A stretch of 64,000 bases of DNA from a virus. Position numbers and translations under genes: made by a program. Below, one piece after another: positions 1 through 64,000 of the stretch (position 1 is its first letter; every line of letters starts with the position of its first letter). The stretch covers positions 2,477-66,476 of IMG/VR virus record IMGVR_UViG_3300042390_000257. One strand, written 5' to 3'. Under the pieces are notes generated by a model that was not told where the DNA came from, made no database searches, and worked only from the letters and a program-made list of their open reading frames with translations.

Positions 1-37
1 CAACCAATCTCAACCAACCAACCAACCAACCAACCAA
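1..37 (+). repeat. (CAAC)n tandem repeat forming a C/A-rich, G-free 5' leader of the first ORF
   Basis: caaccaaccaaccaaccaaccaacca runs into AAAGGA and the ATG at 49. Confidence 0.8.
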
Positions 38-48
38 AGGAATCAACC

Positions 49-534
49 ATGGGACTTGACCAATACCTGTCAGCCAAGAAAACATTCAGCAACAGCCAGT
101 GGGGCAAGGATGAGGAGCGCCGAATACACGCCGAGATCGTCTCGGCGGTAGATGCATCCAGCATCCTTGAAGCCGACCACCCGTATGTCGTCGTGGAGAT
201 CACCGTGGCGTACTGGCGCAAGGCTCGTGCCATCCACGACTGGTTCTTGAGCAACTGTGTCTACGCCAACAACGCTGGCTACTCATTCCATGTCACCCGT
301 GACGAGTTGTGGGCGCTCCACGACCTCTGTGTTGTCATCCCGTTCGGGCTGGCAGTACATGGCGACGAGTACGCCGATTCACGCATCCCGAACCCGTCAT
401 GGTTCGGTGGGGGCGACGAGAAGTACGGCGACTGGTACAAGGAGAGCCTCAAGTACACCGCCGATGTCATCTTCAAGTTGCTCTCGGATGGCAAGAACGA
501 GAACTTGAGTTTTGAGTACTCGTGGTCAGAGTGA
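49..534 (+). CDS. Conserved phage hypothetical protein (MGLD...YWRKxxxIHxWF type)
   Basis: 161-aa ORF, AAAGGA SD, MGLDQY and YWRKARAIHDWF motifs recognised from a widespread phage family. Confidence 0.8.
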   Translation: MGLDQYLSAKKTFSNSQWGKDEERRIHAEIVSAVDASSILEADHPYVVVEITVAYWRKARAIHDWFLSNCVYANNAGYSFHVTRDELWALHDLCVVIPFGLAVHGDEYADSRIPNPSWFGGGDEKYGDWYKESLKYTADVIFKLLSDGKNENLSFEYSWSE

Positions 535-540
535 CCAGTG

Positions 541-565
541 GCGGTGTCCCGAGTCGGGACACCGC
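541..565. repeat. Palindrome copy 1: GCGG-TGTCCCGAGTCGGGACA-CCGC
   Basis: 25-bp inverted repeat starting 6 bp after the stop of 49..534. Confidence 0.95.
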
Positions 566-628
566 ACACTTCAACCATAAGAAATCGTTATACCTACATC
601 AACAACAACGCCGAGGAGGCAAACAAAA

Positions 629-871
629 ATGAAAGACCAACAGCACTACGAGATAGAAATCTTCAGACTCGGTTTCGGGAGTTGGTTCTCTCGGGTGTAC
701 ATCGTGCATCCAAACCCATTCGCTGACCCGATCAGAACGCAGTGGTTCACCCGTAACACACTGACCAAGGGTGGCGCCAAGCGAGAGATCAATCGCGTAC
801 TCCGTGATGAGGCAATCATCTCATCGGGCGAGCCGACATTTCAAAGCACCATCACCAAGGAGGAAAAATGA
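629..871 (+). CDS. Hypothetical protein
   Basis: 80-aa ORF, GAGGAGG SD, ATGA coupling to next gene. Confidence 0.75.
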   Translation: MKDQQHYEIEIFRLGFGSWFSRVYIVHPNPFADPIRTQWFTRNTLTKGGAKREINRVLRDEAIISSGEPTFQSTITKEEK

Positions 872-1146
872 GTAACCATTTTGCGAAAGCCACTGCGGAG
901 TTTGAGTTTCAGTACCGCATCGTGCAGACAGAGCGCGAGTTGCGAAGCGCCCAAGAGGACTACGAGTACGAGACTCGTACCCTCTGCAAGTTGGCAACCG
1001 AGCGCCTGAACGACAACATCGGTCGGGGCACGGAAGTCCTTGTCAGCAAGGCTGGGCGCCTGCTCGCACTTGAGACCAAGATTGCTGACCTCGCCCGTCA
1101 GTACGAATGGCTCATAGTGCTCAAGCAAGCACACCTTGATGCCTGA
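868..1146 (+). CDS. Hypothetical coiled-coil protein
   Basis: 92-aa ORF with AAGGAGG SD. Confidence 0.75.
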   Translation: MSNHFAKATAEFEFQYRIVQTERELRSAQEDYEYETRTLCKLATERLNDNIGRGTEVLVSKAGRLLALETKIADLARQYEWLIVLKQAHLDA

Positions 1147-1153
1147 CCAGTAT

Positions 1154-1182
1154 GGTGAGTGTCCCGAGTCGGGACACTCACC
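1154..1182. repeat. Palindrome copy 2: GGTGAG-TGTCCCGAGTCGGGACA-CTCACC
   Basis: 29-bp inverted repeat just after the stop at 1146, followed by GATAGTGA. Confidence 0.95.
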
Positions 1183-1232
1183 TACAATGGCGATAGTGAC
1201 TGATTAACCACCACCAATTAAAGGAGCCACCA

Positions 1233-2828
1233 ATGGCACTAAGTGACCGCACCAACGCCCGAAGCGCCCAAGACATCCTCGCTGAGGCTGTCGCCAAGGT
1301 CAGCACGGGCTTACGCCCATTCAGCAACCGCATCGCCCCTGAGGGCATCGTAGAGCACACGCTCGCAATCACCCCGATGCCTCACCAGTTAGTCATCGGT
1401 GAAGCCGTCAAGGCTGGGCACACTCGCCTGCTCATCGCTGACGACATGGGCGTAGGTAAGACCTACAGCGCCCTGTTGGCGCTGGATGAGTTGACCGCCT
1501 ACCCTGCGCTCATCGTGTGCCCACCAGCACTCGTGATCAACTGGGAACGCTCCATCAAGACTGCCCTGCCCCACCGCTCGGTGTCTCGCATCTCGGGTCA
1601 GAAGCCCACGAGTGTCCCCAACACGGACATCGTCATCTGTCCCGACAGCGTCATCCAGTATTGGGCGCTGGCTCCAGTCGCCCAAGTCAATTCATGGGCA
1701 CGAGCCAACCAAGGCAAGAAGCGTGAGCAACGGACACCGAAGCCCGTCAACATCCTCGCCAGTCACCCGTGGGCTGGCTTGGTGCAGGATGAGGCTCACC
1801 GCTCCAAGACCGAGGACTCGGGTCGGAGCAAGGCGATGGTCACCATTGCCAAGAACCTCAACCCCGAGGCGCCCGTGCTGTTGCTCTCGGGCACACCGTT
1901 GTTGTCCCGACCAGTGGAGTTGATTCCGCTCCTCAACATCCTCGGTCACCTGCCGAGGTTCGGTGGCGCTAGTCGCTTCAAGACTCGCTACTGCGACCCC
2001 GTGTTCAACGGCTGGGGAACGACCTTCAATGGCGCCACCAATGTCAAAGAGTTGAACGAGCAACTCACCCAGTGGGTGATGATTCGGCGCAAGCGTGAGG
2101 ATGTCATCATCCTCCCCGAGTTCTCTCGGTACATCACGCCCGTCGCATTGACTGGCAAGGCTGTCACGGACTACAAGCGAGCCGTGCGAGACCTTGAGGA
2201 GTTCCTCCAAGAGAAGCGAGACGACGACAAGTTCTCGCTCAACGACCGTGCCCACGCCATCGTTCTGCTCGGTCAACTCCGACAGATCGCTGGTCTTGGC
2301 AAGGTCAGCACCGCCGTGGATGCCACGGTCAGCCTCTTGGATGAGGGCGAGCAAGTGTTCCTCGTGACCGCCCACAAGGAGGTCGCTTGGAAACTCCGTG
2401 AGTCCCTCATCGCTGAGGGCATTGACGCCCGTACCATCGTCTCCGTCACTGGCGACGACTCGGGCAAGCAGAAGCAGGATGCCGTTGACAAGTGGCAGGC
2501 AGGCACGGCTCGTGTCCTGATCGGCAACATTCAAGCAGTCAGCGAGGGCTTGACCATGACCTCAGGTGCAACGATGATCACGGTTGAATTGCCGTGGACA
2601 CCGTCAGCGCTCAAGCAAGCCGAGGCTCGGCTCCATCGGTACGGGCAGACACGCCCGTGCACCAACAACATCCTCGTGAGTGCCCTTGATGGCGACTCGT
2701 CGGTTGACGAGCGTTTATGGGGCATGCTGGAAGGCAAGGCAGGCGTCGTCGGCGCCATCCTTGACGACTCAGCCGAGACCTTAGTCGGCGGTTCCACAGC
2801 CAATGAATTGCTGGATTCGTACCGCTGA
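1233..2828 (+). CDS. SNF2-family (HARP/SMARCAL1-like) DNA helicase/translocase
   Basis: DDMGVGKT (Walker A), DEAH, SGTP, QAEARLHRYGQ (motif VI). Confidence 0.92.
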   Translation: MALSDRTNARSAQDILAEAVAKVSTGLRPFSNRIAPEGIVEHTLAITPMPHQLVIGEAVKAGHTRLLIADDMGVGKTYSALLALDELTAYPALIVCPPALVINWERSIKTALPHRSVSRISGQKPTSVPNTDIVICPDSVIQYWALAPVAQVNSWARANQGKKREQRTPKPVNILASHPWAGLVQDEAHRSKTEDSGRSKAMVTIAKNLNPEAPVLLLSGTPLLSRPVELIPLLNILGHLPRFGGASRFKTRYCDPVFNGWGTTFNGATNVKELNEQLTQWVMIRRKREDVIILPEFSRYITPVALTGKAVTDYKRAVRDLEEFLQEKRDDDKFSLNDRAHAIVLLGQLRQIAGLGKVSTAVDATVSLLDEGEQVFLVTAHKEVAWKLRESLIAEGIDARTIVSVTGDDSGKQKQDAVDKWQAGTARVLIGNIQAVSEGLTMTSGATMITVELPWTPSALKQAEARLHRYGQTRPCTNNILVSALDGDSSVDERLWGMLEGKAGVVGAILDDSAETLVGGSTANELLDSYR

Positions 2829-2834
2829 CTAACA

Positions 2835-2863
2835 GGGGAGTGTCCCGACACGGGACACTCCCC
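2835..2863. repeat. Palindrome copy 3 (variant centre): GGGGAG-TGTCCCGACACGGGACA-CTCCCC
   Basis: 29-bp inverted repeat with 3-nt ACA loop, 6 bp after the helicase stop, followed by GATAGTGA. Confidence 0.93.
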
Positions 2864-2908
2864 ACAAATCAAGATAGTGAACACCAACCCATAAGGAGAA
2901 CCACCACC

Positions 2909-3808
2909 ATGTCCACCACCTACAGCACTGAAGCCACGCCCAAGCAAGTCCAGTTCCTGCTCTCACTGTGGAAGCAACTCAACGAGGTAGTCGTTGACAC
3001 TCAAGACCCAGCCAGCAACTGGTCGGGCGACGAGGCTCAGACCGTCAAGGCTGACAACCTCTTATCTAAGACTCTCACTGAGTTAGATAAGGCAGTCGTT
3101 ACAAAGTTCGTCAACAGCGAGAAGATTGTCCTCAGCACGGTTGAGGTGATCGGGTTTGCCGAGGGCGCAGAGTCCATCGCCAAGTCAGAAATCTCCACGG
3201 CGATTGATGTGCTCAAGCGCCTGCTTGACTCAGCCAAGGCTGAACGAGCCACATGGGGCTTGCCCACGGTTGCCCCCGACTGGGTCAGCAAGTACCCAGC
3301 AGTCCCTGCCGATGCCGAGAAGGTCATTGAGGCGAAGTTTGCCAGCAAGTGCTCAGTCTGTGGCAAGCGTGACCAGTACATCGCTTACCTCAAAGGTGGC
3401 TGGAGTGCCCTGTGCCAGTCTTGCGCCCACACTGACGGCAAGACTGACGACCGCATTGACGAGGGCATCCAGCGAGTCCTGACAGCCGTTGGCAAGGGCA
3501 ACGCCAAGGCTGGCAATGTCGGTCTCGCAGTGCCCGATCTTGACGAACTTGACGGGTTCGCTTACTACCGAGTCAGTCGCTCAGGCGTTGCCAAGGTCAT
3601 CGGTGGCTCGCACTTCAACTCAGTGCAGAACCTCCCACAAGCCAAGCAAGATGCAGTGCTTGCCGATCTAGTCAGGCACGACCTGCCCGAACTGGCTCGT
3701 GCGTTCGGTATCCACTTCAAGGTCTGCGGTGTGTGCGGTCGCACACTCAAGGATGAGCACAGCCGAGCCATCGGCATCGGCTCTGACTGCCTCGCTGGTC
3801 TTGGCTGA
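2909..3808 (+). CDS. Zinc-ribbon protein with C-terminal DUF6011-like domain
   Basis: AAGGAG SD before ATG 2909; ATPKQ N-terminus; CSVC/CQSC; C-terminal CGVCGRTLKDEHSRAIGIGSDC. Confidence 0.8.
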   Translation: MSTTYSTEATPKQVQFLLSLWKQLNEVVVDTQDPASNWSGDEAQTVKADNLLSKTLTELDKAVVTKFVNSEKIVLSTVEVIGFAEGAESIAKSEISTAIDVLKRLLDSAKAERATWGLPTVAPDWVSKYPAVPADAEKVIEAKFASKCSVCGKRDQYIAYLKGGWSALCQSCAHTDGKTDDRIDEGIQRVLTAVGKGNAKAGNVGLAVPDLDELDGFAYYRVSRSGVAKVIGGSHFNSVQNLPQAKQDAVLADLVRHDLPELARAFGIHFKVCGVCGRTLKDEHSRAIGIGSDCLAGLG

Positions 3809-3812
3809 TCGG

Positions 3813-3847
3813 TTGGGGTTGAGTGCTGTGGTGGCGCTCAACCCCAA
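3813..3847 (+). terminator. GC-rich hairpin (terminator-like, no U tract) abutting palindrome copy 4
   Basis: TTGGGGTTGAGTGC-N7-GCGCTCAACCCCAA directly after the stop at 3808. Confidence 0.6.
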
Positions 3848-3848
3848 G

Positions 3849-3865
3849 TGTCCCGACTCGGGACA
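3849..3865. repeat. Palindrome copy 4 (core only)
   Basis: TGTCCCGACTCGGGACA. Confidence 0.95.
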
Positions 3866-3925
3866 GCACAACTACATCACACCCAATCGTTAGAACTACA
3901 TAACAACAAACAAGGAGAACCGCTC

Positions 3926-4282
3926 ATGAGCAAAATAATCAACCCAATCATCAACCAACAAGGGTGGGCGCTAGTCACCGACCCTGATCTTGACAACCCA
4001 GCATGGGTTCAGTTCCAGTCCTGCGAGTTTGTGGCGAATAAAACTGGCGACCTCGTCGCCTACCAGTTCCGTGGAGTCAACCGAACCATCTCTGAAGATG
4101 GGATGGCGTACTGGCACTGGACTGACATCGCCTTGATTACATACAGCGTGGAGCGCCCACTGCACTGGCTCGCTGATGTTGACGAGGTCACCATCTATGG
4201 CTTTGAAAAAATCACATGGGCAAGTCGTCGTGAAGACGAACTGCGAGAACAAGTAGCCATCAGCAGAGGAGAAGCGGTATGA
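3926..4282 (+). CDS. Hypothetical protein
   Basis: AAGGAG SD before ATG 3926; ATGA overlap with next ORF. Confidence 0.75.
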   Translation: MSKIINPIINQQGWALVTDPDLDNPAWVQFQSCEFVANKTGDLVAYQFRGVNRTISEDGMAYWHWTDIALITYSVERPLHWLADVDEVTIYGFEKITWASRREDELREQVAISRGEAV

Positions 4283-4464
4283 CCAAGTACATCGTTCACA
4301 TCGGAACAGGAACAATCATCAATGCCGACGAGTGTGTCGTCGTTGACCTAGACAAACTAGACGACCACGACACTGAGATTTTTGACGCGGGTTGGGATGA
4401 CGAGATCATTGAGGTCGCCCAGCGTGTCGGACAACAACTACAACCACAAGGAGAACCATCATGA
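4279..4464 (+). CDS. Small acidic hypothetical protein
   Basis: 61-aa ORF, translationally coupled on both sides. Confidence 0.7.
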   Translation: MTKYIVHIGTGTIINADECVVVDLDKLDDHDTEIFDAGWDDEIIEVAQRVGQQLQPQGEPS

Positions 4465-4715
4465 AGACAGTCACCATTACACAGTGGTACGAGTTCAGCG
4501 TTGTCGCTGAGGTGCAAGTGCCCGACGACTACGAGACCGTGGACATTCAGGAAGCCTTTGAAGACTTCCCGATCAGCATTGAAGTCAAAATGCGAGACGA
4601 TGAGGGTTGGTTTGGAGAAGACCACGCCGTCATCTCGTACGCCACCGAAGACCTGACCACCACTGGTGGCATTGAAGTAATTGAACCCGAACAACCCGAA
4701 GGAGAACCAGCATGA
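4461..4715 (+). CDS. Small acidic hypothetical protein
   Basis: 84-aa ORF, AAGGAG SD, ATGA overlaps. Confidence 0.7.
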   Translation: MKTVTITQWYEFSVVAEVQVPDDYETVDIQEAFEDFPISIEVKMRDDEGWFGEDHAVISYATEDLTTTGGIEVIEPEQPEGEPA

Positions 4716-4942
4716 GCAAGCCCACCGCCCAACAGATCATTGAGGAACACAGCACGATAATTGTCACCGCATTGGAGGACTACCGAGAGTGGTGGTCAAA
4801 CAATGACGACGCAGAGGTCGTCGCTCAGATTGACGAAGCGATTGATGCGATCAACGGCTTCAGCGCCGAGGACTCAACGCTGGTGGCAACGCCTCCGTTT
4901 TATACACACCCCGACAGCAACGCATTCATTAGTTGGGACTGA
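4712..4942 (+). CDS. Hypothetical protein
   Basis: 76-aa ORF, AAGGAG SD. Confidence 0.7.
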   Translation: MSKPTAQQIIEEHSTIIVTALEDYREWWSNNDDAEVVAQIDEAIDAINGFSAEDSTLVATPPFYTHPDSNAFISWD

Positions 4943-4944
4943 TC

Positions 4945-5103
4945 ATGAGCGACGACTGGTACTGCTGTGAGTCCACGGGCGTCAAGCCCGTGGGCTTCAC
5001 CTACCACCCCAATGTCACCGTGTGCGATGCATGCGGTTTGAAGTTCCCGTACTACGACTGCGAGTGCGAACTTGTCCACGACTGTCCCGAGTCGGGACAG
5101 TAA
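4945..5103 (+). CDS. 52-aa Cys-rich protein (not in ORF track)
   Basis: Translated by hand: MSDDWYCCESTGVKPVGFTYHPNVTVCDACGLKFPYYDCECELVHDCPESGQ*; fills the gap between genes. Confidence 0.6.
   Translation: MSDDWYCCESTGVKPVGFTYHPNVTVCDACGLKFPYYDCECELVHDCPESGQ
5081..5101. repeat. Palindrome copy 5: AC-TGTCCCGAGTCGGGACA-GT
   Basis: 21-bp inverted repeat overlapping the last codons of 4945..5103. Confidence 0.95.
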
Positions 5104-5133
5104 CTCTTACCTAACAACAACCTAAGGAGAACC

Positions 5134-5352
5134 ATGCAGGTGTACCAATTCCAAGTCAAGTGGAAAGACGACGCTCCCGAGACCGAGCCAGTGTGGCAGA
5201 ACTTTGCCATCGGTGAATACAACGAGGACACCGTTGACGATGACTTTGACAACACGATCTTTTACTACGCCGAGAGCGCCGAAGAGATCATTGCACTGAC
5301 CAACCCCGACAACGACGAAGACTTTTATGTCATAGGAGGCATTAACCAATGA
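5134..5352 (+). CDS. Small acidic hypothetical protein
   Basis: 72-aa ORF, TAAGGAG SD. Confidence 0.7.
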   Translation: MQVYQFQVKWKDDAPETEPVWQNFAIGEYNEDTVDDDFDNTIFYYAESAEEIIALTNPDNDEDFYVIGGINQ

Positions 5353-5705
5353 GCAAGATTTGCTTTGAGATACTGACCGAGTTGCAGTACTACTCGGGCA
5401 TCGGTCAGAAGTGGGATTACTTCTACATTGAAGAAGAGTTAATCCCAGCCGACTGGAGCACCACCAGCCTTGACGACAAGTACGACTTCCTCAACGAGGG
5501 CGGTTACTGGCACTCGGGATACTCCACCGATGTCATTGATGAGTACGGCAAGATCGTTGATGTTGATGAGAACGGCGACGCGGGCGAGCAGGATGAAGTT
5601 GTCTGCTCCTGCGAGATCGTAGTAAGTCAGGAGAAGGAAGGATTTCTCCTCATTGGTTATTCGTTAGATAAGCAACCAAACAGTTACTTATACACAGAGG
5701 AGTAA
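5349..5705 (+). CDS. Acidic hypothetical protein
   Basis: 118-aa ORF, AGGAGG SD. Confidence 0.7.
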   Translation: MSKICFEILTELQYYSGIGQKWDYFYIEEELIPADWSTTSLDDKYDFLNEGGYWHSGYSTDVIDEYGKIVDVDENGDAGEQDEVVCSCEIVVSQEKEGFLLIGYSLDKQPNSYLYTEE

Positions 5706-5707
5706 TC

Positions 5708-5941
5708 ATGAATCCATTCAGCAAGTTAATCCTCATCGGCGCAGGAGTCAGCCTCGTGCTGGCTCTTGCGAGCCGAGATAGTGACCAGCCCACATGCAAG
5801 GTTGCCTTTCATGGCAACGGCACATGGGATGCCATTGGTTGGGACATCGCACTTGATGGTCTCAACAACTGTGACCTACCCATTCAGTATGGTGACGCTC
5901 CCGTCATCGTTAGTCCAAACGGAACATGGAGATACAAATGA
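5708..5941 (+). CDS. Small membrane-anchored or secreted protein
   Basis: Hydrophobic N-terminus LILIGAGVSLVLALA; GAGGAG SD. Confidence 0.65.
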   Translation: MNPFSKLILIGAGVSLVLALASRDSDQPTCKVAFHGNGTWDAIGWDIALDGLNNCDLPIQYGDAPVIVSPNGTWRYK

Positions 5942-8100
5942 GCAAGCCAATCATCAACCTGTCCCCCGAGGCGAAGCGTCGCCTCCAAACAGAACGCCGT
6001 CGCATCGCTCGTGATCAGAGCAAGAGCGCTCTTGTAGAGATGGAGAAAGCCCGTGGTGCGCTCCGTTCCGATTCTAGGAACCAAAGGAATCGCACCAAGG
6101 AATCACAGGGAATTGCCATCATACGCAACCTCGTGAGCCTGTGTCGTGCGGTCAATGCATCGTTCGGTGTCTCAGTACCGATTCACATGGGCGAAGCGCC
6201 TGTGGGCAGTAAATCACCAGTGGCATACACAGACGGCACAAAGATCGTCGTTAAGTACCCCATGCCAGTCACTGCCGATGAGGCTGGCAACACGGTGTAC
6301 ATCAATGACATTGAGTCGCTCAAGCGATTGGTCAGCGAGGTCAAGGCGCTCCAGTATCACGAACTAGGACACATTCTGTTCAGCCAGCACATCAACTGGA
6401 TGATGGCAGACTGTGGCTACGGCAACGAGGAGTGGGTCAAGAAGTACCCCACTCTGTCCCAAGAGACAGCCACAAGTGTGCGCCGTGCATGGAACATATT
6501 AGAAGATCAACGCATGGAAACTGCACTGGTCGCTCAGTCACCGTACCTCGCTCGCTACCTGACCTACTTGAGCGTCAACTGGATTCTCAATGAGGCGAAC
6601 TGGAGCACCGACAACGGTGGCATTGACAAGTCATCCGAGAAGGGAATCGCCTGCCAGTATTTGTTAGTTATCAATCGTCGGTTCTTACCCATAGAACTAC
6701 GCCGTAAGTCACGGAATAACTTCAACACTTACTTTGGCGATTACGCCACTGTCTCAGCCGAAGAAATTGTTCGGGAGTATTGCCGAGCAACATCGGTTGA
6801 AGACAAGGTCGTCGCTGTCATCAAGTTCCATCAGTTGCTCAAGGCGCTGGACATCGTTCCTCCACAGTTTGATGACCACACTGGTCATCCCCGTAATGGG
6901 AAGCGCCCCGTACAGGACTCGGCGGATTCGGCTGACGATCAGGATGAGGATGGCAAAGAGATCACCAAGGGTAAGTCTAAGGATAAGACTGAACCTAAGG
7001 ATGACGCCAAGGGTGACGACGAGTCAGAGGGAAGCGGATCGGGCGACCCACACGAAGGTGATGACGACGCACAGGATGGCGAAGGCTCATCTGCTGACGG
7101 TGACAACACCAATGACAGTGTGAACGAGAGTTCAAGCAACGCCGACGATGATGGTAAGTGCAACAACGATGGTGATGCCAACGATGATGGCGAGGGTGGT
7201 GGTGCTGGCGGTGACGGTGGCACGGAGAAGCCACAGCAAGACGCCGACGACGCTGGCACATCCGAGGATGACACGACCTCTGACCTCAAAGAATTGTTGG
7301 ATGAAATTGAGAACGAGATTCACAATGACTCCGACATTGAGGACACAGTCCGAGCCATCAACGAGGACTTCAACCGAGGTGACATCAAGCAACTCGCTCC
7401 TGAGTTGTCAGGCACGCCAATGGATGACGAGGGCGCCAACCGAGCACGGGACATTGCTTACCGACTCGGCACGGCGTTTGACTCGGCGTCATCGTCAGCC
7501 CTGCCAATTTGGGAAGAGGGTCATCGTGAGGGTGTCATCAACGCCTTCCGATACCGCACTCGCAACGCTGGCGACAACGAGTACCGTCGCACACTTACCT
7601 CAACGGGTAACACTGGCTTAGATATCGCCGTAACTCTTATGTTAGATACGAGCGGTTCAATGTCCAGTGTTGGTCGTGAGTTGGGCGTGAGCGGATTCGC
7701 CGTCAAGGAAGCCTGCGACCAAGTCGGCATTGACTGCACCGTGGTCACCTTTGACTCAGACTCGCAAGAGTTGTGGCGAGCGGTTGATCGCCATGTTGAG
7801 CCAGTCGCCTTAAAGCCAGGTGGTGGGACTAACCCCACAGGTGCATTCAATGTGTTGGATTCACACCGTGAGGAGCAGAAGTACCACCTCGTCATCATCC
7901 TCACGGATGGTGTTTGGAATGGCGATGTCAAGTGCCATGACTACGCCAGTGATGGTCGTGTGTTCTTGGGAGTCGCCTTTGGCGCTGAGGTTGACACTGC
8001 ATACCTCCTCAGGGTCGGTTGCGACCAAGTTGTCAACATTGACACAATAGAACAACTACCTGAAGTTGTCAGAAACTTTCTTCTGAACTTCCTTGGGTAG
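5938..8100 (+). CDS. VWA-domain protein (CobT-like architecture) with N-terminal HExxH metallopeptidase-like domain and acidic linker
   Basis: AYTDG and YHELGH motifs; NILEDQRME; D/G-rich linker; MIDAS LDTSGSM, GGT and LTDG. Confidence 0.88.
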   Translation: MSKPIINLSPEAKRRLQTERRRIARDQSKSALVEMEKARGALRSDSRNQRNRTKESQGIAIIRNLVSLCRAVNASFGVSVPIHMGEAPVGSKSPVAYTDGTKIVVKYPMPVTADEAGNTVYINDIESLKRLVSEVKALQYHELGHILFSQHINWMMADCGYGNEEWVKKYPTLSQETATSVRRAWNILEDQRMETALVAQSPYLARYLTYLSVNWILNEANWSTDNGGIDKSSEKGIACQYLLVINRRFLPIELRRKSRNNFNTYFGDYATVSAEEIVREYCRATSVEDKVVAVIKFHQLLKALDIVPPQFDDHTGHPRNGKRPVQDSADSADDQDEDGKEITKGKSKDKTEPKDDAKGDDESEGSGSGDPHEGDDDAQDGEGSSADGDNTNDSVNESSSNADDDGKCNNDGDANDDGEGGGAGGDGGTEKPQQDADDAGTSEDDTTSDLKELLDEIENEIHNDSDIEDTVRAINEDFNRGDIKQLAPELSGTPMDDEGANRARDIAYRLGTAFDSASSSALPIWEEGHREGVINAFRYRTRNAGDNEYRRTLTSTGNTGLDIAVTLMLDTSGSMSSVGRELGVSGFAVKEACDQVGIDCTVVTFDSDSQELWRAVDRHVEPVALKPGGGTNPTGAFNVLDSHREEQKYHLVIILTDGVWNGDVKCHDYASDGRVFLGVAFGAEVDTAYLLRVGCDQVVNIDTIEQLPEVVRNFLLNFLG

Positions 8101-8133
8101 GAGTTGTTATCCAAATAATTGAGAGATACCGTC

Positions 8134-8168
8134 TCTCCCCCACCTCAGTAGTACATGGGGTGGGGAGA
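8134..8168 (+). terminator. Hairpin (terminator-like) preceding palindrome copy 6
   Basis: TCTCCCCCACCTCA...TGGGGTGGGGAGA after the VWA gene. Confidence 0.55.
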
Positions 8169-8178
8169 TCGCAGTAAG

Positions 8179-8195
8179 TGTCCCGACTCGGGACA
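8179..8195. repeat. Palindrome copy 6 (core only)
   Basis: TGTCCCGACTCGGGACA; the 23-mer AAGTGTCCCGACTCGGGACAGCA is identical to copy 4. Confidence 0.95.
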
Positions 8196-8236
8196 GCAGT
8201 AATAACCTAAACCACCAAACCACAAGGAGAACCATC

Positions 8237-9505
8237 ATGGCTCGCATCAGCGACCTCACAGTTGGCAAAGAGTTTGAAATCTCTGCCAAAAAGTCCAAGA
8301 CAGTCAGCGCACGATTAGCCGACAGCACTCGGGTTGAAATCCCCGTGGGCGAAACAGTCGTCATCGTCACCAATGAAGTTGACCCCGATGGCACCGAGTT
8401 CGCTCGTTGCATCCAAGTCCGTCGCACCAGCGGTGAGGTTGTCTACCTCCTCCCGAAGTTGCTCTCGGATGGCACCATCGTGACCTCAGCAGTTGCGCCA
8501 GCAGTCAACGCACCAGCGTCGGCTCCAGTAGTCGTCGCACAGAAGCCCATCGTTGACCCGATGGATGTCCGTCTTGACCCGTACCGCCCATCATGGGACT
8601 TGCTCAAGAAGTATGTCTCACGCAAGTTGTTCGGTTCAATCAAGGACACCGACCTTCTGCTCCACTACTGGCGCACCCGTGACAACAATGGTTACTCAGC
8701 CAATGTCCTTTTTGAGGGCGACACACAGGCTGGCAAGACCATGTTCGTTCAGGTGCTCGCCTGCCTCGTGTCCAAGGAACTGGGCTTCCCCAAGCCCCTC
8801 CCAGTGTTCACCCTCAGCGGTTCCGCTGGTGTCACCGACTACGACTTGTTCGGTCAGTCGGTCGCACACATCGGTGCCGATGGCGTGGAGCGCCTCGTGT
8901 TCCTCAACGGCATCATTGAACTCGCCAGCAAGGTGCCATGCATCTTGTACCTTGACGAGATCAACATGATGCCCGAGCGAGTCACCTCAACGCTCCACCC
9001 AGTCGCTGACGACCGACGCTCGTTTGTCAACCGTCAGAAGGCTGTGGAGTCCGAGGGTGAGTACCTCATGGCTCAGACCAAGATGAACACGGGTTGCTGG
9101 ATTGTCGGCACCATGAACCCTGCTGGGTACCGTGGTACATCGCCTCTCAACGAGGCATTCGCCAACCGCTTCACCAAGCGCATCCCGTGGGGATACGACC
9201 GTGATGTTGAGACCAAGTTGCTCGGCTCGCCCAGCATGGTCTTGCTTGCGGAATCGCTCCGTGAGGCTCGTCGCCTCGGCTCAATCCAAACACCAGTCGG
9301 CACCAAGTTGTTGGTGGATGCCAAGAAAGACATTGACGCTCTTGGCGTTGAGATTGGGTTGGCAGTGTTTGCCTCGTTCTTCAACGAGCGTGAGCGCCCC
9401 AAGGTGGAAGCCATCATCAATGACAAGTCCATCCGCACCTTCTTGATTGAAGAGCAGGCTGGCAGAACTCCTCAGATAGTCGTCGGAGACGACGAACCGT
9501 TCTGA
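8237..9505 (+). CDS. MoxR/CbbQ/CobS-like AAA+ ATPase
   Basis: GDTQAGKT (Walker A), LYLDEIN (Walker B), GTMNPAGYRGTSPLNEAFANRF; adjacent to VWA gene. Confidence 0.9.
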   Translation: MARISDLTVGKEFEISAKKSKTVSARLADSTRVEIPVGETVVIVTNEVDPDGTEFARCIQVRRTSGEVVYLLPKLLSDGTIVTSAVAPAVNAPASAPVVVAQKPIVDPMDVRLDPYRPSWDLLKKYVSRKLFGSIKDTDLLLHYWRTRDNNGYSANVLFEGDTQAGKTMFVQVLACLVSKELGFPKPLPVFTLSGSAGVTDYDLFGQSVAHIGADGVERLVFLNGIIELASKVPCILYLDEINMMPERVTSTLHPVADDRRSFVNRQKAVESEGEYLMAQTKMNTGCWIVGTMNPAGYRGTSPLNEAFANRFTKRIPWGYDRDVETKLLGSPSMVLLAESLREARRLGSIQTPVGTKLLVDAKKDIDALGVEIGLAVFASFFNERERPKVEAIINDKSIRTFLIEEQAGRTPQIVVGDDEPF

Positions 9506-9582
9506 GTAAGCAATGTCCTCGCTGGCTGGTACCCCCACCAGTCAGCGAGGCTTTATCAACCACAACAACCAAAGGAAAACCC

Positions 9583-10071
9583 ATGAATCTATTCAAGAGA
9601 GTTGCGCTGGCGAATGCCGTTGTAGCGGAACACAATGCAGGAAAAGTACGGGCGGTGATTGCTTCCGAATACGGAATTACCGAGAACCAAGTTCAGTACT
9701 TCCTGAAGCATGCTCGTGAGGCTGGCTTGTTTGTTCGCCCCGTCAAGCGTGGTCGTAAGTCAAGCGCACAGACAACCATGCGCCGTGCCGAGATTGCCAA
9801 CCGCTACCGCTCAGGTGAGTCAGGCCCGAGTATCGCTCGCTCCCTCGGAGTGACCGTTGAGACCGTCTACACGAGCCTCCGCACCGTTGGTGTGGAACGA
9901 CGCAAGCGAGCCAACACGGAGCGTAACAACTCCATTGTGGTGCGCTACCAGTCGGGTGAGTCGGGCGTCAAGATTGCCAAAGACTTGGCAGTTACGCCCA
10001 AGGTCGTGTACGACACGCTCCACCGTGCTGGAGTTGTTATCCGTAAGAAAGAAGTTCTAACCAACGCCTAA
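9583..10071 (+). CDS. Multi-HTH DNA-binding protein
   Basis: Two clear repeats RY(R/Q)SGESGxxIAxxLxVTxxxVYxxLxxxGV plus an N-terminal HTH-like segment IASEYGITENQVQYFL. Confidence 0.8.
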   Translation: MNLFKRVALANAVVAEHNAGKVRAVIASEYGITENQVQYFLKHAREAGLFVRPVKRGRKSSAQTTMRRAEIANRYRSGESGPSIARSLGVTVETVYTSLRTVGVERRKRANTERNNSIVVRYQSGESGVKIAKDLAVTPKVVYDTLHRAGVVIRKKEVLTNA

Positions 10072-10078
10072 GACTTAG

Positions 10079-10107
10079 ACGGAGTGTCCCGAGTCGGGAC
10101 ACTCCGT
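10079..10107. repeat. Palindrome copy 7: ACGGAG-TGTCCCGAGTCGGGACA-CTCCGT
   Basis: 29-bp inverted repeat 7 bp after the HTH gene stop, followed by TTGTTGGCGATAGTGA. Confidence 0.95.
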
Positions 10108-10147
10108 TTGTTGGCGATAGTGACACATCAACCATAAGGAGAACCAC

Positions 10148-10456
10148 ATGACGATTGAGACGGGCATAGACCCGATTGCTGTTTTTGACGAGGCTGTCAA
10201 GTTACGACACCTCGCTGGGGCGCTGTACTGCGTAGCACTACATGCCCCATGCACCTGTGAAGGTGAACTCTGCCATGACCCGAATTGCGACGAATGCACA
10301 ACTGCTGTAAGTAATAACCAAGTATGCCCACGATGCATCAGCATGAGTAGGTACGAGGAATGGGTGGGCATTGAGACCCTCCCAGTCGTACACCCTCATG
10401 GGATATGGATTGGGTACAAGCCCGTAGAACCACACACCGAAGAGGAGACACAATGA
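10148..10456 (+). CDS. Cys-rich hypothetical protein
   Basis: 102 aa, several CxxC-like motifs, TAAGGAG SD. Confidence 0.7.
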   Translation: MTIETGIDPIAVFDEAVKLRHLAGALYCVALHAPCTCEGELCHDPNCDECTTAVSNNQVCPRCISMSRYEEWVGIETLPVVHPHGIWIGYKPVEPHTEEETQ

Positions 10457-10764
10457 CCATTACTGACCCATGCATCTATTGCGGTGAGTCCACCACCTTT
10501 GGTGCCACTCATCCTGACGGAACGCTCATTGGCAAGTTCATCAACCGAGTCCCTGCTGACCTTGACGGGTTTGCTTGCGGTGAATGTGCAGGCTTTGAGT
10601 GTGATGAATGCGACGCGCAGATTTACATTGACTGCGAGACTCGCGTGGAGTGGGAAGAAGACGAGAATGGCAAGTTCCATTACGGCAACTACCACACCGA
10701 GTGCTATGACGAAGCAAAACACGGTAAAGCCAAGTACGGCGAGAACATTAAGGAGACACAATGA
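10453..10764 (+). CDS. Zinc-finger-like hypothetical protein
   Basis: ATG 10453 after GAGGAG; CIYC, CGEC, CDEC, HTEC. Confidence 0.7.
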   Translation: MTITDPCIYCGESTTFGATHPDGTLIGKFINRVPADLDGFACGECAGFECDECDAQIYIDCETRVEWEEDENGKFHYGNYHTECYDEAKHGKAKYGENIKETQ

Positions 10765-11147
10765 GCACACAAGCCAGCGACTGGTATCTGTACGCTGATA
10801 CCGACCTGTTTGACCCCGAGAACACCATCCAGTTCTTCAAGTACTGGCAGGCGATCAAGGGCGAGCACATAGACCACTACCTCAAGCACAAGGAACTCAT
10901 TCCGCAATATGCATTGATTGAGAGGTTGGTTCGTGAGTTCCCTAAGTACACCGCAGAGCAAATGGATGAGTTGTTTTGCACTGGTTACGACACGGTGTAC
11001 GCCGATGAGATTGCCAAGGATTACGAAATAGAAAACGACGAAGAGTTGAAGGAACTGACCGAGAACCTCTTTGAGTACATCAAGTTACGCATTGAACAAG
11101 ATCGCCATGAGAGGGCGGTACTAAAAGCACTGGAGGAAGAATTATGA
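10761..11147 (+). CDS. Hypothetical protein
   Basis: 128-aa ORF, AAGGAG SD, ATGA overlaps. Confidence 0.7.
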   Translation: MSTQASDWYLYADTDLFDPENTIQFFKYWQAIKGEHIDHYLKHKELIPQYALIERLVREFPKYTAEQMDELFCTGYDTVYADEIAKDYEIENDEELKELTENLFEYIKLRIEQDRHERAVLKALEEEL

Positions 11148-11407
11148 GCCAGCAACAGGCTTACACGGGGAACTTAGGGATTACTCTTACCGTTCCTGAG
11201 GGGTTATATTTCCCCAACCAACATCCTGACCATACGAACACACCCGATTCGGTGTGGGGCGAAGTCGCCCGAGTAGTTAGGGAATACCTTGAGGGCATTG
11301 GTGCCGAGGTCAATGGAGTCTTCCATTATGCGACCCCGTACAAACACCCATACACCCCCCAAGTACATTCATCACACATCATCAACCAAGACATCACACA
11401 TCACTGA
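11144..11407 (+). CDS. Hypothetical protein
   Basis: 87-aa ORF, GGAGG SD. Confidence 0.65.
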   Translation: MSQQQAYTGNLGITLTVPEGLYFPNQHPDHTNTPDSVWGEVARVVREYLEGIGAEVNGVFHYATPYKHPYTPQVHSSHIINQDITHH

Positions 11408-11476
11408 GGAGTGAACAAAATGGATACAACAACAACAACACCACCAACACCACCAACGCCTGAGGAGGCAACCGAA

Positions 11477-11716
11477 ATGAATATCTTCCAAAGAAAACAA
11501 ATAGCAAAAGAAATAGCCCGCGTCCAAAAAACCAGTCAGTTTGAGATGGCAACAAATCTGCTGGAAGAAATAATGATGTTTGTTCCTGTGGACAAAGACC
11601 TCACCCCAATGGTTATTTTGGATGCACTTGGCTGTGCAGGGTTGTCACTCACCGTTGGTGAAGACGCTTCACTTACATTTATTGAAATGACAAAAAAAGA
11701 AGGAGCAACAAAATGA
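11477..11716 (+). CDS. Hypothetical protein
   Basis: ATG 11477 follows GAGGAGG and a C/A-rich leader resembling that of the gene at 629. Confidence 0.65.
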
Positions 11717-11877
11717 GCAGTAAATACAAGATCGTTCGTATGTGGAAATCTGATAAGAAAAACAAAACAATCAAGCGTGGACTCACGCTTGAACAGGCTC
11801 AAGCACATTGCAAAGACCCAAACACTAGAGAGGCTGGAGTTTGGTTTGACGGATACGAGGAAGAGGTAACGGCATGA
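11713..11877 (+). CDS. 54-aa phage protein (not in ORF track)
   Basis: [54 protein letters not shown]; AAGGAG SD; ATGA overlaps at both ends. Confidence 0.75.
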
Positions 11878-12230
11878 ACAAGACAGAGAAGAACCTAGTA
11901 ACGGAGTACATCAAACTTCACAACGAGTGCAAGGTGGCTGAGATTCGTTTGAAGGAAATTGAGAAGGCGCTCAAGCAAGCCATTGACGAGGGCGACGAAG
12001 TCGTCGTGGATGGTTATGCGCTGAAGCACATCGCTCAGGATCGTCGGTCGTTTGACGCCATTGCCCTCAAGGACTTGGTCTCACCGTCGCTGTTCAAGAA
12101 GATCACCGAGGTCAGTGTCAAGGCAAGCGCCGTAGATAGCGCCATTGAACTTGGTGCCGTTGACGCCGAGGTCATTGACGCAGTCACCGAGTTGAAGCAC
12201 TCGTCTTACTTGAAAGTGCTGGTGAAGTAG
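11874..12230 (+). CDS. Hypothetical protein with N-terminal coiled coil
   Basis: 118 aa; loosely similar in layout to 31156..31590. Confidence 0.7.
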
Positions 12231-12526
12231 TGGCTAACTTTAAGCCAGTCTTCAAGATCAGGGTGACACCAAGCAAGGACTTAGTTGTCCTTGAGGTGTC
12301 CGACCCTGACAATCCTGAGGACTTCATCCCGCTGATCAAAGACGCCGTGGATGTTGCTTGCTACGAGATCATAGAGGTGTACAACGCCGAGGAAGGCGAC
12401 GCCCGATTCTTCCGTGACTGGGAGCATGCTAAGGCGTACTACGGCAATGAGCAGTGGCTCGGGGATGATGAGTTAGGTATCAGCCTTGACGACTTTGAGT
12501 GGGATGACGAAGATGACTTTTTATAA
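12230..12526 (+). CDS. Acidic hypothetical protein
   Basis: 98-aa ORF, GTG start overlapping the previous stop. Confidence 0.65.
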   Translation: MANFKPVFKIRVTPSKDLVVLEVSDPDNPEDFIPLIKDAVDVACYEIIEVYNAEEGDARFFRDWEHAKAYYGNEQWLGDDELGISLDDFEWDDEDDFL

Positions 12527-12926
12527 GGATAAAAGTAACTATCCTGAACCCCAAATCCCAAAACAATCACCGTACGCAAAGCCGGAAGATAGTTACAACG
12601 GTGACTACGAACGGTGGAGTCCAAAAGGTAAGCCTAAGCATAAGAAACCCTCAGAAAACATAAAGCAGGGTCAACAAAACATTTCCAACGAGCCATATCC
12701 CATTGAACCACACCTCACCGAAGACGAGCGTCTCAAAGTCAAGGCTATGAAAGAGGAGTCTCGTCGTAAGTTAGTGGAACTCACCAATCAACGAAAAAAG
12801 TTGAAGGAATTAAAAGAGTTAGAAGAGTTAGAAGCAACACAGTCATGCATGTGGTGCGGTGAGGTAATGCCAAGCGAAGAAGAGTTAGAGAAGCACGAAC
12901 AACAACACTTTGAGGAAGGTGACTAA
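12513..12926 (+). CDS. Hypothetical protein with C-terminal C2H2-type zinc finger
   Basis: CMWC-x12-HEQQH at C-terminus; start uncertain. Confidence 0.6.
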   Translation: MTFYKDKSNYPEPQIPKQSPYAKPEDSYNGDYERWSPKGKPKHKKPSENIKQGQQNISNEPYPIEPHLTEDERLKVKAMKEESRRKLVELTNQRKKLKELKELEELEATQSCMWCGEVMPSEEELEKHEQQHFEEGD

Positions 12927-13348
12927 TGCAAACATTCATACCCTACGGTGATGACTTCACCGCTAATGCCAAAGTTCTAGACCGACAACGCCTCGGTAAA
13001 CAGCGCGTAGAAGGTCTTCAGATTCTGAACACCTTGACTGGCGTCAGCACTGGCTGGCGTAATCACCCTGCCGTCAAGGCTTGGGTTGGTCACGAGGAGT
13101 TGCTTGCCCATTATGTGTTCGCCATGTGCGACGAGTGGACTGGGCGCGGTTACAAGGACACCTGCCGTGACAAGGTGCGGTCGTTGTTTACGACCATTCA
13201 AGACCTCGCTGACCTGCCTCGCTTTGGCTGGCTCGTTGACCCCGAGGTTGCTAACTCACACCGAGCCAATCTTGTCCGTAAGTTGCCTGCTCACTACGGA
13301 GTGATTTGGACAGGCGTTGACATATCAACCCCATACAAGTGGTCGTAA
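12926..13348 (+). CDS. MSMEG_6728-family / pyrimidine-dimer DNA glycosylase (DenV-like)
   Basis: MQTFIPY...LDRQRLGKQRVEGLQIL...GWRNHPAVKAWVG...SHRANLVRK. Confidence 0.85.
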   Translation: MQTFIPYGDDFTANAKVLDRQRLGKQRVEGLQILNTLTGVSTGWRNHPAVKAWVGHEELLAHYVFAMCDEWTGRGYKDTCRDKVRSLFTTIQDLADLPRFGWLVDPEVANSHRANLVRKLPAHYGVIWTGVDISTPYKWS

Positions 13349-13357
13349 GGAGCCGAC

Positions 13358-13543
13358 ATGACCGATCAAGGAGCAATGCGCGTTGCTTACCTCAACGCTC
13401 TACACCAAGGATTAGCCACCGCTGAAGAAGACCTACGGGCTTTGTTAGGTGTCGCCCGTGTTCTCTTAGAGCGAGGCGACTTATCCACAGAGGATTACGA
13501 CGAGTTGGCGGCGAGGATCACCGCTTGCGAATCCCTTGGCTAG
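13358..13543 (+). CDS. Hypothetical protein
   Basis: 61-aa ORF, TAAGGAG SD. Confidence 0.65.
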   Translation: MTDQGAMRVAYLNALHQGLATAEEDLRALLGVARVLLERGDLSTEDYDELAARITACESLG

Positions 13544-13559
13544 TTTCTTATATAAAAGT

Positions 13560-13610
13560 AACCCCCCTCCCGTGACCCTTGTGGGTTGCGAGAGGGGGGT
13601 TCTTTTTTTT
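13560..13610 (+). terminator. Intrinsic terminator between the convergent + and - arms
   Basis: AACCCCCCTC...GAGGGGGGTT stem followed by T8. Confidence 0.85.
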
Positions 13611-13625
13611 GTTTACGGCTTAAAC

Positions 13626-14048
13626 CTATTTGTTTTGTCGTAGTCGTTCGCGGATAGTTTTCTCGCTGGTCTTGAAGATCACGGAAGCCTGAGCAATGGG
13701 ATTCTCAGCCTTTAACTTTCTAAGGTCTCTTACGATCTGAGTAACAGTTAAATCCTTACTCGCTCTGCCCATGCCGACATCACGGCGGTTCCTTGGTGCG
13801 ATTCCTCCCCACAGCCCGTACTTGATGTGGTTGTTGAGGGCAAAGTCTAAGCACTCAAGACGAACTGGACACTGGGCGCACATGACTCGCTGTGCCGAGT
13901 AGTTAGCCTTAGCACCGATTTCCTCCTGAAAGAAGGCGTCGGTGTTGGCGCCTCGGCATGAGGCTTGATCTTGCCATTTCAGTTCTGTGTAAGTCAGTGA
14001 TGGTAGTTCTACATGTCGCTTGTTGGATGGTATTTTGGGTTGCATCAT
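13626..14048 (-). CDS. whiB: WhiB-family transcription factor
   Basis: WQDQASC...CAQCPVRLECLDFAL...GLWGG. Confidence 0.92.
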   Translation of the reverse strand: MMQPKIPSNKRHVELPSLTYTELKWQDQASCRGANTDAFFQEEIGAKANYSAQRVMCAQCPVRLECLDFALNNHIKYGLWGGIAPRNRRDVGMGRASKDLTVTQIVRDLRKLKAENPIAQASVIFKTSEKTIRERLRQNK

Positions 14049-15127
14049 TACTTTCCGTATTGGTCAAATATCTGTTGGTGGAGTTGCGCCCCGTATTTGA
14101 TGTCACGAGCCTTTACGCCCTCGTAACAGGCTTCTCCTTCTTCTACTCGGGCATCATAAGAGCGTAACGCATTGATGTGCCGAATCCAATCTGAGGGGCG
14201 CTTTGCTGTGCGACCAATTCCTAGTATGGACTTCAGGTGCGTGTATGAGTCAAGGTTCTGAGCAATGAACGGGATACCACAGGCGCTGTATTCAAGACCC
14301 TTGATGTCTGACTTGGCTCGGTTGAATGGGATGTCATTCAGGGGCACGATGCCAACATCAAAGTTCAATCCGCTTGGGTAGTTGAGATGGTCGGTCAATG
14401 GGGTCGTTGAGACCTGATCATCCTTGAGTCGTAATGCAGATGCCATGGTCGGCATGGATGGATGCGCTCCATGGTGGTGGAGAGTTATCTTTTCTGAGTT
14501 AACAAATGGGGTTATAACTCCAGCAAGAGTCTCTAGGTCTCGGCTTCGGTGACCCGTGCTTCCTGCCCAGCCAAATGTCGGCTTGGTTGACACAACATGT
14601 TTGTACTTGGGGAAGCGAGACACATCAATGTAATTGGGCACAAGGATGACTTTTGTACCCCGAGCGAGTTGCTTGATGCGGTCATAAAGGTACGGGGTGC
14701 TTACTGTAAGTAAGTCTGAGGCGCATAAGGTCGCTTTGTAATGATTGATATTAATTTCAGGACTGGTTTTAGGGTGTGTGGCGCGGAATGCTTGATTGGT
14801 TTCAGACAACCCCCAATACCAGTCATCCACATCATTAATAATGATCTGACCTTCTTTTTGAGCAAGTTTGATACGGAGGTCAGCCCCCCTGTGCATGAGG
14901 CGTTGCATCCACACGGCGTCTACATCATGGACTGCTCCATCAGCGTCGCGTATCTGAAACGCCCCATGCTGGGGATCAAAAATTAGAGTACCGACATGGA
15001 AAGTGTGACCAGTAATGAGGGGTAGGTATTGACCCACCCGTGCCCATCCTGAGCCACCCCATCTTTCAACACCATCGTCTACTTGGTCGGGACTAACCCA
15101 GTCACCTGACGCTACTCCAATTTTCAT
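14048..15127 (-). CDS. Glycosyltransferase (GT-B fold, family 4-like)
   Basis: GAGGAG SD before ATG 15127; NDVDDWYW, GWAGSTGH, DVGIVPL...FNRAKSDIKGLEYSACGIP. Confidence 0.88.
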   Translation of the reverse strand: MKIGVASGDWVSPDQVDDGVERWGGSGWARVGQYLPLITGHTFHVGTLIFDPQHGAFQIRDADGAVHDVDAVWMQRLMHRGADLRIKLAQKEGQIIINDVDDWYWGLSETNQAFRATHPKTSPEININHYKATLCASDLLTVSTPYLYDRIKQLARGTKVILVPNYIDVSRFPKYKHVVSTKPTFGWAGSTGHRSRDLETLAGVITPFVNSEKITLHHHGAHPSMPTMASALRLKDDQVSTTPLTDHLNYPSGLNFDVGIVPLNDIPFNRAKSDIKGLEYSACGIPFIAQNLDSYTHLKSILGIGRTAKRPSDWIRHINALRSYDARVEEGEACYEGVKARDIKYGAQLHQQIFDQYGK

Positions 15128-15139
15128 TTTGTGCTCCTC

Positions 15140-15156
15140 TGTCCCGACTCGGGACA
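15140..15156. repeat. Palindrome copy 8 (core only), abutting the glycosyltransferase SD
   Basis: Minus strand reads TGTCCCGAGTCGGGACA-GAGGAGCACAAA-ATG. Confidence 0.93.
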
Positions 15157-15164
15157 ATCCTAGA

Positions 15165-15683
15165 TTATTTACACGGGCGTGTCCACGGTATAAAACCGCA
15201 ACCCTTGTGGTGATCAAACCATTTGTACATTTCCCAAGCCCATGTGAAGTTCACAAGGGGGTCTTGAACCATGTCCCAACTTCCAAAGAAGTCTTCAACT
15301 TCGTTAGACCAAACTCCGTTGATCTGAAGGGGTCCATAATCTGAACCGTTCCATTGGGGGTGACCAGGAATTACATTTTGACAACGAGACTCTGACCATG
15401 CTTCCTCAAGAACATCAACTAATAGTTCTTGAGGCCAGCCAGCCTGTAGGGCAATGGGGGCGAGTTCCTCACACTTAGAGCCGAGAGGAACCAAGGTGGT
15501 TGTAGTGGTTGTTGGGGCAACCGTAGTGGTTGGTGGGGTTGTAGTGGTTGGTGGTGTCGTTATCACCACCGTTACTGGCACAATTGGCGCCAGTGTGTCG
15601 GTGCTCTGCTCGGGAATCGCGCAGGCAGTGGTTACTGTCAACAGTGTGGTTACTGCAATACTTACTTTATGGATTACTTTCAA
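15165..15683 (-). CDS. Secreted/lipoprotein SLT-like lytic transglycosylase
   Basis: AAGGAGG SD before TTG 15683; signal peptide ending TTAC; P/T-rich linker; ESRC...DYGPLQIN...PW. Confidence 0.78.
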   Translation of the reverse strand: MKVIHKVSIAVTTLLTVTTACAIPEQSTDTLAPIVPVTVVITTPPTTTTPPTTTVAPTTTTTTLVPLGSKCEELAPIALQAGWPQELLVDVLEEAWSESRCQNVIPGHPQWNGSDYGPLQINGVWSNEVEDFFGSWDMVQDPLVNFTWAWEMYKWFDHHKGCGFIPWTRPCK

Positions 15684-15775
15684 GGTTTTACCCTCCTTAA
15701 TAAGAAGACACATCGGAAGGGGTAGTCATGTGTCTTCGTCGGAGACGCAAGGTTTGCCTTGCGCCTTCCCACGAT

Positions 15776-16180
15776 CTATTTCAAGTTGGGGAGCACCTTA
15801 TATTTGAGTTCATCAATTTGGGTTGCTTCACCAATTCTTGGATAGACCGAGAGATCAATGTTTGGCTGGTATGTGTTGTTTGCGCCAGTGCACTTAGTAC
15901 ATGCACACCCCTGACGATATCGGGTAATAGTCCCGTGTCCTCTCAGGGTTGTCTTGCGCCCGACATTCCTTTCTTGTGGAGTTAGTCCACCCCACATACC
16001 GAATTTTTCCTCGTTATTATTACTATAGTCTAAACAACTTGCCCATACTGGACAACGATTACAGACCTCACGCGCAACGGCATAGTAGTCGTTGGGATTG
16101 GATGCTTCTAGTGGTGGGAACCACGCATCGTTCGCCAGCCCACGGCATAGCGAATCGCTCATCCAATCAGTTAGTTCCAC
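15776..16180 (-). CDS. whiB: WhiB-family transcription factor with extra C-terminal Cys/His motif
   Basis: WMSDSLC...CNRCPVWASC...GMWGGLTPQER; HGTITRYRQGCACTKC. Confidence 0.92.
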   Translation of the reverse strand: MELTDWMSDSLCRGLANDAWFPPLEASNPNDYYAVAREVCNRCPVWASCLDYSNNNEEKFGMWGGLTPQERNVGRKTTLRGHGTITRYRQGCACTKCTGANNTYQPNIDLSVYPRIGEATQIDELKYKVLPNLK

Positions 16181-16426
16181 TTATTCCCCCGATAGTCGTT
16201 GTTGGTCATCCCATTGGTCACGAACAACGCGCTTGGCTGTAGGAGATGTAAACCAGTTCCATCCAAGGGTTTCGCGTATCCACTCGCCCTGTTCCTCACC
16301 AACCGCTTCCACGATGGTAGGCGCAATATCGCTCCACCATAATTTGAATGCGCTCATGTGATCAAACTTTTCTTCAAACTCTTCAAACATCCCAGCGACC
16401 CTATCAAGGTAGACGGTGTCTGTCAA
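16181..16426 (-). CDS. Hypothetical protein
   Basis: 81-aa ORF filling the gap in the - strand operon. Confidence 0.65.
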   Translation of the reverse strand: MTDTVYLDRVAGMFEEFEEKFDHMSAFKLWWSDIAPTIVEAVGEEQGEWIRETLGWNWFTSPTAKRVVRDQWDDQQRLSGE

Positions 16427-17841
16427 TGATCTTCTACATTGATGATGTCCATTGCCATCTTGTCAAGGATGTCGTTGGGCACTGGGGCGGTCAATTCTCG
16501 GGATACTTCTCCAGCCTTGGCTCCAAAGATTCGGGACAGAGCGCCCGCAGAACCGCGCGCTTCAACTTCCATACGGATTACATCACGGGTATCAGAGATA
16601 TCTTTAAACTTATTTACAAGGTTAAACATGCGATCAATCTCGCTACTGAGACCCGTATCCAGACCCTGACCTTCCATCTCTTCAGCGAACCTAGCGAACA
16701 TGACGCGACTAACTTGCATCTCTAATAAGGCTCTAAGTGCTGATTGAAGTTGGTCTTTTGTGCGGATTTCAACGGGAAGTTTGAAGCCACATTCTGTGTG
16801 TTCTTTATATGCAGGACATTTTGAAGCCAAATAGCAATTATCACAACTTCGCAATAGGTGATTTGCGTACCTAATTACGGTCGTTTCCTCAGGGTCAATT
16901 TCGTATTGTTCTCCCTGCTCAGAACTGGTTTTGTTACCTAAGGAAGTAATCGTTTCTATGCCCATAACTGGTAGCAATACACGATCATTCTCGTGCCGCT
17001 TTTCAGGGGGGGTTATAGCAATACTTGTACCCCCAGGAACCCCAACTTCTCCACTTGGTGTAGGGGGGGTTATAGCAATTATGTCACCGTTTTCATCGGT
17101 CATGGGTGTTGCCTCCGAGGGTCGTTTTGGTAGGTCATAGACCTTAGATTCCCATGCCTGCCATGACCTGATGGCGAGCATTGCTACCTCAGTAGTATCG
17201 TCTGCAATTACGAGTTCAGGGTTCAATCCGAGGCGCGCAATATCGGCGCGATGCTTCTTGCGAGCGGACTCTTTCTGCTGGGCTGGGTACCGCCGTAGAC
17301 CATGACCATCCCACACTTGGGTCTCGCCATAGCGCAGGACGCTAGTCCATGAGCCAATGACAACGGTGTGCCAAGGGAGCGCCTCAATGGAGTCGGGCTT
17401 ACTGGTTAGTCCGTAGAGGTGGGCACCCCAACGCTGGGACAGGGATCGGATTCGGGGTATGTTCTTACCATTAATCGCCTTGTCAGAAATAGCCACGCGA
17501 CCATAACGCTGACATAAGAATGCCAATCTTTCTAGGTCTTCGCCGTCAGACCACACCGGAATGTATTTATCTCCAAGCCATGTCCCGTCATAATCGGGGC
17601 GCCCGATAACAGTGGTGATGTTGTGTTCGTGTTGGCGTAGGAAGTCGTCAAATCGGGTGAGGTCTTCGTCGTTCTCTGAGGTGTAGATCAGGGTCTCTCC
17701 CGTGAAGACCTCAGATAGGACTAACTCCTTAGTCTTAGGGATTGGGAAGTGGGTTAGATTAACCCCAAACCGTATAACATCGGCTTTCTCAAGGATGCGA
17801 CGGTGTGAGCCTTTCTCGGCTCCACCAAAGAATACCCTCAT
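16423..17841 (-). CDS. Hypothetical protein; N-terminal half possibly TGT/DpdA-like barrel, C-terminal Cys cluster
   Basis: 472 aa; AHLYG...SWTSVLRYG recalls TGT-like proteins (weak); CDNC-x5-C-x8-C. Confidence 0.6.
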   Translation of the reverse strand: MRVFFGGAEKGSHRRILEKADVIRFGVNLTHFPIPKTKELVLSEVFTGETLIYTSENDEDLTRFDDFLRQHEHNITTVIGRPDYDGTWLGDKYIPVWSDGEDLERLAFLCQRYGRVAISDKAINGKNIPRIRSLSQRWGAHLYGLTSKPDSIEALPWHTVVIGSWTSVLRYGETQVWDGHGLRRYPAQQKESARKKHRADIARLGLNPELVIADDTTEVAMLAIRSWQAWESKVYDLPKRPSEATPMTDENGDIIAITPPTPSGEVGVPGGTSIAITPPEKRHENDRVLLPVMGIETITSLGNKTSSEQGEQYEIDPEETTVIRYANHLLRSCDNCYLASKCPAYKEHTECGFKLPVEIRTKDQLQSALRALLEMQVSRVMFARFAEEMEGQGLDTGLSSEIDRMFNLVNKFKDISDTRDVIRMEVEARGSAGALSRIFGAKAGEVSRELTAPVPNDILDKMAMDIINVEDH

Positions 17842-18320
17842 ATGTCACCCCATGTCCTTTCAGACTTTTTGAGCGCCTGAGCGTCAAGTTCATCTACCAC
17901 AGTATCCCATGCTCGGATGCTGTTGGGGGTATGGAACTCGGGGCGCATGAATTGGGGGACAGCCATCAGGAGGGCTGTAATGCCCTGTTTAACGGCATAG
18001 GCACAAGTCTCGGGGTCGGTATCTATATAGAAGTGTGGACGACCTAATGCTGAGGCAATCGTCCATACGGCTTCGGCTCTAGGTGTTGAACCATCGCGCA
18101 CGAGATCGGTCGTTTGATAGATAGCAGAGACCTTATAACCCTCTCGCTTAAGCCATGTCTTAACCATCTCAATGTCGTCGTCTGCATCAGCAACAAGATA
18201 AACACGACCCATGTACTTGTGGAAAAACGAGTCCCATAGGCGCCGACCTTCCATGCTCGGCTGACGCTGACCAAAGGTAGGTGCTTTGGTGGCTAACGCA
18301 TCAAAGTGAAAGATGATCAC
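17838..18320 (-). CDS. Hypothetical protein, possibly degenerate HAD fold
   Basis: 160 aa; N-terminal IIFHFDAL and FYIDTDP. Confidence 0.6.
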   Translation of the reverse strand: MIIFHFDALATKAPTFGQRQPSMEGRRLWDSFFHKYMGRVYLVADADDDIEMVKTWLKREGYKVSAIYQTTDLVRDGSTPRAEAVWTIASALGRPHFYIDTDPETCAYAVKQGITALLMAVPQFMRPEFHTPNSIRAWDTVVDELDAQALKKSERTWGDI

Positions 18321-18775
18321 GAATCATACATCCCTTTAGCGGTACGATTCTTGTGGGTCACAAACTCTTGCGCTGGGCAATAATGGCAGAGATATTGGCG
18401 TTGAGTCTTTGGGATACCGATCTTGCGACCAATGGTCTTGCTGTCGTCTTCATAGTCAATGCACATGCCTGCTGGGCGGTTGTGGCGACTGAAGCACTTG
18501 AGAGCCTCTACCTTGAGGTCGTCACGCACCTCGCGCACTTCAATTTCGTTCTTCATCAACTCTTTTTTGACTTGGGTCTCATCACCGAGTTTTTCCCATG
18601 TGGCTTGGTCACAACGGAGAATCATGGATTTATGAGCATCGGGGTCGGGGTTAGAAGCCTGACCTAAATGACGCTGACATAACTCAATGAGTTCCATGTC
18701 GTACTCGGCAGGACCTTCATAGTCCTTCATTCGGTACATGGTTCCACAGGACTGGCATGTCAAAAGACGAGGCAT
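18317..18775 (-). CDS. Cys-rich hypothetical protein
   Basis: CQSC...YLCHYCP; TAAGGAG SD. Confidence 0.75.
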   Translation of the reverse strand: MPRLLTCQSCGTMYRMKDYEGPAEYDMELIELCQRHLGQASNPDPDAHKSMILRCDQATWEKLGDETQVKKELMKNEIEVREVRDDLKVEALKCFSRHNRPAGMCIDYEDDSKTIGRKIGIPKTQRQYLCHYCPAQEFVTHKNRTAKGMYDS

Positions 18776-18807
18776 ATTGTTCTCCTTATTAGTTACAAAT
18801 AGTTAAA

Positions 18808-19005
18808 TCAGTTGTATTGCGCGGTTTGAACGACAGCCATTTTGATGTCATTCATGTCGTACTGCGCCTGAAGCATCATGGCGCGTTCACGGACATCTTG
18901 CATTTCAACCTCGCCACCGCGGTTGGGTGGAAGGCTTTTGAAGACACCATCATTGATGCCGTGTTGAAGGTCTTCGTTCATTGATCGTGAGTTATTAACT
19001 GCCAT
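18808..19005 (-). CDS. Hypothetical protein
   Basis: 65 aa, TAAGGAG SD. Confidence 0.7.
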   Translation of the reverse strand: MAVNNSRSMNEDLQHGINDGVFKSLPPNRGGEVEMQDVRERAMMLQAQYDMNDIKMAVVQTAQYN

Positions 19006-19032
19006 GGTTACTCCTTAGTTAGTTTAAGTATA

Positions 19033-19650
19033 TCAGTCCCAGGGATCGCCGTCAAAACCAGAGGTGTCAGGTGCTTCTCTATCCTTCATACCTTTTCTAG
19101 CCTTACGATCACGGTTTGCGTCCCTAGCCATCTTAAAAAGTTCTTTAGCCGACCGACCAGTGTCTCTCACGGTCCATTTAGCGCCTGGTTCCATCACTAA
19201 CTCACCATCTTCATTGTAACTAGTAGCGCCTTTTTTCTTAGTAGAACTACCGCTATCTTGGCTACCACTGTCTTCACTGTCATCACCAAAACTGGGGAAT
19301 GGCGCAATTTCGGAACCATCTTTTCTACGCCGTGGTGCTTCGTTTTCGTTTTCGCCCTCAGAGCCAACTATTCGCACATCTTGTGGTTTTGATGGTTTCA
19401 TTCCTTGATATAAATCATTTGCCACTTTTGCAGCACCATCAAGGGCTTCAAACTTAAATGATGGCATTTTTGATCCTGACCAGTCTCGCTGTATACCCGA
19501 ATTGGATGGGGTAAATTGACCGAGGCTTGGAGCCTTGGGGAACTGGATGTCCTTTTGGGCAAAATTAGCAGGCATTTGGTAATTGGTGGTTGGTAGGGAA
19601 CCTTGAAAGTTCCGACGCCGACTACTGTTACTGTTAGAGGTATCGCTCAT
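19033..19650 (-). CDS. Low-complexity hydrophilic hypothetical protein
   Basis: ATG 19650 overlaps the upstream stop (ATGA). Confidence 0.65.
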   Translation of the reverse strand: MSDTSNSNSSRRRNFQGSLPTTNYQMPANFAQKDIQFPKAPSLGQFTPSNSGIQRDWSGSKMPSFKFEALDGAAKVANDLYQGMKPSKPQDVRIVGSEGENENEAPRRRKDGSEIAPFPSFGDDSEDSGSQDSGSSTKKKGATSYNEDGELVMEPGAKWTVRDTGRSAKELFKMARDANRDRKARKGMKDREAPDTSGFDGDPWD

Positions 19651-19937
19651 CCTAATGACTCCATTGAATAGCGCCCAGTTCCTGTCCATTCGCCTGAAGC
19701 GAGTTCTGTGCGTCTTACGGGCATGCCTGAGAGCCACGAGCGATTGCTCGCGGCGTAACGGTTAATAGACAGGATGTCGTTGATACCAGCGACCATCTTG
19801 ACCATTCCTCGTGTCTCAGGGAATAACACTTGTGGGTGTGCAGGGCGAATCTCACGAATAGTTTTGGGGTCGCTAATCGCGGCTTCTAGAGCCTGATCAA
19901 CGAGAAACTCTTCGTGGGATTGCCAAGGTTTTGCCAT
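19647..19937 (-). CDS. Hypothetical protein
   Basis: 96-aa ORF MAKPWQS... Confidence 0.7.
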   Translation of the reverse strand: MAKPWQSHEEFLVDQALEAAISDPKTIREIRPAHPQVLFPETRGMVKMVAGINDILSINRYAASNRSWLSGMPVRRTELASGEWTGTGRYSMESLG

Positions 19938-19946
19938 TATTTGCTA

Positions 19947-20114
19947 CTAACGACTTTTACGCAAAGGTTGGTCTTCGTAACTCTCATCTTCGGTAGATGG
20001 TGCTTCGTGAAGATCAAGACCTAATGGGTCAGTATCTTCATTTGCTTTTAATAGCCGTGCATAGTGTGAATTGCGATCTGTTTTTCGTGCGGGGCGCTTA
20101 GCCTGCTCATCCAT
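19947..20114 (-). CDS. 55-aa protein of the R(K/R)TDR-leader family (not in ORF track)
   Basis: MDEQAKRPARKTDRNSHYARLLKANEDTDPLGLDLHEAPSTEDESYEDQPLRKSR*; TAAGGAG SD. Confidence 0.7.
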   Translation of the reverse strand: MDEQAKRPARKTDRNSHYARLLKANEDTDPLGLDLHEAPSTEDESYEDQPLRKSR

Positions 20115-20116
20115 GG

Positions 20117-20287
20117 CTATTTCTCCTTAGTTTTAAGTACAGGTCTTTGCTTAGGTTGATTATTAAAAGTTTTATGTACAGATGCTTTAATAGTTTCGCC
20201 TAATGTTTTGAAGTCATCGCTAATTTCGTCAGCAGATACTGACTTGAGCCGTGGTCGTTGGAATTGTGGTCCGTTGAGTTGAGTCAT
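20117..20287 (-). CDS. 56-aa hypothetical protein (not in ORF track)
   Basis: MTQLNGPQFQRPRLKSVSADEISDDFKTLGETIKASVHKTFNNQPKQRPVLKTKEK*; fills the gap. Confidence 0.6.
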   Translation of the reverse strand: MTQLNGPQFQRPRLKSVSADEISDDFKTLGETIKASVHKTFNNQPKQRPVLKTKEK

Positions 20288-20290
20288 GAT

Positions 20291-20635
20291 TTAAGCAAAG
20301 GGGTCAGTAACATTATCCATGTTGGTCTGATGAATCCGCATGTTTTCTTTATGCGCTTTTCGGTCACTGCGTGACGCCTTTCGCGCAACTCGCCCAGCAC
20401 CAGGTCCTGAGTCAGGGGCGCCTAAGGCGTCTAGACCCTTATTGATGAGTTTCCCAAGACCAATAGGTGACCGTGAAGGCGGTTCTTCAGGAGACCTTGG
20501 GAATGAGCCATCCATGCTGTCGCCACCACCTGAGCCATCTGAGTATGGCTTGTAGTTTGTGCTGAATGCACTGGTGCGTTCTGCATGTGCTCCACGATCT
20601 GTTCGTCGTGCTGGGTGTTGAGACTGTGAGTCCAT
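20291..20635 (-). CDS. R(K/R)TDR-leader family protein
   Basis: MDSQSQHPARRTDRGAHAER... Confidence 0.7.
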   Translation of the reverse strand: MDSQSQHPARRTDRGAHAERTSAFSTNYKPYSDGSGGGDSMDGSFPRSPEEPPSRSPIGLGKLINKGLDALGAPDSGPGAGRVARKASRSDRKAHKENMRIHQTNMDNVTDPFA

Positions 20636-20638
20636 AGT

Positions 20639-20821
20639 TTAATAATCCTCTTTCCACATTTTTGCTTGGTTTGACATTCTGTTCATGGCGCTACGGCGTG
20701 TATCGGGGTCCATGTCGTCGTCCCAGTCACCAGTACCATAGTACTCATCTTGCTTACTGATACGCGTGTTATGTGCGTAACGGTCTGTCTTGCGGTTTGG
20801 GTTTAATGATTGTCCGTCCAT
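20639..20821 (-). CDS. R(K/R)TDR-leader family protein
   Basis: MDGQSLNPNRKTDRYAHNTR...; ATG overlaps the upstream TAA. Confidence 0.7.
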   Translation of the reverse strand: MDGQSLNPNRKTDRYAHNTRISKQDEYYGTGDWDDDMDPDTRRSAMNRMSNQAKMWKEDY

Positions 20822-21060
20822 TACCACATGCGTCCTTCTTCGTAATAGTTATTTGCTGGTACCACACCTTTGGATTCAGCATGACCAGTGCGGAAATGAA
20901 CTTGGCGTGGGTTTAAAGAACGCTCGTCCCACTGTCGTGGTTCACGCCAGTCACCACTTGAGTTATCGCGGTCGTTGGGAGTGGTCGGTGGCTTTTTACG
21001 ACCACCACCGCTACCCATACTTCCACCAGCAAGTGGCTGTAGTTCTTTAACAACTTCCAT
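20821..21060 (-). CDS. Hypothetical protein
   Basis: 79-aa G/P-rich ORF. Confidence 0.6.
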   Translation of the reverse strand: MEVVKELQPLAGGSMGSGGGRKKPPTTPNDRDNSSGDWREPRQWDERSLNPRQVHFRTGHAESKGVVPANNYYEEGRMW

Positions 21061-21066
21061 GGTGTT

Positions 21067-21351
21067 TTACTTGCAGTCGCAGTTAGGCGTACCGCAATCA
21101 CAATCTTTTTTGATGGTCACTGGGTATGACGGACCAGTGGGGTCCTTTGCAGTCATGTAGCCATGCATAGCAATGGCTTCAGCCTGTGATTCAACGGGAC
21201 CCCAAGCCTCATCGTACATACTGTCACCTTGTTCATAGTCGTCACCCATGTACGCTTGGGTGCCACCGTAGGCAGGTGCGTTTACAGAGGTGTTCCAAGC
21301 CCGTGCTTGCTGGCGGTTACGACCGTGAATGCTAGGCATTACTTTTGCCAT
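21067..21351 (-). CDS. Hypothetical protein with C-terminal CDCGTPNCDC
   Basis: 94 aa, TAAGGAG SD. Confidence 0.65.
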   Translation of the reverse strand: MAKVMPSIHGRNRQQARAWNTSVNAPAYGGTQAYMGDDYEQGDSMYDEAWGPVESQAEAIAMHGYMTAKDPTGPSYPVTIKKDCDCGTPNCDCK

Positions 21352-21374
21352 GATAATTACTCCTTAGGATGTGT

Positions 21375-21860
21375 TTACTTCCACATTGGTGCAAGTGATT
21401 TTAGCATGCTTCTTCGTTGCATATCTATAATTTGCTTGTCGGGGCGCTCTAACCCACGCGGAATACCACGAGGTCCTGCCTTGCCGTCATTAGTTAATCG
21501 GACTGGTTCTGCTCCTGGGGGCGCAAACTTCTTACCCTTAGATTCAAGCATGACCCCAGTTAAAAGATTAAATTCTTGAGGCCAAATATAATCCCCAGCA
21601 TTAATCCGCTCTCCTTTATGAACTCCGCGGGAATATGCCCGCTGATTGGCACGAATCGCACTAGACAGTTTGTCCTGACGGCGGTTGCTGGACATGGTCC
21701 CAAGATACCCATCGGGGTATTGGGTGTCAGGACCAACTCCAAATGCAGAGATGCGCTGATCCTTGGCGCTACGGAATACAGGCGTTGGACCCGTTCCCGA
21801 GACCATGCCTGATTCAGGGCTAGATGATGGGGACTGCCAGTTGGCAAATGAGGTAGCCAC
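21375..21860 (-). CDS. Hypothetical phage protein
   Basis: 161 aa; YPDGYLGT...RRQDK...YSRGVHKGERI looks like a conserved block. Confidence 0.75.
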   Translation of the reverse strand: MATSFANWQSPSSSPESGMVSGTGPTPVFRSAKDQRISAFGVGPDTQYPDGYLGTMSSNRRQDKLSSAIRANQRAYSRGVHKGERINAGDYIWPQEFNLLTGVMLESKGKKFAPPGAEPVRLTNDGKAGPRGIPRGLERPDKQIIDMQRRSMLKSLAPMWK

Positions 21861-21997
21861 TAGCCACCAAATCCCGGAGATGTACCAGTGAACATGCCAC
21901 CTTGACCGCCACCGAAAGGCTCTACAGGGCGTGGTTTTTTAGTTCCTCGCTTGAGGAACTCATTACGGGGGTCAGGTCGGTATGTTTTCTTTGCCAT
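21860..21997 (-). CDS. 45-aa hypothetical protein (not in ORF track)
   Basis: MAKKTYRPDPRNEFLKRGTKKPRPVEPFGGGQGGMFTGTSPGFGG*; 1-nt overlaps at both ends. Confidence 0.55.
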   Translation of the reverse strand: MAKKTYRPDPRNEFLKRGTKKPRPVEPFGGGQGGMFTGTSPGFGG

Positions 21998-22158
21998 CAG
22001 TCGTAATCGTCCCATTCATAATCTTTAACTTTGGGTTTAACTTTGCTCTTATCTTTAGATGCTTTTCTTACATAGTAAAGATCGTCATCTTCATCATCAG
22101 TTGAGTATCCCAAATTGTCCAGCATGTCATCCCATGAGGGTGGGTCTAGCGGTGCCAT
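21997..22158 (-). CDS. 53-aa hypothetical protein (not in ORF track)
   Basis: MAPLDPPSWDDMLDNLGYSTDDEDDDLYYVRKASKDKSKVKPKVKDYEWDDYD*. Confidence 0.55.
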   Translation of the reverse strand: MAPLDPPSWDDMLDNLGYSTDDEDDDLYYVRKASKDKSKVKPKVKDYEWDDYD

Positions 22159-22170
22159 ATTGTTAGCCTT

Positions 22171-22908
22171 TTACTTCTTTTTTCTACTCTTTTGTTGCTT
22201 TTTTTGGAATTGTTCCCACGGCATGGTTCCACCATCTTTGAGATGTCTTGCGTGTGCATCTCGGTCAATGTTTTCCAATGCCTGTTCTCGTGTTGCGTCT
22301 GCCTCTGCCTTGCGCTTGGCATGGTGCTCACGGTTCTCGGCTTGTTCTTCCTCGCGGGTCTTGGCGCGAGGTACTTCACCCTGAGTGACCGTCAGTGGGT
22401 CTGTCAAATCTCTAACGCGCGTAGCCTGTGTCCGAGCGCGGTCTGACATTTCAGGAGTCACCATTGATGGGGCACCTGATGGAGCACGATAGATGGGTGC
22501 GCCAGTATCTTCCATCATTCGTCGGATTTCATCGGAATGACGGATCGCGCGTTCTGCGACTCGGGCGTCTTCCAAACGACCAAGCACTGGGTCAAGTCGT
22601 TGGTTACCTAACACGCGACCGCTACGCGTGGTAACCGTGAAGTTCGGGATGCTCGTAGAAACAAAAGATGAGCCTCCAGGGTAACCACTCCGTGTTCGTG
22701 GAGTTGTGCCAGTACCCGTTCCACCAGTGGCTCTTTGACCACCAACCCCTACATCAGGAATGTCACTACTAGGAGGAGAACCAACACGACCAGTGCCTGT
22801 AGTGGGGTCTGGTTTATCGGGGTCGTAAGCACCTACTCCCCAAAAAGATTGTGCGCGACTAATGCGCGACATTGCTTCTTTATATGCCTTTGAGACATCG
22901 TCAGCCAT
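22171..22908 (-). CDS. Low-complexity hypothetical protein
   Basis: 245-aa G/T/R-rich ORF. Confidence 0.7.
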   Translation of the reverse strand: MADDVSKAYKEAMSRISRAQSFWGVGAYDPDKPDPTTGTGRVGSPPSSDIPDVGVGGQRATGGTGTGTTPRTRSGYPGGSSFVSTSIPNFTVTTRSGRVLGNQRLDPVLGRLEDARVAERAIRHSDEIRRMMEDTGAPIYRAPSGAPSMVTPEMSDRARTQATRVRDLTDPLTVTQGEVPRAKTREEEQAENREHHAKRKAEADATREQALENIDRDAHARHLKDGGTMPWEQFQKKQQKSRKKK

Positions 22909-22910
22909 AA

Positions 22911-23201
22911 TTACCTCTCTACAGGTTTGAAGGACATAGCACTTATTGTAGTACCATTTTCGCCTTCAATGTCATCAAAACCTATGACAAAGGTGAGGTC
23001 AACACCGCGTGGTGCAACGAAACCACGGGCAATAGCGCAAGCCTTGACGGCTTGGTTAACGGCTGATGCTCCGATAGCGCGAATCTTAGGTTGCTGTTTA
23101 GCGATAACTGCACGAGCAACGATTGAGCCGACGCTTTGGGGATTACTGCTACCTGACACTTTAATAATGTCCTCTAGCGGCGCATTTAATTCTTGAGACA
23201 T
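22911..23201 (-). CDS. spoVS: Stage V sporulation protein S (SpoVS) homologue
   Basis: IIKVSGSSNPQSVG...AIGASAVNQAVKACAIARGFVAPRGVDL matches the SpoVS signature. Confidence 0.93.
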   Translation of the reverse strand: MSQELNAPLEDIIKVSGSSNPQSVGSIVARAVIAKQQPKIRAIGASAVNQAVKACAIARGFVAPRGVDLTFVIGFDDIEGENGTTISAMSFKPVER

Positions 23202-23241
23202 TTGTACTCCAATATAAAAGGGTTTGTTTAACCCCCTTATC

Positions 23242-23613
23242 TTAGAAGTAATTAGCCTCTTTAAGCAGTTCTATGAGGTCATCAAGGCGTAAGACAGCAT
23301 AAGTATCACCTAGTGAATTAACTCCCTTATTTGGTCGTTTAACTACTAGAGCAGGAATTGCGTCACCCTTTTGCTTGGCTTGTTCTACTGTGGCATCAAG
23401 CCACTGGCTGAGTTGGAACTGCCGTTGGTTCTTACATTGAACAATAGCATTTCTACCAGTTACTCGGTTTTTAATACCGTTGATATCGCCAGTATCAGCA
23501 CCACCCTTGAGTGGTGTGCGCTCTGCGTCGGGGAAGCCATGCTCATTGAGGTAGTTCTTAATCATCGTTTCAAACGATGTACCTTTTTGTTTAGATGGAT
23601 TTGCCACCATCAA
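23242..23613 (-). CDS. Holliday junction resolvase (Hjc-like PD-(D/E)XK)
   Basis: ANPSKQKGTSFE...DTGDI...VQCKN...WL. Confidence 0.85.
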   Translation of the reverse strand: MMVANPSKQKGTSFETMIKNYLNEHGFPDAERTPLKGGADTGDINGIKNRVTGRNAIVQCKNQRQFQLSQWLDATVEQAKQKGDAIPALVVKRPNKGVNSLGDTYAVLRLDDLIELLKEANYF

Positions 23614-23819
23614 CCCTTTTTGAAAGCCTTGAGGATGTCATCAGTACTCTTGTTATCCCATTTGTACATTGATGCAATAATCTGAGCCAGTTTGTCACGG
23701 TCAGCCATAAGGGTCTCAATGAGATGAACCGCCTCAGCAAATTTGGTGACATCGTAAGAGACGCCTGACGCCGTGTTGATGGTTTGCTTATTTTTGAGCC
23801 ATTCGTAAATGTCACTCAC
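23610..23819 (-). CDS. Hypothetical protein
   Basis: 69-aa ORF coupled to neighbours. Confidence 0.65.
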   Translation of the reverse strand: MSDIYEWLKNKQTINTASGVSYDVTKFAEAVHLIETLMADRDKLAQIIASMYKWDNKSTDDILKAFKKG

Positions 23820-24316
23820 GCTGTGTACCTTGCCATTCTGTTGTCCTTACTACCAAGACCGATACGCCGTGATAGTTCGCGGGATAATAGTTGCGCCCCG
23901 CGTTCGCAGGTATCAAACATAGTCTGTACCAGTTTACGATATGCGCGAGCAACTTGGTATGCCTCCTGCTGGGCAACCACTGCTGGGTCTACATCGCGTC
24001 GTGCTTTAGCCAAGGTTACTCGGTCAGCCTTGTCGGCTGAGTTCCACTGGCTAATAAGAACCATGGACTCAGACAGTCGGCACTTGTGTGACTGCTTGTC
24101 TTCGTCAATCTCAGCCTTGACTAACTCAGCCTGTGAGTATGAGACCCAACCCATGAACTCTCTATAGAGATTCATCAGATCGGCGTCTGACAACCCGTCT
24201 AGGTCCCTCGGTATCTCGGGTGGGGATTCCGCTGGTCTCGCTGGGAGACTGAACTTGTCCGTGAACCTCTCCAACGGATCGTTGGACGGTACTGATCTGA
24301 TTATTCGTGTCATCAT
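23816..24316 (-). CDS. Helical protein, possibly UvsY-like recombination mediator
   Basis: All-helical pattern ending LLSRELSRR; lies in the RecA/Cas4 cluster; function inferred from context. Confidence 0.6.
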   Translation of the reverse strand: MMTRIIRSVPSNDPLERFTDKFSLPARPAESPPEIPRDLDGLSDADLMNLYREFMGWVSYSQAELVKAEIDEDKQSHKCRLSESMVLISQWNSADKADRVTLAKARRDVDPAVVAQQEAYQVARAYRKLVQTMFDTCERGAQLLSRELSRRIGLGSKDNRMARYTA

Positions 24317-25181
24317 CTTCTCCCCAGCATTTGTTTTTGTATGGGCATTTCTTGCATGTTGCGTTGTCTATTCCTGACGCCCACATTGGGCGCATAGGTG
24401 GTCTCTTGCCTTCAAGATGAGAGACCACATCTTTGCATCCTTCAAGGATACTCTCAATAATCTCAGGTTGGAACCTGACATTGAATTCTTTTACATCCTG
24501 CGTTGGCTTCCACTCGTATATAAATGCCAGTTCGTGAATACCCATACAGAACATGTACATGTTTGCTTGGCGGAGATGGGATGGGAATGGCTTACGAATG
24601 CGATTCCATAATTCATCTATGGTTATTTCACCCTTAGAGTAAGGCACAAATAACTCAGGAGCCTCAAACCTAATGGTCCCAGTACCCACACTCTTGATCT
24701 CAATCAAAAGTTGACCGTTTGCGTCTTCAACGATTCCATCTGCATGACCCGTGATGTTGTATTCCTCATTACGGATCGGGACTTCGGCGTATCGGATACT
24801 GTTGGAACCGCATTCACAATTAGTAAAGTCGTCCGTTGAGGTGAAACCACAGGCATTGCATTTGAATAGCCCCCGTAGAACTCCAGCGTTTCGTAACCAC
24901 TGTTGCCACTTATGGTGGATGGCGTTACCTTCAGCAAAGATGTTAAGACGACCAAAAGTGAGTGTCTCGGCTGGTTTAGGGAAACCCTTAATCGCATACC
25001 ATGACGAGCGCGGACACCAATCCTTCTTGCAGATTTCGCTGGGGTGTAAGCCTAAGGTATCGCGCTTAGCCTGACCATTGGCATTCTCTAATGACGCCTG
25101 GACTCGGACAATTGGTACGATCCGTCCAGTTGATTTGGCATTTTCTTTGAACTGGTCTAATAACCATTTACTGCTACTCAC
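24162..25181 (-). CDS. Cas4-like PD-(D/E)XK exonuclease
   Basis: HPSEI...CPR, GNAIH, GHADG, LIEIKS, QANMY, CKKCPYKNKC. Confidence 0.88.
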   Translation of the reverse strand: MSSSKWLLDQFKENAKSTGRIVPIVRVQASLENANGQAKRDTLGLHPSEICKKDWCPRSSWYAIKGFPKPAETLTFGRLNIFAEGNAIHHKWQQWLRNAGVLRGLFKCNACGFTSTDDFTNCECGSNSIRYAEVPIRNEEYNITGHADGIVEDANGQLLIEIKSVGTGTIRFEAPELFVPYSKGEITIDELWNRIRKPFPSHLRQANMYMFCMGIHELAFIYEWKPTQDVKEFNVRFQPEIIESILEGCKDVVSHLEGKRPPMRPMWASGIDNATCKKCPYKNKCWGEDDDTNNQISTVQRSVGEVHGQVQSPSETSGIPTRDTEGPRRVVRRRSDESL

Positions 25182-25506
25182 TGATCATCTCCAAAAAGTC
25201 GTCTTCGCGCAGGATGACATACCTCTTGCCACCTAAGTCAAATTGTAGAACTGGTGTTCGGTCTTCTTTGATAGCCACAGTTTCTAGATCACGGAGGTCC
25301 GTGAACTTGATTGAGTAAGACTTAAGGTTATCTGTAAACTTATTCTCAATAAGAAAATGTTCTGATCTGACATCATTCTTACGCAACCAACCCGATCCTG
25401 ACCCAGCGTTACGGCTCCCCTTATAGGCAGACGCTGTTCGGTCTTCTTGCTTGCGCGATTTCTTCTGAATGTATCGCTTTTCGCTACCGTCTGAGCCAAT
25501 GATCAT
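25174..25506 (-). CDS. Second resolvase-like PD-(D/E)XK nuclease
   Basis: SRKQEDR...GSGSGWLRKNDVR...LIENK. Confidence 0.75.
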   Translation of the reverse strand: MIIGSDGSEKRYIQKKSRKQEDRTASAYKGSRNAGSGSGWLRKNDVRSEHFLIENKFTDNLKSYSIKFTDLRDLETVAIKEDRTPVLQFDLGGKRYVILREDDFLEMISE

Positions 25507-26516
25507 TTGACAGCGAAATGGTTTCGTGCGACTTCAGTGAGGGCATCCCTAAGACCGAGGTCTTCACGGACTGATGCAAGGACAGCGTCCTTACCCTGCC
25601 ATTTCTGACCGTTGAATGAGTAGAACGCACCAGCGCGTGTGATGGCGTTAATAGCAATAGCAATATTAACGATATCTTTAATGGTGTCAAACTCACCGAG
25701 TTTAAAACCACTGGCGCTACCGTCCGCAAAGTAAAAATCAACCTGTGCTGTCTGTTGTGGGCGGTAAGTCTTATTCTTTAAAGTACGCGCTTTGATGACC
25801 TGACCGAAGGCTTCGTCTTTTTCCTTGATCCACTCATCGCGTTTAACTTCTACGCGAGTGAAATAATGGTAGTTCTTAGCCTTACCCCCAGGGGTAGTTC
25901 GTGGGTCACCATACATAACACCAATCTTTTCGCGCCACTGGTTAATCATTAAACCTGTGCAACCACGGTCGGCATTAACCATTGAACGCTTCTGAGCCTT
26001 GGCGCTCTTCTTCATAAACTTGCTGGTGAGTCGCGCACCGAGACCTACGGTGAACTCTTCCATCATCTTTTCGTTCTCATCATTGGGGATAAGGGCTGGG
26101 AATGAGTCAACCACGATGCAGTCCACGGCTCGGTTATCTAGAGCCTTGGTGATGAGGTCATATGCCTGTTCCATAATGTTGGTCTCAACGATCCAAATGC
26201 GCTCTAAGTCAATGCCAATTGCTTGGGCATACTCGGGAACGAACTCTTCAGCCGCGATCCATAGGACGACCCACTCAGGGTCTAAGGCTTGATTAGCCGC
26301 GATTGTCTTTAGAACAAGAGCAGTCTTACCTGATGATTCATCTCCAATGATCTCAGACCATTGGTTGACAGGCCAACCGCCACCGAGCATGAGGTCAAAT
26401 GCTAAGACTCCCGTAGTAATACGGGGAAGTTCTTGGCGCATCTCTGAACCCTTGATGATGGTATTAGCGCCATGCTTCTTATTGATGATGTCCTTGATTG
26501 ATTCAAAAGTGTCCAT
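25503..26516 (-). CDS. recA: RecA recombinase
   Basis: GDESSGKT, VVDS, INQWREKIGVMYGDPRTTPGG. Confidence 0.96.
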   Translation of the reverse strand: MDTFESIKDIINKKHGANTIIKGSEMRQELPRITTGVLAFDLMLGGGWPVNQWSEIIGDESSGKTALVLKTIAANQALDPEWVVLWIAAEEFVPEYAQAIGIDLERIWIVETNIMEQAYDLITKALDNRAVDCIVVDSFPALIPNDENEKMMEEFTVGLGARLTSKFMKKSAKAQKRSMVNADRGCTGLMINQWREKIGVMYGDPRTTPGGKAKNYHYFTRVEVKRDEWIKEKDEAFGQVIKARTLKNKTYRPQQTAQVDFYFADGSASGFKLGEFDTIKDIVNIAIAINAITRAGAFYSFNGQKWQGKDAVLASVREDLGLRDALTEVARNHFAVK

Positions 26517-26531
26517 CTTGTTTTCCGTTTG

Positions 26532-26903
26532 TTAGATAGACCAAGAAGATTGGTCTGCTTGTGAGTATTTACCATTCCATCCGCAACAATAACAGCGGGG
26601 TGCAGGTGAATGACCATTGATCATTCCTTTTGATCGGCTGAAGACTAGGCTACTGCCACATTCAGGGCAGTCATGTGTTTCACGCCGAGCGGCTTCGCCA
26701 CCCTTCCATGAACGAATTGCGTCGCCCATGTTGATTTCACCGTTTGCGTCAACAGATGCTTGAACTTGTGAATGTGCCTGTGGTGCAGGTTGTTGAACCT
26801 GAGGAAACCTAATGTTACTTGGGCTAGACGGCATAGTTGATGGGGGTGTCCGCGGAGGGGGTGAGGGTTGATTACCTATTTTTCTTGACCACCAGTCACT
26901 CAT
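26532..26903 (-). CDS. Zinc-ribbon hypothetical protein
   Basis: Probable start MSDWW at 26903; CPECGS...RCYCCG. Confidence 0.7.
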   Translation of the reverse strand: MSDWWSRKIGNQPSPPPRTPPSTMPSSPSNIRFPQVQQPAPQAHSQVQASVDANGEINMGDAIRSWKGGEAARRETHDCPECGSSLVFSRSKGMINGHSPAPRCYCCGWNGKYSQADQSSWSI

Positions 26904-27387
26904 CGTCTTCGTCCTCCTGTTCTCCGTTGAAATATGCGTCCCATCCATCATCTTCGTCGTCGTCGTCAAAGTCAGGAGGGTCAATTGAGAACATACTAAT
27001 CACTGAGATCATCTGGTTGAGTGCATCGGGTGGAATAACTAGTGGAATTTCTCCACATATTTTAATATCTTGGTTATCTAAGAGCATGGTTATAAGTGAG
27101 ACACCAAACGAAGTGAAGAGGGCGACAGAAACATCAACCTCTTTTTCGTCAAGGTCATTTTGTAACTGGATGATATGGGACACCCATTCAGAGCACTTAG
27201 TTATGTCGTCAAGTAGTCCGAGAGCCTTTAGGGTAAACCACTTACCCATAACATCTGTGGTTTCTTGTTCCATGACTTCTTCTGAGGGAAGCGAGAAACC
27301 AGCCATCTCGGCAATCTCTTGACCGTCTTGTGGGGACATAGTCAGGAGAAATGTTCTGTGGTTCAGTGGTTCATACTCTTCGTTCAT
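26896..27387 (-). CDS. Hypothetical protein with acidic tail
   Basis: 163-aa ORF coupled to polA. Confidence 0.7.
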   Translation of the reverse strand: MNEEYEPLNHRTFLLTMSPQDGQEIAEMAGFSLPSEEVMEQETTDVMGKWFTLKALGLLDDITKCSEWVSHIIQLQNDLDEKEVDVSVALFTSFGVSLITMLLDNQDIKICGEIPLVIPPDALNQMISVISMFSIDPPDFDDDDEDDGWDAYFNGEQEDEDDE

Positions 27388-29483
27388 TTTCCCTTAGCCT
27401 CCGACCATGAGTTTGCTGAATGACAGGATACCTTCAATGGGATACCAGCGATAACTCGGTCTTGACCCATGGCTTGAACCATTACTTTTTGTGCTTCTTC
27501 TATGTGCTTATTTGGGACTGCTACCACTAACTCGTCATGCACCTGTACCAATATCTTGGCATTGAATGGTTTCAGTGCTTCGTGAACATCAATCATAGCG
27601 ATCTTGCAGATATCAGCCGCGGAACCTTGAACAATAGCATTGATTGCTTGGCGTTCTGCTCGTGCTCGTAAACCCTCATCACGACTTGTAAGTTCAGGTA
27701 GCCGACGACGACGACCCGACAAAGTACTCACATACCCGCGTTGTATTGCTTTTACAATCTCAGTGTTCTTCCACGCAGATATTCCACTAAATTGTTTGTA
27801 ATAGTTATTAATTACTTCTCTTGCTCTTTTTTCAGTAATGCCTGTAGTGCGAGCAAGTTTCTGTGCACCACCGCCGTACGCTGTCAGGAAGTTAACTCCC
27901 TTACCCAACTGTCGTTCCTCGGAAGTTACATCAGCGACTGGTTTGTTTAGGACAAGGGCGGCAGCGCCAGCATGGATGTCCTGCTCTTCAAGGAAGAACT
28001 TACTCATATTCTTATCCTTAGAAAACATGCACATAACCCTTAGTTCAATCTGATCATAGTCAGCCACGAGCAATGTATGACCGGCTGGTGCTACGAACAA
28101 ACTCCGGATGCTGGAATCTCTTGGAATGTTTTGAAGATTGGGATTACTAGAAGACAGGCGACCAGTTGCGGTTCTGTGGAGATGGTATGAAGGGTGGAGG
28201 CTATTGTTGACTAACTTTAGGAGAAGGCTGTCCACATAGGTTGACTTCATCTTCTTTACTTCTTGCCACTCAAGTAGTAATGGGATGAGTGGGTGGGCGT
28301 TTTCAATGAAGCGCAATGCTTCTTCGTCAACAGAGGACGCACCTTTAGCAGTCTGCTTGTGGGACTTTAGACCAAGACCACCGTCTGCCTTGCTTTTAAA
28401 TAAGAACTCTTGCTTGCTCTTGTTGCTATCGGGGTTGAATCCTAGGGGGGTGAACTGGGACATCTCATTTAAGAGATCGCGCATGCGACCATCTAGTTCC
28501 CGACCAAGGACAACCATGGCACTTTTTTTGACAGGAATACCAATGTCTTCCATGTCCATAATGACACGGAGTACAACCATGTCTTGATCAAGGGCGTTCC
28601 GTAGACCTTCTTTGTTCTTGATCTTGTTCCACAGTCGCTTGTAAAGCATCCATGTCCAGCGGACATCTAGGTGGACATATTTGGTAGCCGATGAGAACGC
28701 CACAGTATTGATGATCTTGCCGAGTTTGCCCTCTTTGTAATAGGCATCGTGCCCGTCATAGTTATGTGCGATTAAATCTGTCAGGCTGTAGCCACGGAGA
28801 TTCTCATTCACGATGTGTTGCATGAGCATCGTGTCCATAAATCCTGACAAAGGTAACTCAACATTTAGATACTTGCGGATAGAGCGGGCGTCAAACTTGA
28901 CATTGTGACCCACCTTGATGATGTTTGGGTCAGAGAATAAGGGTTCTAATGCTGTAAACACATCAGAACGAGATAGTTGTTCGGGTGGTGCGCTGAATAC
29001 GGCGGGGATACGGTAACGAATCTTTGCCTCGGACTCAGTCCCATCCTTTTTTAGTTTGCGGTAGCCAGTAGGGGGAACGGTTGAACCGTCACCAACTTCT
29101 TCGGGGACAATGATCTCACCACATAGATGACCCATTGGTATAGCCCAGGAATGACCATCGGTGGCTATACCAATCCAAAAGACTTCGTTACGCAAGGGAT
29201 CAAGGGCGATGATACCTCGCCACTTTTCCATCAGTCGTTCTTGCGTGGCTTCTCTAACCGCTGGGGAAGTAGTCACCATGTCGGCTAGGTGTTGCTTGAG
29301 TTCAGTGTTAAATGCATTCATGGCGTCAGCATGACGCTCAACTACCCCGCGTGTCTCCACATCAAATGCAAAAGCACCTACGCTTTGCACGATCTTAACG
29401 ATCTCATGAATTTCTTCAATCGTAGAAACAACAAGGGGAGGGGCTATTAGACCCCTCCCCTCGCTACGAATATCTACGCTCAT
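27384..29483 (-). CDS. polA: Family A DNA polymerase with 3'-5' exonuclease domain
   Basis: FDVET, HNVKFD, TGRLSSSNPNLQNIP, ADYDQIELR, RQLGKGVNFLTAYG, QVHDEL. Confidence 0.96.
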   Translation of the reverse strand: MSVDIRSEGRGLIAPPLVVSTIEEIHEIVKIVQSVGAFAFDVETRGVVERHADAMNAFNTELKQHLADMVTTSPAVREATQERLMEKWRGIIALDPLRNEVFWIGIATDGHSWAIPMGHLCGEIIVPEEVGDGSTVPPTGYRKLKKDGTESEAKIRYRIPAVFSAPPEQLSRSDVFTALEPLFSDPNIIKVGHNVKFDARSIRKYLNVELPLSGFMDTMLMQHIVNENLRGYSLTDLIAHNYDGHDAYYKEGKLGKIINTVAFSSATKYVHLDVRWTWMLYKRLWNKIKNKEGLRNALDQDMVVLRVIMDMEDIGIPVKKSAMVVLGRELDGRMRDLLNEMSQFTPLGFNPDSNKSKQEFLFKSKADGGLGLKSHKQTAKGASSVDEEALRFIENAHPLIPLLLEWQEVKKMKSTYVDSLLLKLVNNSLHPSYHLHRTATGRLSSSNPNLQNIPRDSSIRSLFVAPAGHTLLVADYDQIELRVMCMFSKDKNMSKFFLEEQDIHAGAAALVLNKPVADVTSEERQLGKGVNFLTAYGGGAQKLARTTGITEKRAREVINNYYKQFSGISAWKNTEIVKAIQRGYVSTLSGRRRRLPELTSRDEGLRARAERQAINAIVQGSAADICKIAMIDVHEALKPFNAKILVQVHDELVVAVPNKHIEEAQKVMVQAMGQDRVIAGIPLKVSCHSANSWSEAKGK
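29434..29461 (-). terminator. Terminator-like hairpin just after the SSB gene, inside the first codons of polA
   Basis: AGGGGAGGGG-N8-CCCCTCCCCT, followed on the - strand by TGTTGTTTCT. Confidence 0.6.
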
Positions 29484-30208
29484 TCTTCAGACGAAATGGC
29501 GAGTAATTCTTTGCGGTTGGGAATCGGGATAATCTCTTCCGTATAAGCACTCCGAAGAAACTTGCCTAATTCATCATCGCTCAAGTCCTGAACGCCCCAT
29601 TCCTCTTCAAGGTCACGAGCCTTTACCAACTGATGGTTGGTAGCGGTGGTCGCACCCTTGCCTGAGCGTGAAACCGCCCAGTAGTGCTTGGGCAGAGGTC
29701 CTTGGCGAGGATCATCATTGAAGTTCTTCAACTGGTCAATGACGCGTGAGCCAACTTCGTATGAGCGGAGTACAGGTTCTTCACCTTGAGTCAACAGGAC
29801 CACATTGAATGCGAACTTGTTGCTGGGCTTGTTACCTGATTCGCACAATGGGCATCCACGATCATCAATATTGGCGATGCAAGTGAATGACTTCTGACCA
29901 GTGCGCTCCATCCAGTGTTGGCGATAGGCGGCGTATGGTGCGGCTTCAAGGAACTTGATAATGATTGGCTCTTCAGCAATCTTGAGGCGCTGTGCGTATG
30001 ACGAGTCGGTAACGCTTGACTTCAACTGGGAGACGCCTTCCCAACCACCGCGAATTACTTTGCGGGGTGCGGGTTCCGCTTTTGCGGGCTTACGCACGGG
30101 GGCATCGTCGTCGTCATCGTCATCCTCAATGGCTCGTGACTTTCGTGGGGCTTCATATGCGACTTCGTCTTTTTCAAAAGCGTCGTCGTCATCATCGTAT
30201 CTGGGCAT
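29480..30208 (-). CDS. Single-stranded DNA-binding protein (gp32-like, Zn-binding)
   Basis: IIKFLE...QHW...FTC...CPLC...FAFNVV; acidic segment; lies upstream of polA. Confidence 0.78.
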   Translation of the reverse strand: MPRYDDDDDAFEKDEVAYEAPRKSRAIEDDDDDDDAPVRKPAKAEPAPRKVIRGGWEGVSQLKSSVTDSSYAQRLKIAEEPIIIKFLEAAPYAAYRQHWMERTGQKSFTCIANIDDRGCPLCESGNKPSNKFAFNVVLLTQGEEPVLRSYEVGSRVIDQLKNFNDDPRQGPLPKHYWAVSRSGKGATTATNHQLVKARDLEEEWGVQDLSDDELGKFLRSAYTEEIIPIPNRKELLAISSEE

Positions 30209-30341
30209 GATTTTTCTTTCTCGTGTGTGTTTGTGTTTGTTGGTTACTTGTCAGGCGCCTATTGGCGACCGATAAGTTCTTGGTGACCGAGCATATCTTG
30301 CGATTTGCTGTTCGGCGCGTTTTTCTTAATAATTTCCCAAG

Positions 30342-30770
30342 TCACTTGGGCCAATTAGTTATTGCGTAATGTCTAAAGTCATTCCAGTGCTTGGAGTTTC
30401 TGTCGTCCAAGTTGAAGCGCTGTATACAGTCTTTCAGGAATTCTACTTGCTTGCGAGTATACAGGCGACGACCCTTGGGTACTTTGTTTGGTAACTGAGA
30501 TTTCCGAGGTGCGGATGTCCTGTAGTTGGTCTTTGGTATCCACCCTTGATGCTCCCACATTCTTAGTGTACTTGCTGATCGGTTGATTGCTTTTCCTGCT
30601 TCGCCAATTGTGAACATTTCTACATCTACACCATTAATACGATAACTCTTAGATTGTGCGCCATTAATAGTATTGACTGCAATTGGTTTGTTTTTACCTC
30701 TATTTTTAGGCGGGCGGGAACCAGGCCAGTCAGGCAATCCTCCCATTAGTTCAATTGGGTCAATCCCCAT
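30342..30770 (-). CDS. MerR-like HTH DNA-binding protein
   Basis: FTIGEAGKAINRSASTLRMWEHQGWIP...GRRLYT. Confidence 0.85.
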   Translation of the reverse strand: MGIDPIELMGGLPDWPGSRPPKNRGKNKPIAVNTINGAQSKSYRINGVDVEMFTIGEAGKAINRSASTLRMWEHQGWIPKTNYRTSAPRKSQLPNKVPKGRRLYTRKQVEFLKDCIQRFNLDDRNSKHWNDFRHYAITNWPK

Positions 30771-30772
30771 TG

Positions 30773-30937
30773 TTATTCCTCGTAACTAACAATACCGTCA
30801 GCCAAATTATCGCACCATGAGACTATTCGCTCTTGTTCATCTAATGAAACACCAGTTTCAGAATCACATAATGCATTTGCTAAATCTTCAGTTGGACATA
30901 CAGAAATTACTCGTAAGAGACTAACGATTGCATCCAT
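30773..30937 (-). CDS. Small hypothetical protein
   Basis: Probable start MDAIVSLL at 30937, right after the upstream stop. Confidence 0.5.
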   Translation of the reverse strand: MDAIVSLLRVISVCPTEDLANALCDSETGVSLDEQERIVSWCDNLADGIVSYEE

Positions 30938-30939
30938 TG

Positions 30940-31122
30940 TCAGGATGAACTCGGAGTCTCCTTCGCGGGCTTCTTGGTTGTCATTATGAACGGGACGACG
31001 CCACCAGTATGTCGGGAACACAGAGGTGGTCCGTTCGTTGGGATCATCGTCTCCAGTAGAGAGCCACATTTCGGACATTCCCATCTCCCGGGAGGTACTT
31101 GATCGGTTGTTGACTTAGACAT
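30940..31122 (-). CDS. Small zinc-ribbon protein
   Basis: GGGAGG SD before ATG 31122; WECPKCG...CSRH. Confidence 0.6.
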   Translation of the reverse strand: MSKSTTDQVPPGRWECPKCGSLLETMIPTNGPPLCSRHTGGVVPFIMTTKKPAKETPSSS

Positions 31123-31155
31123 GACTGCCTCCCTTTGTTTTAAGGTTATCATGTA

Positions 31156-31590
31156 TTACTTTTTAGGTTCAATGACCTTAAAAGCCCACGATTCCTTTTC
31201 GGAGTACAGTTCCTGGATTTCTGATTGCAATTCGGGGTGTTCCCAAGCCACGGTAGCGAGGGCATCTTCATCCAACATCTGAACGGTGACGGATATCTGA
31301 TCCCACAGGTCGTTCTTCTCAGCCCATTCGCGGGCTGACTCATGGTTCAAGGAAACTGAGACGCGACGCTCGCGCTTTAATTGAATACCACCCTTGGTCT
31401 CAATCCACTTGCTTCCCTTATGGTCGGCATATCCATCAGTGTCAACTAGCGCCGACAACTCTTTTTTCAATTCGTCGGTACGGGCAGTGGCTAAATCACT
31501 GAAGGTTTTTGATTTGAGGTATTCCTCGGTAAGCCTTTGGATGTAGTTGTCCTCAGACGGTGATGGTTCTTGTCTAATAATTTTGGGCAT
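31156..31590 (-). CDS. Hypothetical protein (coiled-coil N-terminus)
   Basis: 144 aa, AGGAGG SD. Confidence 0.75.
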   Translation of the reverse strand: MPKIIRQEPSPSEDNYIQRLTEEYLKSKTFSDLATARTDELKKELSALVDTDGYADHKGSKWIETKGGIQLKRERRVSVSLNHESAREWAEKNDLWDQISVTVQMLDEDALATVAWEHPELQSEIQELYSEKESWAFKVIEPKK

Positions 31591-31629
31591 TTGGTCCTCC
31601 TGGGTTGATTTGTAAATATAGCGCGCAGA

Positions 31630-32547
31630 TTACCAATTCGGCATTTGCGTTGAGTTTATTAATCCGAGTTCTATTTCATTATTGGTCATGTCACCAATGT
31701 CTTTGGCGGTAGTCCCCGAATAATCCCACCACCATACACCTTTGCGGAAGTATGGCAAGGATTTAAAGAACTTCTTTGATGACTGTTTTCCAGCATCGTC
31801 GTTATCCATTGCAATGATTACCTTGTCAGCAACTGATGCTAAGAGACCGATCTGCTTGGTACTGACAGCCGCCCCAAAAGTCGCTAAGGCTTGTGGCTTG
31901 TCAAAGACACTGGCAAAGCGCACAACATCAAGTGGGGATTCCACCAAGATTGCTGTACCGCCCTTGAAGCGTTCAATGCCAAACAGGCTCTCAGATTTCT
32001 TAACACCAACTGGGAAGTTGCGAACCCAGTCCTTAGCCTTGGTCTGCCATCCCTGTAGGTCACCAAACTGGTTAACGATGGGGATAATCCAAGCGGATCG
32101 CTCTGTATCCCAACGGATACCATGACTTCGGGCTTGGTCAGGGTCAATTGCTCGTTTCCTGAGTTCTATTTCGGGTGCGGCACCAAACTTTGAAAATGAA
32201 ATCCAATCAACTTCGGGTTTCTTTTTAACAACTTCTACCTCAGAAGTAAGTCTTTCTAAGTTGCGGTCAATCAGAAAGTGATGAACAGCCATAATCGCGT
32301 CTGGTTCTCCAGTTAATTCTGAGACCAGCATGCTCAATGTTCCGCGGGCACCGCATGAGAAACAAATCCATAGACCAGTCTCTGCGCTCATGCTCCATGA
32401 TGGGGAACCATCATCGCGTCCCGTGACGCGCTTATGCACGGGACAGCGTCCTGAGATTTCCTTGCCCTCGGCACGGCGAATATCTACGCCGAGTGATTTG
32501 AGGACATTCCCAAGATCAGTCAAATGCGTCTCCGACACCATAGCCAT
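31630..32547 (-). CDS. dnaG: DNA primase (Zn finger plus Toprim)
   Basis: CPVH...CFSC; LVESPLD; AMDNDDAG; KDIGD. Confidence 0.92.
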   Translation of the reverse strand: MAMVSETHLTDLGNVLKSLGVDIRRAEGKEISGRCPVHKRVTGRDDGSPSWSMSAETGLWICFSCGARGTLSMLVSELTGEPDAIMAVHHFLIDRNLERLTSEVEVVKKKPEVDWISFSKFGAAPEIELRKRAIDPDQARSHGIRWDTERSAWIIPIVNQFGDLQGWQTKAKDWVRNFPVGVKKSESLFGIERFKGGTAILVESPLDVVRFASVFDKPQALATFGAAVSTKQIGLLASVADKVIIAMDNDDAGKQSSKKFFKSLPYFRKGVWWWDYSGTTAKDIGDMTNNEIELGLINSTQMPNW

Positions 32548-33778
32548 CCGCAGTCACCTCCGAGAAGTCCATGTTCTCCCAGTCCCACTTGATATGTACT
32601 TCACCTGTGGGTGCGGAACGGGCCGCGACTACGCGAATGATTGCTTGATCGTCTAAGTCAGGGTTACGCTCAACGCCGAGTACTAGGTCTGCGTCTTGCA
32701 CGAACGACGATGAGTAACCAATTGCGTCGGTAGTAATTGCTCGCGTCTTCTTGTTACCAAGTTTCCAACCAAGAGCCTGCGTCGTTGCCACAACAGGAAT
32801 GTCAAGTTTCTGAGACATACGCTTTAGACCACGGGTGATATTGGTTAATGCCTGCGGGCTTCCTTTGGCTTCACCTTCCTCATCGTCCATGAGATACACA
32901 CCGTCAACGATCAATAGGTCAGGTGAGTACTCCTTGACCTTGCCCGTAAGGGCTGAGATAGTCGTGAGTGACGAGGTGTCTTCACTGAAGATAAACGGTT
33001 GCATGTTCTTGCGTTGCATGAGGGAGCGACGAATGCGTTCCATTTCTTTGTTATCTAACTCACCACGAAGAATCTTGTTGAATGGGGTCTTGGAGATGAT
33101 TGCGTCGTAACGCGCTTCTTGTTCCTCAATGCTCATTTCAAACGAAACGAACATGGGAATCTTGCCATGAATGTGGCAAGAGTTAGCAATGATAAGAGCA
33201 AACAAAGACTTACCACGCTTTGGCTCACCCACGAATACAACGAACTGTTGCGGTCTGAGACCTGAAGTAATTCTGTCTAAACCAAAGAACCCTGTTGGGA
33301 TACCGCGCAGGGAGTTTGGTGTGCTACGCATTTCTTCGTAGCGCATAACGCGAGTTTCCCAGTTTTGGATGATGTCAATATCCCGCATGCGGGACACTTC
33401 AACCGCGGCTGTTTGGATACCAACCGTCAGTGTGTCTAGGGCATCTTTGGTACGACCAACATTCAACAATGGCATTGTTGTTGAGATGACCTCAATCAAA
33501 CGGTGCTGAGTATGCGCCTGAAAGATTTCCTCAATGAGTCGTGAGAATGTTTCAGCCTCGGCGTCATACAACTGGATGTCGGCGTACTGTGACTTGAATA
33601 CACGCGCTGTCGGTACGGCATTGTGTTCTCGGTAAAAGCCCGTAAGCCAATGCCACACGCCCTGCCATGTATCTGAAAAGTGTTCTTCCTTAACTCCGGA
33701 TTTTAACGGCGTTGCAATGTCAGCAGTTTGGATGATCTTTGAAACTAGGAGATGTTCGGGGGACGACATGATTACCAC
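32516..33778 (-). CDS. dnaB: DnaB-like replicative helicase
   Basis: GIPTGF, GEPKRGKS, SFEMS, IVDGVYLM, QDAD. Confidence 0.94.
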   Translation of the reverse strand: MVIMSSPEHLLVSKIIQTADIATPLKSGVKEEHFSDTWQGVWHWLTGFYREHNAVPTARVFKSQYADIQLYDAEAETFSRLIEEIFQAHTQHRLIEVISTTMPLLNVGRTKDALDTLTVGIQTAAVEVSRMRDIDIIQNWETRVMRYEEMRSTPNSLRGIPTGFFGLDRITSGLRPQQFVVFVGEPKRGKSLFALIIANSCHIHGKIPMFVSFEMSIEEQEARYDAIISKTPFNKILRGELDNKEMERIRRSLMQRKNMQPFIFSEDTSSLTTISALTGKVKEYSPDLLIVDGVYLMDDEEGEAKGSPQALTNITRGLKRMSQKLDIPVVATTQALGWKLGNKKTRAITTDAIGYSSSFVQDADLVLGVERNPDLDDQAIIRVVAARSAPTGEVHIKWDWENMDFSEVTADGYGVGDAFD

Positions 33779-34206
33779 GCTCTTTCGGAACCAAGCACTG
33801 TAGCGCGTATCCCAATGATTGCTTGCTGTTCTTGGGTGGCAACATAAATAACATGAATACTTCTGTTGAAGCGTAGGTCTTCTGCCAATGTTTCAATGTC
33901 AGGGTAAGCCTCTACCGAAGTAGAAACACCTTTGCGGATTAACCAATGCTCAATTTCGGGAACTGCCTCAACTGGCATGAGCGTGTAAATCAATGTACCA
34001 ATACCACGGCGGTTCACTGAATCAATTAGAGACTTCAGTGGTAGTTCGTTTGGCTTCATGGTGTTAACCAGTGTGGGCATGTCTTTGACTTTTGATGCAA
34101 ACCAGTTGCGTACTGACTTTGCACCTTTTGGGTAACTTGCTAAGACTCCCTCAAACAAAACTGCTTGCTGGATTGGTGCGTATGGGGCTAGGTCATTGCC
34201 CTGCAT
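33772..34206 (-). CDS. Hypothetical protein in replication operon
   Basis: 144-aa ORF coupled to neighbours. Confidence 0.7.
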   Translation of the reverse strand: MQGNDLAPYAPIQQAVLFEGVLASYPKGAKSVRNWFASKVKDMPTLVNTMKPNELPLKSLIDSVNRRGIGTLIYTLMPVEAVPEIEHWLIRKGVSTSVEAYPDIETLAEDLRFNRSIHVIYVATQEQQAIIGIRATVLGSERAW

Positions 34207-34799
34207 CAGGACACCGTGCTGATCGTCATGTCCTCTAGAACAGTTGCAACACGATCACCGTAGCGCCGAACAAATTCGGTTGGGGACAGGCATGTTGTAA
34301 TGATTGTTTTACGAAGGTCCTCATTGCGTCGGCGCAATAAACTCCCGATTTCATGTTGTGAGAATTCAGTTGATCGTTCATCCCCAACTGCATCAAGCAC
34401 GACAATGTCAAAAACACCCTTGAGGTACTTGACGATGTGTGGCATGGAGTACATCTCGGGAAGTTCGTTATCGTTGTCAAACTGGTCCTTGAGCATCTCA
34501 ACATAGCGATCTGCCGTAATGAACCGACCTGAAGCAGATTTGTTTGTGAGGATGTCCCGCAAGATAGATACTGCGATTGGGGTCTTGCCAGCACCGCTTG
34601 GTCCATGCAAAAACAAACCGTTGGATTCACCGCTGATGAACTTAGCGATGGCGTTAAAGGTCTTGTCTGAAATCAGAGATTCTTCGTACTGGGCGTCTTT
34701 CCAACGCGGTGGGAAGTTGGCCCATGCAAGTCGCTCCTCAAGAGGTCGGTTCTGCCACCATCGTGCTGATTTCCATTCGGTCGGCGGTGCTGAGGTCAT
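34206..34799 (-). CDS. DnaC/IstB-like ATPase (helicase loader)
   Basis: GLFLHGPSGAGKT, VVLDAVGDE, TIITT, YGDRV. Confidence 0.88.
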   Translation of the reverse strand: MTSAPPTEWKSARWWQNRPLEERLAWANFPPRWKDAQYEESLISDKTFNAIAKFISGESNGLFLHGPSGAGKTPIAVSILRDILTNKSASGRFITADRYVEMLKDQFDNDNELPEMYSMPHIVKYLKGVFDIVVLDAVGDERSTEFSQHEIGSLLRRRNEDLRKTIITTCLSPTEFVRRYGDRVATVLEDMTISTVS

Positions 34800-36046
34800 G
34801 TTGTGGTTCTCCTTGTGAGTTGATAATTAACTACGGCTTGCTTGAGTGATGGTGCTAACTCACGCAAGTTCTTGCGGGCAAGAATATCTTCGGGGATGGC
34901 AATCCCTGCGTCGGTCAAGATACTACGCACAGGAGCCAGTTCGTTGTCAAGCACTGTCGTGCAGTTTGTGATGAGGAAGGATGCTGACTGGATTAAAGTA
35001 TCAAAAAACGAGATGTCTTCAAATGCCACTTCTGCGATACCCACCAGCAACTCGGGGTATCTGTACGCGACATCCATCCCTCGCCTCCAAATAATCTTTT
35101 GCATTTTTTGATTAATGTCTTCGTCCCATGGGAGATCGGAGCCATGCTGAAAATCGTCGGATACCCACCCCAGTATCGGGGAGTTCTGCGAGACCCCCGT
35201 CATTTTGGACATCATCCCTGTTTGGACTTCTCGGGAACAAAAGACTCGCCATGGCGCTGGGGATTCAATGTTCCGTGATAGGGCAAAGAATTCCTCGGTC
35301 ATCTTGGTCAGGTCGGGGACCTTGACCCCAGCGTTGATTAGGCGCTTGATCTGAGCGCGGAATGCTGGGCGCTCCCCCGTGGGGGTTATCTTCCCACCAA
35401 CCCTGCGGGCGGTGAGTTCAAAATGGTCTAGGACTTGTGAGACTTCACTGGTGGTTTTCTTCAGGGCGATGGTCTCATCCCATGGTCGGTCGTTGTCAGG
35501 GTCAGCACCAAAAGTGGGCATAGGTTCTCCTTGTTGTTTTTTCGGGCGAAGCCCACAAAGGAAAATGTCGTTAGACATTTTCCTTTGTACTATATCTAAA
35601 GTACTATCTATAGAGACGCGTTCCCCCTGCTCACAGCCTCGTGGGGGGTTCACTGGTGACCCCCCTGGTAGGTCACTGGTGACCCCCCCTTTGGGGGTAG
35701 GCAGGTCACTGGTGACCCCACCTTTGCGTAGGGCTAGGTCACTGGTGAACCCCCCTTTAGGCTTGCGGTAATTGACAATTATGCTCTTCCCACGGTTCGC
35801 TGAAAGTATGGTTGATGTTACTACTTTGTGTAACTCTAACCACTTAATTGATCGTTTAACCGTAGAAGGTGACAGTCCTGAGATTCCTGAGATGTCGTCA
35901 ATTGTCATAATCGGATTGCCGTCAAAGGGGGTCAAGCGGATGATGCACATGAGGATATGGGAGTGGGTCGGATTGCCCTTTTTGGTGATCAAATCAATCG
36001 CCCATATTGGGACCGCGGCAAATGGTCCGTTAAGTTTTCTAGACAT
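34796..36046 (-). CDS. Replication initiator (lambda O-like layout, N-terminal HTH)
   Basis: HTH ISGISGLSPSTVKRSIKWL; internal iteron-like repeats; upstream of DnaC-like and DnaB genes. Confidence 0.8.
   Translation of the reverse strand: MSRKLNGPFAAVPIWAIDLITKKGNPTHSHILMCIIRLTPFDGNPIMTIDDISGISGLSPSTVKRSIKWLELHKVVTSTILSANRGKSIIVNYRKPKGGFTSDLALRKGGVTSDLPTPKGGVTSDLPGGSPVNPPRGCEQGERVSIDSTLDIVQRKMSNDIFLCGLRPKKQQGEPMPTFGADPDNDRPWDETIALKKTTSEVSQVLDHFELTARRVGGKITPTGERPAFRAQIKRLINAGVKVPDLTKMTEEFFALSRNIESPAPWRVFCSREVQTGMMSKMTGVSQNSPILGWVSDDFQHGSDLPWDEDINQKMQKIIWRRGMDVAYRYPELLVGIAEVAFEDISFFDTLIQSASFLITNCTTVLDNELAPVRSILTDAGIAIPEDILARKNLRELAPSLKQAVVNYQLTRRTTT
35585..35756. promoter_or_regulatory. Putative replication origin: four palindromic iterons plus adjacent AT-rich patch
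   Basis: G(G/T)TCACTGGTGA(C/A)C at 35648, 35671, 35704 and 35737; AT-rich TACTATATCTAAAGTACTATCTATA at about 35588-35612. Confidence 0.75.
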
Positions 36047-36254
36047 GGTGGCTCCTCGTGGTGTCGGAAAGCATACACAAGAAAAGGAGGAGAAGGTGTT
36101 GCGTACACTGATTTCTTTCTGTATGATCTAAACACCGAGTTGGTGGTTCTCCTCGGGTGTCGCTGATCTCCTTGCTCAGCGTGGTGGTTATGGATGGGGC
36201 GCTATAGTGTAGAGTTATGCTATAAGCGCCCCATTCCATACAAGGAGTCCACAC

Positions 36255-36698
36255 ATGGCGACAGCCCCAGCCCTTACCAAATCCCTCAAAACCCTGTTAT
36301 CTGACACCGTCACTTTCTACTTCATGGCGCACGGATTTCACTGGAATGTTGAGGGTTCTGACTTCAGCCAGTACCACGGTCTCTTCGCAGAAATCTATGA
36401 AGATGCCTACACGATGATTGACCCAGTCGCTGAGAACATCCGCAAACTGGATGATTACGCACCGTTCAATCTTCAGAAGTTTATTGATCTTCGGACACTT
36501 GAATTCAAAGAAGTAAGTCCGAATCCTAAGGCAATGTCAACGGCATTGTTGAAGGCTAACGAGGCGCTGATCACTCAGTTAAATGCCTCATTCAAAGAAG
36601 CAAACAAAGCCGACCAGCAGGGTATTGCAAACTTCTTGTCTGAGAGGGTTGACAGTCAAATGAAATGGTCATGGCAACTACGAGCATCGGTTAAGTGA
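36255..36698 (+). CDS. dps: Dps (ferritin-like DNA protection protein)
   Basis: HGFHWNVEG..F...HGLFAEIY......D.VAENIR; AAGGAG SD. Confidence 0.95.
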   Translation: MATAPALTKSLKTLLSDTVTFYFMAHGFHWNVEGSDFSQYHGLFAEIYEDAYTMIDPVAENIRKLDDYAPFNLQKFIDLRTLEFKEVSPNPKAMSTALLKANEALITQLNASFKEANKADQQGIANFLSERVDSQMKWSWQLRASVK

Positions 36699-36708
36699 GG
36701 TAACCATC

Positions 36709-36999
36709 ATGGTTGAAAAGAATAAATACACACGCAGTGGAGAAACCTTCTCGGGTTATAACAAGCCGAAGGCGACACCTGATCATCCCAGCAAATCACA
36801 TGCGGTCCTTGCAAAGCAGGGAGAGACCGTCAAGTTGATTAGGTTTGGTGAGCAAGGCGCCGAGACAGCAGGAAAACCCAAAGAAGGAGAGTCTGAGCGC
36901 ATGAAGGATAAGCGCGCATCGTTTAAGGCTCGCCACGGTAAGAATATTGCTAAGGGTAAGATGAGCGCGGCTTATTGGGCCGACAAGGTGAAATGGTAA
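36709..36999 (+). CDS. Small basic phage protein
   Basis: KLIRFGEQG...RASFKARH...SAAYWADKVKW, a motif recognised from aquatic viruses. Confidence 0.8.
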   Translation: MVEKNKYTRSGETFSGYNKPKATPDHPSKSHAVLAKQGETVKLIRFGEQGAETAGKPKEGESERMKDKRASFKARHGKNIAKGKMSAAYWADKVKW

Positions 37000-37262
37000 T
37001 GGCTCCCCGTAAAACAGAAAACCCAAAGAGAACAGCAAAGTATTACCGAGATCATCCTGAGGCTCGGGAGAAGAAGGCTGAAACAGATAAGAAATTTAAC
37101 GCCAAGCCCGAACAGAAAGAGAAGCGCCGCGAACTCTCAGAAGAGCGTCGTAAGCGTGGCGTCATGGGTAAGGGTGGAGATGATCTGTCCCATACCAAAG
37201 ATGGTAAATTAGTTAAGGAAGACCCATCTAAGAATCGCGCCCGTAACCGAGGAAAGAAGTAA
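36999..37262 (+). CDS. Small basic protein with HNH-like C-terminus
   Basis: GDDLSHTKDGKLVKEDPSKNRARN. Confidence 0.7.
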   Translation: MAPRKTENPKRTAKYYRDHPEAREKKAETDKKFNAKPEQKEKRRELSEERRKRGVMGKGGDDLSHTKDGKLVKEDPSKNRARNRGKK

Positions 37263-37264
37263 TC

Positions 37265-37426
37265 ATGGCTGAGAAGAAAAAGAAGGTATGGGAAACCAAA
37301 GACCCCACTAAGTCTGATAAGAAACTAACCCCCGATCAGAAGGCTAAGGCTAAAGCCTCTGCTAAAGCCGCAGGTCGTCCTTACCCTAACCTTATTGACA
37401 ATATGAAAGCGTCTAAAAAGAAGTAG
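37265..37426 (+). CDS. 53-aa basic protein (not in ORF track)
   Basis: MAEKKKKVWETKDPTKSDKKLTPDQKAKAKASAKAAGRPYPNLIDNMKASKKK*. Confidence 0.7.
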   Translation: MAEKKKKVWETKDPTKSDKKLTPDQKAKAKASAKAAGRPYPNLIDNMKASKKK

Positions 37427-37431
37427 ATAAC

Positions 37432-37459
37432 AAAACACCCCCGCAAGGGGGTGTTTCTT
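37432..37459. terminator. Bidirectional intrinsic terminator
   Basis: AAAACACCCCC-GCAA-GGGGGTGTTTCTT between convergent genes. Confidence 0.85.
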
Positions 37460-37488
37460 ATTGTGGCTACATTTGGATGTAATTGTGG

Positions 37489-38316
37489 CTACATTGCCAA
37501 GAGTTGTATTGCGCTCAGAAGGTTTTCCACATGTTCAATCTTGTCACTGGCAAACATGTAGGTAACTGACGAGCCATCGGCACGGTGGATAACCACCGAG
37601 GTAGCGGATGTTTCCTCAATGATTGCTGGCTCAACCAAACCAATGTCATCAAGACCATTCAGCAGGATGCCAATGAGTTGTTCCTTGGTCGTAGTCTTTT
37701 CAATTTCAATACCAAGCAACTTAGCCTGACGGCGCAATGCAGAAATTGGTTGCATACGCAATTCTTCTTCAGTAAATGCCTCCGGTCTATATTCCTCAGC
37801 AATTTGTTTCTCTTTAATTCCATTAAGGACTTTCTCAAGTGCTTCTTCTCGGTCCGTTTTAACTGCGGGCACTTCGGGCGCTTCTTTAATTTCCTGCACA
37901 TCAACGACATCAATTGGTGCAAGTGCATTTGTGAGATCAAGTAGACGGATACCGTTGGCGTGAGCCTTAAGTAGCGTGTCCTCAGTTTCAGGAGCGTCAT
38001 CCCACAAAACGAGCAACGACTTCTCACCCGCTAATCGTTGTACATAATTGAGTACTGCGGAGTTTGCATCCTCAGTATCTTCCCAATCCTTGGCATCTTT
38101 TAAGACTGAGCGCGGAATACGGTTACCGACCATGATGTACTCATGACCGAAGTCAATAATTGCGGTATAGACGCGGTCAAGACTTTCGTCAGGCTTACCG
38201 CCGTACCATGGCAGGACAAAGATACTGTCATTGACCAGTTCGGACAATGAGTCTTCAATGATGTTGAGGCTGGCGTTACCTTTTCCGATAACACCAATAA
38301 CTTTCTTGGTGGACAT
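37489..38316 (-). CDS. Hypothetical protein with Rho-N-like helical module
   Basis: EELRMQPISALRRQAKLLGIEIEKTTTKEQLIGILL; AGGAG SD. Confidence 0.7.
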   Translation of the reverse strand: MSTKKVIGVIGKGNASLNIIEDSLSELVNDSIFVLPWYGGKPDESLDRVYTAIIDFGHEYIMVGNRIPRSVLKDAKDWEDTEDANSAVLNYVQRLAGEKSLLVLWDDAPETEDTLLKAHANGIRLLDLTNALAPIDVVDVQEIKEAPEVPAVKTDREEALEKVLNGIKEKQIAEEYRPEAFTEEELRMQPISALRRQAKLLGIEIEKTTTKEQLIGILLNGLDDIGLVEPAIIEETSATSVVIHRADGSSVTYMFASDKIEHVENLLSAIQLLAM

Positions 38317-38325
38317 GTTGTTCTC

Positions 38326-38580
38326 CTATTGGAAGGACTGGCGTATTGATGAGTCACCTACGAGAGTGATCAATCGCAACACCGAGTGAGTGGCACTGGC
38401 AATTGTAGCCATAGCCAACCCACTAAACACAACATCCTCGGAAGATATAAAGACGGAAATAATGATTCCCAGAATTGCCCCAGACAAAACAATGACCCAA
38501 CCATTCAGTTTTTTTGACAAGGCACTTGTAATGATATGAATAACTTTATAAACGGCTAAGCCGCCTATGAGTAAGGTCAC
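38326..38580 (-). CDS. Small membrane protein (holin candidate)
   Basis: 84 aa with 2-3 hydrophobic segments. Confidence 0.6.
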   Translation of the reverse strand: MTLLIGGLAVYKVIHIITSALSKKLNGWVIVLSGAILGIIISVFISSEDVVFSGLAMATIASATHSVLRLITLVGDSSIRQSFQ

Positions 38581-40862
38581 GGTTGTCCTACTCCTGTGTA
38601 TCCGGGGATTCGGTTAAACCTCAGGTTAGCAAGAGCCGTGGTGTATTCAGTTGCTGGGACAACATTATCAATTACTTGTTTAACATTATTCACAGAGCGG
38701 TTGTAGTCGGATGTGTAATATGAAAAACTTGTATGTGCGGTAGCCCCACCCCACCGATAGTCAGCATTAGAGTTAATTGCACCAACGCCACCATCAGAAC
38801 CACCAAGCCAGCCACCATTCTCGGAGTTACCATCAAAGTACTCACCAGGTGCATATGGTTCAAACAGTGGTCTTGTAACTTTCATTGGAACACCAGTAGT
38901 GGCTGTCGCCCAAACATGGATTGCGTATCTGTATGAGTTTAATGGGTACCAAGGTTCCGCAAAAGGTAACTCTAATTTCCAGTATTTTCTGAATCCATTT
39001 GTCAATGTGTCTTTGCGGTAAACCAGCGTTGATTGAGCGACAGTAACTGTGCCGTCATCATTTTGTAATGTTACCTTATAAACATTATCGTTAATATCAT
39101 CAATGGAAAAATAGTAGTTAATTCCACGCAATACTGGGGTGTAATTATAAGTAGTGCCATCATTTGTAATATTTGTTGTCAAGGTAACCGAAGCGGCTGT
39201 AGATGGAGTAAGTGTTAGCACTCTGTTAGTAACATCAACCGTGTTAGTTCCTGTTGATGTGTACGCTCTCCAATATTTGCTGGCAACAGTTGCTGAAGCA
39301 GCAGATGTACTTATTCCACCCGTAAACTGAGGGTCTCGCACAAGATTAAGTTTTTGAGATTCAACATCAATATTATAAGGATAGTTATTTAGTGTATTAA
39401 TACTATTTGGAATAATAAAGACAGACTCGCTATTTGCATCCATAGCAACCCACATGTGTAAGTACATATCAGTTGTACTAAGAGTTCCATTTCCAGGTGT
39501 TCCCAAATAGACAGGTTGTTCATACACACTGGTTGACCCATCTGTCTGCGTCGGAATAAAACTAGTAGCAGATGATGCAGTTCCAGTACTAGTAGTGAAT
39601 GCCACTACTGACGCCGCTTGGACAGTTGTTGATAACGCCCAACCAAGAACACTTGCACCAGTAGCCGTTCCGTATGTAGCACCAAAGTCTAAGTACATAT
39701 TGCTTGCTTGACTAACATTTTGAACTTTAGTTTTCAGGCATGCAACTTGCATACCAGTTCCTGATGAATAAGTAACCTGTAAGGCAGTCGTAGGGGTGAC
39801 AATATTCTTACCCGTAAAAACACTTGCCGCAGTTAATGCAATTGTTGGCGTACCAGTTGTATCATGTTGTAAGAGCCACTGACCAGTAGCAGGGGCGCTA
39901 CTACCATTAGTAGTAACCGCCACACTACTCATTGCCTTTTGTGTAGCACTAAATAAGTTACTTCTATTAAAAGTAATAGTAGAGTTACACCCTGATACTG
40001 CTGTTATGTATTCCTGGACTCCGGTTGGTAGTCCTTCGTTTTGAGTTAAGTAACCATAGTCGGTCAACACATTTCTTAGATTAGCGGCACCTAGGGATTC
40101 AATATCTAATGGAAGACCAACCTCTAATGCCAAGTTCTTAAGCATGTCACTGTTTGCCACATATGGGTCTTTTTGTTGCATGACATAGTCAACAGTTGTC
40201 CGCAGTACATCAATATCCCAACCAAACACATCTAGCATTCTATATAACGGACCAGACATAGCAATATCGGGGCGCTCTGGGAAACTCCCTATTGGGTTGG
40301 TTATACCAATTTGCTCATCCTGTAGTCGGTAATGAAGAGGGATACGCCTATATAACATGTTAGTTGAACCATAATTAAACGGCACAAGTTCTTCAGTAGA
40401 GCCAAGTTTTTCGTACCATGAACGGCTATTTGTAGATGAGTACTTTACAAATAGGCTGTAGTAGGCCCATGCACCACTAGTTAACCCCTGGTGAGGTAAT
40501 TTAGAAATTGAGTTACTGGCTGTAATCGTCTCAAGGACTTGCCCATCAGCCAGTGTTTGTGGTGGTCCAAATGGTGAATAACACAATGCTAAAGATACTG
40601 CTTGCGGAGTTTCACTAAGACTAGACGGATCAACAAGTGTGGTTGTGATCGCCCAAGACAGTTGAACAGTGTCATAATCAGTAGCAACTGCCGAAAGGAA
40701 TGAAGAACTTGCCGGAGTTGTAGGTGGAATTGTATACCCATCAGACTTTAAAGCGGATGAGTTGTCAACACCGATGTTTGCAGAACCTGCTTGGAGGAAT
40801 GAACCAGTAGTTGATGCATTTGTTCCAACGGTACTTTTAAATGTAAAGGATATACGAGCCAT
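38577..40862 (-). CDS. Baseplate wedge/tail protein (P2 gpI-like region plus S/T-rich beta domains)
   Basis: Follows the baseplate J-like gene; LYRRIPLHYR...LYRMLDVFGWDID...LALEVG. Confidence 0.75.
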   Translation of the reverse strand: MARISFTFKSTVGTNASTTGSFLQAGSANIGVDNSSALKSDGYTIPPTTPASSSFLSAVATDYDTVQLSWAITTTLVDPSSLSETPQAVSLALCYSPFGPPQTLADGQVLETITASNSISKLPHQGLTSGAWAYYSLFVKYSSTNSRSWYEKLGSTEELVPFNYGSTNMLYRRIPLHYRLQDEQIGITNPIGSFPERPDIAMSGPLYRMLDVFGWDIDVLRTTVDYVMQQKDPYVANSDMLKNLALEVGLPLDIESLGAANLRNVLTDYGYLTQNEGLPTGVQEYITAVSGCNSTITFNRSNLFSATQKAMSSVAVTTNGSSAPATGQWLLQHDTTGTPTIALTAASVFTGKNIVTPTTALQVTYSSGTGMQVACLKTKVQNVSQASNMYLDFGATYGTATGASVLGWALSTTVQAASVVAFTTSTGTASSATSFIPTQTDGSTSVYEQPVYLGTPGNGTLSTTDMYLHMWVAMDANSESVFIIPNSINTLNNYPYNIDVESQKLNLVRDPQFTGGISTSAASATVASKYWRAYTSTGTNTVDVTNRVLTLTPSTAASVTLTTNITNDGTTYNYTPVLRGINYYFSIDDINDNVYKVTLQNDDGTVTVAQSTLVYRKDTLTNGFRKYWKLELPFAEPWYPLNSYRYAIHVWATATTGVPMKVTRPLFEPYAPGEYFDGNSENGGWLGGSDGGVGAINSNADYRWGGATAHTSFSYYTSDYNRSVNNVKQVIDNVVPATEYTTALANLRFNRIPGYTGVGQP

Positions 40863-42355
40863 TAGACTGCCGAGACACCGCCATAAGTATTGACAATGTT
40901 GACGGAACCTTTCTTTAATAGTCTGTCGGAAGCAATTGTAAGTTTTCCACTACTAGCAATTGAGTTAGCATCTGAAGGGTTAAACCCTGTTACAACAATA
41001 TAGTCAACTCCACTAACTGCTGTAGCAACCCTGTACACATCACCTATTGTAATAGTTTGACCATCAAATGTTACATTGTCAAAAGCAAACAATGTATCAA
41101 TAGCAGTCCGAACATCAGCAGAAACAACTGACTGCACATAGTTAGATTTAACATATAAATCTAGATATATGTAAAGTTTGGTGAAAGTTATGGTACTTGG
41201 GACATTCACTAATGTAATTCCGAGCATTGCATTATCTAGGAGTTCACGAGATACTCGCTCACGCAAATCAGTTGGAATAGATACAGAAGCCGCTCCATCA
41301 GTTAGATAAGTTGCCTGAGGACCAATAACCGTAGCCGTAACCGAAGCACCAGTTGATGCTGATCCTAAATAACTAACGGTTGCCTTAGATACACCCTGAG
41401 TTGTAAGTGCTAAATCTCCGAAGTCGGATAAAGACACAGCGCCATTACGCGTTCTAATCACACTAGGGATGGATCGTTTAATTGAGTCAATACTTTCAAT
41501 ATCAGAACCACCAGCGGCGGCAGAGGTATTTCCAATAACAGATATTCCAGTAATACCTCCACTAACAAATTTAGTGATGGTACCAGCAGCCACATTACCA
41601 GCAGACCCAGATGTTTGAATATAAGTGCATGTAATAGATGATTTAGTTGTAGGTATTCTTCCGTTAATACCATTTCCAAAAACAATTTGTGTAACTCCTG
41701 TGGGAGTTACATACACCGTGAATACGGAGTCATTTGGTCCGTATTTAGTAAGATTGTTTACACGGGTCCATTCAACCACTTCACCAAAAACTCCTTCACT
41801 CACATAAACTCTGATCGTGCTTACTGCGACGCTAGTTCGGTACAGCCTAAAGCGTTGTCCGGCAGTTCCATCACTAATACTGCTCGTTGAGTCAGATTCT
41901 GAAGTAACGGCTTCTGCCGTATACTTCTTACCCTGAATAACGCTTAAAGTTGATGTTGCTAAAGACAATACTGAGTTTTCAGAGACACTGAGGAATTGTT
42001 GCCCATCAGTTGATATAAAGGCTGTATCAACAGGAATTACAATGGTAGATGCTGAGGTATTTTGTACACTTACTAATGCGGTGGCGGCTTTAATATAGTT
42101 TGGAACATACCCATATAGGTTTGCCAATGCCACAACGCTACTTCTTTGAGTAGCGGTACCAAGAAATGCTTCAGTAGAGGCACGATCAATGTAGTAATGC
42201 ATAATATCGGCGCTGTATGCCCACAAATCAATCAGAGTAGACATAAAATCCGACGAGTCACTACCCGCCCATTCAGGTAATGAACTGGACGCTCTAGTTG
42301 TAAGGTTAGTGCGAATAGAGTTATAGTCTCTAGCGGTGTTGTCAAAGTTAGCCAT
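40862..42355 (-). CDS. Baseplate J / T4 gp6-like wedge protein
   Basis: RDYNSIR...LPEW...YYIDR...EAFLGTATQRSSV; GGSDIESIDSIK...AVSLSDF. Confidence 0.9.
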   Translation of the reverse strand: MANFDNTARDYNSIRTNLTTRASSSLPEWAGSDSSDFMSTLIDLWAYSADIMHYYIDRASTEAFLGTATQRSSVVALANLYGYVPNYIKAATALVSVQNTSASTIVIPVDTAFISTDGQQFLSVSENSVLSLATSTLSVIQGKKYTAEAVTSESDSTSSISDGTAGQRFRLYRTSVAVSTIRVYVSEGVFGEVVEWTRVNNLTKYGPNDSVFTVYVTPTGVTQIVFGNGINGRIPTTKSSITCTYIQTSGSAGNVAAGTITKFVSGGITGISVIGNTSAAAGGSDIESIDSIKRSIPSVIRTRNGAVSLSDFGDLALTTQGVSKATVSYLGSASTGASVTATVIGPQATYLTDGAASVSIPTDLRERVSRELLDNAMLGITLVNVPSTITFTKLYIYLDLYVKSNYVQSVVSADVRTAIDTLFAFDNVTFDGQTITIGDVYRVATAVSGVDYIVVTGFNPSDANSIASSGKLTIASDRLLKKGSVNIVNTYGGVSAV

Positions 42356-42746
42356 ACATGTCCTCGTTTAAGATGTCACTAACATTAAGTGTAACACTTG
42401 ATATTTGTGATGTGGGTATCTGGTAAGTAACAGTAATATTTACTGCCGTGGGTTCACTCAGTTGCTTTGAGTCACCTGAAGATATTTGTATATCATGAAT
42501 AATTACACCACTGACATCTTCAGTCATTGCCAGTAATGCTTCCTGCTTAAAGTCCGCCCATATCAGTGGGTCAATAGTTGTATAGAGCATGCCATACGCA
42601 CCCATACCATACTGAGGGCGCATAACGCGCTCACCCCTAGACACAGCAAGAACATCAACAATCTTCTGTTTAATAATTGTATCAAAATCAGTAGTTGTTG
42701 CTATTTTTCCATTATTAAATTGTAGTGGTAGGTATATTGCTCTCAT
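42348..42746 (-). CDS. GPW/gp25-like baseplate wedge subunit
   Basis: GERVMRPQYG motif. Confidence 0.9.
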   Translation of the reverse strand: MRAIYLPLQFNNGKIATTTDFDTIIKQKIVDVLAVSRGERVMRPQYGMGAYGMLYTTIDPLIWADFKQEALLAMTEDVSGVIIHDIQISSGDSKQLSEPTAVNITVTYQIPTSQISSVTLNVSDILNEDMYG

Positions 42747-42857
42747 TACTCATCACCACTTACACTTTTGTAAAGATTGTACATACAAAACATTATATAG
42801 AAAGAACCAAAACTGATGCTGGTAAGAGTTACCATTAACAGTTTAAAAGATTGTTTT

Positions 42858-44021
42858 TTAAACATAATAATCTACCATTTCTACTGAGGATGTCCATGCT
42901 TCCTGCGTAAATACTGGACTAGGTGGTTCAGGGGGAGTAGACATTGCTTGGAATATTGGGTATTCATCATTTGTATCTTTTTTAGATACAAGGACATGCG
43001 TAAAGAACTCACTACGAGTAAGCGTATGTTTAACATCCTTAACATACCAAAGACCATCAAAACTTGATTCAAAGTTAGTAATGTTAACCAGCCCACCTGG
43101 AAGAACACCTGCCGTACCAGTTAATGCCAAATCAGCATTAAGAATATTAATTCCTCTGTTATTGGCAGAAACCAAAGTCTCAGCCATAGCAACAGAAGTA
43201 GCGTTAACGCTTACATTATCAACAATATTAAAATCAATTTGTTTTCCAAATCCAGTTGTTTCATTAAAGTCATTTGATGTATAGGTAAGTCCTTGGTTAT
43301 CAAGGGCAGTTACTGAAACACTGTGGTTGGTTTTGGGTCTAACGGAATCTCCAAAGACACCCTTCATAGACAAGATAATTGCTGGGGATGTACTGGTGTC
43401 GCCATTACGGGCTTTAATATTCTTAAGTTCATGGTAGGAGGTTTGACGACCAAGTGAGCGCATGGGATTCCAAACATGAAGGTGTGTACCATGGAGTGAT
43501 ACACATAACCCATACATACCAGCAACTTTATTTAAGAACTCCCAATCCGATTCCTCTGATTGGACAATGCGCGGATATTCAAACCCCTCAGAGATAGTAG
43601 AAACACTAAATTTATACTTATCAGCCAATTCAGTGGCGACTTTCTGTATAGAACAGTTTTCCCATAACTTAGTTTTCTTAGAGCGCATACCGTAAGATGC
43701 GCCGATACATAGCACTTCAACCAATTGGAACGGGCTTCCGTTCACTGTTCCTTCGTAGTTTTTAAATGATGGTTCTATGGATGCAATGTAGCCACAGAAC
43801 TCATGAAAGTTAATACCAAATCCCCAATAGCAATATACTGGTTTATTTATGTAATCAGTTATTAACTGTGATGGGATACCCGCTACTTTTATTTTTAAGA
43901 GGTCGTGCTTATTCTCACATAGGTCAAGTTCTACTTGAACAATTGACATTGTACGAGTAGGTACATCGTTTATAACAATGTCAACCTTTGGTGAGATTGG
44001 GCTTGATGACTTAAAGATCAT
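42858..44021 (-). CDS. Baseplate hub (gpD/gp27-like)
   Basis: QSEESDWEFL...; FDGLWYVKDVKHTL. Confidence 0.82.
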   Translation of the reverse strand: MIFKSSSPISPKVDIVINDVPTRTMSIVQVELDLCENKHDLLKIKVAGIPSQLITDYINKPVYCYWGFGINFHEFCGYIASIEPSFKNYEGTVNGSPFQLVEVLCIGASYGMRSKKTKLWENCSIQKVATELADKYKFSVSTISEGFEYPRIVQSEESDWEFLNKVAGMYGLCVSLHGTHLHVWNPMRSLGRQTSYHELKNIKARNGDTSTSPAIILSMKGVFGDSVRPKTNHSVSVTALDNQGLTYTSNDFNETTGFGKQIDFNIVDNVSVNATSVAMAETLVSANNRGINILNADLALTGTAGVLPGGLVNITNFESSFDGLWYVKDVKHTLTRSEFFTHVLVSKKDTNDEYPIFQAMSTPPEPPSPVFTQEAWTSSVEMVDYYV

Positions 44022-44278
44022 TGAACAGGAATCCGTAAGACTGTCCCTATGGGAATTTCATCAGGGAATGGAACATGAGGGTTAAGGTCAGCAATTTCCC
44101 AGTAACGCTCAGGATCATTTAATACACGAGAAGCAATTAAATCAAAACTGTCACCAGTTTTAGTTGTATATGTATAATATTTAGAACCAGACTTATACTT
44201 TCTTAAAGATATGTAAGTACCAGTACTGTCAGCAGTTGGTTGCTTATAATAGCGAGAAAGTGATTGTATAAATGACAT
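44018..44278 (-). CDS. LysM/gpX-like baseplate protein
   Basis: YTTKTGDSFDLIASRVLNDPERYWEIADLN...GTVLRIP. Confidence 0.88.
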   Translation of the reverse strand: MSFIQSLSRYYKQPTADSTGTYISLRKYKSGSKYYTYTTKTGDSFDLIASRVLNDPERYWEIADLNPHVPFPDEIPIGTVLRIPVQ

Positions 44279-44280
44279 AA

Positions 44281-46116
44281 TTAACCCTTTGGAACATCTT
44301 TATCTGTAATTTGGATTTCCTGTGCAAAACCATCAACTCCTAATTTTGATTTAAATGTTTTCTTAATCTCAAAAGTTAGGCTACTTGGTGCATCTACATT
44401 TGCTTTAGATTTAATTTCGGCCTCTACTCTTAATATGACATCTACTACTACATAATAGGAATCTTTATCTAAACTATATGTTGAGGGTAAGTATGCTCGC
44501 TCAGCGTCAGCCTGTGTCCTACCAATTGCTTTTGCCTGCTCAAGAACTTTATTTATAGGAGTATCTACAGTCTTATCTGAAGTCTTAGAATTGTTACTTC
44601 CGTCATTTGAACCAGCACCACCACCGTACGCATGCCATTTTCTCCAAGAATCATGATCAGTAGATGTTACCGTTGGCGGTATTACTTCTAGTAATAAAAC
44701 ATCTCGTGACAAACCTAGTTGGAAACTGCCCCATGCAGGGAATCCTTCAGCAATTCCAGTTAAGGCTCTTCCGGGACCTGGCTCCGTATTAGTTATTGTT
44801 TTTGCTCCCTGTATTCCCTCAGCATCATTAAGGTATTTTCGCCACACCCGCACTGCTGGTGTGTGGCTAATTTTAATAGAATATTTACCTTCAACAAAAG
44901 TTCTATCAATAGTACTACTAGTACCCTCAGGGTTTGTATCATCCATAAACCCAAATCTACACAATACTTTTTCAAAACCCAAAACATCGTCAAGGTCCGA
45001 AGTATCACCACGACCATCCCATGTCGTAGCATTATCGTCGTTGTTGTCACCCGCAAGAACAAATTGGTACTTAGGCAATCCAATTAAGAGATTACGGAGA
45101 AGGTCATATTCTGCTGGGTTACCAACAGTTGGTTGGGGGATAGCAGTTCCATCTTTGTTGGGGTTCTCAATAGCCCCCTTTAGTGAATCAGTTAGGTATG
45201 TTTTTTCTTTGGCAAAACCAATGTATTTAGCCTCAACAGTGATGTTAATAGCGCACACCGTTGGAACCATATTCCCACTAAATTTAGAAAACAGGACATT
45301 TGAACCCTGAATGAACCCATCAATCATAAACATTGATGAGAACACAATACGAACAGGAGTACTAATTAAGAAGGCGCTGTTGCCGAACTGGATGTTATTA
45401 AGAGCACTAGTCATTTCTTCGGCGCTTTTGTAGTTCCCAGCGGCTCCAGAAACTGATCCTCCAGCAGATGTTTCCGAGGTATCCCACGATGAACTAATAC
45501 TCTGTAGTTTTGCTAATGCTGCAATTGTTTTTTGAGTAATACCTTGACCAATAATATTATCTAGTACTTGAATGTCGGATAAGACGCCATATTTACCAGG
45601 GTTTTGCTCAATTGTAGGACTGTACGGGGGAGTAACTACACCTTGGCTTTGGTCCTGTGCCCCAGGAAGACCAACTAATAATTCTTCACCAAAAGTTGGA
45701 GGCGCAATAAAGTTACTTTGAGCATTAACTTCTGCCTCGCGGTTTAGAAAAACATCAAATGAGAATGTGGCATTACCTGGTGTTGCTACTGAGAACTGAC
45801 CCGGGTCTTGAAGCAATGGGTTCATTAACCCTCCAGACACAGCAACTGCTCGTTGAATCTGTTGAGGATTAAACTGAAAGAAGAAACGCGAGTTACCTAA
45901 TACCCCAGCAACATCTTCACTAAAACTACCAAGTAATGACCGCATAAAACCGCGTTGAATAATTTGTGCATTTCCGCCACCAAGATCGCGTCGGTATGGT
46001 CCTGGGTATTTAAACTCAGGGTTATCTTCTTGAGTTCGCGTTAATGAAACGCTACCTGGACCTGCAACACCCGTTGGCAAACCAGACCATTGTTGTGATA
46101 CATACTGACTAGTCAT
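44281..46116 (-). CDS. Tail tube initiator-like structural protein
   Basis: FFFQFNPQQI motif; lies between tape measure and LysM genes. Confidence 0.65.
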   Translation of the reverse strand: MTSQYVSQQWSGLPTGVAGPGSVSLTRTQEDNPEFKYPGPYRRDLGGGNAQIIQRGFMRSLLGSFSEDVAGVLGNSRFFFQFNPQQIQRAVAVSGGLMNPLLQDPGQFSVATPGNATFSFDVFLNREAEVNAQSNFIAPPTFGEELLVGLPGAQDQSQGVVTPPYSPTIEQNPGKYGVLSDIQVLDNIIGQGITQKTIAALAKLQSISSSWDTSETSAGGSVSGAAGNYKSAEEMTSALNNIQFGNSAFLISTPVRIVFSSMFMIDGFIQGSNVLFSKFSGNMVPTVCAINITVEAKYIGFAKEKTYLTDSLKGAIENPNKDGTAIPQPTVGNPAEYDLLRNLLIGLPKYQFVLAGDNNDDNATTWDGRGDTSDLDDVLGFEKVLCRFGFMDDTNPEGTSSTIDRTFVEGKYSIKISHTPAVRVWRKYLNDAEGIQGAKTITNTEPGPGRALTGIAEGFPAWGSFQLGLSRDVLLLEVIPPTVTSTDHDSWRKWHAYGGGAGSNDGSNNSKTSDKTVDTPINKVLEQAKAIGRTQADAERAYLPSTYSLDKDSYYVVVDVILRVEAEIKSKANVDAPSSLTFEIKKTFKSKLGVDGFAQEIQITDKDVPKG

Positions 46117-48881
46117 TACGCCATCCTCAGTTCTTTAATGCGTATTTCTCTTTCTAAGATCATGGTAACTTCTCGTGCTATGACTTCAGCATCAACATAA
46201 CTATTACCACTGCTATTAACATTAATAACAGGTGCAATATTAAAAGTTGATCCACTTTTAAAAGTAGAAATACTTGCACCGCTACCACGAGCCGACGAAC
46301 GCATGTCAGGGTCGCCAGTGTCCTTAAACCCAGCATTTACTACTGCTTGTCGGGCGGCATCAGGATTAGTGCTATACATTGGGTCTTTGCCCTTATAAGA
46401 ACCCCACGCATAAAAATCTGTACCACCCGACATCTTGAAGGCGGCTCTCATATTTACTGCTGGGTCGTATAGTTCTTCGTTACTAGATATACCAAACTGA
46501 GTTCGGCGCGACGGGCCAAGGTTATCTATCATGTTAATTTGCATGAGACCAAATGACAGGTCTTTTGTAGCGGCATTAGGGTTATATGACCCTGCATTCC
46601 ATCTACTTTCACGATAAGCAATAGCAACGGCTTTAACTAAGTTCTCACCACGGAAGCCAGCATTATATGCGTAGCGCGCTACATCCTCACCAGTTAACTG
46701 CCCACCAGACTTACTAGGTGTAGTAGAAGTAGAAACACCACGCCGTTTCCGTGGGCTACCTGAACCACCACTTAAACCAGTAGAACCTGCTAAACCACCA
46801 GCGCGGAAAGCGGCTATAGAGTCAGACATACTCATCCCAGAGAGTGATGCAAGGGTAACTCCTGATGCTGTTGTACCAGTACCACTACTGTCATTACCAT
46901 TTCCGCCATGTTCAGCGTTTAATGATGGACCAGTACTTGCGGACATAGGCTCACCACCCCAAGGGCGCCCCTGCTTCTCATATTCATAACGACCGTTAGG
47001 GAGTTCTGCTGGCTGGACATGCCAAGGCTCGCCATTAACCCCACCAAAGTGCTTTAAACCAAAGCGAGCGGCATTCGCAGTAACCCAGTCAAGGTCACCA
47101 GTAAGGTCAGCCGCAAGACCAATTTCATGCATAGATTTTCCTGGGGGTGCGGCTGGAGCGCCACTTACATGTTCCCAGTACGAACCATCCCATACCCAGT
47201 TCTTTTTACCCTCAGAGTCCGTAGGACTGGATGTCTTACGGTAACGCGAGCGGAACATTGTTTCTTGTTCAAGTTTACTACGGTAACCTGTTCCTAAGCC
47301 AACTTTGCCACCAGATGCGGTAATTAGTTGATCCACACGCTGTTGCATAGTGGGGTGCATTTTCCCTGTGACACCCGCTGTATTCGGGTCACCAGTTCTA
47401 CCCCAAGTAGGTTTGGTTCTACCAGGACCAGGACCAGGGTCACCATCCAGGGCAGTTCCAATGGCCCCCATTCCTGAACCAACTCCTATCATTGCTGCTC
47501 CGACACCAGCACCTACACCAGTCCAACCAGTAGCAATTCCGACACCTAGTCCCACTGCAGACATGATTGGTCCAACGGTTTTTAAGATTCCACCAAGCAT
47601 GGCGCGCTTAGGCTTAGTCTCAATAGCCTTACCGACAATGTCTTTCATTCGTTCTTCAAGTTTTCCAAATGTCTTTTCAAGACTTTGTGTTGCCTTTTCA
47701 AGTTTGGCAAAACTCTCTTGTTGGGTCCCGTAGAAGTCTTCTTCACGATTAGTTTTAACGCGAGTTGTCTCTTCCATTTGGGTAGAGAAGTTGTCCTCAA
47801 TACCAACCATTTTTCGTTGAGCCACACTAGATGGGTCATACATACCCTTACCACCCTTGGCACCATACTGTTGGTTTGCCATGGCGTATTGGATAACTAG
47901 GTCTTGTGTAGCGGAATCAACACCCATGTCTGCTAATCGGGCGCGAGTGTTACTTCCTTGTTGAAGAGCACCTTCAATATTTTTAAGACCAGTCAACCCT
48001 GATGATCTTGCTAGGTTCTGAATCATTTCAGTACCTGATCGTTGACCACCACCTGGTTTATAAATGCTCATACCAGTTGTCATAAACATACGGTTAGCAG
48101 TTTGTGCGCTACCCATGTTGGTAAGCATATTTGTTACGCCTTGTGCACCAAGACTATATCCTGAAAGGGCATTTAGACCTTCTACTGAAGAGGCATTACC
48201 AAGGGCGCTAATACCAGTAGACGCCTGCATTCCTAGTAGCGTGTTGATACCACCTTCACCAAGGCGATAGTTGGTTAGTGGTTGACGATAAGCATTACGA
48301 ACCCCAGCATTACTCATACCAGTAATTTGTTGATACATAACTGACATCTTGTCGGCTGATGATGAATACTCATAACCTCGCGCAATACGAGCGTCCAGGA
48401 CACCCATACCAGCACCAACAACTTGACCAACACCTTGCGCTACTGCACCAAAAGCATTGGCGGCGGCAAGTGGCTTGCTACTAGCCATTGCTTCATATCG
48501 TGCCGCATTACCACCACCACCACCAGCGCCACCACGGTTTAATCCAGCACCGCTGAGCATCCTAGACATATACCCAGGCTTAGAGGTATCATCATCAGGA
48601 GAACCATTATTCATTGATGGGTTGTTACCACTGGCTAGTGAGTCTTTATGACCACGACCACGACCACCCATAACGCCTTTAACGGCGGCACCAGCCTTAC
48701 TGGCGGCTTTACTCAGCCCTTCCATACCAGCGGTAATACCACCTAGTACGCGCTTAAATTGCTCGGCTTCTTTTATGACTGTGCCAAAACCTGACTTACC
48801 AGTACCAACTACGGGCGTGGAAGAATCACCAAGACTTCCACCACCCGAATTAGAACCCGATATATCAAAGGGGTCAGCCAT
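46116..48881 (-). CDS. Tape measure protein with M15-type (D-Ala-D-Ala) peptidase and SLT lytic transglycosylase domains
   Basis: G/A-rich helical N-terminus; GYRS...AAPPGKSMHEIGLAADL...EPWH; AIAYRESRWN...SFGLMQIN. Confidence 0.88.
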   Translation of the reverse strand: MADPFDISGSNSGGGSLGDSSTPVVGTGKSGFGTVIKEAEQFKRVLGGITAGMEGLSKAASKAGAAVKGVMGGRGRGHKDSLASGNNPSMNNGSPDDDTSKPGYMSRMLSGAGLNRGGAGGGGGNAARYEAMASSKPLAAANAFGAVAQGVGQVVGAGMGVLDARIARGYEYSSSADKMSVMYQQITGMSNAGVRNAYRQPLTNYRLGEGGINTLLGMQASTGISALGNASSVEGLNALSGYSLGAQGVTNMLTNMGSAQTANRMFMTTGMSIYKPGGGQRSGTEMIQNLARSSGLTGLKNIEGALQQGSNTRARLADMGVDSATQDLVIQYAMANQQYGAKGGKGMYDPSSVAQRKMVGIEDNFSTQMEETTRVKTNREEDFYGTQQESFAKLEKATQSLEKTFGKLEERMKDIVGKAIETKPKRAMLGGILKTVGPIMSAVGLGVGIATGWTGVGAGVGAAMIGVGSGMGAIGTALDGDPGPGPGRTKPTWGRTGDPNTAGVTGKMHPTMQQRVDQLITASGGKVGLGTGYRSKLEQETMFRSRYRKTSSPTDSEGKKNWVWDGSYWEHVSGAPAAPPGKSMHEIGLAADLTGDLDWVTANAARFGLKHFGGVNGEPWHVQPAELPNGRYEYEKQGRPWGGEPMSASTGPSLNAEHGGNGNDSSGTGTTASGVTLASLSGMSMSDSIAAFRAGGLAGSTGLSGGSGSPRKRRGVSTSTTPSKSGGQLTGEDVARYAYNAGFRGENLVKAVAIAYRESRWNAGSYNPNAATKDLSFGLMQINMIDNLGPSRRTQFGISSNEELYDPAVNMRAAFKMSGGTDFYAWGSYKGKDPMYSTNPDAARQAVVNAGFKDTGDPDMRSSARGSGASISTFKSGSTFNIAPVINVNSSGNSYVDAEVIAREVTMILEREIRIKELRMA

Positions 48882-48883
48882 TA

Positions 48884-49036
48884 CTATCCTCCGCTATTAA
48901 CTTGCCATCGGGACAACCTGCCCCAAAACTCCCGTTCTCGTACGGGCATGTTTTTAATCTCTGCTAAAGAAAACCCTTTATAGACGGAGGCGACTGCATT
49001 GTATTCCCAATAGATATTATCAATATTAACCGAATA
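48884..49036 (-). CDS. Tail assembly chaperone C-terminal extension (probably reached by frameshift)
   Basis: Open +1 frame YSVNIDNIYWEYNAVASVYKGFSLAEIKNMPVREREFWGRLSRWQVNSGG* fills the gap to the tape measure gene. Confidence 0.65.
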   Translation of the reverse strand, partial: YSVNIDNIYWEYNAVASVYKGFSLAEIKNMPVREREFWGRLSRWQVNSGG

Positions 49037-49784
49037 AAAGTGAGACCCAGTCAAACATCAGTGTGATTTCTTCTCCACAATGAGCACACGGGGCATTCAC
49101 CTCCCGAGGAGTCGGGCCTACTTTGGCATCAAAGATTGCAGTAATAATGGTTGAACGATCAGCAATGCTGAGGTTTCGTGCCCACTCTTCTTTATTGGGT
49201 ACTGACACCTGAGCACAGCGGGCAATCATCATCGTGTTTTGTGCCGCTAGATTCTTATTTAGTTTGCCAACACGAGCACTGTCATCCGAGGTTGGGTGAT
49301 TAAAGAGCACAACTGAGCCATCTTTAAGGGTTACTTCAATTGACTTACGGGCCAATTCTTGGTTACCTTCAATAGGGAAGTCGTCATACAGGTCAATCAA
49401 CAAATCGTTGGATTGTGAACAATGCGGGCAAATAACTTTAAATTCACGAACTTTTCCGTATGTTGCACGAATAATTGCCAAGAACAAAAGATCACGGTCA
49501 CCCACGATTAGTTCGTTCAAAACATTTGGTGTTTCCTTAATATCTGTTTCACCTAAAGAGACAACTGCTCGCTTGAGTAGCGCCAGTGAATACTCACCGT
49601 AGTTACCCGTACGAGATTCAACCTCAGCGAGGAACTCTTCGTCCCCACCAGTCATTTCTCGTACAACCGCGGTATCAAGCCATTCATTACCTAACTTGAT
49701 ACCCCGAATAAGTTTTACTGATGTATCGGGTGCTTTGGACATCACCGGAGGTTTATCCGATGACATCGTACTGATGTCTGACAT
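49026..49784 (-). CDS. Tail assembly chaperone / T4 gp26-like protein
   Basis: VREMTGGDEE, GDRDLL..IIRATYG, CPHC, CAHC; between tube and tape measure genes. Confidence 0.8.
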   Translation of the reverse strand: MSDISTMSSDKPPVMSKAPDTSVKLIRGIKLGNEWLDTAVVREMTGGDEEFLAEVESRTGNYGEYSLALLKRAVVSLGETDIKETPNVLNELIVGDRDLLFLAIIRATYGKVREFKVICPHCSQSNDLLIDLYDDFPIEGNQELARKSIEVTLKDGSVVLFNHPTSDDSARVGKLNKNLAAQNTMMIARCAQVSVPNKEEWARNLSIADRSTIITAIFDAKVGPTPREVNAPCAHCGEEITLMFDWVSLLFG

Positions 49785-49805
49785 GTAGTGCTCCTTATTT
49801 AGTTA

Positions 49806-50429
49806 TTAGACTGTTGCGTTAGCGTTATCAGGAGTCCAGTTGATAACGAAACCTTCGTGGTTAACCGTCATCTGCTGAATCATGATTGAACTGTTACCAG
49901 CATTGAGGTCACCCAATGCAAAGCCAGCGGGCCACGCATTGTAGATAGTGTACTCAAGTGCCTTGGTACCAGGGACCACATTTTGTGTTAACGAACCAGG
50001 GTTGGTGGCATATCCACCAGTGCCACCAGCAGTAGCACTGGTTGCCGAGTGAGGGTGGTCATAGACCGACACGACGATGTCACATCGGTAGTCTGAGACT
50101 GCGCCACGGCTACCATTGTTACCTGGAACAGCCTGAACCCATGCATGCATGAATTGTTGCCATGCCCACAATTGGTCCTGCTTGGCGAAAACACCACGGC
50201 TGAAGGTAATCGGGTTAAAGTCAGTCTGACCAATCATCTTGTGCGGATGAGTGTTCATGCCACCTTCGCGGTACGGGACCATTTCGTTAGTAACGCTTAG
50301 TCCAGTCACCACTGCGAAACCAAGGTTACCAATGTCCCTGGTAAGGGCTGACAAGTTTTCGTCGTACGGTTGAATTTTAACCGTAAACTTAAAGTCGCGT
50401 AGCGGATCGGTACGAGTTAAAAAGGCCAT
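49806..50429 (-). CDS. Tail tube protein (T4 gp19-like)
   Basis: TAAGGAG SD; DPLRDFKF, YREGG, ITFSRGV, NAWP, HEG. Confidence 0.93.
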   Translation of the reverse strand: MAFLTRTDPLRDFKFTVKIQPYDENLSALTRDIGNLGFAVVTGLSVTNEMVPYREGGMNTHPHKMIGQTDFNPITFSRGVFAKQDQLWAWQQFMHAWVQAVPGNNGSRGAVSDYRCDIVVSVYDHPHSATSATAGGTGGYATNPGSLTQNVVPGTKALEYTIYNAWPAGFALGDLNAGNSSIMIQQMTVNHEGFVINWTPDNANATV

Positions 50430-50437
50430 GTTTCTCC

Positions 50438-51991
50438 TTAGATATTCTCGGCAGTGGTTGATCCGCCGAGCCATTGACTGACATTGATAATGATAAATTC
50501 TGCGGGGTACAGCAACGATACACCAATCTCTATATTTACTTCACCATCGTCAATTGATGTCTGAGTGTTGTTGGTTGAGTTACAAACAACATAAAACGCC
50601 TCAGATGGTGTGCGTCCACGCAATCCACCAGAACCCCAGAAGTCACTCAAGAACTTTTCCAACTTCAGGCTGATAGAACTCCACAAACGCTCATCGTTAG
50701 GTTCAAACACTGCAAACTCAGTCAAGAACTTTGAAGTGCTCTTGACATAGTTCAATGAACGACGAACCGAGATGTACTTGTCAGGACGAATCTTGTTTAG
50801 GGTACGAGCACCTTGAACAACAACACCAGCGCCAGGGATGGCTTTAAAGGTGTTAATACCAGCCTCATACATGGTTCCGACTTCTGCTTGGGTGTAAGCA
50901 GAAGTGACACCAAGAGCGTTACGGATGTCAATGTTGTAACCAGCAGGTGGCTTAGCGACAGTGCGCTCAGTCTCTAGGCGAGCGTAGATACCAGCAATTG
51001 CTCCACCTGGGAAGGTGTCACGAATTGCGCCAACGCCTGACTTAGTTGGGTCAGCCATCTTAAGCATGGGCCAGTAAACAGCACCATAACCCTGGTTGGT
51101 ACTGTAACCACTAGCGGTGGTGATAGCCAAACCAGCGGTGGTGTCAGAAACTTTGGGGTCAATGATTGCAAAGCAGTCACCGCGGTTAGCACAGACTTCC
51201 AAAACTTTAGCAACAATCACGCTGTCGGACTGACCAACGGCGTTAACAATGAGTGATTCAGGAAGTGTTACTAACTTATCAAGTGCGGTGGCAAATGAAG
51301 CAGAAGCCGCACCTGAACCGTCGTAACCGCCCGTTAACGCCTTAGCAGTACCCGCATTAATTAGGGTAAAACCAGCGGCGGGAACAACCGAGGCTAGGTT
51401 TGTAATTGTAATGTACGACGAATAGTTATTTACAATTGCCGTTGCATAACGATTACTGGCGGGGTCAGGGCTTAGTTCTGACCAATATTCCACTTCAGTT
51501 CCATTGTAAGTAACTGAGAGGTTGAATGTCGGCAATGTTCCGGAAGTTCCACCAATCGTTGGTGCAACGAGCGTAACTTGTCCAGTCGTTGGTGTAACAC
51601 TAATGTTGTTACCATGAGTACCAACGCTAGTTGCCTGAACATTAAACAATACTGCTGGTGTTGAGGCGGCTGTAGACGCCGTGTAGTTCATCACAGAAGC
51701 GCCAGTGGCGGCAAGTGCGACAGAGGCACCACTTGCAACATAGGCACGAGTGACATAACAGTTACGACCACCATTAGCAAAGTACTGATAGACGGCATAA
51801 CCGAGGTCATAGTCCTGTGAGAGGTCACCAAATTGCGAGGTATAACCTGACCAAGAATTAATCAGGGTTGGGGTACTTGGTCCACGCAACGAAGTACCCA
51901 CAAAAGCGGCTGTTGAGGTACCAGTATTACGGGCTACGGTTGTCTTTAACGGAGATTCTGTAACATAGACTCCGGGGCGGGTATAAGCCAT
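50438..51991 (-). CDS. Tail sheath protein
   Basis: RPGVYVTE, YFANGG, KPPAG, GARTL, YISVRR, VFEPND, PAEFI. Confidence 0.96.
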   Translation of the reverse strand: MAYTRPGVYVTESPLKTTVARNTGTSTAAFVGTSLRGPSTPTLINSWSGYTSQFGDLSQDYDLGYAVYQYFANGGRNCYVTRAYVASGASVALAATGASVMNYTASTAASTPAVLFNVQATSVGTHGNNISVTPTTGQVTLVAPTIGGTSGTLPTFNLSVTYNGTEVEYWSELSPDPASNRYATAIVNNYSSYITITNLASVVPAAGFTLINAGTAKALTGGYDGSGAASASFATALDKLVTLPESLIVNAVGQSDSVIVAKVLEVCANRGDCFAIIDPKVSDTTAGLAITTASGYSTNQGYGAVYWPMLKMADPTKSGVGAIRDTFPGGAIAGIYARLETERTVAKPPAGYNIDIRNALGVTSAYTQAEVGTMYEAGINTFKAIPGAGVVVQGARTLNKIRPDKYISVRRSLNYVKSTSKFLTEFAVFEPNDERLWSSISLKLEKFLSDFWGSGGLRGRTPSEAFYVVCNSTNNTQTSIDDGEVNIEIGVSLLYPAEFIIINVSQWLGGSTTAENI

Positions 51992-52009
51992 GAGTAATCC
52001 TCCAGTGGA

Positions 52010-52690
52010 TTAGTTAATAGGTTCGGTCAGATTGGAGTTCGTATCAGAAATACTACTACTAATTGTGGTAACTCGCTTAGAGGATACCAGATTAGATGTA
52101 GTCATTTCTGCGGACATTTTTAAGGTATACACTTTTCTAAATATCCTCTTTCGGTAACCAGCCTCCGGGTCAAGGAGATCGGCTGTAACCCAATCAAGGA
52201 GATCAAATCTGCGGATGGTTCCATCCTCAGGTACATCTATAAAGCCATAACGCAAACGGGCGCGGGTATGGAGCATTTGAGAACTAAGTTGGCGGTCATG
52301 CAATGCAGAACGGGTGTAAGTAGATACCTGATACAGGATGTCTACTGGTAAGAAATCGTTAGCAGACACCACAGAGGCATTTCCGCTGTATTGAGTGAAG
52401 TCATGGTGCTCACTGGGCCAATACTCCATGGCAGTGGCTCCAGTAATCTGTACTGAAGCGGCTGTACCAGTTGAAGCGTAAACCCGTACTTCTGAGTGTT
52501 GGCGATCCAATGCATGGACGATGTCAATCATTTCAATGGTAATAAATGGGTAGGTGCGCTCTGTGTCACCCTCAGGGTAGCGAAAGAACACCTGTACGGG
52601 TCGTGCGGCGTTCTTATCATCCGTCACGGTCATACCCGAGAATCGGGCCTTAATAGCGGCGTCTTCTGCTAACAGAAATCCGGGGTTCAT
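52010..52690 (-). CDS. Tail terminator / completion protein
   Basis: Lies just before the sheath gene; YPFITI...YQVSTY...HDR. Confidence 0.7.
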   Translation of the reverse strand: MNPGFLLAEDAAIKARFSGMTVTDDKNAARPVQVFFRYPEGDTERTYPFITIEMIDIVHALDRQHSEVRVYASTGTAASVQITGATAMEYWPSEHHDFTQYSGNASVVSANDFLPVDILYQVSTYTRSALHDRQLSSQMLHTRARLRYGFIDVPEDGTIRRFDLLDWVTADLLDPEAGYRKRIFRKVYTLKMSAEMTTSNLVSSKRVTTISSSISDTNSNLTEPIN

Positions 52691-53151
52691 TTAAGCACCG
52701 CCTTAAGCGCATCATTAATAATATCGCTAATGGCATTTCCGCTGTTTGCCAAAGACCGAATGCGTCCACTTGCTGGGGTATTCTGGTCCCCATACTCCAG
52801 CGTCATGTATTTACTTTGGACTTCCTGATCACCCTTAATAGTATAAGAAAGGGAATCACCTGATGGAGAAAGACCTACATGGAGGTTATTAGCAATAGAT
52901 GCCCACTCGGGGTTCTTGGATAAACCACTTCTTACTTTATCCTGATGTTTTTTAATACCTTTTTTTAGTTCCTTACTAAACTTATTATCTGCACCACCAA
53001 AGGCTTGGATCATCTGCATAACAGGATCAGTATCAGGGATAGAGACTAAAGAATTCTTATTTGCCATAGATTTAATACCAGGGGTATACAAAGACATAAC
53101 TACCTCCTCTGGGAATCTAGGCAAATGTGCATTGAAGACGCGCATCTCCAA
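52687..53151 (-). CDS. Putative neck/tail completion protein (start uncertain)
   Basis: LEYG motif and position in the head-tail joining cluster. Confidence 0.6.
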   Translation of the reverse strand: MEMRVFNAHLPRFPEEVVMSLYTPGIKSMANKNSLVSIPDTDPVMQMIQAFGGADNKFSKELKKGIKKHQDKVRSGLSKNPEWASIANNLHVGLSPSGDSLSYTIKGDQEVQSKYMTLEYGDQNTPASGRIRSLANSGNAISDIINDALKAVLK

Positions 53152-53161
53152 TACATGTATT

Positions 53162-53701
53162 TTATCCTAAATTTGCTATTGATGTAGGCCAAGGGAGGTT
53201 AGATATTGAATAAGCCGCAGGACCTGGGTCATTAACCATTTCCTGTGAGATGTAGGTTTCAATACCCTCAACGACAAGCATGACATCGTCTCGGGCGCGA
53301 CCACGGACTCGGTAGGACACCACGCTGAAATAGCGCCCGTCATACTGGAACATATCGTTAAGGCGGTTTTGGTATTCCCAAGGGGAAGAAATACCAGCGG
53401 CTCGGAAGTCATCAATAGATGCCACAAAGTTAGTCAATTGAGTGGGTTGACGACCTTCAGGAATAGCGCGCTTTTGGTCTTCAGATTCCGTAATCATCAG
53501 GACAGGAACGACTACACCAGTCTTGTAGCGACGACCGCCATTACCATAGGTACCTTCGTCGTAAACATCGTCGTAGAGGCTGGATGCTGAGGCGCTAGTG
53601 CCCAGTGGTACAAACTCATACCATACGATGGCTTCGCCAGCCTGAGAATGGTATGAGCGGTAATGCTTCCTGATAACGGATAACTCTCTGCGGACATCCA
53701 T
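53162..53701 (-). CDS. Putative head closure protein
   Basis: YDDVYDEG; beta-rich C-terminus; position. Confidence 0.65.
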   Translation of the reverse strand: MDVRRELSVIRKHYRSYHSQAGEAIVWYEFVPLGTSASASSLYDDVYDEGTYGNGGRRYKTGVVVPVLMITESEDQKRAIPEGRQPTQLTNFVASIDDFRAAGISSPWEYQNRLNDMFQYDGRYFSVVSYRVRGRARDDVMLVVEGIETYISQEMVNDPGPAAYSISNLPWPTSIANLG

Positions 53702-53706
53702 GGCTA

Positions 53707-54513
53707 TCAGTAATACGCGATGTTAGAGAATGATCCAGTAGGAATTGCGCCGTCAATAAGAACATCCGTACGGAGGTCCTCTTCCTTAGTCTCAGTTTCC
53801 ACAATACCTGCATCAATGGTGGGCCATAGGCGTTCAGGCATTGTGTAATCACCAATTTCGCGTGAGCGGTACAAGGGAACAAGGTAATTCGTGGTACGCG
53901 AGTTACGGCGAAGGGTGAATACTTCAATACGGTCAAAGCCGATATTGAGAGCGGCGGCATGGCGCTTGTATTCGCCTTCCCACTGCGCCAGCAATGATTG
54001 CACCATACGGAAACGCTGGCTGGCTGGGATGTGGATTGATTCTGAGGTCATAACATCAATGTCACGACTGAACTCAGTCATTAGCGCCCAAAGTGCTTCG
54101 CAGATCGTGGCAATGCCGATGGCATTAATAACAACATCAGACATTTCTTCAAGTTTATATTTTAGGTTAACCGTGTGTTTTTCAACAGCGCGCTGGGCGT
54201 AAAAAGAAAGGTCACCTGGGGTAACCCATTCATAATAGTAACCCTCAACTAACAGTGTGGTGCTTGATGACAGGGTGTTAGATAGACGGACAACACCATT
54301 ACGGGGGTCAATCGTGTATTCGCTGGGTGCCAATGTTGAGGCTGATCCTGAACCCGAATACTTGGCAACCCAAATAGTGCTGGTGTCAATGTTGATATGA
54401 CCCAACTCATATGTGCGACCTACTACAGGAAATGATACCTGAAAGAACTTCGGAAAGTCCCGTAGATAGGTTCTTGCAATTGTTTCAACATCTGTGATGG
54501 TTGCCATGAACAC
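53707..54513 (-). CDS. Putative head-tail adaptor
   Basis: 268 aa; IPASQRF motif; position downstream of capsid genes. Confidence 0.65.
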   Translation of the reverse strand: MFMATITDVETIARTYLRDFPKFFQVSFPVVGRTYELGHINIDTSTIWVAKYSGSGSASTLAPSEYTIDPRNGVVRLSNTLSSSTTLLVEGYYYEWVTPGDLSFYAQRAVEKHTVNLKYKLEEMSDVVINAIGIATICEALWALMTEFSRDIDVMTSESIHIPASQRFRMVQSLLAQWEGEYKRHAAALNIGFDRIEVFTLRRNSRTTNYLVPLYRSREIGDYTMPERLWPTIDAGIVETETKEEDLRTDVLIDGAIPTGSFSNIAYY

Positions 54514-54521
54514 CTATCTTA

Positions 54522-54677
54522 CTATTGATCGCCGGAACCTGCTCCCGGAATTGAGTCTTGGGCGGCTTGATTGACGCCTGGTTGGGTATCTCTAAGTCGG
54601 TGAACCATAAAACCGCGCTTCAGAATGATCTGCTCCGCGGCAACATTTTCAATTGGTTCAATTGGTGTATCGCTCAT
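54522..54677 (-). CDS. 51-aa hypothetical protein (not in ORF track)
   Basis: MSDTPIEPIENVAAEQIILKRGFMVHRLRDTQPGVNQAAQDSIPGAGSGDQ*; ATGA overlap. Confidence 0.5.
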   Translation of the reverse strand: MSDTPIEPIENVAAEQIILKRGFMVHRLRDTQPGVNQAAQDSIPGAGSGDQ

Positions 54678-56170
54678 GCGTAACGGATGAACCAGCGAAC
54701 TCGGAGGCTATTAGAGAGAACGCTAATTGTGGGGTTAACAGAACCACGATTAGCAATGACCAAAGCAGGGTTACCAATAGCCGTTGAAACCGTGGGTGAG
54801 GATGGTCCATTTGTATTTGCTGTTAATCCGCCACTGTTATTTTGAGTTGAACTAGCACCAATGTTGGAACCAGTTGACAAAGTTCCTGAACCACTCGTGG
54901 TCACATATGTAGCGGGAGGTCCCGTAAATGGTTGAGCGCCGTTGTCGTCAACACCAATACCTGAACCAGACCCAGGGGGGCAAACAAAACCACTATTGTA
55001 GTCATTGCGACGCCTAATAAATCGGAATCCCGCACCTGGTAACTGGAAGTCCTGGTATGCGCCGTGCACATGGTCTGGTACCCCATGGGCGTGGCTGGCG
55101 GTGTCATGGTAGTGACCATTAATACCGTGGTTGTGGGCGTCTACTGTATGTGAGTGATTAAGCCCACCGAGTGTCCCTGCCACTGTTCCAATTGTTGCTG
55201 TGCCCGTGTGGTTGTGCTCAGGTAGTTTGCTTGCATCAAGAGTTGCAGTGCTATTTCCCGTTGTGCGGGATGAGGTAATTGAAGCACCAAGGGCACCCAC
55301 AACTCCCATGTCACCAACTAAGTTGGGTAGATAGAAGTTACCGCTGGTCGGGTAGATACCGTTGGCTGGGTTAGGGAACGAGTAACCAATGGCGCTAAAT
55401 AGACTTGCATAGGTAGTCGTAGAGAGTCCCTGACCATTACATTCAAGGTAATAGGCTGAGTTAGGTGATGCTGCTGTAGCGGCGGTACCAGCAAAGGCGA
55501 ACATGCCACCAATCGGGATTTTGGCCTGCTCAACATCTGTTGATTCACCCATTTTGATCCAGACAGATGTCATGCGAATGTAAGCATCATCACCATAAAT
55601 GACCATGTCACCAATGACATCCTTAGATGTTGCGGTTGGGATAGAAGCCGCAGTATAAGTAATGGGGCGAGCATCAATAATGCGCTTATCCGTAATGTTC
55701 CCCAGGTTGGCACTGGTATCTAGAGGGGTGCTTGGGAGCAGATAAATAGATGCAATCAAAGCATCTGTGGTGGGGTTGTATGTGTTGGCTGTAGAGCCAC
55801 CACTTTCAACAACCGTGGTGCTCCGTGGGAGAGTCGGGTTAGTACCGTCAGCGGTACCAGTAATAAATGCTACGGATACAGAGCCTGAGGTAAGGCGAGC
55901 AACCACAAGGTCAAAGCGTGGTGAAGTGGAATCAGGGTTGTCAGTAACTGTTCTTTCTGGGAAGGTGTATGGGGTACCACCAATGACAGCAACACCAGTC
56001 GCAATTGTTACGGCGTTAGAAGCGGCAACAGTGATCACCCCACCGCTACGAATGTAGTTTGCGGAGTTTCCAAGGGACTCAAGATCAACCGAGTCAGGTT
56101 CGGCCTGATTGATGTTTAAGTATTTCTTCCCTGAACCCGTCGCAGTAGCGTTGGGGACGATCAGTGCCAT
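54674..56170 (-). CDS. Tail fibre-like protein with collar domain and HxH metal-binding repeats
   Basis: PIGG...YLECNGQ...YASLFSAIG...FYLPNL; LPEHNH, HSH, HNH, HYH, HAH, HVH. Confidence 0.85.
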   Translation of the reverse strand: MALIVPNATATGSGKKYLNINQAEPDSVDLESLGNSANYIRSGGVITVAASNAVTIATGVAVIGGTPYTFPERTVTDNPDSTSPRFDLVVARLTSGSVSVAFITGTADGTNPTLPRSTTVVESGGSTANTYNPTTDALIASIYLLPSTPLDTSANLGNITDKRIIDARPITYTAASIPTATSKDVIGDMVIYGDDAYIRMTSVWIKMGESTDVEQAKIPIGGMFAFAGTAATAASPNSAYYLECNGQGLSTTTYASLFSAIGYSFPNPANGIYPTSGNFYLPNLVGDMGVVGALGASITSSRTTGNSTATLDASKLPEHNHTGTATIGTVAGTLGGLNHSHTVDAHNHGINGHYHDTASHAHGVPDHVHGAYQDFQLPGAGFRFIRRRNDYNSGFVCPPGSGSGIGVDDNGAQPFTGPPATYVTTSGSGTLSTGSNIGASSTQNNSGGLTANTNGPSSPTVSTAIGNPALVIANRGSVNPTISVLSNSLRVRWFIRYA

Positions 56171-56178
56171 TAGTTACC

Positions 56179-56448
56179 TCAAACGGTGTCGTAGATGTTG
56201 GAGTGACGCACGAGGTAGTCGTACAAGTCACGGGGGAGTTTGTAGCGCTTTCCGTCTACGAACTCAAAAGTAGTGCGACCCCAATACATCTTCCATGTGC
56301 CCTTAACACGAGCAACAACGAAGTTGTCATCAGAGTTACTTGCAGTGGCTGGCGCTACTGCCTTAGGTGTTTGTTCCAAGACTTCCACTGCTTCATCAAT
56401 GTCATCTTGTTGTTCTGCAAAAGCCATCGTATTTTTACGCGATGTCAT
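56179..56448 (-). CDS. Small capsid-associated hypothetical protein
   Basis: 89 aa directly after the major capsid gene; AGGAG SD. Confidence 0.7.
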   Translation of the reverse strand: MTSRKNTMAFAEQQDDIDEAVEVLEQTPKAVAPATASNSDDNFVVARVKGTWKMYWGRTTFEFVDGKRYKLPRDLYDYLVRHSNIYDTV

Positions 56449-56484
56449 GGGTTTCTCCTATTGTTTGTTTTATGAAATTATTAA

Positions 56485-56508
56485 TGGTGGGGGATTTCTC
56501 CCCCACCA
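56485..56508 (-). terminator. Hairpin terminator after the major capsid gene
   Basis: TGGTGGGGGA-GAAA-TCCCCCACCA followed by an AT-rich run on the - strand. Confidence 0.7.
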
Positions 56509-56532
56509 CCAACACTAGATTGATTCTAAGAA

Positions 56533-57642
56533 TCAGGAAATTGAACCACCGAGGGTGTTGATAACAACGCGGGATTCGTGAGTAATAACTCCGAAGCCCC
56601 AAATTGCGTACCAAGCCAAGCCGTGTTCACGACCGAAGTCAATGACACCACCGTCACGGAGTTCCACTGGCAATGCAATGGCGTGACCAAATGCGTTGTC
56701 ACCGATCATGATGGCGTTGTAAGCGTCAGCGTTCTCTTGGAAGCCCGCCGAAGCGTTGCTGTCAAGGGTTGCGCCAAGTTCGTACAACGGGGCGCCAGAC
56801 GCAGTTGCGTCCAAGCCCTTCTTGACCTGTGTGGTTTCAATGAACACGACATCGTAGATACGACCGATTTCACCGAGCATGAAGTTGCCAGGTGCGGCGT
56901 ACTTCGTGACTTCAATGAATTCGGGCCAGTCGCGGAGCGAACGAGCCTGTGCGGGGTGAACGAAACAGACATAGGTGTCGCCCAAACGCGGGATGTTCTG
57001 ACCAGCAAGAACTTCAACTGCGTCCTTGATGGAAGCAGGCGAGAGGTAGCCAGGTGCAGAAGCCGAGCCGAGGGTACCAGCGTCGTACGGGCTGAGTGCG
57101 CCACGAGCCGAAGCGGCGGTGCGACCGAAGACAACTGACGGAGCGACAGCAGAGCCGCCACCGAAAGGAACGCCAGCCTTGTACAGCGTGTTACGGGCCT
57201 GGATGTCCATGCTCTGTGCCATGTGGCGACCGAGCAAGCGTGAAGACGAAGCCATGACATCGTCAAATGCCGCATTGAGCAAGAGTTCCGTAACGGCAAC
57301 TGCTTGACCATGTTCGGTCACGGTGATCTGAATCTGGCTTGCTGACAAAGAAACAGGCTCCATACGCACACCTTCGGTGAGCGTGGCGCCTGCTGATTCG
57401 TCAACGCTGAGGTTGTTGTATCGCATAAAGTTGATGGTCAAACCAGGCTGAACGCCCAATTCGGTCTTCTTTACTGCGAACTGCTCAAAGCGCAGAACTG
57501 GCATGGCTTGGAACAAGATTTCCTTGGACCAAATTTGTTGAATTGCGGGTGAAAGAGTTGCGTCACTGGAATAACCGGTCGTGGTAATTGAACCAAGACC
57601 TGCTCCGGTAATCGCACCTCCTACTGGGGCGGGAAGGGCCAT
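56533..57642 (-). CDS. Major capsid protein (N4-gp56 family)
   Basis: GLTINFMRY, LTEGV, YVCFVHP, GEIGRIYDVVFIET, DFGREHGLAWY. Confidence 0.93.
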   Translation of the reverse strand: MALPAPVGGAITGAGLGSITTTGYSSDATLSPAIQQIWSKEILFQAMPVLRFEQFAVKKTELGVQPGLTINFMRYNNLSVDESAGATLTEGVRMEPVSLSASQIQITVTEHGQAVAVTELLLNAAFDDVMASSSRLLGRHMAQSMDIQARNTLYKAGVPFGGGSAVAPSVVFGRTAASARGALSPYDAGTLGSASAPGYLSPASIKDAVEVLAGQNIPRLGDTYVCFVHPAQARSLRDWPEFIEVTKYAAPGNFMLGEIGRIYDVVFIETTQVKKGLDATASGAPLYELGATLDSNASAGFQENADAYNAIMIGDNAFGHAIALPVELRDGGVIDFGREHGLAWYAIWGFGVITHESRVVINTLGGSIS

Positions 57643-57685
57643 TTTAATATCCTCCGTGGATAGTTAGTTGTTGGGTTATTTGGTT

Positions 57686-58471
57686 TTAGAAACGGCCTCG
57701 GGAGTTCCGAGTCGCTTGCATGAGCCGTTCGCGCATTTTCGTGTACTGATCCATCGGCATATTACGGATATCATCCGCAGACATCGTTTGGTATTCCTGT
57801 TGGTTGTCCATTGGCCCAGTCGGGGGCGCAGTTACCTGCGGTCCCCGCAGACGACCACTTTGTGAGGTCGCCTGTTGGATTGATTCAATTATAGCACTAC
57901 TACGCTCACGAAGTACTGCAATACTGTTTTCAATATCTTCTTCACTATTACCCGCAATGAGGTCAATCAATTCCGGGATAATTGTTTCTTGCTCTTCCGT
58001 CAAACGACGCTGACGATAAGACTCAATTTGCTGGATGCGGCGTTCTTTTTCAAGAAGCGCTTCCTGCACCTGGCGCTGTTGTTCCATGTCTTCAAACTTG
58101 GAACGCCATTCCTGCTCAACCTGGTTAATGCGTTGGTTGAACTCATCTTCGCGCTTAGAGAGAAGTTCCTTTGCGCTGAGTTCCTGAATCTCACGCTGGC
58201 GGAGGATTTCAGACTCAGACTTGGCGCGCTCATCGGCTTCTTTGCGAGCGGCTTCGCGCTCCTGAGCGATGATACCCAATTGCTCCTCAAGGGTCTTGAC
58301 ACGACTGTCAGCGTCTTCAACGCGTCGGTACAACTTGTCCTTCTCCTGACGGCGAATTGCTTCAACCTCAGTCTCAGAGAACACGCGACCCTCAGTCTTG
58401 GGGGCTTGCTGTTCTTGGGGTGTGCTTTCAACGGGGATCATAATCCCGTCACCATTAAAGGCGTTACTCAT
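57686..58471 (-). CDS. Capsid scaffolding protein
   Basis: Coiled-coil E/Q/R-rich; C-terminal MSADDIRNMPMDQY; between portal and capsid genes. Confidence 0.85.
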   Translation of the reverse strand: MSNAFNGDGIMIPVESTPQEQQAPKTEGRVFSETEVEAIRRQEKDKLYRRVEDADSRVKTLEEQLGIIAQEREAARKEADERAKSESEILRQREIQELSAKELLSKREDEFNQRINQVEQEWRSKFEDMEQQRQVQEALLEKERRIQQIESYRQRRLTEEQETIIPELIDLIAGNSEEDIENSIAVLRERSSAIIESIQQATSQSGRLRGPQVTAPPTGPMDNQQEYQTMSADDIRNMPMDQYTKMRERLMQATRNSRGRF

Positions 58472-58524
58472 TTTCCTTACCTCTTTGTTGTTGGGCTTTT
58501 ATTAGCAGTTGTTAAATAACGGTT

Positions 58525-60198
58525 TTATTCTTCGTTGGGCACACGACGCTGGGCAAGCCTTGCTCCGTATGCTCGTTGGATTATGTTGTTAACCATCTGT
58601 CCTTCGGCGTCACCGATGCCTCCCATAGGGGCACCTGCTTGTCCTTCGGCTGTATTTTCATCACCAGATACTACACTATTCTCCCCGTCTTGTCCGGGGA
58701 AAATACCAGTAGTAATCATTACTGCCTGTTGTATTTGAGCGCGCACCATATCTAGTGCACCTTGGTCCAATGCGTCGTCACGCAATTCCTCAAAGATTTC
58801 AAGCAATTTCTCTCGTGGGAACTCTTCACCAAGAGCGCGCAATGCGCCTTCCTTGGATTCTAAACCAAGAGCCATCTTGGCTTGAACTTCGTTAAGTTTG
58901 ATAAGAACATCAACGGGTAACGGTTCAGGCCAGTGGACTTGGGTTTGGTAGGTAACGGGGTCGGCGGGGTCAAGTTCATACGCCTGGTCAGGCTCGGGCA
59001 TTGCCCCAAGACCCGGGTTGTACTGGAGCATCTGTGGTTCAAAGACAGCCGCAGTACGGATGATTACTTCATTGATTTTTTCTAGACCCTTAGTGAAGTG
59101 AATCTTCTTTTGGTTGTATTTATTCATCATTGGCTGGTATTGGATAGCCAATGCCACGCCTGATGTATTAGAGACTGGTTGGAACTGACCTAAGGCTGTT
59201 TCAGGTACGCCAGTAATTTCATGCATGGCGCGCTTAATGAACTGAATGTATTCCAGTGCACCAGCCATGTTTCCGCTGGATTCAAGGTTGAATACATTGG
59301 CTTCCTTAGGAAGACCAGCCCAGACCTTCTTAGGTCCGCGCTCCAACTGGCTTGCCTTAGCGCCAGTGATGATAGTGACTGGGGCGGCGTGGTAGTTAAT
59401 AATGTCCGATACTTCGGTCATCTTTTCATTCAGTTCGCGGTTTAGCGAGATAATGTCCCAAATGTCTGACTGACCCCACGGTGATGACGAGATAGTCATG
59501 TTAGGAATATGGACAATCGGGATAACACCAATTGCATTGTCGTACTGATCAATCAACTCATCATTGATGTACTGCTCCACAGAATCCTCAGTCAGGATTT
59601 CGGTGAAGGTGTACACCTGACGGGTTCCCTCAGGACTGGTGCCCCAAAAGCGGTACTTCAACTTGAACCGCAGGATGCGATCACGGTCGTGTGGGTGATA
59701 CTCGGGGAAACAATGCGCTGGGTTCAGCGGGATAATACGGATACGACCAGCATGTGTGATACCAGCAGAGTCAATAAATGGCTCTTCGTAAGCGACCTTG
59801 ACAAAGCAGTCACCAGTTACTCCAGCCAACTGACCCATTTCCCATAAGACATAGTGCTTAGAGTTATGTTGTTCCCATACTGTTTGGAGCAAATGCGGAA
59901 TGATGGCTGCGTTCTGTTCTGGAGTTTTGAACTGGATACCCTTACCAAAGCAGAAGTTAGTGATGTAGTCCGACATGGTACGGACATAGTTCATTGTGAT
60001 GTTCTGTTCGCCCATCTCACGGCGGTACGACCAGTGGTGACCCAGATACCATGCCCAGCACGATGAATAGCGGTTTAGGCGCGGTCCATGTACCTCAAAT
60101 TCCTCATCGGCTAATTCCACCAAGCCCAAAGGCGAGATAGAAACCGTGAGGTCACTAGATGAGGCTCTATAAGATGGTGACCAAAAGTCAACGGGCAT
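58525..60198 (-). CDS. Portal protein (SPP1 gp6-like)
   Basis: 557 aa; TGD.FVK, IPIVHIPN...WGQSD, SGVAL; position. Confidence 0.88.
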   Translation of the reverse strand: MPVDFWSPSYRASSSDLTVSISPLGLVELADEEFEVHGPRLNRYSSCWAWYLGHHWSYRREMGEQNITMNYVRTMSDYITNFCFGKGIQFKTPEQNAAIIPHLLQTVWEQHNSKHYVLWEMGQLAGVTGDCFVKVAYEEPFIDSAGITHAGRIRIIPLNPAHCFPEYHPHDRDRILRFKLKYRFWGTSPEGTRQVYTFTEILTEDSVEQYINDELIDQYDNAIGVIPIVHIPNMTISSSPWGQSDIWDIISLNRELNEKMTEVSDIINYHAAPVTIITGAKASQLERGPKKVWAGLPKEANVFNLESSGNMAGALEYIQFIKRAMHEITGVPETALGQFQPVSNTSGVALAIQYQPMMNKYNQKKIHFTKGLEKINEVIIRTAAVFEPQMLQYNPGLGAMPEPDQAYELDPADPVTYQTQVHWPEPLPVDVLIKLNEVQAKMALGLESKEGALRALGEEFPREKLLEIFEELRDDALDQGALDMVRAQIQQAVMITTGIFPGQDGENSVVSGDENTAEGQAGAPMGGIGDAEGQMVNNIIQRAYGARLAQRRVPNEE

Positions 60199-60241
60199 CG
60201 GGGTTAATCCTTAAGTTTCGTGTTTTTACTACACATAAATA

Positions 60242-60541
60242 TTAACTGTCCCCTGACTTCTTTACTTTTACAGGAGTAATAGACCTAATCATACCACGAG
60301 GAATGTGCATAGGATTTGAACAAATAAGGATACCATCATCGTCATAATAGTAAGACGAGTACAAGGTCAGGTACTTATCCGCATGTTCATCTATAACCCA
60401 ACCAATAGTAATGGGATCAATAATGCGTGGTTCGTATTTGGCTGGATCAATCCAACCACCAGGACCATCAAAGGCATCATCCCAAATAACAACAACTGCT
60501 TTGAGGTTTTCCTTATCAGTCATACGACCCCCACTAATCAT
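60242..60541 (-). CDS. Small hypothetical protein (V.W.DA...G....IP.G.I type)
   Basis: VVIWDDA, TIGW, IPRGMI. Confidence 0.7.
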   Translation of the reverse strand: MISGGRMTDKENLKAVVVIWDDAFDGPGGWIDPAKYEPRIIDPITIGWVIDEHADKYLTLYSSYYYDDDGILICSNPMHIPRGMIRSITPVKVKKSGDS

Positions 60542-61683
60542 TCCGGAGAGTAAACCTTACCACGGAAAAAAGCGGTCTTATTATGGATAGGTATCTGTTC
60601 ATACCAAAAGGCACCTTCGCCATCCTCATAGGAAACCACGGCTAGACCCTGTTGCCAGTCCTCCACAATGGTCATGGGGCGACCATCCAGGTCAATACCA
60701 CCCTTAGTGCTGGGTACGGCACCGTCACAGCGGGCTAGTGTCCCTGGGGACGCCGCCATGATGGTCTTTGCCCCATCCCAGTCTTCTCGTGACCGTTCAG
60801 CCCATTCCCTACGGTGAATGTGCCCGTAGATGACGGATACCTTGCTGTCGTTGAGGTAGGCGTGGGCGGTTGAACCGTTAGACCTGACCTTGTTTCCGTG
60901 GATGACTTTGAGCCTTTGATTAATCCATACTTGCCCAGCAGGGTAGCCAGCCACATAATTAACCCCGTAATCATTGAAACGGCATAGATAAGGCACACTA
61001 AGGCAAGGCCAAGAGTCTGGAGTATTCCCCCGACGCAAGCCGAACGAAACCTTTGCATTGTCCAAGATGAAGTTGACAAGGCGTTCTTCATGGTTACCTG
61101 AAATCCAATCTATGACGGCTTCTGGAGCGGCGGCTCGTAACTCAGCGCACAGAGTAGTAGCGCGGTCAATAGACGCCTGAGTAGTAATTGCGTATGCTGG
61201 GCTGAGACGGTACTTGCCGAACTCAGGAAAGTCAAGGTTGTCACCGACCATGATGATTCGGTCAGGGCGCAACTTCTTGATAATCGCCATGGAGATAGAG
61301 AGAGCCTCTTCGTCATGGGTGGGTTCAAGGCTCCCGTCCGCATTTCGGTAGTAACCGATTTGCATGTCGGGGAGGATAACGGCTACTTTGTAACCCTCTG
61401 TATTACTTTGTATTACTTTGCGTACTGGAAGTTTGATTGAGGGTCCTGGTTGTACCACGGGCCACTCAGGTCCTTCAGCCCACTTGGGGTTGAATTGGAT
61501 ACCCATGAGGTCATGAACCTCAGCCTGACCAAGGTCATTCTTAGTGAGTGACTGGTAGAGGGATACGCGCTTGATTGATCCCACTTCTTCAACATCAATG
61601 TTATTACGGTTTAAAAGTTCCGCAATCTTTCCCAATGTTGCTTTTGCTGGGGGTGTTCCTAGATCATCACTAAGGCTTGCCAC
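60538..61683 (-). CDS. Calcineurin-like metallophosphoesterase
   Basis: LPDMQ, GDNLD, GNHE, HG, GHIHR, DWQQG. Confidence 0.9.
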   Translation of the reverse strand: MASLSDDLGTPPAKATLGKIAELLNRNNIDVEEVGSIKRVSLYQSLTKNDLGQAEVHDLMGIQFNPKWAEGPEWPVVQPGPSIKLPVRKVIQSNTEGYKVAVILPDMQIGYYRNADGSLEPTHDEEALSISMAIIKKLRPDRIIMVGDNLDFPEFGKYRLSPAYAITTQASIDRATTLCAELRAAAPEAVIDWISGNHEERLVNFILDNAKVSFGLRRGNTPDSWPCLSVPYLCRFNDYGVNYVAGYPAGQVWINQRLKVIHGNKVRSNGSTAHAYLNDSKVSVIYGHIHRREWAERSREDWDGAKTIMAASPGTLARCDGAVPSTKGGIDLDGRPMTIVEDWQQGLAVVSYEDGEGAFWYEQIPIHNKTAFFRGKVYSPE

Positions 61684-61936
61684 AACTGCACTTCCCCTTT
61701 ATATGTCGTTCTATGGTGCTTCGGCTAATTTGATGTCCGTGCTTAACTAGCACATTCGCTAACCACATAGAAGAATATACCTTAGACCTACCCTTACCGG
61801 GGTCAGTCATAATTCTTTCTAATGCGGTATTTAGTGCGGTTAGTTCATCTCCGTGAAGTTCGTCCCTGAGAGTGGCAATACCACACCCCCAATTAATTGG
61901 ACCACGCGAGAGCAATTCATTACTTAACTCGCTCAA
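61670..61936 (-). CDS. Small HTH/Zn hypothetical protein
   Basis: AAGGAG before TTG 61936; ends ISRSTIERHIKGKCSC. Confidence 0.7.
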   Translation of the reverse strand: MSELSNELLSRGPINWGCGIATLRDELHGDELTALNTALERIMTDPGKGRSKVYSSMWLANVLVKHGHQISRSTIERHIKGKCSCGKP

Positions 61937-62078
61937 CTTTCTGCTCCTTATTGTGTGACATTTTCTGGATTCCTCCAAGAACTGATATCAACCGTAGCAC
62001 CTCTTGCTCCTCTGTGTGACCACGAGGCGCAAGTCTCGTAAGATATTGTGTAATTAATGCGGCATCTGACGGGCGCAT
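61920..62078 (-). CDS. 52-aa hypothetical protein (not in ORF track)
   Basis: MRPSDAALITQYLTRLAPRGHTEEQEVLRLISVLGGIQKMSHNKEQKVERVK*; AAGGAG SD. Confidence 0.55.
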   Translation of the reverse strand: MRPSDAALITQYLTRLAPRGHTEEQEVLRLISVLGGIQKMSHNKEQKVERVK

Positions 62079-62144
62079 ACTCTCTCCTTCTACTGGGAAG
62101 GAAAGGTTATCAGAGCCTAGAAAATGCTGTTATTGCGATAACAA

Positions 62145-63686
62145 TTAGAACAGGCTACCTTGTGTATATTTCTTAGGAGGAAGCGGCTTACCATCCTCAC
62201 CTGTTTGTCCTTCTAGATGGACACCCTTAGCACTAAGTTTCTCTGCATCTGTTTTGGTTTTTGTTTCCGCTTTAGCGGCTTTATCCCAAGTTCTTTGTTC
62301 TGCATTAAATGGGGCGTCTGCGCCCACATTTGCTCGCATCTGCGTCCATGCTATTTCTTGTGCCATACGAGCAGGCATATGAATTTGGTTACCAAATTGA
62401 TCAAAAGAAATAGGACCCATCGCTGCGGCGGCATCACGAGTTGCTTTATTTCCAAAAGCATGCCTAACACCAACGGGTGTTACCTGCACAGGTGTGTCTT
62501 TTACCCCTAATACTTCTTTTGTTAAGCGACTTGTGCTTGCAACAGCACCAGCATCAGTGACTACTCGCTTACCTACGGAAGACTTTCGTCCTTGACGATT
62601 TGTGTAGGTGCCAAGTTGCGATGTATCAACAGCCTGTTGCCATGTATCTTCTGCGGTGTCTGCATCGGGACTCAAAGATGGGTGAGGTGCTTCATCCTCT
62701 GACCCACGACCAAAGAGCATCATCCCCTGGTTTGGGTCACCATGTGCCCAATGGTGTGCAACATTTAAGTAATCTTGATGCGCTACAGAACCAGTTTCTC
62801 CAGCCTCAGCGGTTGAGGTTCCATATGACCAAGTTTTTGGCGTTGATGCTGGATCAAACCCAATAGTCATTGGTGATTGATTTCCTGAAACTACATCAGG
62901 ATGGCGCATCATTGCAATTGCTTCTGCAACATTGTCTTGGTGAGGGCGACCAGCAAGCACCAGTGCTTCATGATCAGTAGATGTCACTGATTTAGCAGTG
63001 GTGGAGTTTGCCCCTAAATGTTCACTAGCGGCTTGTTGAGCCGCCGAGGCAATTTGGTCAGGTCTAAGTGCAGACACTAGGTGGGGCTTTCCTACAGCCA
63101 CTCCTAATTTTGCTGCAAAACTAGGATCGTGTACTGTAATGGTGTGGTTTGCCGAACCTTTTGTTAGACGATGAATACCATGAAGTCCTGCAATTTCATC
63201 ATCAGGTGTTTTAGAAGCAGACAATTTTCCACCAATAGCGGCGGCAAGTACTGGGTCCATTTCCCCACCAGTAGCGGCGTACTGCCTACCTTTATGCTCA
63301 CTGTACCAACCAGCACCGCGAGGTAGTTCTCTCTGACCCGTAATGGTACTACGCATACGAGCATTATTCTTGGCTTGAGTAAGTAACTCAATCCGTGATT
63401 GAGTAGCACCAGCCAAGGTTATTGGCTTATCTACTACGGAGTCATCCGCCAACATATCTTCCATATTTCGGGCGGATAACTCGTATTTTTTACGACCCTG
63501 ATCATTCATAGTAGAAGTTTCAAGTCGTGAACGAATATCACCAATAGCGCCAGGGAGTGCCGACCTAATGTTTCCCAAAGAACCAATTGCGCTTTCAGAG
63601 GTATCTTGTTGTTCGCGTGTTAAATCTTCCCAAACTACGGGACGATCAATACCTGCCGCTCCGCGTCGTGATGCTCTCTCAGCCAT
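62145..63686 (-). CDS. Large hypothetical protein, possible DUF7178/HhH-like fold
   Basis: 513 aa; spaced motifs GAGWY, KLSA, PKTWSY, EDTWQ, MAQEIAWTQMR. Confidence 0.65.
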   Translation of the reverse strand: MAERASRRGAAGIDRPVVWEDLTREQQDTSESAIGSLGNIRSALPGAIGDIRSRLETSTMNDQGRKKYELSARNMEDMLADDSVVDKPITLAGATQSRIELLTQAKNNARMRSTITGQRELPRGAGWYSEHKGRQYAATGGEMDPVLAAAIGGKLSASKTPDDEIAGLHGIHRLTKGSANHTITVHDPSFAAKLGVAVGKPHLVSALRPDQIASAAQQAASEHLGANSTTAKSVTSTDHEALVLAGRPHQDNVAEAIAMMRHPDVVSGNQSPMTIGFDPASTPKTWSYGTSTAEAGETGSVAHQDYLNVAHHWAHGDPNQGMMLFGRGSEDEAPHPSLSPDADTAEDTWQQAVDTSQLGTYTNRQGRKSSVGKRVVTDAGAVASTSRLTKEVLGVKDTPVQVTPVGVRHAFGNKATRDAAAAMGPISFDQFGNQIHMPARMAQEIAWTQMRANVGADAPFNAEQRTWDKAAKAETKTKTDAEKLSAKGVHLEGQTGEDGKPLPPKKYTQGSLF

Positions 63687-63976
63687 TACAGAACCTTAAA
63701 CTTTCCTGGGGTGTATAGAGCATGACCAAACTGACCAGCAATATAAGAAGGCTTATTAGACTTATAGCGGTTGTAGGAAGTCACGCCCTTACGGCGCAAT
63801 TTATTAGAATCAAACTTCTGGCCTGGGTTAGTGATCGTAGACTTACCGTATTTACGGCCCTCTAGGTCTAACTTCTCAGACTTGAAGTTTTGCATCGGAT
63901 CAATAATGAATTCACCAATACCTGATGCATAGCGGGGCATATTTAATGACCGCTTACCACCCAAGGGGCTAGGCAC
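63686..63976 (-). CDS. Basic hypothetical protein
   Basis: 96-aa ORF; start uncertain. Confidence 0.6.
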   Translation of the reverse strand: MPSPLGGKRSLNMPRYASGIGEFIIDPMQNFKSEKLDLEGRKYGKSTITNPGQKFDSNKLRRKGVTSYNRYKSNKPSYIAGQFGHALYTPGKFKVL

Positions 63977-64000
63977 AAACGGGTTAGAGACCTTGGTGGC

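Follow-up and report, generated by a model that had tools for sequence, protein, structure and literature searches.

The early arm of the phage carries a repeated 17-nt palindrome that may, judging from its sequence, be a composite element: an intercistronic RNA hairpin whose tip doubles as a dyad-symmetric site for a putative lineage-specific factor, a reading favoured tentatively and with doubt slightly outweighing belief. The window, the whole 64,000-nt stretch that was analysed, contains TGTCCCGASTCGGGACA exactly at positions 545, 1160, 3849, 5083, 8179, 10085 and 15140 (seven copies against 0.00 expected in 100 shuffles). A search allowing up to three mismatches gave eight matches against 0.13 expected, the sole extra copy being that at 2841, with one mismatch and an ACA centre. 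These are the eight copies of the original prediction, although the family proved larger: TGTCCCG-NNN-CGGGACA occurs 12 times in the 66.5-kb record, the four further copies, at 555, 1373, 2005 and 2453 in record numbering, lying just outside the left edge of the window. All 12 fall within the early arm, inside the record's first 17.6 kb, and 11 are fully intergenic, against 9% intergenic DNA. The claim that copies always lie at a gene boundary holds for those 11 but not for the copy at 5083, which is contained in the final 19 nt of an ORF. The repeats are genuine and their placement is non-random. The complete relative G003 (91.4 kb) likewise has 12 copies, all of them confined to positions 69466-86829.

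The core has the geometry TGTCCC-N5-GGGACA and is usually the tip of a longer RNA hairpin. Copies 5 to 11 are on the plus strand. The complementary arms that had been claimed were all found, namely GCGG/CCGC, GGTGAG/CTCACC, GGGGAG/CTCCCC, AC/GT and ACGGAG/CTCCGT, the first three belonging to copies 5, 6 and 7 respectively. Copy 5 (541..565, core 545-561) starts 6 nt past the stop codon at 532-534 and its RNA fold is predicted at -28.5 kcal/mol (z -4.8). Copy 6 (1154..1182, core 1160-1176; -29.0 kcal/mol, z -7.0) lies 7 nt past a stop and upstream of an SNF2 helicase gene, and copy 7 (2835..2863, core 2841-2857 with the ACA centre; -28.4 kcal/mol, z -7.4) follows 6 nt past the SNF2 stop. Copy 11 (10077..10109, core 10085-10101; -27.9 kcal/mol, z -6.6) has the arms AGACGGAG/CTCCGTTT, with one G-U pair. 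The arms of the four long-arm copies in the window begin 5-7 nt past a stop codon, close to the 6-7 bp predicted. Copy 9 (5081..5101, core 5083-5099), flanked by AC/GT, is embedded in the last codons of ORF 4945-5103. Copy 8 (3813..3865) consists of a separate hairpin at 3813-3847 followed directly by an arm-less core at 3849-3865, and copy 10 (8121..8195), upstream of an AAA_5 ATPase gene, of hairpins at 8121-8137 and 8138-8165 followed by an arm-less core at 8179-8195. Copy 12 (15140..15156, minus strand) is an arm-less core flanked by two minus-strand genes; it lies 8 nt past one stop and 12 nt before a glycosyltransferase ATG, adjoining its SD.

Covariation of the arms, a check that the original prediction had called for, was examined in 56 copies (52 distinct) from five genomes, with shuffles and slid partners as controls. 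Pairing was found in 76.8% of cells; shuffles gave 66.9% and slid partners 33-46%. Double-sided changes were found in 107 cells against 61 in shuffles, with 0 of 500 shuffles as high. G-U pairs occurred at four distinct positions within the arms, in 10 copies; a single A-C case, flanked by pairs, was ambiguous. Since G-U pairs are workable only in the transcribed sense, a stable RNA hairpin forms just past the stop codons. Folding energies of the armed copies (n=7) ranged from -27.9 to -32.3 kcal/mol (z -4.8 to -7.4), and the hairpins are positioned a few bases past a stop codon, with 24-67 nt separating them from the next start. A double-stranded DNA operator needs no arms, which argues for at least part of the function being at the RNA level.

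The proposal that the stem can be handed to a neighbouring hairpin was also upheld. Copies 8 and 10 lack arms and each has a strong separate hairpin upstream; both layouts are kept at the same boundaries in G001, G003, G004 and L201, and so in a second clade as well, with different stem sequences. That arm-less cores have an adjoining hairpin as their stem makes the two functions separable. Orthologues of copy 12 in G001 and L201 possess 7-bp arms, ATAGTGG/CCACTAT and ACAGTGG/CCACTGT, which differ by a compensatory change. A plain intercistronic hairpin devoid of the core was read from the sequence at 9517..9557 on the plus strand, between the AAA_5 and HTH genes (CCTCGCTGGCTGGT...ACCAGTCAGCGAGG then CTTTATC), showing that a post-stop hairpin is the general rule and the core an addition. 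A canonical terminator reading of the core hairpins was rejected, as none has a U-tract except for a partial case, the U-rich run (TTTGTT) downstream of copy 11. A canonical bidirectional terminator, a G+C stem followed by TTCTTTTTTTT, is legible at 13562..13610, where the plus-strand early arm meets minus-strand genes; it illustrates the appearance of a U-tract terminator in this phage, with which the core hairpins contrast.

If the arms act at the RNA level, the entire tip could also be read as RNA by a phage or host protein that binds or cuts RNA, the element working purely in the transcript. The DNA palindrome would then be a by-product, and the hairpin might be the substrate of a hairpin-specific endoribonuclease cutting the early polycistron into single-gene messages, or the loading point of an antiterminator. 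This is doubtful, if a serious possibility. It accommodates the arm covariation and sense-strand G-U pairs, the placement of hairpins right past stop codons and ahead of unstructured C/A-rich leaders, and the separate-hairpin arrangement; RNA-library contigs from two river metatranscriptomes also cover parts of the early arm, with DNA carry-over possible. The core itself behaves differently from the arms. Its six outer pairs are invariant in all 52 distinct copies and, unlike those of the arms, include no G-U; at pair 7, 31 copies have AU and 21 have GC, with none unpaired. None of the 52 x 7 core pairs is G-U. In the sense of the transcript the loop letters are not conserved, with AGU, ACU, UGU and ACA coexisting in one genome. 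The record has four AGT and four ACT centres, and the centre letter S (W in G001) occurs in both orientations about equally, with no bias relative to transcription. RNA-binding proteins usually read loops or bulges and not a regular helix, and the early arm yielded no nuclease or RNA-binding family. Other relatives have repeated palindromes with spacers of 1-4 nt that are unable to form tight hairpins, those with 1-2 nt also telling against reading in RNA. Streptomyces loci resembling conjugative elements likewise contain tandem arrays of the identical 17-mer, which recurs at the end of a plasmid parB gene; both are contexts in which protein-binding sites are expected.

A further pattern emerged from comparison of 99 copies in 14 related contigs. 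The outer TGTCCC/GGGACA was unchanged in 99 of 99, while the inner five nucleotides were GASTC, ACSGT or GTWAC, uniform within a genome and different between genomes, even beside genes that are 95-100% identical; pair 7 was uniform inside each of the 14 contigs (99/99 copies). Among 11 orthologous copies of G000 and G003, the outer 12 nt differed at 0 of 132 positions and the inner five at 50 of 55, with the 60 flanking nucleotides differing at between 0 (copy 10085) and 42 positions. Some 12 sites per genome switch together between lineages. Taken with the arm covariation, the invariant outer core and the genome-wide inner switch bear out the claim that sequence and stem are both under selection. 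In the 52-aa ORF that contains copy 9, the core change in ACSGT relatives alters residues 49-50, and thus overrides two codons. It is unlikely that these are ordinary stabiliser or terminator hairpins whose tip is common by descent, through module duplication and recombinational homogenisation, with no specific factor involved. In its favour, paralogy is clear between neighbouring copies, as in the three that combine a TGT centre with CCTCGGGGTGAG flanks; the leaders and SD regions recur as well; slot-level indels fall between copies; and the phage encodes RecA, along with a RecE-like match. Against this, no mechanism is known that would homogenise only 17 nt and leave the adjoining arms different; the outer core stays invariant across genomes whose proteins are just 42-76% identical while arms turn over; the inner core switches in every copy between genomes that are 95-98% identical; and the core is kept in a coding region despite the amino-acid changes.

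Under the favoured composite reading, the hairpin that covariation establishes in the early polycistronic transcript would work between cistrons as a leaky stop, an insulator or a protector of 3' ends, and the conservation pattern suggests that its 17-nt tip is a two-fold symmetric recognition site with half-sites 10 bp apart, centre to centre. The putative factor would most likely be a phage-made dimeric DNA-binding protein co-ordinating early-operon expression, each lineage having its own inner five bases matched by all copies in the genome. With a site at almost every sizeable early-arm gap, one factor could act on the whole early operon simultaneously, for example by shut-off through roadblocks, as is thought for stoperators and phiC31 repeats. 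Dyad symmetry at position 8 is not strict, being broken in 4 of 12 record copies and 5 of 11 in L201, and hairpin-mediated inversion, in which the loop flips, could yield both centre orientations with no dimer. The search for a core-binding protein yielded none. The triple-HTH protein encoded in the window (9583-10071) had 0 fixed differences when core types were compared. At record 595-1356, to the left of the window, the first early protein does track core type, although the comparison is of two against four contigs and is confounded by adjacency; it had no Pfam match, its model (pLDDT 69.6) gave no significant fold match, and it has no demonstrated DNA-binding fold. The putative core-reading factor could also be a host protein.

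Gene content in relatives was compared, as the original prediction had proposed, and some gains, losses and moves are bounded by copies. In this record two copies enclose the cassette f6-f7, of which G006 has only f6 and G003 and G004 neither; G004 has one extra copy plus a gene; and of the eight breakpoints in a blastn alignment of G000 with G003, five fall no more than about 80 nt from a copy. Two indels in Cluster O mycobacteriophages are similarly flanked by repeats (PMC4351075, available part). That the copies are recombination or mobility sites of attC, REP or PeSL type, at which a dedicated recombinase or simple homologous exchange shuffles cassettes, is nevertheless very unlikely. No integrase, transposase or HUH enzyme was found among the ORFs scanned, nor any attC features, which leaves the integron analogy unsupported. 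For most copies synteny holds in both clades and extends even to the remote relative G008. The junction of the f7 move lies in the leader, about 15 nt past and outside the core. Gene boundaries are in any case the usual mosaic joints of phages. G008 has its own 17-mer, TGCGTTAC-S-GTAACGCA (n=6, all inside 7 kb of 93 kb), with co-varying arms and in syntenic gaps around the SNF2 gene.

A role for the palindrome as part of a promoter, either as an N4-type hairpin promoter or as a -35 or activator site of early promoters, is highly improbable. The box GATAGTGA, with a -10-like GATAGT, follows 4 of the 12 copies at 14-18 nt, and four of its six forward occurrences in the record are located 31-35 nt downstream of a core start; those at 1192..1199, 2873..2880 and 10116..10123 (plus strand) stand 15, 15 and 14 nt after cores 6, 7 and 11. 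GGGACA also matches TTGACA at four of six letters, and the palindrome of the relative L219 contains TTGTCA 17 nt before TACACT. A second box, CGTTAnAnCTA, occurs on the plus strand at 586..596 after core 5 and at 3888-3898 after core 8, both forward matches in the record lying 39-41 nt after a core start. However, GATAGTGA is absent from 8 of the 12 record copies and throughout the clade II genomes, so that the series of hairpin, motif, leader and SD that had been envisaged is no universal promoter unit. Box spacing ranges from 14 to 19 nt across genomes, a consensus promoter scan gave 11 sites against 9.4 expected with none at a copy, and just 12 nt separate the copy at 15140 from the ATG. 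The N4 analogy is also unsupported, as no phage RNA polymerase was found among the ORFs scanned, the largest in the window being 921 aa.

Intergenic hairpins split the early polycistron into units in the RNase III sites of the T7 early region and in the PeSL of T4-type phages, the latter combining a stem-loop and promoter that flank small genes and mediate shuffling. These share the structure but have no invariant 17-mer; the T7 sites are longer, with internal loops, and PeSL carry strong sigma-70 promoters, unlike the -10-like box at only 4 of 12 copies here. The closest known systems appear, by analogy, to be the conserved inverted repeats of phiC31, a temperate Streptomyces phage with a known repressor, and the Cluster O mycobacteriophage repeats of 7-3-7 geometry. 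The phiC31 repeats are reportedly operators of the c repressor. A scan of NC_001978 gave 15 copies of invariant TACTCACGTGAGTA with variable, partly complementary flanks (e.g. CAACC/GGTTG and CTACC/GGTAG), most a few bases past a stop codon and one forming a full U-tract terminator. Both elements thus place an invariant palindrome inside variable arms at gene boundaries, whereas sequence and geometry differ (7-0-7 or 8-2-8, against 7-3-7 here) and the phiC31 copies are genome-wide and not restricted to an early arm. No c repressor homologue was found in the phages under study, nor an integrase among the ORFs scanned.

Together with the phiC31 palindromes, the 17-bp 7-3-7 repeat of Cluster O phages such as Corndog, 5'-TGTTCGGNNNCCGAACA (PMC4351075, available part), resembles the present element and tells against the suggestion that nothing like it had been described. 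Both are 17-bp 7-3-7 dyads that start with TGT and end with ACA, with five of seven half-site letters identical, invariant half-sites, a variable 3-nt centre in both orientations and G/C-rich flanks, and both are found preferentially in short gaps between the genes of a non-structural operon in Actinobacteria-infecting phages without an integrase (here, among the ORFs scanned). The phages are otherwise unrelated, a Mycobacterium siphovirus against an uncultured freshwater myovirus of actinobacteria, and Cluster O has more than 30 copies genome-wide, about one third in genes, against 12 here in the early arm, 11 of them intergenic. Co-varying extended arms, sense-strand G-U pairs and lineage-specific inner switching occur here and do not feature in the available part of the Cluster O description, whose authors report no known function for the repeats and predict that a dimeric DNA-binding protein recognises them (PMC4351075). 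Stoperators of Cluster A phages (L5, Bxb1; general background and the available part of PMC4351075) are 13-bp, asymmetric, oriented with transcription and devoid of hairpins, and are found in both arms of temperate phages, in all of which they differ from the present repeats. They too are many copies of one short site in intergenic gaps, thought to stop polymerase when bound by one phage protein, and their sequence is specific to the phage subgroup, as that of the core is to the lineage.

The exact 17-mer TGTCCCGASTCGGGACA occurs seven times in the window, against an expectation of 0.00, and addition of the ACA-centred copy brings the total to eight (0.13 expected), in agreement with the eight-copy palindrome originally described. 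Four further copies lie just to the left of the window, giving the record a total of 12 copies of TGTCCCG-NNN-CGGGACA, all within its first 17.6 kb and each composed of the half-sites TGTCCCG and CGGGACA around a variable 3-bp centre. Eleven are fully intergenic, in a stretch of which only 9% is intergenic, while the remaining copy makes up the final 19 nt of a small ORF; the claim that the palindrome always falls at a gene boundary therefore holds with this one exception. Copies lie 8–78 nt from the preceding gene and 8–67 nt from the next, eleven standing before plus-strand genes and one between two minus-strand genes. The same confinement is seen in the related phage contig G003, where 12 of 12 copies fall within 17.4 kb of 91.4 kb. 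No match to Rfam was obtained at gathering thresholds for the window and its left flank. The element is real, non-random, conserved and regulatory.

An extra core, TGTCCCACCATGGGACA, is found in G003 (at 69466) and in a second relative, G004; it lies within a long stretch of non-coding DNA, approximately 440–900 bp ahead of the first gene. G002 carries a one-mismatch copy of it in the same non-coding stretch (70179), and in the present record its place is taken by a shifted palindrome, GTCCCCTCGGGGAC, at record positions 108–126.

Seven of the 12 copies are flanked by arms, that is, 4–8 additional complementary bases on each side whose letters differ from copy to copy, yielding perfect stems of 11–16 bp closed by a 3-nt loop. 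Armed copies are predicted to fold with energies of -27.9 to -32.3 kcal/mol (z -4.8 to -7.4), compared with about -11 kcal/mol for the bare core. The co-variation originally proposed for the arms was borne out when 56 copies, 52 of them distinct, were aligned from five genomes and evaluated against 500 shuffles and a slid-partner control. Pairing cells amounted to 76.8%, against 66.9% in shuffles and 33–46% with slid partners; double-sided changes numbered 107 against 61 and the covariation score was 0.253 against 0.128, and none of the 500 shuffles was as high on any of the three measures. Compensatory changes were evident at orthologous copies, with ACGGAG/CTCCGT in the present record replaced by ATGGGG/CCCCAT in G004, and ATAGTGG/CCACTAT in G001 by ACAGTGG/CCACTGT in L201. 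G-T oppositions occur at four different positions within otherwise perfect arms and form G-U pairs only when read in the transcribed sense; the converse opposition, A-C, was met in a single, ambiguous case. From the arms it follows that the element acts at least partly at the level of RNA.

A separate strong hairpin stands just before each of the arm-less copies at 3849 and 8179, as had been described, and this layout recurs at both orthologous boundaries in the second clade of relatives with different stem letters. A plain hairpin with no core occupies a further gap in the early arm at window positions 9517–9557. In the early arm, then, stop codons are as a rule followed by a hairpin, to which the core is added, usually within the tip. 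In the three leftmost armed copies (record 1365–1397, 1997–2029 and 2416–2477) the 5' arm GGGGTGxx has an alternative partner, an upstream CCACCC/CCCC run (CCACCCTCGGGGTGG), and these copies could switch between two folds. At the copy at record position 2453 the unit CCCCTCGGGGTTAG is duplicated.

Hairpins at the ends of genes invite comparison with canonical Rho-independent terminators, and the copies do possess the G+C-rich stem of such a structure. The U-run that should follow the stem is lacking in 11 of the 12, only copy 10085 being followed by TTTGTT, and a consensus scan returned 17 terminators against 15.7 expected, none of them at a copy. The phage has a U-tract terminator of its own at 13562–13610, with eight consecutive T. 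Canonical termination was accordingly rejected. Processing sites of the T7 RNase III type, an analogue suggested initially, comprise some 20 bp or more of double-stranded RNA, usually with an internal loop; the armed copies have perfect stems of 11–16 bp with a 3-nt loop.

The core itself behaves differently from its arms. Relatives were gathered by pattern scan and with the SNF2, AAA_5 and first early proteins as queries, and in 99 copies from 14 contigs the outer six pairs, TGTCCC/GGGACA, were invariant and never G-U. Together with the co-varying arms this upholds the proposal that both the sequence and the stem are under selection. The inner five bases were of one type per contig and of different types between contigs: GASTC, with GTGTC/GACAC variants, in the present record, G002 and L196; ACSGT in G003, G004, G006, G007, L192 and L197; ACSGT with ACGAT/ATCGT/ATTAT variants in G005 and L201; and GTWAC in G001, L199 and L200. 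Pair 7 was always G-C or A-U, and none of the 14 contigs was mixed. Scans of IMG/VR for TGTCCCC..GGGGACA and TGTCCCT..AGGGACA, the other two possibilities at pair 7, gave single or local double matches only and no multi-copy contig.

Core type does not track phylogeny. The present record and G003 are 91–98% identical in nucleotide sequence over most of the early arm, their SNF2, VWA, AAA_5 and HTH proteins are 98–100% identical and no difference exists in the 60 nt flanking copy 10085, yet across 11 orthologous copies the inner five nucleotides differ at 50 of 55 positions and the outer 12 at 0 of 132. Conversely, G003 and G005 share ACSGT despite protein identities of only 42–93%. At the copy located inside an ORF the switch of type alters two amino acids.

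Several features of the core are fitted better by a putative two-fold symmetric reader of double-stranded DNA than by a reader of an RNA loop. The centres of the half-sites are 10 bp apart; the centre base, S (W in G001), is found in both orientations about equally with no bias relative to transcription; the outer stem is free of wobble pairs; and one copy sits in an oppositely transcribed block. Against a DNA reader, position 8 is sometimes asymmetric, and loop flips mediated by the hairpin could also yield both orientations of the centre; the arms count against it too, as they place at least some of the function in RNA.

Remote relatives, in which AAA_5 identity falls to 34–47%, carry dyad-symmetric sites of their own. 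The 93-kb contig G008 (locus L195; AAA_5 36% identical) has the 17-mer TGCGTTAC-S-GTAACGCA, all six copies of which lie within 7 kb, with co-varying arms and with the SNF2 gene flanked. In the others the sites are TGTAAC-N-GTTACA (L212, seven copies), TGTTGT-S-ACAACA (L219, four copies, with arms and a TACACT box), TGTGAC-N4-GTCACA (L237, five copies), CCTAAC-S-GTTAGG (L240, four copies, overlapping the SD) and GTGACA-NN-TGTCAC (L241, four copies). A tight hairpin could not form at sites such as TGTAAC-N-GTTACA and GTGACA-NN-TGTCAC, given their short spacers.

Among known systems, our own scan of phage phiC31 revealed 15 copies of TACTCACGTGAGTA just after stop codons, with variable complementary flanks; these repeats, the CIRs, are reported to bind the c repressor. 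The likeness to the present element extends to an invariant palindrome, variable complementary flanks and placement at gene boundaries. A homologue of the c repressor was sought in crude ORF sets from six related contigs, where the best blastp match had an E value of 0.99 and phmmer returned nothing. A second likeness is to the repeat of Cluster O mycobacteriophages, TGTTCGGNNNCCGAACA, present in more than 30 copies spread over the genome, roughly a third of them within genes, and predicted by the authors of its description to have a dimeric binding protein (PMC4351075). In both repeats a variable 3 bp parts two inverted half-sites of 7 invariant bp, and both have TGT...ACA ends; they differ in that the half-site TGTCCCG matches TGTTCGGNNNCCGAACA in five of seven letters and that the 12 copies of G003 are confined to 17 kb of its 91 kb, with one of the 12 in the present record inside an ORF, against more than 30 genome-wide (PMC4351075). 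By sequence or partner protein the element belongs to neither family, and by analogy would work most like them. The suggestion that nothing like it has been described is not supported. Three features are new: it is nested in sense-strand hairpins that co-vary, it is restricted to a single operon, and its inner core switches in a concerted, lineage-specific way.

Other analogues were discarded. A hairpin promoter of the N4 type, as first considered, would call for a giant virion RNA polymerase or some other phage RNA polymerase and is not supported, the largest ORF of the window being 921 aa and no RNA polymerase family being present among the ORFs scanned in this phage group, a set that took in part of the small ORFs. 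Integron attC sites, likewise put forward, are imperfect palindromes with R and L boxes and extrahelical bases recognised by an IntI-type integrase, whereas the cores are perfect palindromes and no integrase appeared among Pfam and PHROG matches. REP/RAYT elements were rejected in the absence of a Y1 (HUH) transposase family in the ORFs scanned and of a GTAG flank. Cluster A stoperators are asymmetric 13-bp sites oriented with transcription; the core is symmetric with a centre that faces both ways.

A GATAGTGA box lies 14–18 nt after four of the 12 copies, accounting for four of the six forward occurrences in the record, and is placed likewise in G003 and G004. Its spacing varies and it is missing in the second clade (absent from G001), which argues for an optional element distinct from the repeat, perhaps a -10 region. 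PeSL cassettes of the T4 type join a strong early promoter of sigma-70 type to the stem-loop; here the box stands at four of 12 copies, and a consensus promoter scan showed no enrichment (11 sites against 9.4 expected, none at a copy). At record positions 1403–1410 the box occurs once reversed (TCACTATC), 13 nt after the core at 1373, an orientation more in keeping with a protein site than with a -10 element.

The leaders between copy and start codon (window 1–48, 562–628, 3866–3925, 8196–8236 and others) are nearly free of G and T, with CAACCAACC... runs, and end with a repeated SD block, AAGGAGAACC or AACGCCTGAGGAGGCAA. Gene content between copies does vary among relatives, as would be expected of a cassette system: a two-gene cassette is whole in the present record, halved in G006 and missing in G003 and G004, where one of its genes is relocated behind another copy, and G004 has gained an additional copy and gene. 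Most copies are nevertheless syntenic, and at least one cassette junction falls in the repeated leader and not in the core. It is likely that the repeated leaders are themselves recombination joints. In the metagenome runs, DNA contigs often end at copies as an effect of assembly. RNA-library contigs (20 in X21 and nine in X22) cover parts of the early arm and give no transcript ends.

The putative reader of the core was not found among the phage proteins compared by core type. The triple-HTH protein appeared promising, with two differences between the present record and G003 that sat in its first recognition helix, and was rejected because more contigs left no fixed differences between core types. 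Differences fixed between GASTC and ACSGT contigs cluster in the leftmost genes, with 64 in the 253 residues of the first early protein (record 595–1356) and 36, 19 and 20 in the next three small proteins. In metagenomes about 60 homologues of this first protein are known, among which a central segment resembling a helix-loop-helix occurs in at least four variants. The first early protein has no Pfam match; its AlphaFold model is all-helical with a pLDDT of only 69.6, for which Foldseek gave no match at E ≤ 0.001 and VIA-align no significant fold match (Z ≤ 7.5, C-terminal helical hairpin only). Its Atlas neighbours are DUF3102 proteins (score 0.87), a lead only. It is a candidate reader only, and as its gene adjoins two copies the correlation with core type is explicable by linkage alone. 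A search for further contigs encoding it returned just the six already known. The sole protein found to track core type in both clades was the variable protein f4, which has no residues common to the ACSGT genomes of both, and contigs of the second clade are without the leftmost genes.

Exact copies of TGTCCCGASTCGGGACA are also far above chance in bacterial genomes, at no fewer than 121 loci (L282–L361 and L404–L407 among them). Streptomyces loci carry tandem arrays of the 17-mer at 24–32 nt intervals near Prim-Pol, DUF3631, relaxase, SPDY and GntR genes, a Piscirickettsia plasmid has it twice at the end of parB, and a Paracoccaceae MAG contains 17 dispersed copies of TGTCCCG-NNN-CGGGACA, 10 with the centre seen in the window. 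These are settings where protein-binding sites would be expected. No protein common to the phages and these bacterial loci was found.

We tentatively favour, at somewhat under even confidence, a reading in which an intercistronic RNA hairpin carries at its tip a dyad-symmetric site for a putative lineage-specific factor, probably a dimeric DNA-binding protein. The phage would then combine insulation at the RNA level with a control site in the DNA that is private to its lineage, and hairpin, site and reader would constitute compact orthogonal parts for building operons in Actinobacteria. It is rather unlikely that the inner five bases at the tip of every early intercistronic hairpin are a lineage-private "address code" read by a cognate phage factor in DNA and perhaps in the RNA hairpin too, code and reader being able to switch together while the genome stays nearly unchanged. 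Were that so, the phage would possess an operon-wide switch or processing system immune to cross-control by co-infecting relatives, and the presence of TGTCCCGASTCGGGACA in Streptomyces conjugative elements and at a plasmid par locus would make the reader a member of a family of DNA-binding proteins of mobile elements that is widespread and has yet to be named. Repeated 17-mers with dyad symmetry have been known from actinophage genomes since 2015, with no function assigned. The present group offers a cleaner case, having few copies, in one operon, almost all intergenic and nested in co-varying hairpins, and near-identical genomes that differ by natural swaps of specificity are just the material for finding the reader by genetics or pull-down.

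The window comprises bases 2477–66476 of the 66,476-bp IMG/VR record, for which completeness was estimated at 71%. It encodes an SNF2 helicase, an AAA_5 ATPase, the triple-HTH protein, a glycosylase resembling T4 endonuclease V, a glycosyltransferase, two WhiB-family proteins and a queuine tRNA-ribosyltransferase-like protein. The complete genome of G003 (91,403 bp, terminal repeats included) contributes further genes, for a family A DNA polymerase, RecA, DnaB, primase, and proteins of the contractile tail and baseplate. From this gene content the phage is an uncultured myovirus whose host is most likely an actinobacterium. DNA runs containing it are lake-water metagenomes. Megablast with window 1–16000 gave no match among isolated phages, and tblastn against them gave only weak Bacillus and Caulobacter phage matches for the HTH protein and none for the first early protein.

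Both WhiB genes (window 13626–14048 and 15776–16180, minus strand; Pfam E values 1.4e-19 and 1.7e-16) are part of the minus-strand block adjoining the early arm and are 99% identical between core types. The queuine tRNA-ribosyltransferase-like gene (window 16423–17841, minus strand; phrog_887, E = 3.6e-36) is kept in all relatives and suggests that the phage DNA may carry a 7-deazaguanine modification of the DpdA type. The 724-aa protein encoded by ORF 5926–8100 has a long acidic, low-complexity insert rich in Asp, Gly and Glu (window 6900–7300) and an identity of only 42–44% from clade to clade. A simple repeat of the AACAACAAC type at window 11426–11457 showed very high contig depth (430–590) and loose ends in the metagenome runs, both being probably a mapping artefact of low-complexity sequence.
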